DNA of 64,000 nucleotides, from NCBI RefSeq assembly GCF_018977255.1, contig NW_024704948.1, positions 1-64,000 of the forward strand, given 5' to 3'. This stretch comes from Callorhinchus milii (Eukaryota). Made by a program: the position numbers and the translations under genes. The notes beneath the pieces were generated by a model. It worked only from the letters and a program-made list of their open reading frames with translations, was not told where the DNA came from and searched no databases. This document shows positions 1-64,000 of this stretch, piece by piece; positions within the stretch are counted from its first letter, which is position 1, and each line of letters begins with the position of its first letter.

Positions 1-603
1 TCAGTTGATAATAAGTTGAAACGAGCCATTGCGAGGGTTCAAAGCGAAAGAGGAGGAATCACGTAATATCAGCAGTTTCTCAGATGTCTCTGCCCCAATT
101 AGTTGAAAGGTTCCTTCCGGTCCATTTCCGCTCTATGCATCTGGATTTCACAAGTTTAGGGACAGATCACAATTATTTCTGGTATAATTCATTACTGCAA
201 GTTTTTTTTCCTCTGCTGTTTATTTCGCTGAATGACTGCTGATATATTAACATTTATTTTTGTTAAGCTGGTGTCTGGAATATGTGGATACCCATCAACA
301 TGATTACGATTATCCCAAGTAACCTGAGAGATGTAATAATGATCCATGTTTTTGATATAGCGCCTTACTCGCCTCTTCGAGATGTCCAAAAGCGCTACAC
401 AGGTTATTCTCTCAAGTGTAGTGAGAGCGTATTATATGGGGGAAACGGAGCAACGAATTGCACTTATCAGTGTCATACAAAACTGTGGCTGTTAGAGCGA
501 CAATATTTTTAAAAACATCGATTTTTTATGTTTTTTATTATTCATTTTCTTGCGTTCAAACTACAACTGGATTTTTCCATGTATTGCAAACGAAAACATT
601 ATC

Positions 604-730
604 CCTCTCTCTCTCTCTTTCTCTGTCTCTCTCTCTGTCTGTCTCTCTCTCTCTCTCTCTCTCGCTCTCTCGCTCTCTCTCGCTCTCACCCTGTCTCTCT
701 CTCTCTCTATCGAAATATCGATCTCTCTCA
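604..730. repeat. (CT)n microsatellite
   Basis: Direct inspection. Paralogs at 14500-14670 and in the N gap at 31347-31476. Confidence 0.95.
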
Positions 731-939
731 GGCACACAAGCACACAATAACCAATTCTGGTTGCTGAGTTGCTGAGAGTATTAGCTACAGCCCCTCATCA
801 CATCTTCAAGACACCTGAAAGCGCTTCACGGTATCCACAGCAAAGTGTATACATTAGATGAAGTTTCGCAAGAGCAAAATTTAGGAACCTCTGATTCTGC
901 TTTATGGTAACCCCTGGAGGTTAGCAAGCTCAAACTGGG

Positions 940-1297
940 CTAATTTCAAGCGCCTTATCACGTCTTCGCGAAGTCTCAACGCATGTTGCCACATAGGCAA
1001 TTTACACTACGTGTTGTTTGCGAGACGCGGCAGCCAATTCTACACAGCAGTGAACCGCAAGTAGTGGTATACTGACTAAACTCCATTTATTCCTTTATGA
1101 AGGGAACATTCCTTAGAAAAAAAAACTATTCCCAAAATGACGAACAGCTGGATTCCTACTTACTGCTCGGTAAACAGAGGCGAGTGGATGGAGTAAGGAA
1201 ACTTGCCTAAGCTTCCGCCCTGAGCTGCCGGGGAATCGAACCCAGGTCCACTCTCTTGTGAGACGAGTGCTATAACCAGAACCATACAGGACTCCAC
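940..1297 (-). mobile_element. tRNA-derived SINE 3' of the V1 RSS
   Basis: Head GTGGAGTCCTGTA..GGGTTCGATTCCC, core GGCAAGTTTCCTTACTCCA, L2-like tail. Boundaries are approximate. Paralogous copies lie at ~14865-15227 and ~31715-32068. Confidence 0.75.
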
Positions 1298-1396
1298 AGA
1301 CTCTGTACACCACACTCCCGGTTATAATTGTGGAAACACATCAGTCTGTTCCACCCACGAACTTAAATGTGTGAGACGAGGCCATGATTCTCTGCT

Positions 1397-1435
1397 GAGT
1401 TTTTTACAGTGATTCTGCCTACCTGTAACAGTGTG
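1397..1435 (-). other. 23-RSS of V1 (degraded nonamer)
   Basis: CACACTG-23-AAAAAACTC; the paralog V7 has ACAAAAACT. Confidence 0.85.
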
Positions 1436-2249
1436 GGGTCCAGGGCACAGTAATACACAGCGCTGTCATCCACAACAGCCCCGAGTATCTGCAGGTTAAT
1501 TACTTTATTCTCCTTGATCAGCTCGGCGGTGAAACGGTCAGGAGGGTTGTCTTCATTTCCAGAGGCATATATCCTGAACAAGTACTGAAGAGCTCCATCG
1601 GGATATTGCCTGTACCAGAAGGCAGTCTGCAATGAGGAATAACTGCAGTTCAGTGTCACGTTTTGTCCTTCAAAATCTGTTATCTCGGGAGGATATTGGG
1701 TGACTGCATCTTGCCCGTAGACTTCTGAAAGTACAAAAAAAAAACATTTTGCTGAGCAACGTTCATGGAGATTTGCAATCATAATAATTATTATAATAAT
1801 TTCGATTTCTATAACACGTTATCACACGGTTTGGACGTCTGAAAGCCCACACAGAATGCATTTTTATGAGAACTGACTATATTTTGAGGGAGAAAAGTTG
1901 CAGCCAATTAAGAGCTGCGTTGTCGCCCAAACCGTCATGGAATGATTAACGAAGTTATTGTTGACTGATTTATTCTTTAATATATTATTACTTTCGGATA
2001 GCTATCCCTGAAACAATTATCAACCGGGTTCCTACTTACCGCCGGTAATCACAGGCTTGAGGTCTAAGCAAATTTGCTGGAAGTTTCAATTGCCCGAGAA
2101 TCGAAACAGGTCCTGTCGCTTGAGAGGTGAGTGCTCTCAACACTAAGCTTCTGATATAATATAATGTAAAGGCCATGCTCTGGATATGTCCACTCATACT
2201 TACCGGCTATGGTGAGGATTGCTATCAGTAACTGGCAGTGAGCTGTCAT
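1436..2249 (-). CDS. TCR alpha/delta-type V gene V1 (family A, ends YYCALDP); RSS nonamer damaged
   Basis: Leader 2204-2249 MTAHCQLLIAILTIA with GTAAGT donor. V exon 1436-1724 after a CAG acceptor, with Cys23, WYRQ and YYC, open frame. Confidence 0.92.
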
Positions 2250-2423
2250 GTTGGCCGCTGAGTTGTGGACAGACAATCGGATCTCTTCCTTTGTATATCG
2301 CTGTGTTGCTGCTTCAGTGACAAGTTGTGAGGTAGCGGCTGATCTGATGTGTTCAGTGGTTTATTACCTCCAATTGTAGGCGTTTCCCACTCACCAGGGG
2401 TTCTTAAATTTGATCTTCTGGCG

Positions 2424-2436
2424 ATTGGTAGCCAAT
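2424..2436. promoter_or_regulatory. Inverted CCAAT pair upstream of the family-A leader
   Basis: ATTGGtagCCAAT about 175 nt upstream of the V1 ATG, conserved at V7 and V13. Confidence 0.4.
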
Positions 2437-3231
2437 GGGCCTGGGATTGAATGGGAGCAACGACTTGTCTTTCACCCACAAAGAATGTACTTTACGTTAT
2501 ATTCTGTGATGCTATTTGAGACGTCTGGAATAGTAATGAGTCGCTGTATAAAGTGCAAAGTCTATTATCATTGCTGTGATTGCTTTAGTTTGGTTGATGT
2601 TGAACAATGCAGCCCAACCTAAGTGATTGAAGATTTAATTTCTACCATCAAAGCTGATGTGAAAGCCTTTCCCTGTTGATGATAGTTTCTATTCTGAGTC
2701 AGAATGTTGTTGGTTCAGGAGACAAGTCGGCACTTTGAGCTCACAGTCTACGTTATGAATATTCGTGGGGAAATTAATGTTTGAATATTGCTTCATATTT
2801 TGGCTCACAACGTGCAGTCACTGCTTCTTACAGAAATGCCATTTAAAGTCTTGGAACCGCCTCCAACGTGAAAAGAGCTGTATCAAAGGCAAGGATTATT
2901 GCTATTATTATTATTGTTATCGATGGCCAAACCTTCTGATCATTGCATCAAAATAAGGAATCTGCAAACTGAGATACCTAAACCATATTAAACAAAGTCA
3001 GCTTTAATCTTCTTCTGCATTGAAACCGAAACAAGCGAACATAATGCTGCTAACAAAATGAAGCACATTTGTTCCCGAAACGAGAACCATTAAGTGCGGC
3101 TGCTTACTTGGGAGAATGACAATTAAACATAGACTCAGCAATTTAAATTGCTTCTTGAGTAACCTAAGGCCACGCCGTAGGCAAATCTTTGTAAATTGCA
3201 GTTGATCCAGTAACAGTGTATATGATGGAAA

Positions 3232-3450
3232 TATGTCACCTGTAACAGGAAGCAATCTGTTATTGCTGACAAGTCAATTAGTTACAGAAAGGAACCTGAC
3301 AAGTTATCTGAGTTGCAGCTCATGTTATATATGTTTTGGTTCGCCATCTGCTGGTGGATTGCAGCTAAAGCACGTGTACAGTTGGAGACATTTGACAGCA
3401 AATAGTTCACGGCTAATCTTATCTTTCCCAGTTGTGAATGTTTCTGTATA
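3232..3450 (-). promoter_or_regulatory. Repeated intergenic module copy 1 (E-box/ETS plus CTCF-like motif)
   Basis: ACAGGAAG at 3245-3252; CCAGCAGATGGCGA on the minus strand at 3341-3354. Confidence 0.55.
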
Positions 3451-3574
3451 AAAGAAAGTTGTTGTTTTGGATGTACGTCAACTTATTTAAACAGCACAGA
3501 TGGACATGCACACGTGGCGAGACTCCCAAGGAAGCAAGACGTTTGAAGTTATTTATGTGAATGTAGCATTATTA

Positions 3575-3928
3575 TGTTTAATAATGATAATAAAATTCAT
3601 TGCATTAATTCACTTGGAAGAGCGCCATATCTCGTATTCGAGACACTTCAAATCGCTTCACAGAATAGACTGTACACGAGTTGACTGCATATTGTGTGGG
3701 TGAAACGCGGCAGTCAATTGCTCCCATCAGTGTCCCACTGGATTGAATGAACATTTCAGTAATAATATTATTGTTTTGAAGGAATTATTACCGCTGGGAA
3801 ATCGATTCGCCAATCGAATAACAACCGGGTTCCTTCTTTTACTGCTCGTCGAACAGAGTTGTTCGTGGAATAAGGAAACGTGCACAAAGCGAGGCGAATC
3901 CTCTCTCTACTGAGCTACAGGACTCCAC
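3575..3928 (-). mobile_element. tRNA-derived SINE starting ~5 nt from the V2 nonamer (B box deleted)
   Basis: The minus strand reads ACAAAAACT-gtcag-GTGGAGTCCTGTAGCTCAGT. The tail GTGAAGCGATTTGAAGTG..(att)n is near 3580-3660. Confidence 0.75.
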
Positions 3929-3933
3929 CTGAC

Positions 3934-3972
3934 AGTTTTTGTAGGGAGGAATCGCTGATCTGTGCCTCTGTG
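3934..3972 (-). other. 23-RSS of V2
   Basis: CACAGAG-23-ACAAAAACT. Confidence 0.92.
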
Positions 3973-4828
3973 GGGCTCAGTGCACAGTAATACACTGCGG
4001 AGTCTGTAACTCTCACTTGGGATATATTTATGTGAACGGTTGTCTCCGCTTCAGACACGTTCGTTGAGAATCGTTCTTTTGCAAAGTCTGCACGTTGCTG
4101 CTTGTTATTCCTGATGTAGGTATTAAGGATATATTCTGGAGCTTTGTTGGGATAGTGACGGTACCAGAACAGATATGTATCGCTGCCGCTTGTAGCTGTG
4201 TAGTTACACTGCAGATAAACAGCCTCTCCTTCATTCACTGTCACAGTAGATTGGAGCTGTGTCACAGAATCTCCTCCACAATATCCTGTGAACAAGACAA
4301 AAATCAGCGTTCAATACAATAACAACGTTAATAATAATCCTATTCCCTCTATTTGATACGACTCATCGTGTCTTCGAAACATTACAAAGTACTTCACGGA
4401 AAACACTTTAACTGTATTTCTTCGGCCAATGCAGCTCTCAGTTATGCAGCAGCCCTCAAACCGTCGTGGTTTGATTGAATGAATCGTAAACAAAATCGTA
4501 GGGATTTTCCTACCATGAAAATCCATTCGCAAATTCACTTACAACGGATTCCTACAGCTATTGAAACAGAGTCGTGTGTTCGTTGTAACCAAATTCCCCT
4601 GAGGTTTCTCACTGCCCAGGAACCAAACCCAGGTCCTCGCTCTTGCGATGCGAGTGCTATATCAACTGAGCTACAGGACACTATAACGCCACAAGTCCTG
4701 TAGCGTTTTGCTTATCTAATGCAAGAAAATAGGCATTGGACAATATCTGCGGCATAGAGACTTCTTGAGCGAGTTGATGGCTTACCTGACAAGATAACGA
4801 TGGCGGCCACATAGATATACATTGTCAT
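3973..4828 (-). CDS. TCR V gene V2 (family B, YYCALSP)
   Basis: Leader 4786-4828 MTMYIYVAAIVILS with GTAAGC donor. V exon 3973-4285 DSVTQ..LQC..FWYRH..YYCALSP. Confidence 0.93.
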
Positions 4829-6603
4829 ATGTATTTAATGGCAACGGGCGTTGACAGTGCGTTGATCCTGTAGTTGGAGAATGTTTGGTGAGAGGAAGTA
4901 CGATACAGTGATGAGCTGAATAAGAAATCACACACAGAAGTTGCCATATGCCGTGAAGGAGCAGGTCTGAGGGTTACGTACTAAACTTGTGTCTCTCTCG
5001 TTGCTCGTCATCTTCTCTGCGCTGCCATCTCGCTCCTCCATTGGTTCTCTTCCATCACTGACATGTCTCTGTAGGTCCGGGTGTCTGACACATGGAGCAA
5101 GTTACTCCCTCCTTAAACTCCTCCAATGCTTGTACATGAGTTCCACTTTTCTGTTCCCTTGAAGGAGTCATCCTCATCAGTTAACTTTTCGTGTCACGAG
5201 GCGGAGAATGGCCAAGAAACAAGACGAGGGGCAAGTAAATCTCTGTTGGGCGACACTCTGATCATGTACTTATTAATTGACTTTTATTACTCAGGTCCGC
5301 GCTTGTTATGCCAACTATCCGATGGCAGGACAATCCCTCCTCGCCTTCTCGCCAGTCCCCAACCCCCGCCTTTCACAAACAGCAGATTTTCACATCTCTG
5401 CTTCCATAGTGACAGTAATCAGTGCATTTGATATAGTTCCTGATCACATTACTGTGACCTCTCATAGCGCTTCTCAGCTTTTGCATTAAACTGTAGTGAC
5501 TGTTTGTTATGTGGACTAAACGCGGCAGCCCATGTGCACGCAAGTTGTCTCACAAGCAGTGCTCGATGTTGTGAGCACATTTGAAAAACAAGTCCTGTTA
5601 TCAACCTCTCAAAACTTTATCGCTGAAACAAAATTTGTGTGAAATTGGTTCCCGAGTTTCGCCCATAAAATTCACAGTCACGACACATTATACTGCATTC
5701 TCTGCAGTGCTGTGAGGCATCGCGGAGACGAGACGAAGCGCTGTATCAAATGTCAATAATTATTGTGATATAGACGGTTAAAACGTGGTCGGATGTTGTA
5801 CTAAGTGAAAGCCCCTGAGTGTGTGCAGACGGCTGGAAACGTTCTGCCAGTTACTGTGTTGTACGACTTATTTCGCGGAATGATCCTTCATACATCGTCA
5901 TATAGTTTTCTTAAACTGGTGTCTGACATATGTGGAAACCATTTCCATGCATATGATTATCCAAACCAACGTTTGGGTTATGATAAAAGCGCTTGTAATT
6001 AACATAACGATTTATCACTTGTCCGAGTCGACTGTACGATCCTCAGAGTGTACCGTGTAAAGTGCATCGACAGTGTATTTTGTGGACAACAACCGGCAGC
6101 CAAGTGCATAGTGCAGCGTCTCTCACACAGTCTTTGATCGAGTGATCTATTTTGTTGATGGATTATCACACCCGAAAAAAGAGATCATCCAAACTGCTGT
6201 GAATCGGGTTCCGAGTTCCGCTTCAGTAAACCATTAAAAATAATAAGGATCTTTGCATTCAATTTAGCGCTTTTCACCTATTCGATGACACATAGCGTTT
6301 GGTAGGTTGTAGGGTGAAGTAAATTGACTGTTTATGTTACGGGCGAAATGTCGAAGCCGTTTGCGCGCAGCAGTGTCCCACAAAGAGATGGGGGTTGAAA
6401 TTTTTTCTCTATTTATAGGAATTATCACCATCGGATAAACGATCCGTCAATCAACTAACAACCATATTCCGACTTACCGCTGGATATACAGACGCATGTG
6501 GAGTAACGAAACTTGGCCAACATTTTGCACTGCCCGATATTGAACCCAATTATTTCGCTTGTGAAGCGAGTGCTCTAACCATTGAGCTGCAGTAAAACCA
6601 ACA

Positions 6604-6642
6604 TGTTTTTGTAAAGGTACCTCTTGGACACACAGCACTGTG
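6604..6642 (-). other. 23-RSS of V3
   Basis: CACAGTG-23-ACAAAAACA. Confidence 0.93.
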
Positions 6643-7099
6643 CCTTCCGCACAGAAGTAAGTTGAGGTGTCTGTCACCAGAAGGTTTTGGATTGTTAGAG
6701 TGCAGTTTCTCTGTCTTGTATTAGCCAAAGCGCTTATCCTGTCCTTCATGTTGATGTCTTTTGTTCCCAAAACCAAGAACCGGATGGAGCCGTTTCCATA
6801 CTGTGTGTACCAATGAAAGGTTGGGCCGGACACAGTGGTGTTGCACTCCATAGACACGTTTCCATCTTCATTCCCTGTCACGGCCTGAGGTGACTGTGAA
6901 ACATCACTTTCAGCCAAGACACCTGGAAAGATAGAACAAATGAACATACTCGCAAAGCAATTAGGAAAGTGTCTGCCGCGATAAACTGTAATTATTTTGC
7001 AGGAAAAAAATATTTTTTATCCAAATTCATGCACTACTTACACCAAAGCTTTATTGTTAAATTCAAAATAATATATGTTGTGCTGAAAATCTGCTTCAT
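6643..7099 (-). CDS. TCR V gene V3 (family C, YFCAEG)
   Basis: Leader 7042-7099 MKQIFSTTYIILNLTIKLW with GTAAGT donor. V exon 6643-6922 (280 nt), open. Confidence 0.92.
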
Positions 7100-9240
7100 T
7101 CTCAACTCTCTTCGATCCACTTCAATATATGTGGGTGAATTGCAACCAGAAATCATCTAAAGTCGGTACCTGGTGGATAAACGTTGGTTCACTTGAGACG
7201 TTGACTCTTATCCTCGCGTCGTTACTCTGTCTCTGTTCATTGCTGGAGATGTATTGCGACTCCTCCCATCTTTTAAGCTCAGATTCCCTCCGCTTCGCAG
7301 TGGCAAACCATAGTAATGTGTGAAAGAGACAGTGTAGAGGAAGCGAGTTACAAAGACTGAAGCAGATAAAAGTAAAAATAACAATATCCCTTGCTTTTCA
7401 TAAAACGCCTTATCACGTCATTGAGACGTCTGAAAGCGCTTCATGGAGTATTTTGTAAAGCTAATTGACTGCATAAGTTGTGGGACAGTGCGGCAGATAA
7501 TTACGCACATACATCGCCCACAAATATTTGTGGCTTGAATGACTTATTTAGCCCTTTTTTAAGGAAATCTTACCAGCAACATTGGCGAATGGCAAGAATA
7601 GTGTATCAGGAACTTTGTGATTAACGGAATGAGATCAATAGCTTCTCAGTGTTCCGTAGAATCGAAATTTACAATAGTTTAGGATGTAAGTAAGAAATTT
7701 TCCAGTAGTCGTGGGATCTGAACAGCCAGAGATTCCTAATGCACACTTATATTTTGTGGGACTGATTACCTGCACTTGTAATGAACTGTGATCCCAATAA
7801 TCTATGTTTCGAGTCTATTATTTTTTTTTCTGAATGGGACGTACAAACCGAGGAAAGGGACGGGAGTGACAACTATTATTCTGAAAACTATTGAAAGAAA
7901 AGGTATAGGAATATGTATTATTGAACCAGTTTTCGAAGGCTTTTCAGCGAGTGTTGCCTGGAGAAAATATCAGAGCACCAGCGACAACCGGTGTTCAGGC
8001 AACGGACTTCATTTACTAAAACCAAAATTACAGAAATGATAATACTAATGATTGCATTTGATACAGCGCCTAATAATGCCAGTGGAACGTCAAAAACGTT
8101 TAGCAGAATATTCCCTTCAGCGTAATGTGCACAGTGTTTTTCGGGGGCGAAAATTGGTAGTCTATTGCTCACAAACACTCATGAATTGAGTGACCAAATA
8201 GTTTTCTTTAGGGGGTATTTCTCGTGGGAAAGCGATCAGCCAATCGACGAGCAACCGTTTTCCTGCTTTTGCTAGGAGGACAGAGGCATTAGTGTGGGGT
8301 AAATAAAATATTTCCAGTTGTTTAACCCAGGGCTTGTTGCTTGCGAAGTGAATGCTCTGAACAATACTCTTCAGAACTCTCGACATAGTTCACTTTAATT
8401 TATGTCAGTGATCATATTTTCAGCGCCGCTCTCCGCTCAAGGCTTCTGGGTTACAGCAGTTTGGGTACAAAACACAAGTTTCCTCGTATCATTCAATTCT
8501 ACAAGTTACTGTGTTGTAAGATTTATTTCGCTGAATGATTCTTCACAGATTCACATTTATTTTTCTTAACCGGTGTCTGACACGTGTGGGGACACCCATC
8601 ACCATTCTTATGAGTATCCAAATCAACCTGTGTGTTATAATAATTGCCTTTGCGTTTCATATCAAGCCTTATTAATTTCCTAGTAATTTATACTGTCTTC
8701 ACAGTGCAAAGTGTCTCGAGAGTGTATTTTGTGGACAAAACCTGGCAGCTAAGTACACACAGCAGCTTCTGACAAACGGTCTTTGATTGAGTGACCCACT
8801 TTTTTGATCGATTAAAATAGATCATCCAAATTCCTATCAAACTGGTTCTTATTTCCCGCTCAATAATCCAATAAAAATAATAATAAGCATTGCGGTGGAT
8901 ATGGCTCCTGATCACGTCTTCGAGATATTACACAGCATTTCACAGTTGTATTGTGAAGTGAATGGACTGTGGGAAAAATGCGGCAGCCGATTGCACACAG
9001 CCGTGTCCCATAAACTGTTGCGGAATAAAGAGAATTTTTCTTTTCCGATTTAAACAATTCTTGCACCCTGAAAAGAGATATGCCAATCAATTAACATCCA
9101 GTTTCCTACAGGCTGCCATGTGAGCAGACGCATGAGGTGTAAGAGAACTAGCACAACATTTTGCCAGGACGGAAACCGAACCCATGTCCTCACGCTTGCG
9201 AGGCGATTGCTCTAACCATTGAGTTGCAGTGAACCCAACA

Positions 9241-9279
9241 TGTTTTTGTACAGGTCCGTCTTAGGCACAGAACACTGTG
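9241..9279 (-). other. 23-RSS of V4
   Basis: CACAGTG-23-ACAAAAACA. Confidence 0.93.
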
Positions 9280-9738
9280 CTCTCCGCACAGAAGTAAGTG
9301 GCGGTGTCTGCCATTCGCACTTTTTCGATTGCTAGGGTACAGTTTTTCTGTTTACGCTCAGCCACAGCTCTTATCCTGTCCTTCGTATTTACGTCGGTTT
9401 TTCCCAAAACCAAGAACCGAATGGAGCCGTTTCCATAAAGTTTATACCACTGAAAGAGAGAGTTGGTCACAGTGGCGATGCATTCCATTGAAACATTTCC
9501 ATTTTCATTCACTGTCACGGCCTGAGGTGTCTGTGAGACATCACTTGCAGCCAAGACACCTGGAAAGAAAGTAGAAATAAATATTTTTGGAAAGGAATTC
9601 GGAAAACATCTGCCACGACAATTTGTAATTATTTATCAGTAAATAAAAGCTTTTGTTTGCACACAACCATCATCTACTCACACCGCAGGAATATATTACA
9701 TTCAAAATCATATATTTCGCATTGTAATTCTGCTTCAT
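9280..9738 (-). CDS. TCR V gene V4 (family C, YFCAES); leader donor out of phase
   Basis: V exon 9280-9559 is open. Leader 9682-9738 is 57 nt to GTGAGT, against 58 nt in paralogs; only a weak GTGTGA donor 2 nt earlier restores phase 1. Confidence 0.8.
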
Positions 9739-9757
9739 TCTCAACTGCCGTCGATTC

Positions 9758-9787
9758 NNNNNNNNNNNNNNNNNNNNNNNNNNNNNN
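9758..9787. other. Assembly gap (30 N)
   Basis: N run immediately upstream of the V4 leader. Confidence 0.99.
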
Positions 9788-10544
9788 CTTATCCGGTCGG
9801 GCGATTTGCTGTTTCTAAAGTGTTGTCGTGGCAACAAAGCGCTTCGATGGTGTACCAGTATGTTCTCCACTAATTTGATATATTAATCACATTTCACTGC
9901 TCGTTCCTCCTATTTTCTGTTGGTCCCTGGAACATTCGTGTACAACGTCAGTCACATTCCTTAATTTGACCTTTCTCTGTGCAAACATTTGCTGCCTCAC
10001 TTGCGCACCCATTTTATTTCAATTCCTTGCCTTCGTAGTTCATCGCCAAAACGCTCCCCTAAGTGGAAAGCGCTAAATTGGAATACCAAGAGGCCATTCT
10101 GCTCCTTGAGCCTTTTCCAATGTTAAATTATATCATGGCTGATCTATCCCTCAGCTCGTATTCCCGCCATTTCCCCCAAACGATTGAAATTCGGAGCTAA
10201 AATAAACGTATTCAACTCCGTCTGGAAAATACGAATGGAACCAACATCCCCAACCTCTTTGTGGAAGTTTTCCAGATTTCTTTAAATTTTTCATAATTTT
10301 TTTTACTCATTTTCTCTGCTAACTGGACTGGCTCTAATGCACTCTTTTTCTACATTCCCCCTCCATCCAGCATAAACAGTTTCTCTATAAATAGACGAAA
10401 TAGTTTTTGGGGAAACTACATAAATGGAACTTGTTTATTTTGATGTTTTCTTACTGAATAAAGCAGCATAGAAAGAAACGTGCAAGTGACAGCGTTCCCC
10501 AGAGGCAAGACATTTTTTACATACTACTTGGATGATAACATGAC

Positions 10545-10933
10545 TACAGTTAATAACAATAATAGCAATAACAGTTGCATTTGATATAACGCCGTATCAC
10601 ATCTTCGGGACACCACACAGTGCTTCATAGGATATACCGTAAATGAATTGACTGTATATTGTGAGTGCGAAGCACTGCAGCAAATTGTACACATCGCTAT
10701 CCAAGTGGATGAAGTGCCCAATTTATTATCAACGCTAATATTCCGAAGGAATTGTTATCTCTGGAAAATCGAAACGCCAATCTATTAACAACCTGCTTCC
10801 TACTTACTGCTGGTAACCAGAGACGTGTGTGTGGAATAAGGAAAGTTGCACAATGCTTCGTTCTGCTGGGAATTGAACCAAAGTCTCTCCCTTGTGTGGC
10901 GAGTGCTATAACCACTGAGCTACAGGGTTCCAC
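10545..10933 (-). mobile_element. Full-length tRNA-derived SINE abutting the V5 RSS (A and B boxes intact)
   Basis: A box TAGCTCAGTGG, B box GGTTCAATTCC, core and L2-type tail. Paralogs at ~25685-26073 and ~47895-48283. Confidence 0.8.
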
Positions 10934-10938
10934 ATGGC

Positions 10939-10977
10939 AGTTTTTGTAGGGTGGAATCGCTGATCTGTGCCACTGTG
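10939..10977 (-). other. 23-RSS of V5
   Basis: CACAGTG-23-ACAAAAACT. Confidence 0.93.
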
Positions 10978-11708
10978 GGGCTCAGTGCACAGTAATACCC
11001 CGCGGAGTCTGTAACTCTCACTTGCAATATATTTAATGGGACGGTTCTCTCCGCTTTAGACACATTCGTTGAGAAACGTTCTTTTGCAAAGTCCGCGTGG
11101 TCCTTGTTCCTGTTTTTGGTGGATGTTCTGAGTATATATTCTGGAGCTTTGTTGGTTAAGTGACGGTACCAGAACAGGTAGTCAGAGCCGGTGTTTGCAA
11201 CTGTATAATTACACTGCAGAGCAACATCCTCCCCTTCAGTCACTGTCACAATAGATTGGAGCTGTGTTACACTGTCTCCTCCACAAATTCCTGGAAAACA
11301 TAAAATCAATACCAACAATGAGAATAGTTATCCTTGTGTTTGATACAGAGCCTTATATAATTAGTAGTAGTTCTTTTGAGGGGTTATTAGCCCCGAAATG
11401 CGTTCCATCAATCGACTACGGAAATGGCACGTTCTTAGTGTGGATAAACATGTTCATACATGTGTAGAGTAAGGAAACTTTTCTAAGGTTTCACTGTGTC
11501 TCAACCGGGAACCGAACCAAGTTCCTCTCACTTGGGAGGCCAATTCGCTGTTCGGTGAGCTAGAAAACTCTACGAGGCATGCTTGATTTTGCTTATTTTA
11601 GTCTACAAAACATAAGCATTGGTTAATACTGTCACGAAACACACTGACAGAGCGAGTTTATCGCTTACCTGAAAAGGTAATGATCACTGCTATCACATAG
11701 ATAAACAT
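10978..11708 (-). CDS. TCR V gene V5 (family B)
   Basis: Leader 11669-11708 MFIYVIAVIITFS. V exon 10978-11290, open, ends YYCALSP. Confidence 0.92.
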
Positions 11709-13016
11709 TGCCGTATGTATTTAATGGCAGGTGGCGTTGACAGAGCGTTGATGGTGTAGTTGGATAATGTTGGCTGGGAGTCACTAAGATACCATGAGGA
11801 GGGATGAACACGAAATAATCTGTAGAAGTTGCCATATACTGTGAGGGAGCAAGTCTGAGGTTATGTACAAACCTTGTGTATGTGTCATTGCGCGTCATCT
11901 TCTCTTCTCTGCCATCTGACTCCTCCATTGGTTCTCGTCCATCACTGACATGTCTTCGTTCAGCCGAATAGGTGCCTGACACCTGCAGCAAGTTACACCC
12001 TTATTTCAGTTCATCCAAAACAATTGCGTGAGTTGCATATCTGTGTGCCATCTGTGCATGTCAATGTGCCTGTGGAAAGGAACTTGCTTTCTTCTTCGAA
12101 GGACACATCCTGATTATCTTCGCAGTTCTCCAGGCAAAGACCGTAACGAGTTTTGGGCAAGTTTCCTTTTTCCACACGCCGAACAGTAATCCATCGAAAA
12201 CAATAATAAATAGGTCAGTTTCATTCCAAGACTCCTTGTGGGACTATGCTGTGCGCAATTGCCTGCCGCGTTTCGCCCACATATATGCGGTCAATACACT
12301 TTACAGTAAATTCTGTGAAGCACTTTGAGACGTCTAGAAGACGTGAGAAGCGCTATATCAAATGCAACAGGTATTTATTACTGTTATAAGTGACAAGACT
12401 AGGGGTGGCAAATCTATGTGAGGCTAAATTCTGATTACGTACTTTCATTTTTTTCATTGATAAACGGGATTGATACGCCATCTGTCTACTTACAGGATTA
12501 CCATAATTTTCTCTTCATAAGCTGTGGAATATAAACATCTCTGCATCTATAATAATATTTGATGCCTTCGATAGAGCGCCTAATGATTGATTCGAGATAT
12601 GTCGATGCTATTCACAGCATATAATAGCAGTAACCATTATGATTATGATTGCGTTTTATATATGACCTGATCACATCATCGAGACGACTCAAATGGCCTC
12701 ACACGATATCATGCAATATGAATTGATTATACATTATTTTGGAGCAGTGTAGCTGCAAATTTCCCACAGCATCGTTCCGCAAACTCCCTTGGCAAAGTCT
12801 TCCCTTGTGAAAGGCCCCAACGGAATGTAATATTTCTAAATATATTTTCATATTCAATTGACCCAAAAACTATCCCATAGATTTCTGTCATGTTTTAAAA
12901 TTATAACTTTTTAAGGCAGTATTACCCTGGTAAAGCTTACCGCCAAATTACAAAGAACCGGGTTCCTACTCACTGAAGAGTGGAGTGCATGTGGAGTAAT
13001 GAAACTAATCACTGGA

Positions 13017-13055
13017 GGTTTGTGTACGGCCTCTCTATGTGATTGTGTCACTGTG
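13017..13055 (-). other. 23-RSS of V6
   Basis: CACAGTG-23-ACACAAACC. Confidence 0.92.
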
Positions 13056-13476
13056 TCTCCGCTGCACACACGTAGGTGGCGGCGTCTGTCACTTCTGTGC
13101 GTGTGATGCTCAGATTACTGCCCTTCTCTCTATAGTTCATTGTAGCTGTGATCCTCTTCGTCTGCTGCTCTCCTGTCTGTCCTGTTACCAAGTGTTTGAG
13201 GGTCTGGTTCGGATACTGTCTGTACCATTGTAATACCCGGTTTTCTGTTGTGGAACAGCTGATAATTACTTGTTCCTTCTCCGCAACAGTCACAGGGAGT
13301 GGCGACTGGGAGACTGTATCCTGACCACTGACACCTGGTAAACACAAAACAATTGGTTTGTGAAATTCACCCATTAATTTAAGTAGAATTACAAACAATT
13401 TCTGTAAAGCACACTCACCCCAGAGGGTCACGGCAGCTTTCAGGAGCAGGAACACTAAAGTGTAATCGCACTTCAT
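13056..13476 (-). CDS. TCR V gene V6 (family D, YVCAAET)
   Basis: Leader 13419-13476 MKCDYTLVFLLLKAAVTLW with GTGAGT donor, 84-nt intron, V exon 13056-13334. Confidence 0.92.
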
Positions 13477-14499
13477 AACGAATCTTTCAGCGCTTTGATG
13501 AACAAATGCAAGTTTCCTTTGAAACCTCAATCAACTTTCCTCACTCCACACGCCTCTGTTTACAGAACACGAAGTAGGAATCCGATAGTCAAATGACGAA
13601 TCGCTTTCAAAGGGTAATTATCCCTAAAAAAAAATTGGGACTCGACTCGAGTCTGTTTGATTATCTCTGTTTTGTCCAATTGTTTCTATAGTTTAGACCA
13701 TACAATACGCAGTCACTACACTTTACAGTTTATCATGTGAAGCGCATCCACATGCCTCAGAGATGATTTAAAGCGCTGTATAAAACGTCAAGTATTGTTA
13801 TGATAGTCACAAGAAGGCAGGACGAGGTATTCAGTGGAAGACCCTGAGTGTGTGCGGGCGGCTACACTATGTGTTGGCATCAAATCCCCGGGGGCAGGTG
13901 TCAAGTTGATAATAAGTTGAAACGAGACATTGCGACGGTTCAAAGCGAAAGGGGAGGAATCACGTAATATCAGCAGTTTCTCAGATGTCTCTGCCCCAAT
14001 TGGTGGAAAGTTTCCTTCCGGCCCATTTCCGCTCTATGCATCTGAGTTTCAGAAGTTTGGGCGCTAAACACAATCATTTATGGCTTAATTCATTGCTTCA
14101 AGTTATTTTACTGGGCTTTTTATTTCTCTGAATTACGCTTCATATATTGATATTGATTTTTGTTAAGCTGGTTTCTAACATACGTGGAAACCCCTTCACC
14201 ATATTTATGATTATCCAAATCAATCTGAGAGATATATTAACTTGCCATGCTTTTGATATCGCGACTGATCACGTCTACGAGACGCCTAAAAGCGCTACAC
14301 AGGTTATTGTGTCAAGTGCAGTGACAGCGTATTATATGGGGGAAACGTAGCAACGAATTGCATACATCAATGTCACACAAAACTGTGGCCGTTAGAGCGA
14401 CAATATTTTTTAAAAAATCGATTTTTTATGTTTTTTTATTATTCATTTCCTTGCGTCCAAACTACAACTGGATTTTTCCATGTATTGCAAACGAATACA

Positions 14500-14670
14500 T
14501 TCTCCGTCTCTCTCTCTTTCCCTCCGTCTCTCTTTCTCTGTCTCTCTTTCTGTCTCTCTCTCTCTGTCTCTCTCTCTCTCTCTCGCTCTCACCTTGTCTC
14601 TCTCTCTCTATCTAACTATCTATCTCTCTCATGCAAAAAANCACACACACACTCTCGCTCTTTCTCTCTG
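14500..14670. repeat. (CT)n/(CA)n microsatellite
   Basis: Direct inspection. Confidence 0.95.
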
Positions 14671-15321
14671 AAATAACCAATTCTGGTTGCTGAGTTGCTG
14701 AGAGTATGAGCTATAGCCCTCATCACATCTTCAGGACATCTGAAAGCGCTTCACGGTATCTACAGCAAAGTGTATACATTAGATGAAGTTTCGCAAGAGC
14801 AAAATTTAGGAACCTCTGATTCTGCTTTATGGTAACCCCTGGAGATCAGCAAGCTAAAACTGGGTTAATTTCAAGCGCCTTATCACGTCTTCGAGAAGCC
14901 TCAAAGCATGTTGCCTCATAGGCAATTTACACTATGTGTTGCTTGCGAGACGCGGCAGCGAATTCTACACAGCAGTGAACCGCAAATAGTGGTATATTGA
15001 TTAAACTCTATCTATTCCTTTATGAAGGGAACATTCCCTAGAAAAAAAAATATTCCCAAAATGAGGAACAGCTGGATTCCTACTTACTGCTCGGTAAACA
15101 GAGGCGAGTGGATGGAGTAAGGAAACTTGCCTAAGCTTCCGCCCTGACCTGAAGGGGAATCCAACCCAGGTCCACTCTCTTGTGATGCGAGTGGTATAAC
15201 CACACCAATACAGGACTCCACAGACTCTGTACACCACACTCCCTGTTATAATTGTGGAAACACATCAGTCTGTTCAAACCACGAACTTAAATGTGTGAGA
15301 AGAGGCCATGATTCTCTGCTG

Positions 15322-15360
15322 AGTTTTTGTACAGTGATTCTGCCTTCCTGTAACAGTGTG
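15322..15360 (-). other. 23-RSS of V7
   Basis: CACACTG-23-ACAAAAACT. Confidence 0.92.
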
Positions 15361-16177
15361 GGGTCCAGGGCACAGTAGTACACAGCGCTGTCACCCACAA
15401 CAGCCCCGAGTATCTGCAGGTTAATTACTTTATTCTCCTTGATCAGCTCGGCGGTGAAACGGTCAGGAGGGTTGTCTTCATTTCCAGAGGCATATATCCT
15501 GAACAAGTACTGAAGAGCTCCATCGGGATATTGCCTGTACCAGAAGGCAGTCTGCAATGAGGAATAACTGCAGTTCAGTGTCACGTTTTGTCCTTCAAAA
15601 TCTGTTATCTCGGGAGGATATTGGGTGACTGCATCTTGCCCGTAGACTTCTGAAAGTACAAAAAAAAAACATTTTGCTGAGCAACGTTCATGGAGATTTG
15701 CAATCATAATAATTATAATAATAATTTCACTTCTATATCACGTTATCGCACGGTTTGGACGTCTCAAAGCGCACACAGAATACATTATTATGAGAACTGA
15801 CTCTATATTTTGAGGGAGAAAAGTTGCAGCCAATTAAGCGCTGCGTTGTCGCCCAAACCGTCATGGAATGATTGACGAAATTACTATTGATTGATTTATT
15901 CTTTAATATATTATTACTTTCGGATAGCTATCCCTGAAACAATTATCAACCGGGTTCCTACTTACCGCCGATAATCACAGGCTTGAGGTCTAAGCAAATT
16001 TGCTGGAAGTTTCAATTTGCCCGAGAATCGAAAACAGGTCCTGTCGCTTGAGAGGTGAGTGCTCTCAACACTAAGCTTCTGATATAATATAATGTAAAGG
16101 CCATGCTCTGGATATGTCCACTCATACTTACCGGCTATGGTGAGGATTGCTATCAGTAACTGGCAGTGAGCTGTCAT
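15361..16177 (-). CDS. TCR V gene V7 (family A)
   Basis: Leader 16132-16177, V exon 15361-15649. The V protein differs from V1 only at VVGD versus VVDD. Confidence 0.93.
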
Positions 16178-17229
16178 GTTGGCCGCTGAGTTGTGGACAG
16201 ACAATCGGATCTCTTCCTTTGTATATCGCTGTGTTGCTGCTTCAGTGACAAGTTGTGAGGTAGCGGCTGATCTGATGTGTTCATTGGTTTATTACCTCCA
16301 ATTGTAGGCGTTTCCCACTCACCAGAAGTTCTTAAATTTGATCTTCTGGCGATTGGTAGCCAATGGGCCTGGGATTGGATGGGAGCAACGACTTGTCTTT
16401 CACCCACAAAGAATGTACTTTACGTTATATTCTGTGATGCTATTTGAGACGTCTGGAATAGTAATGAGTCGCTGTATAAAGTGCAAAGTCTATTATCATT
16501 GCTGTGATTGCTTTAGTTTGGTTGCTGTTGAACAATGCAGCCCAACCTAAGTAATTGAAGCTTTAATTTCTACCATCAAAGCTGAGGTGAAAGCCTTTCC
16601 CTGTTGATGATAGTTTCTATTCTGAGTCAGAATGTTGTTGGTTCAGGAGACAAGTCGGCACTTTGAGCCCACAGTCTCGACTGAAAGTCAAATACAGGAC
16701 TGTGGGTGGAATGCGTTGTCCTCAAAACTCAGATAAAACCGATCATTGACGTTATGAATATTCGTGGGGAAATTAATGTTTGAATATTGCTTCATATTTT
16801 GGCTCACAACGTGCAGTCACTGCTTCTTACAGAAATGCCATTTAAAGTCTTGGAACCGCCTCCAACGTGAAAAGAGCTGTATTAAAGGCAAGTAATATTG
16901 TTATTGTTAATATTGTTATCGACGGCCAAATCTTCTTATCATTGCAACAAAATAAGGAATCTGCAAACTCAGATACCTAAACCATATTAAACAAAGTCAG
17001 ATTTAATCTTCTTCTGCATTGAAACCGAAACAAGCGAACATAATGCTGCTAACAAAATGAAGCACATTTGTTCCCGAAATGAGAACTATTAAGTGCGGCT
17101 GCTTACTTGGGAGAATGACAATTAAACATAGACTCAGCAATTTAAATTGCTTCTTGAGTAACCTAAGGCCACGCCGTAGGCAAATCTTTGTAAATTGCAG
17201 CTGATCCAGTAACAGTGTATAAGTTGGAA

Positions 17230-17450
17230 GTGTGTCACCTGTAACAGGAAGCACCTGTTATTGCTGACAAGTCAATTAGTTACAGAAAGGAACCTGACAA
17301 GTTATCTGAGTTGCAGCTCATGTTATATATGTTTTGGTGCGACATCTGCTGCTGGATTGCAGCTAAAGCACGTGTACCGTTGGAGGCATTTAACAGCAAA
17401 TAGTTCAAATAGTTAATCTTATCTTTTCCGGTTGCGAATGTTGCTGTATA
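17230..17450 (-). promoter_or_regulatory. Repeated intergenic module copy 2
   Basis: CACCTG-taa-CAGGAAG-CACCTG; GCAGCAGATGTCGC on the minus strand at 17339-17352. Confidence 0.5.
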
Positions 17451-17930
17451 AAAGAAAGTTGTTGTTTTGGCTGCAAGTCTACTTTAAACAGCACAGATGG
17501 ACATGCACACGTTGCGAGACTCCCAAGGAAGCAAGACGCTTGAAGTCATTTATGTGAATGTAGCATTATTATATTTAATAATAATAATAAAATTCATTGC
17601 ATTGATTCACTTGGTAAAGCGCCATATCTCGTATTCGAGACACTTCAAATCCCTTCAGAGAATAGACTGTACACGAGTTGACTGCATATTGTATGGGAGA
17701 AACGCGGCAGTCAATTGCTCACATCAGTGTCACACTGGATTGAGTGCACACTTCAGTAATAATATTATTGTTTTGAAGGAATTATTAACGCTGGGAAATC
17801 GATTCGCCAATCGAATAACAACCGGGTTCCTTCTTTTACTGCTCGTTGAACAGAGTTGTTCGTGGAATAAGGAAACGTGCACAAAGCGAGGCGAATCCTC
17901 TCTCTACTGAGCTACAGGACTCCACCTGAC

Positions 17931-17969
17931 AGTTTTTGTACGGAGGAACCGCTGATCTGTGCCTCTGTG
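17931..17969 (-). other. 23-RSS of V8
   Basis: CACAGAG-23-ACAAAAACT. Confidence 0.92.
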
Positions 17970-18818
17970 GGGCTCAGTGCACAGTAATACACCGCGGAGT
18001 CTGTAACTCTCACTTGCAATATATTCATGTGAACGGTTGTCTCCGCTTGAGACACATTCGTTGAGAAACGTTCTTTTGCAAAGTCTGCACGTTGCTGCTT
18101 GTTATTCCTGATGTACGTATTAAGGATATATTCTGGAGCTTTGTTGGGGTAGTGTCTGTACCAGAACAGATATGGATTATCGTTGTTTGTAGCTGTATAA
18201 TTACACTGCAGATAAACAGTCTCCCCTTCATTCACTGTCACAGTAGATTGGAGCTGTGTCACAGAGACTCCTCCACAATGTCCTGGGAACAAGACAAAAA
18301 TCAGCGTTCAACACAGTAACAACATTAATAATAATATTATTGATACAGCGACTGATCATGTTTTCGTAACATCTCAAAGTACTTCACAGAAAACACTTTA
18401 ACTGTATTTCTTGGGCCAATGCAGCACCCAATTATGCAATAGCACACGAACAGTCGTGGTTTGATTGAACGAATCGTGAACAAAATCGTAGGGATTATCC
18501 TACCATGAAAATCCATTCGCAAATTCACTTACAACGGATTCCTACAGCTATTGAAACAGAGTCGTGTGTTCGTAGTAACGAAATTCACCTGAGGTTTCTC
18601 CCTGCCCAGGCATCAAACCCAAGTCCTCTCTCTTGCGATGCGAGTGCTATATCAACTGAGCTACAGGACTCTACAACGCCAAAATTCCTGCAGCGTTTTG
18701 CTTATCTAATGCAAGAAAATAGGCATTGGACAATATCTGCGGCATAGAGACTTCTTGAGCGAGTTGATGGCTTACCTGACAAGATAACGATGGCGACCAC
18801 ATAGATATACATTGTCAT
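17970..18818 (-). CDS. TCR V gene V8 (family B)
   Basis: Leader 18776-18818, V exon 17970-18282, open, ends YYCALSP. Confidence 0.93.
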
Positions 18819-20593
18819 ATGTATTTAATGGCAACGGGCGTTGACAGTGCGTTGATGGTGTAGTTGGAGAATGTTGGCTGAGAGGAAGTACGATACAGTG
18901 ATGAGCTGAATAAGAAATCATACACAGAAGTTGCCATATGCCGTGAAGGAGCAGATCTGAGGGTTATGTACTAAACTTGTGTCCCTCTCGTTGCTCGTCA
19001 TCTTCTCTGCGCTGCCATCTCTCTCCTCCATTGGTTCTCTTCCATCACGGACATGTCTCTGTAGAACCGGGTGTCTGACACATGGAGCAAGTTACTCCCT
19101 CCTTAAACTCCTCCAATGCCTGTACATGAGTTCCACTTTTGTGTTCTCTTGAAGGACTCATCCTGATCAGTTAACTTTTCATGTCACGAGGCGCAGACTG
19201 GCCACGAAACAAGACTCGGGGCAGGTAAATCTCTGTTGGGCGACACTCTGATCATGTACTTATTAATTGTCTTTTATTACTCATGTCCACGCTTGTTATG
19301 CCAACTATCCGATGGCAGGACAATCCCTCCCCCCGAGCCCCCAACACCCAACTTTCGCAAACAGCAGATTTTCACATCTCTTCTTCTGAAGTGACAATGA
19401 TCAGTGCATTTGATATAGTTCCTGATCACATTACTGCGACCTCTCATAGCGCTTCTCAGTTTGTGCATTAAACTGTAGTGACTGTTTGTTTTGTGGAATA
19501 AACGCGGCAGCCCATGTGCACGCAAGTCGTCTCACAAACAGTGCTCGATGTGTTGAGCACATTTGAAAAACAAGTCCTGCCTGTTAACAACCTCTCAAAA
19601 CTTTATCGCTGAAACCACGACTGTTGTGTGAAATTGGTTCCCGAGTTTCGCCCATAAAATTCACAGTCACGACACATTATACTGCATTCGCTGCAGTGCT
19701 GTGAGGCATCGCGGAGACGAGACGAAGCGCTGTATCAAATGTCAAGAATTATTGTGATATAGATGTTTAAAACGAGGTCGGATGTTGTATTAAGTGGAAG
19801 CCCCTGAGTGTGTGCAGACGGCTGGAAACTTTCTGCCAGTTACTGTGTTGTACGATTTATTTCGCGGAATGATCCTTCATACATAATCATATAGTTTTCT
19901 TAAACTGGTGTCTGACATATATGGAAACCATTTCCATGCATATGATTATCTAAACCCACCTTTGGGTTGTAATAAAAGCGCTGGTAATTAACATAACGAT
20001 TTATCACTTGTCCGAGTCGACTGTACGATCCTCAGAGGGTACCGTGTAAAGTGCATCGACAGTGTACTTTGTGGGCAACACCCGGCAGCCAAGTGCATAG
20101 TGCAGCGTCTCTCATACAGTCTTTGATCGAGTGATCCATTTTGTTGATGGATTATTACACCCGAAAAAAGAGATAATCCAAACTGCTGTGAATCGGGTTC
20201 CTAGTTCCGCCTCAGTAAACCATTAAAAATAATAAGGATCTTTGCATTTTATACAGCGCTTTATCACTTATTCGATGACACATAGCATTTGGTAGGTTGT
20301 ACCGTGAAGTAAATTGACTGTTTATGTTATGGCCGTAATGTCGCAGTCGTTTGCGCGCAGCAGTGTCCTACAAACAGTTGTGGATTGAATTTTTTTCTCT
20401 ATTTATAGGAATTATCACCATCGGAAAAACGATCCGTCAATCAACTAACAACCATATTCCGACTTACTGCTGGATATACAGACGCATGTAGAGTAACGAA
20501 ACTTGGCCAACATTTTGCACTGCCCGATATTGAACCCAATTATTTCGCTTGCGAAGCGAGTGCTCTAACCATTGAGTTGCAGTAAAACCAACA

Positions 20594-20632
20594 TGTTTTT
20601 GTACAGGTACCTCTTGGACACACAGCACTGTG
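20594..20632 (-). other. 23-RSS of V9
   Basis: CACAGTG-23-ACAAAAACA. Confidence 0.93.
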
Positions 20633-21091
20633 CCTTCCGCACAAAAGTAAGTGGCGGTGTCTGTCACCCGAAGGTTTTGGATTGTTAGAGTGCAGTTTCT
20701 CTGTCTTGTATTAGCCAAAGCGCGTATCCTGTCCTTCATATTGATGTCTTTTGTCCCCAAAACCAAGAACCGGATGGAACCGTTTCCATACTGTGTGTAC
20801 CAATGAAAGGTTGGGCTGTACCCTGTGGTGTTGCACTCCATAGATACGTTTCCATTTTCATTCCCTGTCACGGCCTGAGGTGACTGTGAAACATCACTGT
20901 CAGCCAATACACCTGGAAAGATAACATAAATGAACATACTCGCAAAGGAATTAGGATAGTGTCTGGCGCGATAAACTGTAATTATTTTGCAGGTAAAAAA
21001 GAATTTGTTTATCCAAATTCATGCACTACTTACACAAAAGCTTTATTGTTAAATTCAAAATAATATACGTTGCGCTGAAAATCTGCTTCAT
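20633..21091 (-). CDS. TCR V gene V9 (family C, YFCAEG)
   Basis: Leader 21034-21091 MKQIFSATYIILNLTIKLL, V exon 20633-20912, open. Confidence 0.92.
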
Positions 21092-21769
21092 TCTCAACTC
21101 TCTTCGATCCACTTCAATATATATCGATGAATTGCAACCAGAAATCATCTAAAGTCAGCGTCTGGTGGATAAACGTTGGTTCACTTGAGACGTTGACTCT
21201 TATCCCCGCGTCATTACTCTGTCTCTGTTCATTGCTGGAGATGTATTGCGACTCCTCCTATCTTTTAAGTTCAGATTCCCTCCGCTTCGCAGTGGCAAAC
21301 CACAGTAATGTGTGAAAGAGACAGTGTAGAGGAAGCGAGTTACAAAGACTGAAGCAGATAAAGGTAAAAATAACAATAACCCATATAACGCCTTATCACG
21401 TCATTTAGACGTCCCAAAGCGCTTCATGGAGTATACTGTAAAGTTAATTGACTGCATAAGTTGTGGGACAGTGCGGCAGATCATTACGCGCATACGTCGC
21501 CCACAAATATTTGTGGCTTGAATGACTTATTTAGCATTTTTTAAGGAAATGTTACCACTGAAATCTATCAGCCATCTGAGTAGCAACCGGGTTACTATTT
21601 ACTCCAAGCCGTGTGGAGTAAGGATAAGTGCCAAAAAATTTGCCCCAATAAGAATCGAACCAATGTCTCTTTCTTCCGAGGCGAGTGCTCTAACCACTGA
21701 GCTATACGTCCAGATGTCCTGAGGAATGAGCCCAGATCTTGATCATAATAATAATTATTAGACAGAGCC

Positions 21770-21990
21770 TAACAATAATTCCTCCAAATCCAAGAACAAT
21801 AATAAATTGGTCATTTCCAATCTACCTCTGTTTGTGAGACATTGCTGTGCGCAATTGGCTGCCGCGTTCGCCCACAAACATACAGTCAATTCACTTTCCA
21901 GTGTGTTCTGTGAAGCGCTTTGGGACGTCCTCCCGACGTGAAAAGCGCTATACAAATGCAAGGATTATTATTATTATTATTATTATAGTG
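21770..21990 (+). mobile_element. Young short-subfamily SINE body and tail
   Basis: CTGTGCGCAATTGGCTGCCGCG..TGTGAAGCGCTTTGGGACGTCCTCCCGACGTGAAAAGCGCTATACAAATGCAAGG(ATT)n. Confidence 0.8.
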
Positions 21991-22656
21991 ATGATTATAT
22001 TTATGATTGCATTTGGTAAAGCGCCCAAAAGTGCCATTGGGACGACAGAAAGCGTTTCGCAGAATATGATGTGCAGCGTTATGATGTACAGAGATTACTG
22101 GAGGCGAAACGGGTCGTCTACTGCACACGAGTATTCATATGTACAGGGAACAACTTGTTGTTATTTTTTNAAGGGATTATTAATTCTGGAAAAGCGATGA
22201 GCCAAGAGACTATCAACCGTGTTGCTGCTTCTACGAGATAGACAGAGGCAAAATAACAATTATGTTGTATTATATTATGTATAGCAACGACATTGTGATT
22301 GTGACAGTTGAAACGTGGTCGTCTATTGCACACAAAGAGTAAACGATTGAGCTACCAAACTGTTGTTATAATTTTTAAGGAATTGTTACTCCTGGAAAAG
22401 CGACACGCTGTTGGAATGCCAACCGTGTGCCTGCAACTGATAGGAAGGCAGAGGTATGTGTGTGGAGCAAAGAAATTTACCCTATGTTTCGTCCCACCCG
22501 GGAATCAAACCCAAGACTTCACGCTTAAGAGCTGAATTAGCTAAAGTCAAAACAATATAACACAGGACTCTGTGAGTAAACAGACATAAATGCTGTTTTA
22601 ATTTTACTTGATGCAATGGTTCCCCCTCGCGTTTCAGCAGCAAATGAACCGCTTGC

Positions 22657-22695
22657 AGTTTTTGTACGGTGCCGCCACAGCTCGGCAGCAGTGTG
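22657..22695 (-). other. 23-RSS of V10
   Basis: CACACTG-23-ACAAAAACT. Confidence 0.92.
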
Positions 22696-23471
22696 GGCCT
22701 CTTGGCGCAGTAATACACGGCACTGTCCCCGATCAGGACGTTGGCAATACTCAGTTTGAAATCTTCGTTCGTTTTATCGACTTTGGAGGAAAATCGATGT
22801 TGGAAGTCTGGGCTCTTATTATCCTTCCCTGCAACAGACTGAAGAATGTAGACAGGAGCGTTCCTGGAGGCTTGTCGGTACCAAAACAGACCGTACGCGT
22901 CACTTATTTTCTTTAAGGTGCAGGATAATTTCACATCTTTACTCTCTTCAACTGATATTTCAGCAATCGGTTGATTCCCAATGTCTTGCAGGCTGTTTCC
23001 TGTGATTTAAAAGAAAATATTGTTGAGCAGCAAGTTTGTCTAATATGAAGACTGTAGTGAATTGGTGAGAGCATTCGCCTCAGAAGCAAGAGTTATGTGG
23101 CTTTGATATCAGGACAGGGGAAAGCTGAGGAAATTTTCCCTACTCCATACGCCTTTGTTTCAGAAGCAGTAAATAGGAACACGTTTACAAGTCGATTGGC
23201 GCTTCTCTTTTCCAGGGGTAATTAGCCCTTCAATAATGGATCAATAATGAAACAGATAATAATTTGGTCATTCAATCCATGATTATTTGAAGAAAACTGC
23301 TGTGCACAATCGGCTCGAATAAAGGATTAGGCACTATATCAAATTCAATGATTATTAATATTATAATGCGGTAAAAGTTATAACAAGATATTAGAAAAAG
23401 AAGGTATACAAAAGATACGAACGGTAAAGTAAGCTGAGAGTGATTGAGAGCACAGCACATGTCTCCCACAT
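22696..23471 (-). CDS. TCR V gene V10 (family E, YYCAKRP); weak leader donor
   Basis: V exon 22696-22999 (NSLQDIGNQPIAE..LSC..FWYRQ..YYCAKRP). Leader 23423-23471 MWETCAVLSITLSLLY, with donor GTTCGT where V18 has GTTAGT. Confidence 0.85.
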
Positions 23472-23539
23472 GAGCATCCTGATCCCGTGTCTGACATTAA
23501 CTCCCCAATGTGGACTGATGGGGCTTTTGGGCTCCGTAG

Positions 23540-23760
23540 CCACACTGTTACAGCCCCATCCACACAGAGCCCCGCCCACACAGCCACTGCCACGCCCACA
23601 GAGCTACCATTCAGTCACTGCCCCGCCCACACAGTCACTGCCACGCCCACAGAGCTACGTCATTCAGTCACTGCCCCGCCCACACTACGCCACAGCGCCC
23701 AATCACTGCCGTTACTTTACAGAGCCCCGCCCACACTGAGCCCCGCCCCTTCCACTCCCC
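23540..23760. repeat. GC-box minisatellite upstream of the V10 leader
   Basis: Five CCCCGCCC, plus CCACGCCC and TACGTCA units, in imperfect tandem repeats. Confidence 0.8.
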
Positions 23761-24229
23761 CCACACAAACACACAAAGTGCCACACAATCAGGTCATTCA
23801 ATCCACAATAATGTTGGGCACTCTTTTACACAGTTGGCTACCAAATTTCGCCCACACAATACAATCTAACGACCCATTCAACCCCTCCCCCCCTCCACCC
23901 CACACCCCACAATCTCCCACACCCACAGTGCCGCAAAGTAAGGCAACTCAAACCACAGCAATTTGCGGGACATTGCTGTACACAATTGGCATCAAACAGT
24001 ATCGTCACTCAACTTTCCAGCGTATTCTGTGAAGAGCTTCCAGACATCTCAATGACATAATATGGCAGTATATCAAATGCAATCTTTGTTATTATTATCG
24101 TTAGTATTACTGTTCTGAATAAGACATGCTCTTACAATTGTGTTCATTAACCGTGTTAGAGAAATGGTTTTATCAAATAGAGCCTTGTCATTTGGTCAAT
24201 ACGCCACAAAACTCCTGCGGTAGAAACCT

Positions 24230-24370
24230 GGTTATATCTCGAGCAGTGCAATGGCAGTTTTATAGTCCCTTCGTACAAGCCGCCTGGACCTGGGATTAAC
24301 ATCAACTCGGCAGGACGAGCTTCACCGACAATAAAAGCAGCCAGGCCTGCTCTAGAGTGTCAGCCCAGAA
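24230..24370 (-). mobile_element. Old Deu-domain-like SINE fragment (paralog at ~46470-46612)
   Basis: GAGCAGTGCAATGG..GG(A/T)TTAA..CCGACAAT..GAGTGTCAGCCCAGA resembles the antisense Deu domain of SacSINE1/AmnSINE (recalled pattern). Confidence 0.45.
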
Positions 24371-24802
24371 CAGAAAAAAATAATCCAATACATATTAGAC
24401 AGTGATCTTTTCAGTCGCATTTCAATGTGTCAGTTGCGGGATGAAATATCACTGTTGTTGTTATACAGTTATATACTATTAAGTTGCTTAATGTTCACGT
24501 TTAATGTAGTTGCCTAACCAAACAGTGAGGAGGGGAGACGTAATTTTTTTTCACACAGCAAGTTATTCCGATCTTGAACGCGTTGCCTGAAAGGGCAACT
24601 GAAGCAGTTACGGTTACAACTTTCAAGAGGGAATTGTTATAACGTAGATAAAACTATTTATTAGCGGCTGCTATTTGGGATGAAGGCAATAACATTCAAC
24701 GTGCAGCATAGAACTTGTTTCTTGAGCAACCTAAGCATTGTATGAATACTTTAGGCAAATATTTGTAAATTTCAGTTGAAATAGCAATAGTGGAAATGAG
24801 TG

Positions 24803-25020
24803 AAATATGTCAACTGCAACAGGAAGCACCTGTTACTGCTGCAAAGGAAGTTAGTTACAGAAAGTAACGCGACAAGTTATGTGAGTTGCAGCTCATGTTC
24901 TATGTGTTTGTTTAATGCGCCATCTTCTGGTGGGTTGTAGCTACAGCACGTTTACAATTGGAGGGTTTTCACAACCTAACTATTTTGGGCCCGTCTTGCC
25001 TTTCCTTGGTGCTATGTTCT
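24803..25020 (-). promoter_or_regulatory. Repeated intergenic module copy 3
   Basis: CAACTG-caa-CAGGAAG-CACCTG; CCAGAAGATGGCGC on the minus strand at 24917-24930. Confidence 0.55.
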
Positions 25021-26078
25021 CCACTGTAAATTGATATATTAGTCACATTTCCCTGCTCGTTACTCCTATTTTCTGTTGTTCCCTGGAACCTTCGTGTACA
25101 ACGTCAGTCACATTCCTTAATTTGACCTTTCTCTGTGCAAACATTTGCTGCCTCACTTGAGCACCCATTTTATTTCAATTCCTTGCCTTCGTAGTTCATC
25201 GCCAAAACGCTCCACTAAGTGGAAAGCGCTAAATTGGAATACCAAGAGGCCATTCTGCTCCTTGAGCCTTTATGTCATGGCTGATCTATCCCTCAGCTCA
25301 TATTCCCGCCATTTCCCCCAAACGATTGAAACATCTGACCTAAAATAAATGTATCCAACTTCGTCTGGATAATAGGAACGGAACTAACATCCCCAGCCTC
25401 TTTGTGGAAATTTTCCAGATTTCCTTAAATTTTTCATAATTTTTTTTCTCATTTTCTCTGCTAACTGGACTGGATAATGCACTTTTCTTCTACATTCACC
25501 AACCAACCAGAATAAACAGTTTCTCTATAAATAGAGGAAATAGTTTTTTGGGAAACTACATAAATGGAACTTGTTTATTTCGATGTTTTCTTACTGAATA
25601 AAGCAGCATACAAAGAAACGTGCAAGTGACAGCGTTCCCCAGAGGCAAGACATTTTTTACTTATTACTTGGATAATAACATGACTATAGTTAATAACAAT
25701 AACAGCAATAACAGTTGCATTTGTTATAACGCCGTATCACAACTTCGAGACGCCACACAGTGCTTCATAGAATATACCGTAAATGAATTGACTGTATATT
25801 GTGAGTGCGAGGCACTGCAGCAAATTGTACGCATCGCTATCCCAGTGGATGAAGTGCCCAATTTATTATCAACACTAATATTCCGAAGGAATTGTTATCT
25901 CTGGAAAATCGAAACGCCAATCTATTAACAACCTGCTTCCTACTTACTGCTGGTAACCAGAGACGTGTGTGTGGAATAAGGAAAGTTGCACAATGCTTCG
26001 TTCTGCTGGGAATTGAACCAAAGTCTCTCCCTTGTGTGGCGAGTGCTATAACCACTGAGCTACAGGGTTCCACATGGC

Positions 26079-26117
26079 AGTTTTTGTAGGGTGGAATCGC
26101 TGATCTGTGCCACTGTG
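26079..26117 (-). other. 23-RSS of V11
   Basis: CACAGTG-23-ACAAAAACT. Confidence 0.93.
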
Positions 26118-26927
26118 GAGCTCAGTGCACAGTAATACCCCGCGGAGTCCGTAATTCTCACTTGCAATATATTTAATGGGACGGTTTTCTCCGCTTTAGA
26201 CACATTCGCTGAGAAACGTTCTTTTGCAAAGTCCGCGTGGTCCTTGTTCCTGTTTTTGGTGGATGTTCTGAGGATATATTCTGGAGCTTTGTTGGTTAAG
26301 TGACGGTACCAGAACAGATATTCAGAGCCGGTGTTTGCAACTGTATAATTACACTGGAGAGAAAAATCCTCCCCTTCAGTCACTGTCACAACAGATCGGA
26401 GCTGTGTTACACCATCTCCTCCACAACGTCCTGGGAACCAGAAGTAGAATGATAACAGTAATAATAGCGATTCTTATATTTGATACAGAGCTTTTTCATG
26501 TCGTTAACTTGTCACCAAACATTTCACAGAATATACTGTCTCTGTGCATTTTGGGGGCGAAACATGTGACCGCATTGTTATTAGTCATTGTTTTTTTAAG
26601 AGATTATCAGTCCCGAAATGCGATCCATCGATCGGCTAAAAAAAGGCACTTACTTACTAATTGGTAAAGAGTTACATGTGCGTAGAGTAAGGAAACTTGC
26701 CAAAGGTTTCACTGTGTCTCAATGGGGAACTGATAACAGTTCCTCTCACTTGCGAGGCCGATTCGCTGTCCAGTAAGGTACAGAAATTTACGGTTCATTT
26801 CAACTGTTTGTTATATTTGTGCAATAAAACATATGCATTGGATAATACGGTCAGGAACCAGAATGATAGAGCGAGTTTATCGCTTACCTGACAAGGTAAT
26901 GATCACTGCTACAACATAGATATACAT
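26118..26927 (-). CDS. TCR V gene V11 (family B, YYCALSS); chimeric
   Basis: Leader 26888-26927 MYIYVVAVIITLS, V exon 26118-26430, open. Confidence 0.92.
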
Positions 26928-27104
26928 CGCCGTATGTACTTAACGGCGCGGGGCGTTGAGAGAGCGTTGATGGTGTAGTTGGAGAATGGTTCCTGGGAGT
27001 CTATAAGATACGGTGAGGAGGGCTGAACAGGAAACAACGTACAGAAGTTACCATATGCTGTGAGGGAGCAGGTCTGAGGGTTATCTACCAACGTTGTGTC
27101 TGTG

Positions 27105-27155
27105 TCATTGCACGTCATCTTCTCTGCTCTGCCATCTCGTTCCTCCATTGGTTCT
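27105..27155 (-). promoter_or_regulatory. Family-B V promoter core (CCAAT plus TGACG half-CRE); the V11 example
   Basis: The minus strand has CCAAT (27147-27151) about 30 nt before TGACGTG (27111-27117), about 185-220 nt upstream of the ATG. The same pair is present upstream of all seven B genes. Confidence 0.5.
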
Positions 27156-28049
27156 CTTCCATGACTGACATGTCTTCGTTCAGGCGGGTGTCTGACACCT
27201 GCAGCAAGTTACACACATATTTCAGTTCATCTAAAACAATCGCATGAGTTCCACATCTCTGTGCCATCTGAGCATGTCAATGTGCCTGTGGAAAGCAACT
27301 TGCTTTCTTCTTGGAAGGACATATCCTGATTCAATATCGTCGCAGATCCCTAGGCAAAGACCGTCAAGGGTCTTGGGCATGTTTCCTTACTGCATACGCC
27401 TTATAATATTCCCTCCAAAACAATAATAAATAGATCATTTCAATCAACGACTGTTTGTGGGACACTGCTGTGCGCAATTGGCTGCCGCGTTTGGCTTACA
27501 AATATACGGTCAATTCATGTTACTGTATAATCTGTGAAGCGCTTTGAGAAGTTCAGAAGACGGGAAAAGCGCTATATCGAATGCAATGATTATTTATTAT
27601 TATTGGAAGGAACAAGACCCTGAATCTGATTTAAGTACTTAAAAAAAAATTTTATTGTTAATATCCAGAATTGGTATGCCATCTGTCTCGTTGCATGAAT
27701 AACATACTGGTCTCTCCAGAAGCTGCAATATGTAAACATTTCTGTTTTATAATAATAATCCTTGCCTTCAATATAGCACATAATCATGCATTCGAGATGT
27801 GTCGATGCGCTTCACAGTATATATAGTAATCATAATGATACTCATTCCATTCAATATATAACCTGATTACGTGATCGAGGCGTCTCAAATCGCCTCACAC
27901 GATATCACGTAATATGAATTGGTTCGATGTTTGTTGGGCGCAGTGTGGCGGCAAATTTACCCCGAAGTTAAGAGGCAGAAACTAAGAGGCAGTGAGTGCT
28001 GAGCAGTTACTGTGATGAACAAGAGGGGAATTGCCGGCTGATCACTGGA

Positions 28050-28088
28050 GGTTTGTGTACGGCCTCTCCATGTGATTGTCTCACTGTG
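28050..28088 (-). other. 23-RSS of V12
   Basis: CACAGTG-23-ACACAAACC. Confidence 0.92.
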
Positions 28089-28509
28089 TCTCCACTGCAC
28101 ACAAGTAGGTGGCGGCGTCTGTCACTTCTGTGCCTGTGATGCTCAGATTACTGCCCTTCTCTCTATAGTTCATTGTAGCTGTGATCCTCTCCTTCTGCGG
28201 CTCTCCCGACTGTCCTCTTACCAAGTGTTTGAGGGCCTGGTTCGGATACTGTCTGTACCATTGTAATGCCCGCGATTGTGTTGTGAAACAGCTGATAATT
28301 ACTTCTTCCTTCTCCCCAACAGTCACAGAGAGTGGCGACTGGGAGACTGTATCCTGACCACTGACACCTGGTAAACACAAAACAATTTGTTTGTGAAACT
28401 CACCCATTAATTTAAGTAGAATTACATACAATTTCTGTAAAGCACACTCACCCCAGAGGGTCACGGCAGCTTTCAGGAGCAGGAACACTAAAGCGTAATC
28501 GCACTTCAT
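28089..28509 (-). CDS. TCR V gene V12 (family D, YLCAVET); chimeric
   Basis: Leader 28452-28509, 84-nt intron, V exon 28089-28367, open. Confidence 0.92.
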
Positions 28510-28688
28510 AACGAATCTTTCAGCGCTTTGATGAACAAATGCAAGTTTCCTTTGAAAGCTTAATCAACTTTCCTCACTCCACACGCCTCTGTTTACAGAA
28601 CACGAAGTAGGAATCCGATAGTCAATTGGCGAATCGCTTTCAAAGGATAATTATCCCTAAAAAAAATGGGACTCGACCCGTGACTGTT

Positions 28689-30519
28689 CCAGTCAGGAAC
28701 CTCGGCGTTTTGTTCGACCCTGAGCTGTCCTTTCTCCCTCACATCCGCACTACAACTGGCACCGCCTTCCATCACCTTCGGAACATCGCCAGCCTACGGC
28801 ACTACCTCACCCCTCACGCTGCTGAAACCCTGGTCCACGCCTTTGTCACCTCAAGGCTGGACTATGGGAACTCTCTCCTCGCCGGCCTTCCCGCCACCTC
28901 CCTCCACAAGCTGCAGGTCATCCAGAACTCTGCAGCTCGTGTACTGTCCCGCACCAGACACCGCGACCACACCACACGCACCCTCGCTCGCCTCCACTGG
29001 CTCCCCATCCCCCAGAGGATTGATTTCAAGATCCTCATCCTCACCTACAAGGCCATTCACGGCCTTGCTCCCTCCTACCTCTCCAACCTACTATCACCCT
29101 ACCTACCTGCCCGTACCCTCCGTTCCTCTGGCTCTGGTCTGCTCCACGTCCCCCGCCCCAACCGCCCTACCATCGGTGTTCGGGCCTTCAGCCTCTCAGC
29201 CCCCAGGCTCTGGAACTCCATCCCCAAGTGCCTTCGCCTTGCTTCCTCCCTTTCCTCCTTCAAGGCCGGTCTCAAAACCTTTCTCTTTGACCGTGCCTTC
29301 AGCTCCACTCTCGACTCTCTTCCCCTCCTCGCTCCCTCCCTTCCCTCCCCTCACCCTGACCATTTCCCCCTCCTTGCTCCCTCCCTTCCCTCACCCTGAC
29401 CTTTGGGCACCCTGGACGAGAGACAACTTTCTTCAGCTCAACGTGCGAAAAACCGAGGCCATCCTGATTGGCTCACGTCAGCGCCTCCGCACCTCAGGCG
29501 CTGACACCATCAGCATCCAAGGCTGCACTCTCGACCTCTCAAAGCCAGTCAGGAACCTTGGCGTTTTGTTCGACCCTGAGCTGTCCTTTCTCCCTCACAT
29601 CCGCACCACAACTGGCACCGCCTTCCATCACCTCCGGAATATCGCCAGATTACGGCACTACCTCACCCCTCACGCCGCTGAAACCCTGGTTCACGCCTTT
29701 GTCACCTCAAGGCTGGACTATGGGAACTCTCTCCTCGCCGGCCTTCCCGCCACCTCCCTCCACAAGCTGCAGGTCATTCAGAACTCTGCAGCTCGTGTAC
29801 TGTCCCGCACCAGGCTTCGCGATCACATCACTCCCACCCTCGCTCGCCTCCACTGGCCACCATCCCCCAGAGGATTGATTTCAAGATTCTCATCCTCACC
29901 TACAAGGCCATTCACGGCCTTGCTCCCTCCTACCTCTCCAACCTACTATCCCCCTACCTACCTGCCCGTACCCTCCGTTCCTCTGGCTCCGGTCTGCTCC
30001 ACGTCCCCCGCCCCAACCGCCCTACCATCGGTGGTCGGGCCTTCAGCCTCTCAGCCCCCAGGCTCTGGAACTCCATCCCCCAGTGCCTTCGCCGCTTCCT
30101 CCCTTTCCCCTTCAAAGCCGGTCTCAAAACCTTTCTCTTTGACCGTGCCTTCAGCTCCCCTCTCGACTCTCTTCCTCCTCCTCGCTCCCTCCCTTCCCTC
30201 CCCTCACCCTGACCATTTCCCCCCTCCTCTCTCCCTCCCTTCCCTCCCCTCACCCTGACCATTTCCCCCTGCTCGGGTCATGACCCAACTGTGCAGCGCC
30301 TTGGGACGTCCTCCTGACGTGAAAGGCGCTCTATAAATGGAATCTTGTTGTTGTTGTTGTTGTTGTTTTCCCCCCTCCTCGCTCCCTCCCGTCCCTCCCC
30401 TCACCCTGACCATTTCCCCCCTGCTCGGGTCATGACCCAACTGTGCAGCGCCTTGGGACGTCCTCCTGACGTGAAAGGCGCTTTATAAATGGAATCTTGT
30501 TGTTGTTGTTGTTGTTGTT
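28689..30519 (+). mobile_element. Composite L2-clade LINE insertion (three tandem 3' fragments)
   Basis: RT C-terminal motifs NFLQLNVRKTE, VRNLGVLFD, SRLDYGNSLL, LQVIQNSAAR and LHWLPI. The tail GTGAAAGGCGCT..AAATGGAATC(TTG)n occurs at ~30320-30366 and ~30470-30519. The insertion is absent at the paralogous site ~13655. Confidence 0.92.
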
Positions 30520-32172
30520 TGATTGTCTCTGTTTTGTCCAATCGTTGCTATGATTTCGACCATACAATACGCAGTCACTACACTTTACAATTTATCTTGT
30601 GAAGCGCTTTCACATGCCTTAGACATGATTTAAATCGCTGTATAAAGAATCAAGTATTGTTATGATAGTCACAAGTAGGCAGGACGAGGTATTCAGTGGA
30701 AGACCCTGAGTGTGTGCGGGCGAGTACTCTATGTGTTGGCATCGAGTCCTCGGGGGCAGGTGTCAAGTTGATAATAAGTTGAATCGAGCCATTGCGAGGG
30801 TTCAAAGCGAAAGAGGAGGAATCACGTAATATCAGCAGTTTCTCAGATGTCTCTCCCCCAATTAGTTGAAAGTTTCCTTCCGGTCCATTTCCGCTCTATG
30901 CATCTGGATTTCACAAGTTTAGGGACAGATCACAATTATTTCTGGCATAATTCATTACTGCAAGTTTTTTTTCCTCTGCTGTTTATTTCGCTGAATGACA
31001 GGTCATAAATTAACATTTATTTTTGTTAAGCTGGTGTCTGGAATATGTGGATACCCATCAACATGATTACGATTATCCCAAGTAACCTGAGAGATATAAT
31101 AATGATCCATGTTTTTGATATAGCGCCTTACTCGCCTCTTCGAGACGTCCAAAAGCGCTACACAGGTTATTCTCTCAAGTGTAGTGAGAGCGTATTATAT
31201 GGGGGAAACGGAGCAACGAATTGCACTTATCAGTGTCATACAAAACTGTGGCTGTTAGAGCGACAATATTTTTAAAAACATCGATTTTTTATATGTTTTT
31301 TATTATTCATTTTCTTGCGTTCAAACTACAACTGGATTTTTCCATGNNNNNNNNNNNNNNNNNNNNNNNNNNNNNNNNNNNNNNNNNNNNNNNNNNNNNN
31401 NNNNNNNNNNNNNNNNNNNNNNNNNNNNNNNNNNNNNNNNNNNNNNNNNNNNNNNNNNNNNNNNNNNNNNNNNNNNCTCTCTCTATCTAAATATCGATCT
31501 CTCTCAGGCACACAAACACACAATAATCAATTCTGGTTGCTGAGTTGCTGAGAGTATTAGCTATAGCCCCTCATCACATCTTCAAGACACCTGAAAGCGC
31601 TTCACGGTATCCACATCAAAGTGTATACATTAGATGAAGTTTCGCAAGAGCAAAATTTAGGAACCTCTGATTCTGCTTTATGATAACCCCTGGAGATCAG
31701 CAAGCTCAAACTGGGCTAATTTCAAGCGCCTTATCACGTCTTCGCGAAGTCTCAACGCATGTTGCCTGATAGGCACTTTACACTATGTGTTGTTTGCGAG
31801 ACGCGGCAGCCAATTCTACACAGCAGTGAACCGCAAATAGTGGTATATTGACTAAACTCCATTTATTCCTTTATGAAGGGAACATTCCCTAGAAAAAAAA
31901 ATATTCCCAAAATGACGAACAGCTGGATTCCTACTTACTGCTCGGTAAACAGAGGCGAGTGGATGGAGTAAGGAAACTTGCCTAAGCTTCCGCCCTGACC
32001 TGAAGGGGAATCCAACCCAGGTCCACTCTCTTGTGATGCGAGTGGTATAACCACACCAATACAGGACTCCACAGACTCTGTACACCACACTCCCGGTTAT
32101 AATTGTGGAAACACATCAGTCTGTTCAAACCACGAACTTAAATGTGTGAGACGAGGCCATGATTCTCTGCTG

Positions 32173-32211
32173 AGTTTTTGTACAGTGAATCTGCCTTCCT
32201 GTAACAGTGTG
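32173..32211 (-). other. 23-RSS of V13
   Basis: CACACTG-23-ACAAAAACT. Confidence 0.92.
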
Positions 32212-33030
32212 GGGTTCAGGGCACAGTAATACACAGCGCTGTCACCCACCACAGCACTAAGTATCTGCAGCTTAATTACTTTATTCTCCTTGATCAGCTC
32301 GGCGGTGAAACGGTCAGGAGGGTTGTCTACCTTTCCAGAGGAATATATCCTGAACAGGTACTGAGGAGCTCCATCGGGATATTGCCTGTACCAGAAGGCA
32401 ACGTTTATTGTGGAATAACTGCAGTTCATTGTCACGTTTTGTCCTTCAAAATCTGTTATCTCGGGAGGATATTGGGATACGACATCTTTCCCGTAGACAT
32501 CTGCAAGAACAAAAAAAAACACATGTTGCTGAGCAACGTTCAGTGGAGATTTGCAATCATAATAATTATAATAATAACTTCGTTTCCATATCACGTTATC
32601 GCACGGTTTGGACGTCTCAAAGCGCACACAGAATACATTATTATGAGAATTGACTCCATATTTTGAGGAAGAAACGTTGCAGCTAATTAAGCACTGCAGT
32701 GTCGCTCAAACCGTCACGGATTGATTGACGAAATTATTATCGACTGATTTATTCTTTAATATATTGTTACTCTCGGATAGCTATCCCTGAAACAATTATA
32801 AACCGGGGTCCTACTTACTGCCGGTAATCACAGGCTTGAGGTGTAAGCAAATTTGCTGGATGTTTCACGTTGCCCGGGAATCGAACAGAGGTCCTCTCGC
32901 TTGTGAGGTGAGTGCTCTCAACACTAAGCTTCTGATAAAGTATAATGTAAATTTCATGCCCTGGACATGTCCACACATACTTACCGGCTATGGTGAGGAT
33001 TGCTATCAGTAACTGGCAGAGAGCTGTCAT
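32212..33030 (-). CDS. TCR V gene V13 (family A, YYCALNP)
   Basis: Leader 32985-33030 MTALCQLLIAILTIA, V exon 32212-32500, open. Confidence 0.93.
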
Positions 33031-34082
33031 GTTGGCTGCTGAGGTGTGGACAGATAATGGAATCTCTTCCTTTGTATATCGCTGTGTCGCTGCTTTAGTG
33101 ACAAGTTGTGAGGAAGCGGGTGATGTGATGTGTTCATTGGTATATTACCTCCAATTGTAGGCGTTTCCCACTCACTAGAGGATCTTAAATTTGATCTTCT
33201 GGCGATTGGTAGCCAATGGGCATGGGATTGGATGGGAGCATCGATTCGCCTTTCACCCACAAAGAATGTACTTTACGTTATATTCTGTGATGCTATTTGA
33301 GACGTCTCTAAAAGTAGTGAGTCGCTGTATAAAGTGCAATGTCTATTATCATTCCTGTGAAAGCATTAGTTTGGTTGATGTTGAACAATGCAGCCCAACC
33401 TAAGTGATTGAAGATTTAATTTCTACCATCAAAGCTAAGGTGACAGCCTTTCTCTGTTGATGATAGTTTCTATTCTGAGTCAGAATGTTGTTGGTTCAGG
33501 AGACAAGTCGGTACTTTGACCTCACAGTCTCGAATGAAAGTCAAATACAGGACTGTGTATGGAATGTATTGTCCTCAAAACTCCGATAAAACCGATCATT
33601 GACGTTATGAATATTCGTGGGGAAATTAATGTTTGAATATTGCTTCATATTTTGGCTCACAATGTGCAGTCACTGCTTCTTACAGAAATGCCATTTAAAG
33701 TCTTGGAACCGCCTCCAACGTGAAAAGAGCTGTATCAAAGGCAAGGATTATTGCTATTATTATTATTGTTATCGATGGCCAAACCTTCTTATCATTGTAT
33801 CAAAATAAGGAATCTGCAAACTGAGATACCTAAACCATATTAAACAAAGTCAGCTTTAATCTTCTTCTGCATTGAAACCAAAACAAGCGAACATATTGCT
33901 GCTCGCAAAATGAAGCACATTTGTTCCCGAAACGAGAACCATTAAGTGCGGCTGCTCACTTGGGAGAAGGACAATAAAACATCGAATGAGCAATTTAAAT
34001 TGCTTCTTGAGTAACCTAAGGCCACGCCGTAGGCAAATCTTTGTAAATTGCAGTTGATCCAGTAACAGTGTATATGATGGAA

Positions 34083-34300
34083 ATATGTCACCTGTAACAG
34101 GAAGCAATCTGTTATTGCTGACAAGTCAATTAGTTACAGAAAGGAACCGGACAAGTTATCTGAGTTGCAGCTCATGTTATATATGTTTTGGTTCGCCATC
34201 TGCTGGTGGATTGCAGCTAAAGCACGTGTACAGTTGGAGGCATTTGACAGCAAATAGTTCACGGCTAATCTTATCTTTTCCCTTTGCGAATGTTGCTGTA
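34083..34300 (-). promoter_or_regulatory. Repeated intergenic module copy 4
   Basis: CACCTG-taa-CAGGAAG; CCAGCAGATGGCGA on the minus strand at 34193-34206. Confidence 0.55.
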
Positions 34301-34781
34301 TAAAAGAAAGTTGTTGTTTTGGATGTACCTCTACTTATTTAAACAGCACAGATGGACATGCACACGTGGCGAGACTCCCAAGGAAGCAAGACGTTTGAAG
34401 TTATTTATGTGAATGTAGCATTATTATGTTTAATAATGATAATAAAATTCATTGCATTAATTCACTTGGTATAGCGCCATATCTCGTATTCGAGACACTT
34501 CAAATCGCTTCACAGAATAGACTGTACACGAGTTGAGTATTGTGTGGGTGAAACGCGGCAGTCAATTGCTCACATCAGTGTCCCACTGGATTGAATGAAC
34601 ATTTCAGTAATAATATTATTGTTTTGAAGGAATTATTACCGCTGGGAAATCGATTCGCCAATCGAATAACAACCGGGTTCCTTCTTTTACTGCTCGTTCA
34701 ACAGAGTTGTTCGTGGAATAAGGAAACGTGCACAAAGCGAGGCGAATCCTCTCTCTACTGAGCTACAGGACTCCACCTGAC

Positions 34782-34820
34782 AGTTTTTGTAGGGAGGAAT
34801 CGCTGATCTGTGCCTCTGTG
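34782..34820 (-). other. 23-RSS of V14
   Basis: CACAGAG-23-ACAAAAACT. Confidence 0.92.
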
Positions 34821-35630
34821 GGGCTCAGTGCACAGTAATACACTGCGGAGTCTGTAACTCTCACTTGGGATATATTTATGTGAACGGTTGTCTCCGCTTC
34901 AGACACGTTCGTTGAGAATCGTTCTTTTGCAAAGTCTGCACGTTGCTGCTTGTTATTCCTGATGTAGGTAATAAGGATATATTCTGGAGCTTTGTTGGGA
35001 TAATGACGGTACCAGAACAGATATGGATCGCTGCCGCTTGTAGCTGTGTAGTTACACTGCAGATAAACAGCCTCTCCTTCATGCACTGTCACAGTAGATT
35101 GGAGCTGTGTCACAGAGTCTCCTCCACAATATCCTGTGAACAAGACAGAAATCAGCGTTCAATACAACAACAACGTTAATAATAATCCTATTACCTCTAT
35201 TTGATACGACTCATCGTGTCTTCGAAACATTACAAAGTACTTCACGGAAAACACTTTAACTGTATTTCTTCGGCCAATGCAGCTCCCATTTATGCACCAG
35301 CCCACAAACAGTCGTGGTTTGATTGAATGAATCGTGAATAAAAAATCGAAGGGATTTTCCTACCATGAAAATCGTATGCTTGTAGTAATGAAGTTCACCT
35401 AACGTTTCTTCCTGCCCAGGAATCAGCCCAAGTCCTCTCTCTTGCGATGCGAGTGCTATATCAACTGAGCTACAGGACTCTATAACGCCAAAATTCCTGC
35501 AGCGTTTTGCTTATCTAATGCAAGAAAATAGGCATTGGACAATATCTGCGGCATAGAGACTTCTTGAGCGAGTTGATGGCTTACCTGACAAAATAATGAT
35601 GGCGGCTGCCACATAGATATACATTGTCAT
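34821..35630 (-). CDS. TCR V gene V14 (family B)
   Basis: Leader 35585-35630 MTMYIYVAAAIIILS. V exon 34821-35133, three residues different from V2. Confidence 0.93.
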
Positions 35631-37158
35631 ATGTATTTCATGTCACCGGGCGTTGACAGTGCGTTGATCCTGTAGTTGGAGAATGTTGGGTGAGAGGAAG
35701 TACGATACAGTGATGAGCTGAATAAGAAATCATATACAGAAGTTGCCATATGCCGTGAAGGAGCAGGTCTGAGGGTTACGTACTAAACTTGTGTCTCTCT
35801 CGTTGCTCGTCATCTTCTCTGCGCTGCCATCTCGCTCCTCCATTGGTTCTCTTCCATCACTGACATGTCTCTGTAGAACCGGGTGTCAGACACATGGAGC
35901 AAGTTACTCCCTCCTTAAATTTCTCCAATGCTTGTACATCAGTTCCACTTTTGTGTTCCCTTGAAGGACTCATCCTGATCAGTTAACTTTTCGTGTCAGG
36001 AGGCGGAGATTGGCCACGAAACAAGACTCGGGGCAGGTAAATCTCTGTTGGGCGACACTCTGATCATGTACTTATTAATTGTCTTTTATTACTCAGGTCC
36101 ACGCTTGTTATGCCAACTATCCGATGGCAGGACAATCCCTCCTCGCCCTCCCCTCCAGCCCCCAACCCCCGCCTTTCACAAACAGCAGATTTTCACATCT
36201 TTGCTTCTATAGTGACAGTAATCAGTGCATTTGATATAGTTCCTAATCACATTACTGTGAACTCTCATAGCGCTTCTCAGTTTTTGCATTAAACTGTAGT
36301 GACTGTTTGTTATGTGGGCTAAACGCGGCAGCCCATGTGCACGTAAGTTTGTCTCACAAAGAGTGCTCGATGTGGTGAGCACATTTCAAAAACAAGTCCG
36401 GTTAACGGGGATAACAACCGCTCAAAAGTTTTTTGCTGAAACCGCGACTGTTGTGTGAAATTCGTTCCCGAGTTTCCCCCATAAAATTCACAGTCACGAC
36501 ACATTATATTATATTCTCTGCAGTGCTGTGAGACATCTCGGCGACGAGATAAAGTGCTGTATAAAATGGCAAGGATTATTATGATATAGATAGTCAAACG
36601 AAGGTTAGACGTGGTATTTAGTGGAAGCCCCTAAGTGTGTGCAGACGGCTGGACAATGGCATAATAGGTGTTGGCTGCACATGACTGGGGGCAGCTGTCG
36701 ATTTGGTATAGCGCCTTTATATATCTTGAAAACTTCTCAACAATCTTTACTGATTACAGAGTGCGGAGAACATATGAATTGAAATTTGGAACAGGACAAG
36801 ATTGAACAACATCAGAGTGATCTTTGCGATAGCAATTGGAAAAAATCGCTAAAACTGGGATAATTTTCAACGCCTGATCGGGTGTTTATTTGAAGTCTCA
36901 AAGCATGTTGCTGAATATACTTGATAGGCAAATTGTGCTATGATTTATTTGCGAATCGCGGCAGGCAATTCTGCACAGCAGTCACACACAAAGAGTCGTA
37001 TATTGACGAAATTCTAATTATTCCTTTATGAGTGGAATATTACCCAGAAATAATGCGACACACCAATCGAATAACAGCTGGATTCGTAGTTAATTCGAGA
37101 TAAACATTGGTGACTATGTGGAGGAAGGAAACTTGCCTAAGTTGATGGTTGTCTGCTG

Positions 37159-37197
37159 AGTTTGTGTACGGGGAACCTGCCTTCCTGTAACAGTGTG
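37159..37197 (-). other. 23-RSS of V15
   Basis: CACACTG-23-ACACAAACT. Confidence 0.9.
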
Positions 37198-38004
37198 GTC
37201 TCCAGGGCACAGTAATACACAGCGCTGTCACCCACAACAGCACTAAGTATCTGCAACTTAATTACTTTATTCTCCTTGATCAGCTCGGCAGTGAAACGGT
37301 CAGGAGGATTGTCTACCTTTCCAGAGGAATATATCCTGAACAAGTACTGAAGAGCTCCATCAGGATATTGCCTGTACCACAAGGCAGCGTTCATTGTGGA
37401 ATAACTGCAGTTCAGTGTCACGTTTTGCCCTTCAAAATCTGTTATCTCGGGAGGATATTGGTCAACAACATTTTCCCCGTCGACTTCTGCAAGAAAAACA
37501 AGAACAACACATTTTGCTGAGCAACGTTCAGTGATCGTTTGCATTCAGAATAATAATAATAATAATAATAAAAAATCCATTTTACACAGCCTCTTATCAC
37601 ACAGTTTAGACCTCTCAAGGAAAGCGAATCGACGCTATTTTGTGAGCGAAACGTAGCGGCCAATTAAACACAGCAGTGTCCCACAAGCCATCACGGATTG
37701 ATTGACCAAATTATTGTTGATGGGTTTACTCTTTAACGCATTATTATCCTCGGAAAGCTATCCCTGAATGAATGACATCTGGGTTCCTAGTTACTGCCGG
37801 TAAGCCGAAGCGTGAGATGTAAGCAAACTTGCTGAAAGTTTCGACTGCCAAGAATCGATCACAGGTCCTCTCGCTTACGAGGCGATCTCTCTAAGCATTA
37901 AGTATCTGATATCATATAATGTAAATGTCATGCGCTGGGCACGTCCACATAAACTTACTGGTTATAATGAGGATGGCTATCAGTAAATGGCAGTGAGCTG
38001 TCAT
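37198..38004 (-). CDS. TCR V gene V15 (family A, YYCALET)
   Basis: Leader 37959-38004 MTAHCHLLIAILIIT, V exon 37198-37486, open. Confidence 0.92.
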
Positions 38005-39102
38005 GTTGGCTGCTGAGGTGTGGACAGATAATGGGATCTCTTCCTTTGTATATCGCTGTGTTGCTGCTTCAGTGACGAGTTGTGAGGAAGCGGCTGATCT
38101 GACGGGTTCAGTGGTTTACTGTCTACATTTGTAGGCGTTTCCACTAACCAGTGGATCTTGAACTCGATCTTCTGGCGATTGGAAGAGAATGGGTCTGGGT
38201 TTCGATGGGAATATTGCCGCAAATATCATACAACAACAATTTGTTTTACAGTTTAATGAGTGAATCGATTTGAGGTTTCCTCAAGACGTGATCAGGCACT
38301 ATGTCAAATGACAACTTTATTTTAATTTTAACTATTATTATGGTGAATGCATTTATTTAGTTGATGAATCGTTGAGCCATGCAGCAGAGCCTAAAGGAAT
38401 AAGGTTCTGTTTCTGTCATCAAGTCTGAGGTGACAACTTTTCCGCTTTTCATGTTAATTTCTCTTATGAGGATCTTGAACTTGATCTGCCGCGGATTGGA
38501 AGCCAGTGGGTCTGGGCGAGTTTGCGAGTAGAGCGTTTCACCCAATAACAATTTGCTTTACTGTGCATTTGTGAAGCGCTTCAGGACGCCTTCGAGACGC
38601 AGTATGGCTCTATATCAAATGAGTAAAGGGCATTTTTATTTTCAATACTGTTCTGAATGCATTCGTTTGGTTGATCTTGAACCATGCAGACTAGCTTTAA
38701 AAAAGGTTTACTTTCTATCAAGGCTGAGTTGAAAACCGGCATCTGTTATTGGTACATTCTCCTATGTGTCTGAATGTTGTTGGTTCTGGAACCAGATCGG
38801 CAGTTTGAGCTCCCAGTGTATCAGAGATTGCGTTTCAATTCTTACATTAAGTTAAACGAGGTCAGTTGTAATCTCGTTTTCAAATTAAACAAACATAAAT
38901 GACCATATTGCTCATAACAAAATTTACCACAATTTTTATCTCAGTGAGATCCACATGAGGGCGAATGCTTCTCGTAGAGAAAGACAACACATCCAAAAAG
39001 TGACACAAACACTGTTCTTTGAGTAATCTAAATTTTGTGCCAATCATGTTTTACACAAGGTTTTTACACGTCAGCTGAAGCAGCTGACATGTATGTCAGG
39101 AA

Positions 39103-39300
39103 CTATGTCAACTGCAACAGGAAGCACCTGTCGGTTACAGAAAGGAACGTGACAAGGTATGTCAGTCGCAGCTCATGCTTTATATTATTTTTAGTGTGAC
39201 ATCTGCTGGTGGAATGCAGCTACAGCATGTGTACATTTGAAGACGGTTGATTGCAAATTATTTTCGGCCCGTCTTAACTTTCCCGCAATGAATGTCGCTA
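39103..39300 (-). promoter_or_regulatory. Repeated intergenic module copy 5
   Basis: CAACTG-caa-CAGGAAG-CACCTG; CCAGCAGATGTCAC on the minus strand at 39196-39209. Confidence 0.55.
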
Positions 39301-39586
39301 CGTAGATGCAAGTTAATGTTTCATATTTTGTCCTACTTGTTCAAATAGCAGAGGAAGACACTTCCAGGTGCAGGTCCCCCCAGAAAGCAAAATATATGAA
39401 GTTATTTCTGTGAAAATAACATGATCGTATTTTGTAATAATAATAACCTTTGCTTTTATTACACTGCCAAATCACATCTTCGAAACGCCTCGAAGCGCTT
39501 TGCCGTGAATCGAACGCACGTATCTCGATTGGTTGCTGCTTTCGAGGGGATTGCTGTAACCGCTGAGCTACAGGACTCCACATGGC

Positions 39587-39625
39587 AGTTTTTGTAGGGC
39601 GAAATCGCTGATCTGTGCCTCTGTG
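39587..39625 (-). other. 23-RSS of V16
   Basis: CACAGAG-23-ACAAAAACT. Confidence 0.92.
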
Positions 39626-40747
39626 GGGCTCAGTGCACAGTAGTATCCCGCGGAGTCTGTAACTCTCACTTGGATTATATTTAATGGGACGGTTCTCTCC
39701 ACTTTAGACACATTTGTTGAGAAACGTTCTTTTGCGAAGTCGGCGTGGTCCGGGAACTTGTTGCTGGTGTCTGTTCTAAGGATATATTCTGGAGATTTGT
39801 TGGAATAGTGCCGATACCAGAACAGATAGGGATTGCCGCTGCCGCTTGTAGCTGTGTAATTACACTGCAGAGAAACATCATCGCCTTCATTCACTGTCAA
39901 AGTAGATTGCAGCTGTGTCACAGAATCTCCTCCACAATGTCCTGGGAAACAGACAAACATCAGTATTCAACTGCAGTAATAATAAAAATAATAATTGGAT
40001 TTGTTATAGCCGCTAATCACATGCTTGAGACGTCTGCAGATGCTTCGCAGAATATACTTTTGCTTTGTAGTTTGTGGGCGATATTTGGCAGTTAATTACG
40101 CAAAACATTCTCTCACAAACAGTAATGGAATAAATTTCAGTATTCTTACTGTTATTATAAGTATAATTTTTCCTAAATGGTTATTTGCAATTCAAAATAT
40201 GATCCAACAATCGGTTTATAAACGGTTACCTACTGATTGCCAGGTAAAAAGATGTGCGTATTTGGGTGTAAGGAAAAATGCTTAAGGTTTCGCCTTGACT
40301 CGCCCGGGAATCGGACCCAGGTCCTCTCACTTGCGAGGCAAGTTCGCGATACGCTGAGCTAGAGGTCTCCATGAGGCATGTAGCGTATCGGTTATTTTAT
40401 AGAATAAACTGATGAACATAGGAATTACGAGCAGGAATATGCCATTCGGTCCCTCGAGTCTGCATCGCCATTCAATAAGATCACGGCTGATCTTCTAACC
40501 TTACTCCATCTGCACGCGTTATACCCATAACCCTTAAACCCTCTATCCTTTAGAAATCTACCTTTCTCAGTCTTGAATCTGTACACGGACTGAGCATCTA
40601 CAGCCTTCTGCGGTAGAGAATTTCATAAAATCCATAAATAAAATATAAGCATTTGATAATATGTACAGGAACTAGACAGATGGAGTGAGTTTATCGCTTA
40701 CCTGATAGGGTAACGATCACTGCTATCACATAGATGTACATTGTCAT
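39626..40747 (-). CDS. TCR V gene V16 (family B)
   Basis: Leader 40702-40747 MTMYIYVIAVIVTLS. V exon 39626-39941 (one extra CDR1 codon), open. The intron carries a SINE and a CR1 fragment. Confidence 0.92.
40410..40630 (-). mobile_element. CR1-type LINE 3' fragment in the V16 intron
   Basis: GAGCAGGAATATGCCATTCGGTCCCTCGAG..CCATTCAATAAGATCACGGCTGATC is the antisense of the common chondrichthyan CR1 (HER1/HE1-like) tail. It is absent from other family-B introns. Confidence 0.65.
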
Positions 40748-42413
40748 ATGTATTTAATGTCACGGGGCGTTGAGAGAACGTTAATGGTGTAGTTGGAATG
40801 TTGGCTCGGAGGCTGTAAGACACCGTGTGGACGACTGAACAGGAAATAACCTACGTAAGTTACTCTGTACTGTGAGGGAGCACGTCTGAGGGTTATGTCC
40901 AAACCTTGTGTCTGTGTCAGTATACGTCATATTCTCGGCTCTGCCATATCGCTTCTCCATTGGTTCTCTCCAATCACTGATATGTCTATGTTCAATCGGG
41001 ACTGAAACCTGCAACAAATTACACCCATTTTTATGTTCATCAAAAGCTCATGCATGAGATGAGCATATGTGTGCCATCTTTGGAGTTCTGTAGCTTACTG
41101 CTTAAAGTCCTCGCCACACAAGCGAGAGATGTCGGTTCGATTCCCAACATTTCAACTGTTGGCCAAGTTACCTTACTCCACACGCACAGCTCTGTTTAGT
41201 TAGCAGTCAGCAGGAACCTGGTAGTTAGTCGATTGCTGGTTTACCTTCTGTTTATAAGTATCCCGTTTCGCCTTCGAAATGCACAGTCACTATACTTTAC
41301 AGTTTTTTCTGTGAAGCGCATTGAAACATCTCAGGCGAAATTATTCGCTCTATTCAATGTCAATTTTATTGTAATATAGATAATCAAAAGAAGGCAGGAC
41401 GGGGTATTCAGTGGAAGCCACTGAGTGTGTGCAGATTGCAAGACCATGACCTAATGTGTGTTGGCTTCACATCCCCGGGGGCAGCTGTCAATTTGGTAAC
41501 GAAGTGAAAGGAGGGATTGAGAAGGTTCAAAGCGAAAGGGTAGGAGCCACGTTACGTCAGCAGTTTCTCAGCTTTCTCACCCCCAATTATTTGAGAGTTT
41601 TCTTCTTGCCACTCTCCGCTCAAGGCTACTGGGTTACGGCAGTTTGGGGACAAAACACAAGTTTCTTAGCACAATTCAATTCTACAAGTTACTGCGTTGT
41701 ACGATTTATTTCGCTGTATAATTCTTCATATGTTCACATTTATTTTTCTTAACCGGTGTGTGCCACATGTGGGGACACCCATCAACATTCTTTTGAATAA
41801 CCAAACCAACCTGTGTATTATAATAATTGCATTTGAGTTTCATATCAAGCCTTATCAATTAACGAGGATTCCATGAGGTCTTCAGAAGTTTATCGCCAGT
41901 GTATTTTGTGGACAACAACTGGCAGCTAAGTGCACACAGCAGCGTCTCGCAAACGGTCTTTGATCGAGTGTTTCACTTTTTTGATCGATTAAAATAGACA
42001 TCCAAACTTCTGTCAACCTGGTTGCTATTTCCTGCTCAGTAAACCAACAAAAATAATAATAAACCTTGCATTTGATACGTCTTCGAGATATTACACAGCA
42101 TTTCGTAGGTTGTATTGTGAAGTGAATTGATTACGTCTGATATGGGAAAAATGCGGCAGCCGATTGCACACAGCCATGTCCCACTAAATGTTGTGGAATT
42201 AAGTAAATTTTTCTTTTCTTTTTAAAATAATTATTACCCCCGGAAAAGCGATTTACCAATCAAGTAACAGTCAGGTTCCTACACACTGCAAGGTAAAGAG
42301 ACGCCTGTGAAGTAGGAAAACGTGCACAACATTTTGCAAGGACGGAAACCGATCCCAGGCCCTCACGCTTGCGAGGCGAGTGAGCTAAACATTGAGCTAT
42401 AGTAAACCCAACA

Positions 42414-42452
42414 TGTTTTTGTCCAGGTCCCTCATAGACACACATCACTGTG
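42414..42452 (-). other. 23-RSS of V17 (intact)
   Basis: CACAGTG-23-ACAAAAACA. Confidence 0.92.
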
Positions 42453-42907
42453 CTCTCCGCACAGAAGTAAATGGCGGTGTCTGATATTCGCACATCTTCG
42501 ATTGTAAGCGTACAGTTTTTCTGTTTTCTCTCAGCCAAAGCTCTTATCCTGTCCTTCAAATTTACGTCGCTTTTTCCCAAAACCAAAATCGAATGGAGCC
42601 TTTTCCATGTTGTTTGTACCACTGGAAGAAAGGGTTGTTCACAGTGGTAATGCATTCCATAGAAACATTTCCATTTTCATTCACTGTCACGGCTTGAGGT
42701 GTCTGTGAGACATCGCTTTCAGCCAAATCACCTGGAAAATAATAATAAAAATTCTTGGATAGAAATTCAGAAGTTATCTACCAACGTTAATTTGGAATTA
42801 TTTAGCAGGAAAACAACTGAGCCTTTGTCAGAACTCGCACGGTACTTACACAGTAGAAATAATATCAGCTTCAAAATAATATATTTTGCTTTGTAAGTCT
42901 GCTTCAT
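42453..42907 (-). pseudogene. TCR V pseudogene V17 (family C, CAES subtype), 1-nt frameshift
   Basis: Leader 42850-42907 is intact. V exon 42453-42731 is 279 nt against 280. It reads ATTCGATTTTGG where V4 reads ATTCGGTTCTTGG (deletion near 42585-42588). Confidence 0.88.
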
Positions 42908-44558
42908 TCTTAATTGTCTTCGATTCACGTCAATATGTTCGGTTGAAATGAAACGACAAATTATCAAAATGTAGCGTCTGGTTGATAAACATTTATCCAG
43001 TGGAAGAGTTGTCTCTTATCCCCGCCTCATTGTCTTGTCTCTGTTCATTGCTGGAGGTGTATTACGACTCCTCCTACCGTTTATGTTCAGATTCCCTTCC
43101 CCTCGCTGTCGCAAACTATAGTAAAGGGTGAAAGAGGCAGTGCAGACAGACCTAGTTACAAAGACTCAAGGAAATATAAAATTATAATAATAATAATTCT
43201 TGCATTTGATGTAGCGCTATCAGCTCTTGGATGCGTTTCGAAATGTTTTACAGAATATAAAATAAATTTTAGAGTGAAGCTGGGCAGGCAGTTGCGTACA
43301 GCAGTGCATCGCAAACAGTCATTGAATAAATTACCAATTTATCACTTTTTTACGGTATTATTGCCCCGGCAATCTGTCCGCTATTCGACGAATAACCGGG
43401 TTCCTATTTACTGTTCGGTTAAACAGAATCGTGTGGAGTAAGGAAATTTGCACAACGTTTCGCAATGATGAGAAGCGTAACCTTGTATTCTGGTCGCGAG
43501 TCGAGTGTTCTAACCACCAACTTGTAGGAGCAACATGTACTTTGGCAAAGTGCCAAGATTTTGATAATTGGTAGACTATAGGAATAGTGTACGAAGAATC
43601 TTGTGATTAAGCGAATGAACTCAAAAGTTTCTCTGGATTCCGTAGAAAACAGGTTTAGAATACTTTCGGATATAAGGAAGAGGTTTTCCAGTAATAGTGG
43701 GAGCAGAACAGTCAGAGAATCATGACATACTCTTACGTTGTGTCGACTGATCGCCTACAATTTGTAATCAACTTTGTTTCCAATACTCTGCGTTTCGAGT
43801 ATATTTGTGATTCAGAATGCAAAGTGCAACCAAGCAATGGGATGCGGTTGACAACCTGCTGAAAATAATTAGAAATGGGGAACAGAAACATGCTTTATTG
43901 AACCATTTTTCGCAGGCTTTCAAGCCAGTGATGTCTGGTCCAAATATCAGCTAACCAGTGTCACCCAGTGTTCAGGGAGGGAAATATATTTGTTACTTTG
44001 AATTCATAAATGTTTTCATTTGGTACCATGCCATACCTTACCAGGACGTTGAGACGTCTCATTTGCTTTGCAGAATATACAGTACAGTCTTGCGATTTTG
44101 TAATTTTAGGGGTGAAAAGTGATAATATATTACCCACAAACATTTACAGATTGAGAGAACACATTTTATTTTCAATGAATTGATGCTGCTTGAAAAGCCA
44201 TCCACCAGTCGACTTACAAATCGTGTTCATATTACTGTTAGGTATATAGAGGCGCAAAGAATGTGGAGCAAAGAATTTAGGCCACTGTTTAATCCCATCC
44301 GAGAATCGAACCCAGGTCTTCTTGCTTGCGAGGTAAATACTCTAACCTCCAACGAATGACTACAGGACTTTCGACATGTTCCACTCTAATTTATTAGGAT
44401 GATCATGTTTTAAGTGCAGCTTGCATTATAAAAGAATAAACAATACTTTTTCATGCGTCTCCAAATGCTTGACCGGTTTTCTCTATATTTAAACAGATAT
44501 AAAGTCAGTTTTATGCAATGGCGCCCACTGGCGTTTCAGCAGCAAAACAACCATTTGG

Positions 44559-44597
44559 AGTTTTTGTACGGAGTCGCCATAGCTCGGCAGCAGTGTG
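44559..44597 (-). other. 23-RSS of V18
   Basis: CACACTG-23-ACAAAAACT. Confidence 0.92.
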
Positions 44598-45373
44598 GGC
44601 CTCTTGGCGCAGTAATACACGGCACTGTCCCTGATCAGGACGTTGGCAATACTCAGTTTGAAATCTTCGCTCGTTTTATCGACATTGGAGGAAAATCGAT
44701 CTTGGAAGTCAGGGCTCTTATAATCCTTCCCTGCAACAGAGTAAAGTATGTAGACAGGAGCGTTTCTGGAAGCTTGTCTGTACCAGTGAAGATCGGTGGC
44801 ATCACTGATTTTCTTTAAGGTGCAGGATAATTTCACATCCTTTCCCTCTTCAACTGGTATTTCAGCAATCGTTTGATTCCCAATGTCTTGCAGGCTGTTT
44901 CCTGTGATTTAAAAGAAAATATTGTTGAGCAGCAAGTTTGTCTAATATGGAGACTGCAGTGTATTGGTGAGAGCATTCGCCTCAGAAGCACGAGTTATGT
45001 GGCTTTGATATCAGGACAGGGGAAAGCTGAGGAAATTTTCCCTACTCCATACGCCTTTGTTTAAGAAGCAGTAAATAGGAACACGTTTACCAGTCGATTG
45101 GCGCCTCTCTTGTCCAGAGGTAATTAGCCCTTCAATAATGAATCAATAATGAATCAGATAATAATTTGGTCATGCAATCCATGATTATTTGAAGAAAACT
45201 GCTGTGCACAATCGGCTCGAATGAAGGATAAGGCACTATATCAAATGCAATGATTATTAATATTATAATGCGGTAAAAGTTATAACAAGATATTAGAAAA
45301 AGAAGGTATACAAAAGATACTAACGGCAAAGTAAGCTGAGAGTGATTGAGAGCACAGCACATGTCTCCCACAT
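44598..45373 (-). CDS. TCR V gene V18 (family E, YYCAKRP)
   Basis: Leader 45325-45373 MWETCAVLSITLSLLC with a phase-1 GTTAGT donor. V exon 44598-44901, open. Confidence 0.9.
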
Positions 45374-45454
45374 GAGCATCCTGATCCCGTGTCTGACATT
45401 AACTCCCCAATGTGGACTGATGGGGCTTTTGGGCTCAGTAGCCACACAGTTACA

Positions 45455-45870
45455 TCCCCGCCCACACAGAGCCCCACCCACACAGCCACTGCCACGCCCA
45501 CAGAGCCACGTCACTCAGTCACTGCCCCGCCCACACAGAGCCCCGCCCACACAGACACTGTCACGCCCACGGAGCTACGTCACTCAGTCACTGCCCCGCC
45601 CGCACTGAGCCCGCCCACACAGCCACGGCCACGCCCACAAAGCTACGTCACTCAGTCACTGCCCTGCCCGCACAGAGCCGCATCGCCCAATCACTGCCGC
45701 TAATGGACAGCGCCCCGCCCACACAGAGCCCTGCCCACGAAGCCTCTGCCACGTCCACAGAGCTACGTTACTCAGACTCTGCTCCGCCCGCACTGAGCCG
45801 CATCGCCCAATCACTGCCGTTGCATCGCAGCGCCCCGCCCACACAGCGCTCCGCCTCCTCCACTCCCCCC
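45455..45870. repeat. Expanded GC-box minisatellite upstream of the V18 leader
   Basis: Same units as 23540-23760, about twice as long, with at least six CCCCGCCC. Confidence 0.8.
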
Positions 45871-47044
45871 ACAGAAACACACACAGTGCCACACAATCAA
45901 GTCACTCAATCCACAACACTGTATGGGCCAATGTTTTACACAGTTGGCTACCAAGTTTGTCTCCCCCCCATTACAATCTAACGACCCATACAACCCCTCC
46001 CCCCCTCCACCCCACACCCCACAATCTCCCACACCCACAGTGCCGCAAAGTAAGGCAACTCAAACCACAACATTTTGTGGGATATTGCTGTACACAATTG
46101 GCATCAAACAATATAGTCACTCGACTTTTCAGCGTATTCTTTGAAGAGCTTACAGACATCTCAATGGCATAATATGGCAGTATATCAAGTGCAATCTTTG
46201 TTATTATTATCGTTATTATTACAGTGTTGAATAAGACATGCCCTTACGATTGTGTTCATTAACCGGGTTAGAGAAACGCTTTTTTCAAATACAACCTTGT
46301 CATTTGGTCAATACGCCACAAAACTCCTCGTTGGTTTTAATGTCGAGTACAGAGACAGCGAGTTTGTCAACTTGGCACCCAATTTGTGCACAACACTGTC
46401 CCGCAAACAGCTATGAATGAACGACGAATTTTATAGATGGACGTCTGCCCAGACAGCGGTAGAAACCTGCTTATTTCTCGAGCAGTGCAATGGCATTTTC
46501 ATAGTCCCTTCAAACAAGCCGCCTGGACCTAGGTTTAATATTAACTCGGTAGGACGAGCTTCACCGACAATAAAGACAGCCAGGCCTGCTCTAGAGTGTC
46601 AGCCCAGAACAGAATAAAATAATCCAATACATATTACACAGTGATCTTTTTAGTCGCATTTCAATGTGTCAGTTGCGGGTTGAAATATCAATGTTTTTAT
46701 CATGTAGTAATACACCTATTAAATAGCTTAATGTTCACGTTTAATGTAGTTGCCTAACCAAACAGTGAGGAGTGAGACGTAAATTTTTTTCACACAGCAA
46801 ATTGTTCCGATCTTGATCGCGTTGCATGAAAGGGCAACTGAAGCCGTTACGGTTACAACTTTCAAGAGGGAATTGTTATACCATAGATAAAAGTATTTAC
46901 TAGCAGCTGCTATTTGGGATGAAGGCAACAATATTCAACATGCGGCATAGAAATTGTTTCTTGATCAAACTTAGCATTGTATGAATACTTTAGGCAAATA
47001 TTTGGAAATTTCAGTTGAAGCAGCAATAGTGTGTGTGAGTAAAC

Positions 47045-47260
47045 TCTGTCAACTGCAACAGGAAGCACTTGTTACCGCTGCAAAGGAAGTTAGTTACAGA
47101 AAGCAACGTGACAAGTTATGTAAGTTGCAGCTCATGTTCTATGTGTTTGTTAAATGCGCCATCTGCTGGTGGGTTGTAGCTACAGCACGTTTACAATTGG
47201 AGGGTTTTCACAGCATAATTATTTTGGGCTCGTCTTGCCTTTCCTTGGTGTTATGTTCTC
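47045..47260 (-). promoter_or_regulatory. Repeated intergenic module copy 6
   Basis: CAACTG-caa-CAGGAAG-CACTTG; CCAGCAGATGGCGC on the minus strand at 47156-47169, a 14/14 match to CCASYAGRKGGCRS. Confidence 0.6.
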
Positions 47261-48288
47261 CACTGTAAATTGATATATTAGTCACATTTCCTGCTCGTTA
47301 CTCCTATTTTCTGTTGTTCCCTGGAACCTTCGTGTACAACGTCAGTCACATTCCTTAATTTGACCTTTCTCTGTGCAAAGATTTGCTGCCTCACTTGAGC
47401 ACCCATTTTATTTCAATTCCTTGCCTTTTTTGTTCTTCGCCAAAACGCTCCACTAAGTGGAAAGCGCTAAATTGTAATACCAAGAGGCCATTCTGCTCCT
47501 TGAGCCTTTTCCAACGTTAATTCATATCATGGCTGATCTATCCCTTAGCTCATATTCCCGCCTTTTCCCCCAATCGATCGAAATTCTGACCTAAAATAAA
47601 CGTATCCAACTCTGTCTGGATAATATGAACGGAACTAACATCCCCAGCCTATTTGTAGAAATTTTCCAGATTTCCTTAAATTTTTCATAATTTTTTTTTC
47701 TCATTTTCTCGGCTAACTTGACTGGATAATGCACTCCATAAGAATAAACAGTTTCTCTATAAATAGAGGAAATAGTTTTTGGGGAAACTATATAAATGGA
47801 ACTTGTTTATTTTGATGTTTTCTTACTGAGTAAAGTGACAGCGTTCCCCAGAGGCAAGACATTTTTACATACTACTTGGATGATAACATGACTACAGTTA
47901 ATAACAATAATAGCAATAACAGATGCATTTGATATAACGCCGTATCACATCATCGAGACACCACACAGTGCTTCATAGAATATACCGTAAGTGAATTGAC
48001 TGTATATTGTGAGTGCAAAGCACTGCTACAAATTGTACACATCGCTATCCCAGTGGATGAAGTGCCCAATTTATTATCAACACTAATATTCCGAAGGAAT
48101 TGTTATCTCAGGAAAATCGAAACGCCAATCTATTAACAACCTGCTTCCTACTTACTGCTGGTAACCAGAGACGTGTGTGTGTGGAATAAGGAAAGTTGCA
48201 CAATGTTTCGTTCTGCTGGGAATTGAACCAAAGTCTCCCGCTTGTGAGGCGAGTGCTGTAACCATTGAGCTGCAGGACCCCACATGGC

Positions 48289-48327
48289 AGTTTTTGTAGT
48301 GCGGAATCGCTGATCTGTGCCACTGTG
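48289..48327 (-). other. 23-RSS of V19
   Basis: CACAGTG-23-ACAAAAACT. Confidence 0.93.
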
Positions 48328-49138
48328 GGGCTCAGTGCACAGTAATACCCCGCGGAGTCCGTAACTCTCACTTGCAATATATTTAATGGGACGGTTCTCT
48401 CCGCTTTAGACACGTTCGTTGAGAAGCGTTCTTCTGCAAATTCCGCGTGGTCCTTGTTCCTGTTGTTGGTGGATGTGCTGAGGATATATTCCGGAGCTTT
48501 GCTGGTTAAGCGACGGTACCAGAACAGATAGTCAAAGCCGTCGCTTGCACCTGTATAATTACACTGCAGAGAAACATCCTCCCCTTCAGTCACTGTCACA
48601 ATAGATTGGAGCTGTGTTACACCATCTCCTCCACAACGTCCTGGGAGCCAGAAGTAGAATGATAACAGTAATAATAGCTATTCCTATATTTGATACAGAG
48701 CATTTTTATGTTGTTAACTTGTCACCAAACATTTCACAGAATGCACTTTCTCTGTGCATTTTGTGTGCGACACGTGTGACCGCATTTTTATTAGTAATTG
48801 TTTTTTTAAGGGATTATCAGTCCCGAAATGCAGTCCATCTATCGGCTAAAGAAACGGCACCTACTTACTGCTTGGCAAAGAGTTACATGTGTGTGGAGTA
48901 AGGAAACTTGCCTAAAGTTTCACTTTGTCTCAACGGGGAACTGATAACAGTTCCTCTCACTTGCGAGGCCGATTCGCTGTCCAGTAAGGTACAGAACTTT
49001 ACGGTTCATTTCACCTGTTAGTTATATTTGTGCAATAAAACATATGCATTGGATAATACGGTCAGGAACCAGAATGATAGAGCGAGTTTATCGCTTACCT
49101 GACAAGGTAATGATCACTGCTACAACATAGATATACAT
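48328..49138 (-). CDS. TCR V gene V19 (family B)
   Basis: Leader 49099-49138, V exon 48328-48640, open, ends YYCALSP. Confidence 0.93.
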
Positions 49139-50257
49139 CGCCGTATGTACTTAACGGCACGGGGCGTTGAGAGAGCGTTGATGGTGTAGTTGGAGAATGG
49201 TTCCTGGGAGGTTATAAGATACGGTGAGGAGGGCTGAACAGGAAACAACGTACAGAAGTTAACATATGCTGTGAGGGAGCAGGTCTCAGGGTTATGTACA
49301 AACCTTGTGTCTGTGTCATTGTACGTCATCTTCTCTGCTCTGCCATCTCGTTCCTCCATTGGTTCTCTTCCATCACTGACATGTCTTCGTTCAGGCAGGT
49401 GTCTGACACCTGCAGCAAGTTACACACATATTTCAGTTCATCCAAAATAATTGCATGAGTTCCACATCTCTGTGCCATCTGTGCGTGTCAATGTTCCTGT
49501 GGAAAGCAACTTGCTTTCCTCTTGGAAGGACATATCCAGATTAAATATCTTCGCAGATCCCTAGGCAAAGACCGTCAAGGGTCTTGGGCATGTTTACTTA
49601 CTCCATACGCCTTATTATATTCCCTCCAAAACAATTTAAAAAATCATTTTCCATCAACGACTGTTTGTGGGACACTGCTGTGCGCAATTGGCTGCTACGT
49701 TTCGCCCACAAATATACGGCCAATTCACATTACAGTATAATCTGTGAAGCGCTTTGAGAAGTTTAGAAGACGTGAAAAGCGCTATATCGAATGCAATGAT
49801 TATTTATTATTATTGGAAGAAACAAGTCTCTGAATCTGATTTAAGTACTTAATATTTTCTTTTATTATTAATATCCAGGATTGGTATGCCATCTGTCTCG
49901 TTGCGGGAATAACATAGTGCTCTCTCCAGATGCTGCAATATGTAAACATTTCTGTATATATAATAATAATCCTTGCCTGCGATATAGCACCTAATCATGC
50001 ATTCGAGATGTGCCGATGAGCTTCACAGTATATAATAATCATAATGATAATCATTCCATTTATTATGTAACCTGATTACGTGATCGAGACGTCTGAAATC
50101 GCCTCCCAAATATCATGTAATCTGAATTGGTTCGATGTTTGTTGGGCGCAGTGTGGCGGCAAATTTACCCCGAAGCTAAGAGGCAGAAAGTAAGAGGCAA
50201 TGAGTGCTGAGCAGTTACTGTGATGAACAAGAGGGGAATTGCCGGCTGATCACTGGA

Positions 50258-50296
50258 GGTTTGTGTACGGCCTCTCCATGTTATTGTCTCACTGTG
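50258..50296 (-). other. 23-RSS of V20
   Basis: CACAGTG-23-ACACAAACC. Confidence 0.92.
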
Positions 50297-50744
50297 TCTC
50301 CACTGCACACAAGTAGGTGGCGGCGTCTGTCACTTCAGTGCCTGTGATGCTCAGATTACTGCCCTTCTCTCTATAGTTCATTGTAGCTGTGATCCTCTTA
50401 TTCTGCTGCTCTCCTGTCTTTCCTGATACCAAGTGTTTGAGGGCCTGTTTCGGATACTGTCTGTACCATTGTAAGACTTGATTCGATACTGTCGTTGAAC
50501 AGCTGAGAAGCACCTCGTCCTTCTCCCCAACGGTCACAGAGAGTGGCGACTGCGAGACTGCATCCTGACCACTGACACCTGGTAATACAAGAAAATCTGT
50601 TTGTGAAACTCACTCGATAATTGTGGTCGAATTAAATACAATTTCTCGCAAAGCGCAAGCGGGGTTTATCGATGAAACATACTCACCCAAGAGGAACACG
50701 GCAGCTTTCAGGAGGATGAAGAGTAAAATATATTCGCGATTCAT
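50297..50744 (-). CDS. TCR V gene V20 (family D, YLCAVET)
   Basis: Leader 50687-50744 MNREYILLFILLKAAVFLL, V exon 50297-50578, open. Confidence 0.92.
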
Positions 50745-51689
50745 AGCCATCTTTCAACGCTTTAGTGAAGAAATGTAAGTTTCCTTTAAACCTTAGGCAG
50801 GTTTCCTTATTCCAAGCCCTTATGTCTGCCGAATAATAGGTAGGAAACCGCTTGTTAGTCGATTTGCGGTTACCGTTCCAGTTGAAATTGTCCCTGAAAA
50901 AATATTGTCACTCAATCCACGACTGTTTGAGGATCTCTGCTGTGTCCAATTCGTACTCGAGTTTCGCCCATGAAATACGCAGTCACTAACATTGCAGTAT
51001 TGTCTGTCAAGCGATTTGTGCTGTCTCGTTGACTTGATAGGCGCTGTATCAAATGGAAAGAATTATTATCAGATAGATAGTCAAAAAGAAGGTTGGACGA
51101 GGTATTCAATGGAGGCCGCTGAGTGTGTGTAGACGACTCGTGAATGGCCTCATGTGTGTTGGTTTCACATCCCCGGGGGCACATTGTCAATTTGGTAACG
51201 AGCCATTGAGAGGGTTCAAAACGAAAAGGGAGGATCCACGTGAAGTCAGCAGTTTCTCAGATGTCTCTGCCCCAGTTTGTTGAAAGATTCCTTCCCGCCC
51301 CTTTCCGGTCTCTGTTTCCGTATTACAGCCATTTGGGTAAAAAACAGGTTGGTTTGTATGTTCAAAGCGTTTTCTGGCCTAACTCACAGCTTCATGTCAT
51401 TGCACTGTACTGTGTAGTTCGCAGAATCAGACTTCATAATTTACCATTTATTTTCGTTAACTGGGAATCTGTCACATGTGGAAACCCATCATCATGATTA
51501 TGGTTGTTCAAATCCAGATCAAGCGGAAAAATATCGGGTTAATCGTTCCATTTGATACAACATCTAAACGCATCTTTTAGACGGCCGAAAGTGCCTCGAA
51601 GAATATAATGTTAAGTAATAAAAGGACGATTTGAGAGTGGGAGACAGGATTTGTCCTTAAATTGTCCTAAGAAACCTCTCTCTCACCCA

Positions 51690-51835
51690 ACAGACCCCAG
51701 TTCTGACGAAGAGTCGGTGACCGGAATCGTTGACTCACTTTAGTTTCTCAATAGATGGTGTCTAACCTGATGAGTATCTCCAGCTCTCCCTGGTTTTGTT
51801 TCAGATTCCAGCATCTGCAGTATTTTGTGTTTCGA
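51690..51835 (+). mobile_element. Penelope-like element terminal remnant
   Basis: CTGACGAAGAGTCGGTGACCGGAATCGTTGAC..CCTGATGAGTATCTCCAGC..TTTCAGATTCCAGCATCTGCAGTATTTTG resembles the common chondrichthyan Penelope-type terminal repeat (recalled pattern). Confidence 0.55.
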
Positions 51836-52237
51836 TAATGTAAAGTAAATTGACAGTATGATTTGCGGATAAATTACGCAGCCAATTTTGCACAGCAATG
51901 CCCCAAATATCTAGTTGTGAAATATGCTTTAATGATTGTTATTAAATAAATTTTTGGGGTATTGCCAAAATTTCATACTTATAGTTCGACAAACAGCGGC
52001 GAGAGTGTAAATAAAGGAAGCTTGGGAAGGATTTAGCGCTCTCATGACCGTTAATGAAACTCAGGTCCTCTCGTTTGCAAGGCGAGTGTTATAACCACAA
52101 TATTACAGGACACCAAAGCCCTGCATGCGTGACACGAACAGGCCGTCATCAACAAGGAAATTGAGGTAAACTTAGTGCGGTGAGTGCTGAGCAGTTATTG
52201 TGATGAACAAGAGGGGAATTGCTGACTGATCACTGGT

Positions 52238-52276
52238 GGTTTATGTACGGCCTCTCTATGTGATTGTGTCACTGTG
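52238..52276 (-). other. 23-RSS of V21
   Basis: CACAGTG-23-ACATAAACC. Confidence 0.9.
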
Positions 52277-52725
52277 TCTCCACTGCACACAAGTAGGTGG
52301 CGGCGTCTGTCACTTCTGTGCCTGTGATGGTCAGATTACTGCTGCTGTCTCTATAGTTCATTGTAGCTGTGATCCTCTCCTTCTGCTGCTCTCCTGTCTT
52401 TCCTGTTACCAGGTGTTTGAGAGCCTGGTTCGGATACTGTCTGTACCATTGTAAAGCTTGAGTTGTTCCTTTTGCGGAACAATTGATAAGCACGTTTTCC
52501 TTCTCCCCAACAGTCACAGAGAGTGGCGTCTGGTAGACATCTTCCTGACCACTGACTCCTGGTAAACGAAAGAAAATCAGTTAATGAAACTCACTCGTTA
52601 ATTGTGGTCGAATTAAATACAATTTCTCGGAAAGCGCAAGCGGGGTTCATCTGTGAAACATACTCACCCCATAGGAACACGGCAGCTTTCAGGAGGATGA
52701 AGAGTAAAGTGTATTCGCGCTTCAT
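52277..52725 (-). CDS. TCR V gene V21 (family D, YLCAVET)
   Basis: Leader 52668-52725 MKREYTLLFILLKAAVFLW, V exon 52277-52558, open. Confidence 0.92.
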
Positions 52726-53079
52726 AGCCAATCTTTCAGCGCTTTAATGAAGAAACTAAAATTGCCTTTAAAACCGTAGGCAGTTTTCCTTATTCCACGC
52801 GTCTCTCTTTAATCGACAGTAAACAGGAACCCGACTGCGAGTCGATCTGCGGATCGCTTTACAGGGCTATTGATCCCTCAAAAAGATTGTCACTCAATCC
52901 ACGACTCTTCGAGATACTCTGCGGTGCACGGTTCGTTCTCGAGTTTCGCCGCCCAACCAATACACGCTCAAAAGACTTGAGAGGATATTCCATGAATCGA
53001 TTTGAGACGCCTCAGGGACGAGATAAGGCACTTTATCAACGGTCAAAGATTATTATGGCATAGACAGTCAACAGAATGC

Positions 53080-53300
53080 AGGACGAGTTGTTCAGTGGAA
53101 GCCCCTGAGTATGTGCAGACGGCTGGAAATGGCCTAATGTGTGTTGGCTTCACATCCCCGGGGGAGGTTTCAATTTGGTAACGAGGTGAAACGAGCCATT
53201 GAGAGGGTTCAAAGCGAAATGGTAGGAGTCATGTGACGTCAGCAGTTTCTCAGATGTCTCTGCCCCAATTAGTTGAAAGTTTCGTTCCCTCCTCTTTCCT
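53080..53300. promoter_or_regulatory. CRE-bearing junction module upstream of V21
   Basis: Perfect TGACGTCA at 53234-53241. Homologs at 1-130, 13810-14050, 30675-30910, 41390-41610 and 51090-51310. Confidence 0.45.
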
Positions 53301-54039
53301 TTCTACACTTCTGGATTACACGAGTTTGGGTACAAAACACACGTTTTCAAGCATGACTCATTTCTACGAGCTTCTGGGTTGTACGATTGGTTTCGCTGAA
53401 TGACGCTTCATATATTAACATTTATTTTTGTTACCCTGGTGTCTGACACATATGGAAACCAATCACCATGCCTATGGTTGTCCAAATCAACGTGTGAGTT
53501 ATAATCAACCTTGCGTTCGATACAACGCCTTATCACTTTTCCGAGTTATCTCTCTATACGGCCTTCAGGTGATACACGGTTAAGTGTATCGACAGTGTAT
53601 TTTGTGGGGAAAATGCCAATTGCGCCAAAACAGCGTCTGACAAACAGTCGCTGATCGAGCGACCAATTTTTTTAATGGTATATTACCACCGAAAAAGCGC
53701 TCCTCCAATCTATTGATAACCGGGTTCCTAGTTACGGCTCAGCAAACCAATAAAGTGAATAATAATAATCCTTCCATTTGACATAACGCATTATCACTTC
53801 TTCGAGACGTTACATAGTATTTCACAGACTTTACTGTGAAGTGAAATGACTGTACATGTTATGGACTAAATGCGGCAGCCAGTTGCGCAACGCAGTGTCA
53901 CACAAACAGTTGTGCGTTGAGATAAAGAACTGTTTATCATTATTACAATTATATCATTATTGTAAAGGAATTATTATCCAGAGAAAGACGCTCCGCCAAT
54001 CAACTAAAACCTACGTATTGCTAGGTAATCAGACGCCTA

Positions 54040-54460
54040 ATAATAATAATAATCCTTGCATTTGATATCGCGCTTTTCAAGTCGGGAGGACGACCCACAG
54101 CGCTTCACAGAACACACTGTAAAGTGAATTGACTGTATATTTGTGGGCGAACGCGGCAGCCAATTGCGCACAGCAATGTCCCACAAACAGTCGTAGATTA
54201 AAAATGACCGATTTATTATTGTTTTTGTTTTTTGGAGGGATTAATATTAGACGTGTGGAGTAAGGAAACTTGCCCAAGGTTTCGCCATGACCTGCCTGGG
54301 AATGAACTCTGGTCTCTCGCTTGCAAAGCGAGTGCTCTCACCACTGAGCTACAGGATTCCGCATAAGGAGTAAGGAAACATGTCCAATGTTTTGCCCTGC
54401 CGGGAATCAACCCACGTCTCTCGTTTGCGAGGCGAGTGCTCTAAACTTTGAGCTCCAGTA
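54040..54460 (-). mobile_element. Young SINE (54040-54360) plus a second tandem tRNA head (54365-54460) abutting the V22 RSS
   Basis: There are two successive CTCGC..GCGAGTGCTCT..GAGCT head motifs. The tail GTGAAGCGCTGTGGGTCGTCCTCCCGACTTGAAAAGCGCG is near 54060-54110. Confidence 0.78.
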
Positions 54461-54469
54461 ACCTCAGCA

Positions 54470-54508
54470 TGTTTTTGTACAGGTCCCTCTTAGACACACA
54501 GCACTGTG
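54470..54508 (-). other. 23-RSS of V22
   Basis: CACAGTG-23-ACAAAAACA. Confidence 0.93.
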
Positions 54509-55310
54509 CTGTCCGCACAGAAGTAAGTGGCGGTGTCTGACACTCGCACGTCTTGGATTGTTAGAGTGCAGCTTCTCTGTTTTGTATTAACCAAAGCTCT
54601 TATCCTGTCCTTCACTGTTATGTCTCTTTTTCCCAAAACCAAGAACCGGATGGAGCCGTTTCCATACTGTGTGTACCACTGAAAGGTTGGGCCCGACTCA
54701 GTGGTGGTGCACTCCATAGATGCGTTTCCATTTTCATGCTGTTTCACGGTCTGGGGTCTCTGTGATACATCGCTTTCAGCCAAAGCATCTGTGCAGATAA
54801 TAATAATAATAGTAATTTTTATTATTATTAGAGAGAGAGAGACTGAGCGAGAGAAAGACTGAAAGAAGGAAACAGAAAGACTGAGAGTGAACATATTATT
54901 AAATGTCGTGACTTCGTGATTTGATGGAGAGACTGAGAGAGTGACTAAGACAGACAGAAAGAATGAGGAGGAAAATATGTTATAGAAGGTAGGGACGCTG
55001 TTTTTTTGAAGTATAGACTGAAAGGGATACTGAGAGAAAAACAGAAAGAGTAACAGGGCGAGAGAGAGAGCAACGGAGAGAGATGGAGAGAGAGAAGAGA
55101 GGGGGAGACTGAATCATATCGAGACTGAGGGTAACTGAAAGAGAAAGACTGAGAGAGAGAGGTAAAAACTGTGAAAGAGAGAAAGATTGAGATTGACGGA
55201 GAGACACTGAGATAAAGACAGAGTGAGTGAGAGTGAGTGATTCCCTACTTACATAAGAATAATATCATTATACTCAAAATAATAAATGTTGCCTTGAAAT
55301 TTTGCTTCAT
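54509..55310 (-). CDS. TCR V gene V22 (family C, YFCADS), last V in the window
   Basis: Leader 55253-55310 MKQNFKATFIILSIMILFL with GTAAGT donor. The 464-nt intron is rich in GA/CT repeats. V exon 54509-54788, open. Confidence 0.9.
54830..55240. repeat. Degenerate (GA)n tract in the V22 intron
   Basis: Direct inspection. Confidence 0.9.
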
Positions 55311-55614
55311 TCTTAACTCTCACGCAAAATTCTTTAGTAAAATGCAATGGCTAATCAGCTAAAGGCAGATAAACGTTTAGAAACGTTTGTCGAGCGACGT
55401 TAGCTGTGTCGCTTATGATTATATTCTCGGTGACGCCTTCACTAACTGCTCACTTCCTGTATATCTGGTTGTGCAAAATTCATTCACGAATCGACTAACA
55501 CCAGGACTCCGGTTTACTGAGAAGTAAACAGAGGCGATTGTGTTGATGAGAAAACAATCCCAAAATTGCTCTCTGCTCGAAAAGTGAACACACGTCCTCT
55601 CCCCTATAACGCTG

Positions 55615-55935
55615 CAGTCTCCCTCTCTCTCTCTCTCTCGCTGTATCTCAGACGCTATTTCTCTATCACTATGTCTTTCTCACTCAGTTCATCGNNNNNN
55701 NNNNNNNNNNNNNNNNNNNNNNNNNNNNNNNNNNNNNNNNNNNNNNNNNNNNNNNNNNNNNNNNNNNNNNNNNNNNNNNNNNNNNNNNNNNNNNNNNNNN
55801 NNNNNNNNNNNNNNNNNNNNNNNNNNNNNNNNNNNNNNNNNNNNNNNNNNNNNNGTCATGCACTTAGTCTCTCCCTCAATCAGTCTCTCTCACAATCTCT
55901 CTCTCTCTCTACCTCTCTCAGTCTCTCTCAGTTTC
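55615..55935. repeat. (CT)n tract spanning an N gap (55695-55854)
   Basis: CT repeats on both sides of 160 Ns. Confidence 0.85.
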
Positions 55936-56529
55936 TCACACACAATAACTCTCCAACCAGTAATCTGAAGGATTTCTACCGATTAATTTCCAGAGAGCAG
56001 CGGGATAGACTGGGGGCCCAACCGCCATTAGTGAGAGGATTGTAGGTATCGGGCAGGTCTCCATTGTTTGGGATGGTCCCAAATTCAGGTTATGGTCACA
56101 AGAGAGAGAATCCGGTTTATTTTTCTTAGACAGGGTGAAATGTCAGGCAGGTTCCCTTATTCCACACACACACCCGTGCCTCCACTTACCGAGCAGTAAC
56201 ACGCTTGTTATTCGATTGGCAGATCGCTTTTTAGGTTTAATAATTACTGAATATTAGCAATGGTAATTTTATTCGATCCAATGTTGTATTTGGGACACTG
56301 CCGTGTATTTGCCAGCCACGTTTCCCCCCAAAAATGCACAGTGAATTAAATGTGCATTTTATAATGTGAAGAGTTTGAGACGTTTCAAAGTCATGATAAG
56401 TCGCCATATCAAATAAAAGAGTATTATTATTAATGAAATTGGTAGTAGAATTAGCATTATTTAAATCTCATCAAATGATAATAATAATATCATAATAAGA
56501 GAATTATTACTATTATATTATCATTCAAC

Positions 56530-56760
56530 CGACCTCAGAGACCTCCGACCTCTCTACCAATCTACTCGCTCCCTCCGATTAGAAGTCTCCTTCTGCTTCA
56601 GATTCCCTGCCACGTCTGCCCCAACATTGTCGGGCGGACCTTCAGCCACTCTTTGCCCGCCCTCAGGGTGCAGTGCCACCGTCTCGCCCCCTCACTTGGC
56701 TCCTTCAACACCCACTTCAAAACCTCCTCTTCCACCTTGTCATCAGTTAACCTACTTCCC
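56530..56760 (+). mobile_element. Degenerate L2 RT C-terminal fragment
   Basis: C-rich; ACTCGCTCCCTCCGA..CGGACCTTCAGCCAC..TCCTTCAACACCCACTTCAAAACC parallels the end of the L2 at ~29110-29290. Confidence 0.55.
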
Positions 56761-57554
56761 AACAGAAACACACCACCCAACCCCTTTTTCCACCGTCACG
56801 AAACCCCATCGGCCCAAATTCACCCCTGTGTTTACTTCCCCTCAAGGAGGACAAGTCATTTAATGATGAACATTGTGGGCAGTTACACAGCTTAATATCA
56901 CCCCCTGGCGGAGGTAACGAGTACTGCAGGCTTTATTTTCAATTTGAGCACATTGTAAACCACAGTAAAAGGTTACACAACAGCCACCCGGTGAGATGTA
57001 GAAGAACTGATTTGGTTTCTCTGTCTGACCACTCTCTAGCATTAGATGATGATACCCAGAAAGAGGGAATGAGTAATACAATTAATGACATCAGATTCAG
57101 TGGGGAATTGCTTAATTATAAAAAATAGATTAAAAGGCAATGATAATGTATTTTTTCAATTATAATACAACACCGAATAATAGCTACGGCTCGTGGTCTT
57201 ACGTGAAAGAGGGAAAATAAACGCAGATTGAAAAAGTAAGAATAATTTAAGTGAATTCACTGGAAGCTGTAATACACCTGTCAGCCACTGGAAGGGGTTG
57301 ATGTATTGTGAACACAAGGAGGAATTACAGTGCAGCGCCGAAAACAATTGCACATACGCGTGTACTTCAGCCCACAAAGCCTCTCCAATCTGCCTGGACT
57401 TGGGCGCATTTTAAATTCCCCCTCATTCAGTGTGTTGTTATTTTCAGCTTTGGGCATCCTGCAACGTAAGCATGAATGGCCATCCAGTGGTTCAATTTAA
57501 AAGTCTTTCCGACGTAAAGGGCGCTATACAAGCGTAATTTGGTATTTTATATGG

Positions 57555-58205
57555 TTGATCCCCTCAACTTCCTCACCCACACTCAATCCCTCCACAACCT
57601 CAACAACAACCAGCCACATCTCAGCCACACCCACACTCAGTTCCTACCGGTTCCCACCAACAACCCAGCCACTCCACATCCTTACCCACAACCAGCCCAT
57701 CCCCAACCTCAGCCACATCTGCCCCCCCCCCCAACCACCTCGTCACTGGCATCCATCCCCTCCCCATCTGCACCCACAACCATTCCATCCACATCCACAC
57801 CCAATCCCAACACCTCAACCTGCGCTCCCACAAGCATCCTCTCCCCAATGTCACCTACACCCTCACCCAGCACACCCACCTGCACCGATATTCAGCAACT
57901 CCCGTTCCTCACCAACACCTACACTCACCTCCTCTCAATCCTCAACCACACCTATCTCTTCCCCATCCCCACAGCCACCCAGCCCCATACCCTCGCCGAC
58001 GACCAGTATCCCCCACCCTCAGCCACAATCAGTTCCCCCCTTCGTCAAACAAACCAAGCCCCTGTCCATCCTCAACCACACCCAGCCCCTGAACTCTCAC
58101 CCACACATTGACCCCCACATCAACCCTTCGCAGAACCACACGCCATCACACACACCTAACCCGTAGCCTCACACACTCTTTCAATCGTCAACCACACCCA
58201 GCCTC
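57555..58205. repeat. C/A-rich low-complexity tract
   Basis: Strong C over G strand skew with many CCC runs and CA-rich repeats. Confidence 0.8.
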
Positions 58206-58812
58206 TGATAATCTTGAAGCAAGTGGGATACTGGTTGGTAGTCGATTCGCTGAACATATTTTTCGGCATAATAACGGCTCCAAAAATTCACTAACAATTT
58301 GGTCACTCAAAACACGACTGTTTATGGGACACTGCTGTGCGCAAATCGCTTCCGCGTTTCGTTCATATATATACTGTGAAGTAACATTGACATTGAAGTG
58401 CATTGAGACGTCTAGAAGACGTGAAAAATGTTATCTCAAATGTGATTCTTATTATTATTTGAAAGAAACTCGATGGAAAGCAACTCATGAATGGGCCAAA
58501 CTGTTGTTCTTTATAGATGTTCATCAGAATTCAACATATTTTATTTTGTTCCCAGTATTTATTCACAACAAATAAAATGCTTCTGAATAACAAGTTTACA
58601 AAGCTTCCGTGGAGGAGTGCACATTGAGCATAATCAAACATATTTCATAACATATTTGTGACGTTTTGTATTTCAACACACAACAAAATATCCCTTCTTT
58701 TTTAGACGGAACAAGTGCATAATGCGGATCGGTTCATCATGTTATAAGGCTTCCCTTTTTGTGAATGCATTCACTGATATTTGTGAAGTTCTACTATGTG
58801 CGAAGTCAAGTC

Positions 58813-61800
58813 TCACCATAACTTTATGAATTTAGCAACGATACGAAATGGATAAACTATTCCTTTCCGAAGCTCTTCTCTGAACTTGGTCTGAGTCAAA
58901 GCATAAATGCAGGTGTTGGTACAGCAACTCAACCTTTGAAGCATGATTCCGGTTTCTTGCACTATGTACCGCTTATTAATGACAAATGCTGCGGTGTAAT
59001 TAAAATTCGAAAGTTGCCATTTGAAGGAATATGAAACAAAAGTTATCCAAAGTAGTATAAGACTGCCCGATATGGTGAAGAGTAAAATGACTGATTTTCT
59101 TCGGTTTTCTAACTCTGGATCAATTGCTTTCTCAGCATTTCTCTGACCCAGTAGCCTCCTGCGGACTCTATTGGCCATCATAATGTGCCTGATAGTCAGA
59201 GCGTTAAACAGGCAAAGGAAAGCAAAACCAAACATGGGAACAACAATACGTTGAAGCCTTTCAAAAGCTTTCCAGGTGTCCAAGATATGGAAGATTGATT
59301 TGATGATGCAGTACCATAGGATGTTGTTAATTATAAAATAAGAATCAAACGCAAAATAGCAGGGAATGCTCAGTGACCAGATGAAAATAGACAGAGTTAC
59401 AATAACCACTGTGGCCATCCTCTCAGTGCAATATATTGGTTTCAGCTTTTGGCAGCAAATGGCTACAAAACGATCGAAAGTGAAAGCCACAGTGAACCAC
59501 AGAGAGCTGTGAATAGCGACACTCATCAATACAACTTTAATACTACACACTGGAGTGTAGAATAAGATATTTAATGGGAAATACAGATTGTTTATTTTAT
59601 TCAGCAGCCCATCTACAAGGACAACCAGGAGATCCGCCACTGCCATGGCTACCAAACAGCGAGTGATGCACTTGGAGAGACCGCACTTTCCTCGTGACAG
59701 GACCGCAATCGCCAGCAAATTAACTGCGAGAAGCAATAAAAGCAGAAAACGTTACTTATACAAATAAAAATTGCTATGTTAAAAATTTAAAGATGTGTCA
59801 TATATGGTTGCGTTTTCATTGAATGGAAGTGGCGATAACAGAACATAAGCAAACAAGAATTTCATAATTTCGTGCAACCATTTATCTTCCATAGTAAACA
59901 TTGAAACTCTACCTTATACAAATAATCAATCTTGACGTAAAATAATATTACCAACTACAGTTATTGTGCTTTGGAATCATATTCCTCTGTTTCATAAAAC
60001 AAGAATGTAGAAGATCTGAAGTAAGCTTTGTCAGGAATAAAATATTTTGGTGTGGAGCTTTTGCTATATAGCTCCCGCAATATGGCTCAATTTGATTTTT
60101 CAGATACAAAATTAATCAGTTATTTTTAACAGCAGTTTATCTGGATTAAAATCTACAAACATTCCAGCAGATTGGAAACCAGTTTCGATTCAGAAAAGTT
60201 ATAACGAAACCTGAGAACTGTACAACACAAAGCAATCCATGCGGCCGAGTGGGTTTACACTGGCCCGTAGAAGAAAATTTGTATACGGTTTTACTGTCCA
60301 AAATAGCCTTATCACATTTTGAGGTTCTTTTCATTAAAAATGAATCCAGTTTCCTCTTTAATCCCAAAACGGGCTATGCCTCTATCACCTCCATAGCCAT
60401 TCCGCATCCCAACAGCATGCTGAGTAAAAAAGATCAACAAAAGCTCCATATTTCTTTCTTCTTGTGACTAACTTGTATCTTTGGCCACAAGGCAGCGATA
60501 CTCTATTGGTGCAAATAATTTCTCACTCTTCACTCTTTCAAACTCCTCCATATTTTCATTCCTCTATAAGGTCCCTTACCAACCTTCTCTGATCCAATGA
60601 AAATAGACCCAACCTGTCCAATCATTACTCGTTACCAAAGTACATTATCCCTGGTGTCATTCTTGTAAAGCTTCTTTCAACTCTCCAAATCCTAGACTTA
60701 TTTCATGAATAGAGATCGAATGCAAATCTCCAGCTGCTGCTTATGCAATGTTTTTTGCAATGGTGGAATTATTGCTTCAGTTTCCTATTCTATGCTCCTG
60801 TGTGAACTCTGGGGCCAAAACAGCTTGCATAAAAATAACTTTCAAGCATTGAGCATCCCTGTGTGTTGAAAACCAGCGGAGCTGGGGAGAGACTGTGGAC
60901 GTGACTATTGACTCCATCAAAGAAGAAGGTATTCAGATAAGATCTGAAGATAGATAACGAGAGAACACAGTGGAGGAATTCAGACAGTGTTTGAGATGGG
61001 AAGTGTCTCAAAGCATAGCCACTGATGGTGGAGTAACGGGGATAAGTACCCTATGGAAGGGAAGCCAACTAAGTCAAAGAAGAATACAGTTATGGAATGT
61101 AAGCAGGTCAGAGCGGTAAAGAGATCATGGAGGTGACAGGAATTAAATTGATTTGAGAGTAAAGGTGAGGATGACGAAATCGAATCGTCAATCAATGAGG
61201 GTTTTAGTGTTGAGTTTGAGACATGGTCTGAGGTGCGTAATGCAGACCATGAAATCGAATCGTTCTGGTCAGAACGTCGGGAGGATAGATAGTTCTGGAT
61301 ATATCATGTCGTGTAGGTTGTGCCAATTTGGGAAGCTGTTGACAGTTTATAGGTAGATCGTTACCAGAGGACACCAGTATAAGTGAGCAATGATGGGATC
61401 AAAAAGAAATTGCTCCACCCAGAGGGAAGAGAGTAAGAAGTAGTTGTTACCTGAATTGATAATTGTATTTGGTTGTATTGAAGAGGAAAATAGACATTCA
61501 CCTGAGAGAGAGGGGAACACAAGCTTGTGGGAGGGAGTAATGAGTAACGACTTCTATGCATTACAACAACAACACCAAGATCAACTTGCACTTATCAAGC
61601 GCTCTGCACGCAGAGTAGAGAATCACACCACTTAAGAGTGGCGGAGCCTAACTGTGAGCCGTGGGTAGGGCAGAGGCCGCCATGAGCACAGTCGAATTGG
61701 AAAGTTTTCACGCGGAACATTGAAGAAGGGAGAGAGGCGACAAGGCGTGTGTATTAAGTCAGAGTTTTCCAGAGTTTTGGGGGCGTTGTGGCTGAAAGCG

Positions 61801-62280
61801 CGACATCCAAAGGTGGTGCGGATGGTGCGAGGGACGAGCAGGAGGCGCTGTGTGGTCGAGTGTGGAGTGAGGAGGTCGGATAGGTAAGGAGGTTCCTTGG
61901 AGGTGCCATTATAAACACCAACATGAACAGATTCATCTGAGTGTCCCCCTTTCGTGCTGTGCAATCTTTGTAAATCTTTTTATACCTTTTAATACAGCCC
62001 TTTCCACTACTGATGCTACTTTCACAGACTTGCGTACTTCTAATCCCTGGTACATTTGCTGCTATGCGCAAGAAAACATACTGTCTTTCGACACATACAT
62101 ATTTTTCTACGGACATGAATAACCTGATATGTCACTTAACAAAATGTCTTCTGTCACCCAATGCCGTAACCTGTTGACCATTGCTGATAATTGCGACCAA
62201 ATAGACTTACCAGGAATTCCAAATGCTGCAAGAATGGGGTAGTAAATAGCAGTTACTGTGTACAATTTTGGATATTCCAT
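58813..62280 (-). CDS. Two-exon class-A (rhodopsin-type) GPCR, GPR139-like family, 326 aa
   Basis: Exon 1 62211-62280 MEYPKLYTVTAIYYPILAAFGIP with a phase-1 GTAAGT donor. Exon 2 58813-59723 follows a polypyrimidine-CAG acceptor and reads VNLLAIAVLSRGKCGLS..MAVADLLV (TM2)..FTFDRFVAICC (DRY-like)..SCCTNTCIY (NPxxY-like). The joined frame is 981 nt ending in TGA. The family name comes from recalled motif similarity, not a search. Confidence 0.88.
60220..60700 (-). mobile_element. Degenerate CR1 RT 3' fragment in the GPCR intron
   Basis: The minus strand gives LKRKLDSFL (CR1 C-terminal FKxxLD-type motif), an ERSFTRMTPG-like stretch near 60655-60690, and a CR1-like tail near 60225-60250. Confidence 0.55.
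60880..61920 (-). mobile_element. Degenerate L2 RT fragments in the GPCR intron
   Basis: Minus-strand PPYLSDLL..LLLVPR..GCRAFSHNAP (61640-61920), and CTCAAACTCAACACTAAAACC (LKLNxxKT-like) near 61200-61225. Confidence 0.55.
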
Positions 62281-62754
62281 TCTCTGTATTACAAATTGTT
62301 GCTGAAGGCAGAGACTTCGATGAACAGACTGCCGTCACACTGAAATAAATTTGTACTTATAGGGAACACGAAACTACATCTTTCATCATGAGTGCAATTA
62401 GTTCCAGACATATGAACAAACAAGTTAATGTATCCACTTGATATTTGCAAATGGCACACTTGGATTAGATTTGTTATTGTGAATTGAAAATAAGTTACTC
62501 ACAAAATACATAAAAATTAATTGAAGAATGAAATGAAAACAGAAAGAAAGGAGCAATATAATTGAAAATATCACAGGAAGCACGCGAAGAACAAGTGGAG
62601 TAATAAAATAAACAAATTACACACTTTTGTCGGGCCCTTCACGTCGGAAAGAAGTCCCAGTGCGCTGGAGAGACAGGGTTTCTTGCATCTATCACTTGCT
62701 TCTATCAAACTACATTCCCGCGGGGTAATGCATGGAATTGTGTAAAGTACAAAT

Positions 62755-62970
62755 AGTTAACGCGGCAGCCAATTGCGCACAGCAATGTCCCACAAACAGT
62801 CGTAGATTGAAAACGACCAATTTATTATTGTTTTTTTTTGGAGGGATTATTATTAGGCTCTGTCTGGAGTAAGTAAACTTGCCCAAGATTTCGCCCTCTG
62901 CCTGGAATTGAACTCAGGTCTCTCACTTGCAAAGCGAGTGCTCCAACCACTGAGCTACAGGACTCCACTA
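62755..62970 (-). mobile_element. Young short-subfamily SINE with a tRNA-Ala-like head
   Basis: GGAGTCCTGTAGCTCAGTGGTTGGAGCACTCGCTTTGCAAGTGAGAGACCTGAGTTCAATTCCAGG; anticodon-arm remnant CTCGC-TTTGCAA-GTGAG (TGC). Confidence 0.8.
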
Positions 62971-64000
62971 CAGGACATTATTACCATATATTTGAAACTA
63001 TCAGTGTGGAATGAATGGTTTTAATCAAGTAGCGCCAAGGTAGGTGTAGTCAGCTGTGCACATCATTTGCAGGCATGTTGCTGATGTGAAATGTGCTATG
63101 AAATAGTATATTTTTTGGCATTTTAAATCTCCCTTCATTTCCAACTGACACCTTAATCGTTTATTCCCTAAATCTATTTCCCTCTGACACCTGTTGATGT
63201 GCTAATAAACGATCAAACAGAAAGAAATATTCCATCTTAATCCACTGCAAAGCAATTTCATTTCATAGGTGTGTTCGCCTACAAAATATATCACACGATT
63301 CTTTGGTTTCATTAGCTTGTTGGCTGATTCTGGGACATTGCTGTGAACAACTTAGCTGCCGCGTTTACCCCAAAGTAACCTCGTCTTTCAACAGTCCATC
63401 TTAAAAAGTGCTTTGAGACGTTTTCCTGGTGTGACAACTGCAATATGAAATGTGGGAATGGCTATTCGTCTGATTATTGACAGATGCATTTTGCCGCTCA
63501 TCTCTGAAGGGGCCCACTTCACCTCCCACAGGAGGGTAAAGGAGACGGAGAACTGGGAAGTCAGTGCATCAAGGTGTTTGAGGCAAAAGCAAAGGGAAGA
63601 AATTAAATCAACAGTACGAGAAAGATTCTGTTGATTTAGACGGAGGGTAATCTGGACACCAGCTGGATTACGAGAGCTTTCAAGAGATCAGTGGACAGTT
63701 CAGGTCGTGTGTTCACTAACCCTTTCTTGACTGTTATCCTTTTTTATTCGTCGATGTTGAACCACGAGCTCGACAATAATTACCGGAAACAACGCGAGAA
63801 CCAGGATGACGCGGACGACGTTCGCAATTCCCTGAGTAGTCAAGTAACCTGTGAAAAAGACACAGATACAACACTGGTCAGTGACTGAATCATGATTATT
63901 CGATTGGCCGATGTATCATTGGTTCAGCCGGATATCGATATAGCGGGGATGAGCATCCACCTGTGGAGTAAACACGACTGAAATGATTGCAATTTTATAG

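Follow-up and report, generated by a model that had tools for sequence, protein, structure and literature searches.

In the mouse, which V gene is chosen depends on local enhancers and CTCF sites distributed across the V arrays. The question raised by this locus is whether a block of non-coding DNA, repeated among the V genes of a TCR array in Callorhinchus milii, could be an element of this type, or whether it has some other explanation. The window, meaning the whole stretch of 64,000 nucleotides that was analysed, is a TCR alpha/delta-type V array with 22 V genes, all on the minus strand, and at every one of them a YxC is followed by a 23-spacer RSS. The identification of a TCR locus made in a first-pass annotation of this DNA is upheld by the V-set type of the V exon, by matches of this exon to C. 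milii proteins at 97-100%, and by the 23-spacer RSS throughout. Five V families are present in the window, and the labels X, W, Y and Z used here were coined for the present analysis. Family X consists of seven V genes (X1-X7), and a readable copy of the block is found behind six of them.

The six copies of the block are homologous, non-coding and co-oriented. Rather than the module of about 220 nucleotides first proposed, roughly 300 nucleotides can be aligned, within which a core of roughly 150 nucleotides is conserved. The copies are positioned as follows.

3234-3386, minus strand: conserved core of copy 1 (group A); alignable block 3141-3443, 580 nucleotides 3' of the X1 RSS (3972-3934)
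17233-17384, minus strand: conserved core of copy 2 (group A); alignable block 17140-17443, 579 nucleotides 3' of the X3 RSS (17969-17931)
24808-24962, minus strand: conserved core of copy 3 (group B); alignable block 24708-25020, 1149 nucleotides 3' of the X4 RSS (26117-26079)
34086-34238, minus strand: conserved core of copy 4 (group A); alignable block 33993-34295, 576 nucleotides 3' of the X5 RSS (34820-34782)
39106-39241, minus strand: conserved core of copy 5 (group C, with an 18-nucleotide deletion in the linker); alignable block 39005-39297, 378 nucleotides 3' of the X6 RSS (39625-39587)
47047-47201, minus strand: conserved core of copy 6 (group B); alignable block 46947-47259, 1120 nucleotides 3' of the X7 RSS (48327-48289)

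Read in the sense of V transcription, the core starts with a CTCF-type motif and its adjoining conserved bases, and continues with a conserved stretch of about 85 nucleotides, a variable linker of 20 nucleotides, and an ETS site that has E-boxes (CAGGTG/CAGTTG in this reading) on either side. None of the six copies is touched by an assembly gap; the gap at 31347-31476 is within (CT)n sequence, and 2.5 kb separate it from the closest of them.

The intergenic location originally suggested for the element is borne out, and the copies are in addition uniformly oriented and bound to a single V family, lying 378-1149 nucleotides 3' of the RSS in six of the seven family-X genes. They do not represent an independent repeat, as had been supposed: the block belongs to the 3' flanking DNA of a V cassette and has been duplicated together with its V gene. 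The identity matrices of the V exons and of the cores give the same grouping, with (X1,X5),X3 in one group, X4,X7 in a second, and X6 by itself.

A possible but doubtful alternative is that the block serves not the family-X gene but the next V gene downstream, of family Y or Z, as a distal upstream enhancer or CTCF site. An upstream block is found at six of six Y and Z genes (four Y and two Z), as compared to six of seven genes for X, and in the four Y cases the leader ATG follows the block at a steady distance of 996-1113 nucleotides. This arrangement would also fit the mouse Tcra/Tcrd locus, where many CTCF sites are upstream of V promoters (PMC5859386). The homology between groups A and B, however, extends from the block toward the X gene (spacer z = 64) and stops at the far edge of the block, the Y-type and Z-type upstream regions being unrelated (z = 1.2), and the grouping of the blocks tracks that of the X exons. 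Moreover, no leader was found in the window for the Z genes, which may thus be a pseudogene family.

The seventh family-X gene also favours this alternative, as the V gene that comes after X2 is a W gene, and X2 is without a readable block.

9859-11318, minus strand: X2, the seventh family-X V gene, with its 3' flank; V exon 10920-11318, RSS 10977-10939

The V exon of X2 is 93-95% identical to those of X4 and X7, and the gene with its flank is 93% identical to X4 up to the edge of the block, beyond which no block can be read. A gap at 9758-9787 sits where the X2 block would be expected, and in a check of continuity across this gap the 71 nucleotides to its right gave no significant match to anything.

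With regard to the motifs in the core, there are 11 matches to the ETS octamer ACAGGAAG across the window, where 2.3 would be expected. The plus-strand matches at 3245, 17244, 24819, 34097, 39117 and 47058 are all inside the homologous blocks, the minus-strand matches at 15344, 32195 and 37181 are inside family-Y RSS spacers, and the matches at 55453 and 62573 are unrelated to the blocks. As initially noted, ACAGGAAG preceded by CA(A/C)CTG is kept in all six copies; two bases separate this first E-box from the octamer, and three copies have it as CACCTG and three as CAACTG. The second E-box was likewise correctly assigned to four copies: in the six bases straight after the octamer, three copies have CACCTG and one has CACTTG, and the remaining two have CAATCT, which is not an E-box. 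The composites are arranged as follows.

3237-3258, plus strand: CACCTG, 2 nucleotides, ACAGGAAG, second E-box lost (CAATCT); copy 1
17236-17257, plus strand: CACCTG, ETS site ACAGGAAG, CACCTG; copy 2
24811-24832, plus strand: CAACTG, ETS site ACAGGAAG, CACCTG; copy 3
34089-34110, plus strand: CACCTG, ETS site ACAGGAAG, second E-box lost (CAATCT); copy 4
39109-39130, plus strand: CAACTG, ETS site ACAGGAAG, CACCTG; copy 5
47050-47071, plus strand: CAACTG, ETS site ACAGGAAG, CACTTG; copy 6

From the end of the octamer to the 15-nucleotide CTCF match the distances in copies 1 to 6 are 91, 90, 93, 91, 74 and 93 nucleotides. The spacing of about 90 nucleotides reported earlier therefore applies to five of the copies (90-93 nucleotides) and not to the copy at 39117, where the value of 74 is accounted for by the 18-nucleotide deletion.

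The vertebrate CTCF core motif is matched strongly by five of the six copies, and no other sequence in the 64 kb reaches the PWM scores of these five (15.3-18.1 bits); the sixth copy scores 11.1 bits, all bit scores being approximate.

3339-3357, minus strand: CTCF-type 19-mer by PWM, 17.2 bits, core CCAGCAGATGGCGA; copy 1
17337-17355, minus strand: CTCF-type 19-mer, weakened, 11.1 bits, with a G to T change at the second G of the GG in the core and a further change 5' of the core; copy 2
24915-24933, minus strand: CTCF-type 19-mer by PWM, 15.7 bits, core CCAGAAGATGGCGC; copy 3
34191-34209, minus strand: CTCF-type 19-mer by PWM, 17.2 bits; copy 4
39194-39212, minus strand: CTCF-type 19-mer by PWM, 15.3 bits, core CCAGCAGATGTCAC; copy 5
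47154-47172, minus strand: CTCF-type 19-mer by PWM, 18.1 bits, core CCAGCAGATGGCGC, a perfect match to the consensus; copy 6

Mismatches to the CTCF 15-mer number 0, 2, 1, 0, 1 and 0 in copies 1 to 6, and the 14-nucleotide consensus CCASYAGRKGGCRS, with at most one mismatch, is matched eight times as compared to 0.56 times expected, five of the eight matches being block copies, all on the minus strand. The motifs read in the V sense in all six copies, an orientation shared as a result of duplication, and are found about once per 9 kb (5.0-14.0 kb apart). Conservation of the two-part CTCF motif extends from lamprey to human (PMC5504073), and the mammalian motif should thus apply to C. milii, while the prediction of CTCF binding from a motif alone is known to be unreliable (PMC5504073).

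Because all six copies descend by duplication from a single ancestor, the motifs that they share are not independent events. The meaningful test is one of conservation. It is here that the block has to be weighed against a rather unlikely alternative, namely that it is neutral passenger DNA in a duplicated V cassette, with motifs that arose by chance and a conservation that reflects recency and gene conversion. Between the old lineages, core identity is 82-84% (0.82-0.84), equal to or above that of the V exon (0.79-0.84), and in no pair is the core less conserved than the V exon, whereas identity falls to 59-70% in the immediate flanks of the block and to about 70% in the spacer that leads to the RSS. 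Differences affect 15-17% of core sites, as compared to 33-38% of the block columns directly beside the core (p = 9e-5 to 5e-4 for the individual lineage pairs, in tests that are not independent since the window gives only three old lineages). Expressed as K2P distances, the core is at 0.19-0.20, the neighbouring V intron at 0.28, and the block edges at 0.40-0.62; in Smith-Waterman score per length, the V exon (0.62-0.68) is followed by the promoter (0.43-0.60), the block (0.32-0.45), the spacer (0.11-0.24), and the intron (0.09-0.16). Conversion from the V exon would have homogenised the intervening spacer too, yet the spacer is as diverged as stated, and the agreement of the core and V-exon groupings means that no exchange between lineages is evident. 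The 3' flanks of family W provide a control at equal V-exon divergence, with a mean identity of 0.72, and only 0.17% of their 130-nucleotide windows reach 0.82. Among the recent duplicates, too, the core is the slower part, with 13 changes counted over 307 columns where the rate elsewhere is 0.074 per column (p = 0.04).

Other observations favour passenger DNA or count against a regulatory role. The best 130-nucleotide windows of the same family-W flanks are at 0.80-0.82 identity, and the recent copies show gene-conversion-like mosaics in which stretches of 100% identity stand next to stretches of 87-95%. For the whole block of about 300 nucleotides the results in recent pairs are mixed, and it was not found to be slower than its flanks. 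The CTCF 19-mer shows no purifying selection beyond the level of the core, its rate of about 0.34 events per column being that of the surrounding conserved stretch (0.36), and about half of its substitutions, in three copies, strike high-information positions. A CpG-island-like signature is absent from the cores, whose observed/expected CpG ratio of 0.47, versus 0.74 for the window, gives no sign of germline hypomethylation. In the bamboo shark Chiloscyllium, one short locus (L001) with long N runs and a single V gene with the same RSS type contained no homologous block, and no strong same-sense CTCF motif within 2 kb, in what is a short and gap-rich comparison. Regulatory constraint on the block is likely.

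A transposable-element fragment carrying a CTCF site like SINE B2 in rodents, dispersed genome-wide and present here by accident, is a very improbable explanation of the block. CTCF sites do spread by retrotransposition in mammals, according to work cited in PMC5504073, but no copy of the block has a tRNA-like head or a match in Rfam or ARAGORN, even though these same searches detect genuine tRNA-SINEs elsewhere in the window, in many contexts and in both orientations, in keeping with the original description of the module as not SINE-like. The block copies in the window, by comparison, show one context and one orientation only, and their homology continues into the 3' flank of the V gene rather than being sharp-ended on both sides. 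A SINE was rejected, as the tRNA-like heads in the window are all outside the blocks. That the block is an exon missed by annotation, or a gene for a structured non-coding RNA, is scarcely tenable, and both were rejected: one copy has a 95-codon ORF (46981-47268), but no reading frame stays open throughout the six copies, whose indel lengths are not divisible by three, and RNAalifold gives 0 compensatory pairs in 36, with an unfavourable covariation term, and Rfam no match.

On balance, we lean towards the block being a cis-regulatory module in the 3' flank of the family-X V genes that is copied along with the V gene. As the core has changed no faster than the V exons, the block is a credible candidate for a regulatory or loop-anchor element, by analogy with those of mouse antigen-receptor loci. 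The anatomy, the orientation, the co-duplication and the slower core are matters of observation; which factors bind, when, and to what effect is inferred. In developing T cells, factors of the ETS family and E-proteins may open the block, which would then confer accessibility or enhancer activity locally on the neighbouring V genes. At the adjacent motif, bound CTCF would point in the same direction as V transcription, presumably to the D/J/C end, although 'pointing to J-C' is an assumption as the J-C end is outside the window. Such a CTCF molecule could stall cohesin-driven loop extrusion, whereby the adjoining V RSS would be held near the recombination centre.

The block has not been described in the literature searched, but in its composition, with a CTCF motif and sites for lineage factors located between V genes, it resembles PAIR, V8E and V-associated CTCF sites (PMC10390877, PMC5859386), as the first-pass annotation had suggested for PAIR. 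As summarised in PMC10390877, the mouse PAIR elements (Pax5-activated intergenic repeats; Ebert et al. 2011) are a 470-bp repeat of the distal VH cluster, located upstream of a VH8 gene, bound by Pax5, E2A, CTCF and YY1, and associated with active chromatin and lncRNA in progenitor lymphocytes. Like PAIR, which accompanies VH8/VH3609, the block is a conserved intergenic element of a few hundred base pairs that recurs among V genes in association with a single V family, as seen for all six family-X blocks, and it combines E-protein-type and lineage-factor sites with a CTCF site, in its case recognised as motifs. The likeness is one of analogy and not homology, which would not be expected given that the two differ in locus and lineage: the block is in a chimaera TCR locus and PAIR in mouse Igh, the block carries an ETS site and no role for Pax5 is expected in T cells, its conserved core is about 150 nucleotides rather than 470 bp, and it is 3' of its V gene instead of upstream. 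The PAIR-like reading thus stands as regards composition and a core better conserved than its flanks, and falls short at the CTCF motif, which is without extra constraint.

In the case of V8E, the mouse elements are conserved enhancers of about 200 bp immediately 3' of the VH8 RSSs, defined by open chromatin and enhancer genetics (PMC10390877), whereas the block was recognised in the DNA sequence. Both are family-specific, strongly conserved, non-coding and downstream of the RSS, and in both species the 3' flank of another family (VH1 in mouse, W here) is without such conservation; for the block the relevant identities are 82-84% in the core, 59-70% in the flanks, and 72% in the W flanks. However, V8E abuts the RSS, and the block does not follow its RSS immediately but at 378-1149 nucleotides, across a poorly conserved spacer of 0.38-1.15 kb. 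The CTCF elements of the mouse Igh, Tcrb and Tcra/Tcrd V arrays are similarly spread through the array. In C. milii all six motifs have one orientation, that of V transcription, and in mouse Tcra/Tcrd 129 of 144 sites point to J-C (PMC5859386). The mouse elements differ in that mouse proximal VH sites are within 100 bp of the RSS (PMC5859386), in that only one of the five C. milii V families (family X) carries a strong motif, and in that this motif is one part of a longer conserved block, 90 nucleotides from an ETS/E-box composite.

If the reading as a CTCF and ETS/E-protein module is true, X2, which has no readable block, and its relatives X4 and X7 would constitute a natural experiment on V usage, such that the system includes a built-in control in one member of the family. 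More tentatively, V-array modules that combine a CTCF anchor with an ETS/E-protein enhancer, in the same orientation as the V genes, may already have steered V(D)J recombination driven by cohesin in the ancestor that cartilaginous and bony vertebrates share, a suggestion that is possible, if less than probable, and under which the elephant shark would have an independent, family-specific version of the logic of PAIR, V8E and the V-associated CTCF elements. In either event, the block offers a small and concrete target for ChIP, ATAC, Hi-C and repertoire analysis in a basal jawed vertebrate. If it is unbound, it is an example of how readily duplicated cassettes with motif-rich passenger DNA can imitate regulatory architecture; if it is bound, V choice guided by loop extrusion would be pushed back to the origin of jawed vertebrates.

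The ORF listing and RSS scan identified 22 V-type exons in the window, every one on the minus strand, and behind the terminal YxC of 21 of the 22 the RSS scan detected a CAC-heptamer, then a 23-nt spacer and an A-rich nonamer; the lone exon for which the scan detected no RSS is a family-Y exon (1363-1782). The exon of family X encodes a V-set domain; a database search matched it at 97% to UniProt entries from Callorhinchus milii, and two further UniProt entries match window genes at 100%. Together, the V exons with 23-spacer RSSs, the V-set domain and the C. milii protein matches identify the window as belonging to the TCR alpha/delta-type V array of the elephant shark.

V-gene families in the window, defined by sequence
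Family X: 7 genes, minus strand, GDSVTQLQS...YYCALSP
Family Y: 4 genes, minus strand
Family Z: 2 genes, minus strand
Family W: 5 genes, minus strand
Family U: 4 genes, minus strand

Beyond the array, directly 5' of the last V gene, lies an intronless 307-aa rhodopsin-family receptor ORF (58813-59736, minus strand; Pfam 7tm_1, E = 1e-10), reminiscent of the chemoreceptor genes found at the flanks of TRA loci in mammals. The ORFs of the family-Z V exons (22482-22934 and 44489-44836) begin within the V domain, and the rule that detected the X and Y leaders found no family-Z leader exon in the window; the family-Z V genes are possibly pseudogenes. Between two V cassettes is a GC-rich (55%) stretch of tandemly repeated LINE-type reverse-transcriptase tail ORFs (28626-30258, plus strand), a 257-aa piece of which has no Pfam match, and the X6 unit has a local tandem duplication upstream of its Y gene (38153-38437 versus 38470-38736, 67% identity).

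The ETS-type octamer ACAGGAAG has 11 matches in the window against 2.3 expected, six of which, on the plus strand, fall in homologous non-coding blocks. In all six blocks the octamer is preceded, across a two-base gap, by a first E-box (CACCTG or CAACTG), and in four it is followed directly by a second (CACCTG or CACTTG), which two sister copies have lost through a one-base insertion and a substitution. The octamer also occurs within the 23-nt RSS spacer of three family-Y genes (15344, 32195 and 37181, minus strand). The CTCF-type core of the block reads CCAGCAGATGGCG(A/C) on the minus strand, and five of the six copies match the CCASYAGRKGGCRS consensus with 0-1 mismatch. Scored approximately with the JASPAR MA0139.1 count matrix, the six copies reach 18.1, 17.2, 17.2, 15.7, 15.3 and 11.1 bits, and the top five scores across the 64 kb are five block copies. 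The first-pass annotation had described the composite and CTCF motif accurately, including the six copies, the constant first E-box and the second E-box in four of six. Its spacing of about 90 nt holds for five copies (90-93 nt from octamer to CTCF-type motif) and fails for the copy with an 18-nt deletion (74 nt), and its module of ~220 nt gives way to an alignable block of ~300 nt with a conserved core of ~150 nt.

In the V sense, the order of elements is V exon, 23-spacer RSS, a poorly conserved spacer of 378-1149 nt to the block, CTCF motif, a ~85-nt conserved stretch, a variable 20-nt linker and the composite, with the leader ATG of the next V gene 996-1113 nt past the ETS site in the four Y cases. 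The block lies upstream of every Y and Z gene and downstream of six of the seven X genes, and self-BLAST returns it only six times, in constant context and orientation. Between two of the three old block lineages, groups A (X1, X3, X5) and B (X4, X7), similarity extends from the block toward the X gene and stops at the block's far edge, beyond which Y-type and Z-type upstream regions are unrelated; moreover, the V-exon and core identity matrices yield the same grouping. Homology running toward the X gene and the matching groupings settle which gene the block belongs to: it is part of the duplicated family-X cassette and not a free-standing repeat.

Other identities fare poorly. The block has no tRNA-like head, with Rfam and ARAGORN placing such SINE heads only outside the blocks in the window, and the window's SINE-like repeat is scattered in both orientations; a SINE is thereby rejected, in agreement with the earlier 'not SINE-like' call. 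A structured RNA is dismissed by zero RNAalifold compensatory pairs, and a coding exon by the lack of a frame open across all copies. With a CpG observed/expected ratio of 0.47, against 0.74 for the window, the cores give no sign of germline hypomethylation. One tRNA-like head lies only ~10 nt past the X7 RSS nonamer.

tRNA-like SINE heads, in varied contexts in the array
1221-1292
21640-21711
48208-48279
54288-54357
62893-62963

When recent duplicates are compared, the ~300-nt block taken whole evolves no more slowly than its flanks, and conversion-like mosaics are visible; the core alone carries 13 changes in 307 columns, versus 0.074 per column elsewhere (p = 0.04). Among the three old lineages (A, B and C, the last being X6), 15-17% of core sites differ, against 33-38% at the block edges (p about 1e-4 for each of three non-independent pairs), and K2P distances are 0.19-0.20 in the core, 0.40-0.62 at the edges and 0.28 in a neighbouring V intron. 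Core identity (0.82-0.84) equals or exceeds V-exon identity (0.79-0.84) in every pair, and when local-alignment scores are divided by length, the block comes below the V exon and promoter and well above the spacer, intron and distal flank. The control, family-W 3' flanks at equal V-exon divergence, aligned over ~760 nt at 72% identity, with only 0.17% of 130-nt windows reaching 82%. The slower core, relative to edges and intron, and the W-flank control make it very likely that the core is under purifying selection across the three old lineages in the window.

Parsimony counts over the block alignment gave 4-5 events for the 25-column composite, which includes a 10-nt invariant run (AACAGGAAGC), and, per column, ~1.3 events in the linker, 0.36 in the 110-nt stretch ending with the CTCF motif and ~0.9 outside the core. 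At ~0.34 events per column, the CTCF 19-mer shows no slowing relative to its conserved neighbours, and about half of its substitutions fall at high-information positions; for example, two copies differ at the second G of GG, one at the Y position and one 5' of the core. The block looks selected as a unit; the CTCF-type site is strong in most copies, but its own conservation does not mark it as the selected feature.

CTCF-like motifs also occur elsewhere. The layout of the weak family-Z 19-mers recalls mouse proximal VH CTCF sites, the remaining two Y genes have no match of at least 9 bits, and the identical family-U matches are most likely a coding coincidence.

Other CTCF-like motifs in the window
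22617-22635 and 44519-44537, minus strand: V-sense 19-mers 21 nt past the RSS nonamer of both family-Z genes, 9.3 and 10.1 bits
905-923 and 14830-14848, minus strand: V-sense motifs ~480 bp 3' of two family-Y RSSs, 13.9 and 10.8 bits
28099-28117, 50307-50325 and 52287-52305, plus strand: antisense within FR3 codons (AATYLC) of three family-U V exons, 13.4 bits each

Mouse PAIR elements are 470-bp, VH8-linked repeats among distal VH genes that are bound by Pax5, E2A, CTCF and YY1 and drive lncRNA, and V8E elements are conserved enhancers of ~200 bp directly 3' of VH8 RSSs (PMC10390877). Mouse proximal VH families carry CTCF sites less than 100 bp from the RSS, and the mouse Tcra/Tcrd V region has 144 bound CTCF sites, many upstream of V promoters and 129 pointing to J-C (PMC5859386). 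On paper, the block resembles PAIR, V8E and V-associated CTCF sites in its predicted working. Membership in any of these classes cannot be claimed: homology with PAIR is not expected, the block does not adjoin the RSS as V8E and the proximal VH sites do, and its factor binding is putative. A study of the two-part CTCF motif found it conserved from lamprey to human, called prediction from motif alone unreliable and noted that elephant shark ChIP data did not then exist (PMC5504073). Literature searches that paired CTCF with the elephant shark, with cartilaginous fish or with TCR loci of C. milii yielded no description of such an element. Outside the chimaeras, the nearest relative of the family-X V gene comes from a bamboo shark (43% identity, same heptamer and nonamer). 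Its locus, with one V gene and long N runs, showed no homologous block and, within 2 kb, no strong CTCF motif in the same sense, an absence that weighs neither way. The PAIR-type reading is partly supported: the conserved, V-linked non-coding module stands, while the CTCF 19-mer is without extra constraint and the block is a cassette part. As judged from sequence, the block is a real, conserved, V-cassette-linked non-coding module and most likely a regulatory element, with a putative CTCF-anchor role that is plausible but unproven.

The window, its letters all upper case, contains five N runs, none of which touches a block copy; the gap at 31347-31476 lies in (CT)n-rich sequence, and the closest copy is 2.5 kb away. 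X2 (10920-11318), the seventh gene of family X, shares 93% identity with X4 across 1.5 kb (9859-11354 versus 25013-26494), the homology stopping at the block's near edge. X2 has no readable block, and its CTCF core, expected by offset at ~9763-9776, would fall inside the gap 9758-9787. Sequence left of this gap is homologous to family-W upstream regions, and the 71 nt to its right match nothing significantly, neither block nor W upstream regions, so that the run of X2 into a family-W upstream region across the gap is only putative. With no module readable along this run, X2 would offer a natural control for how the module affects V usage.
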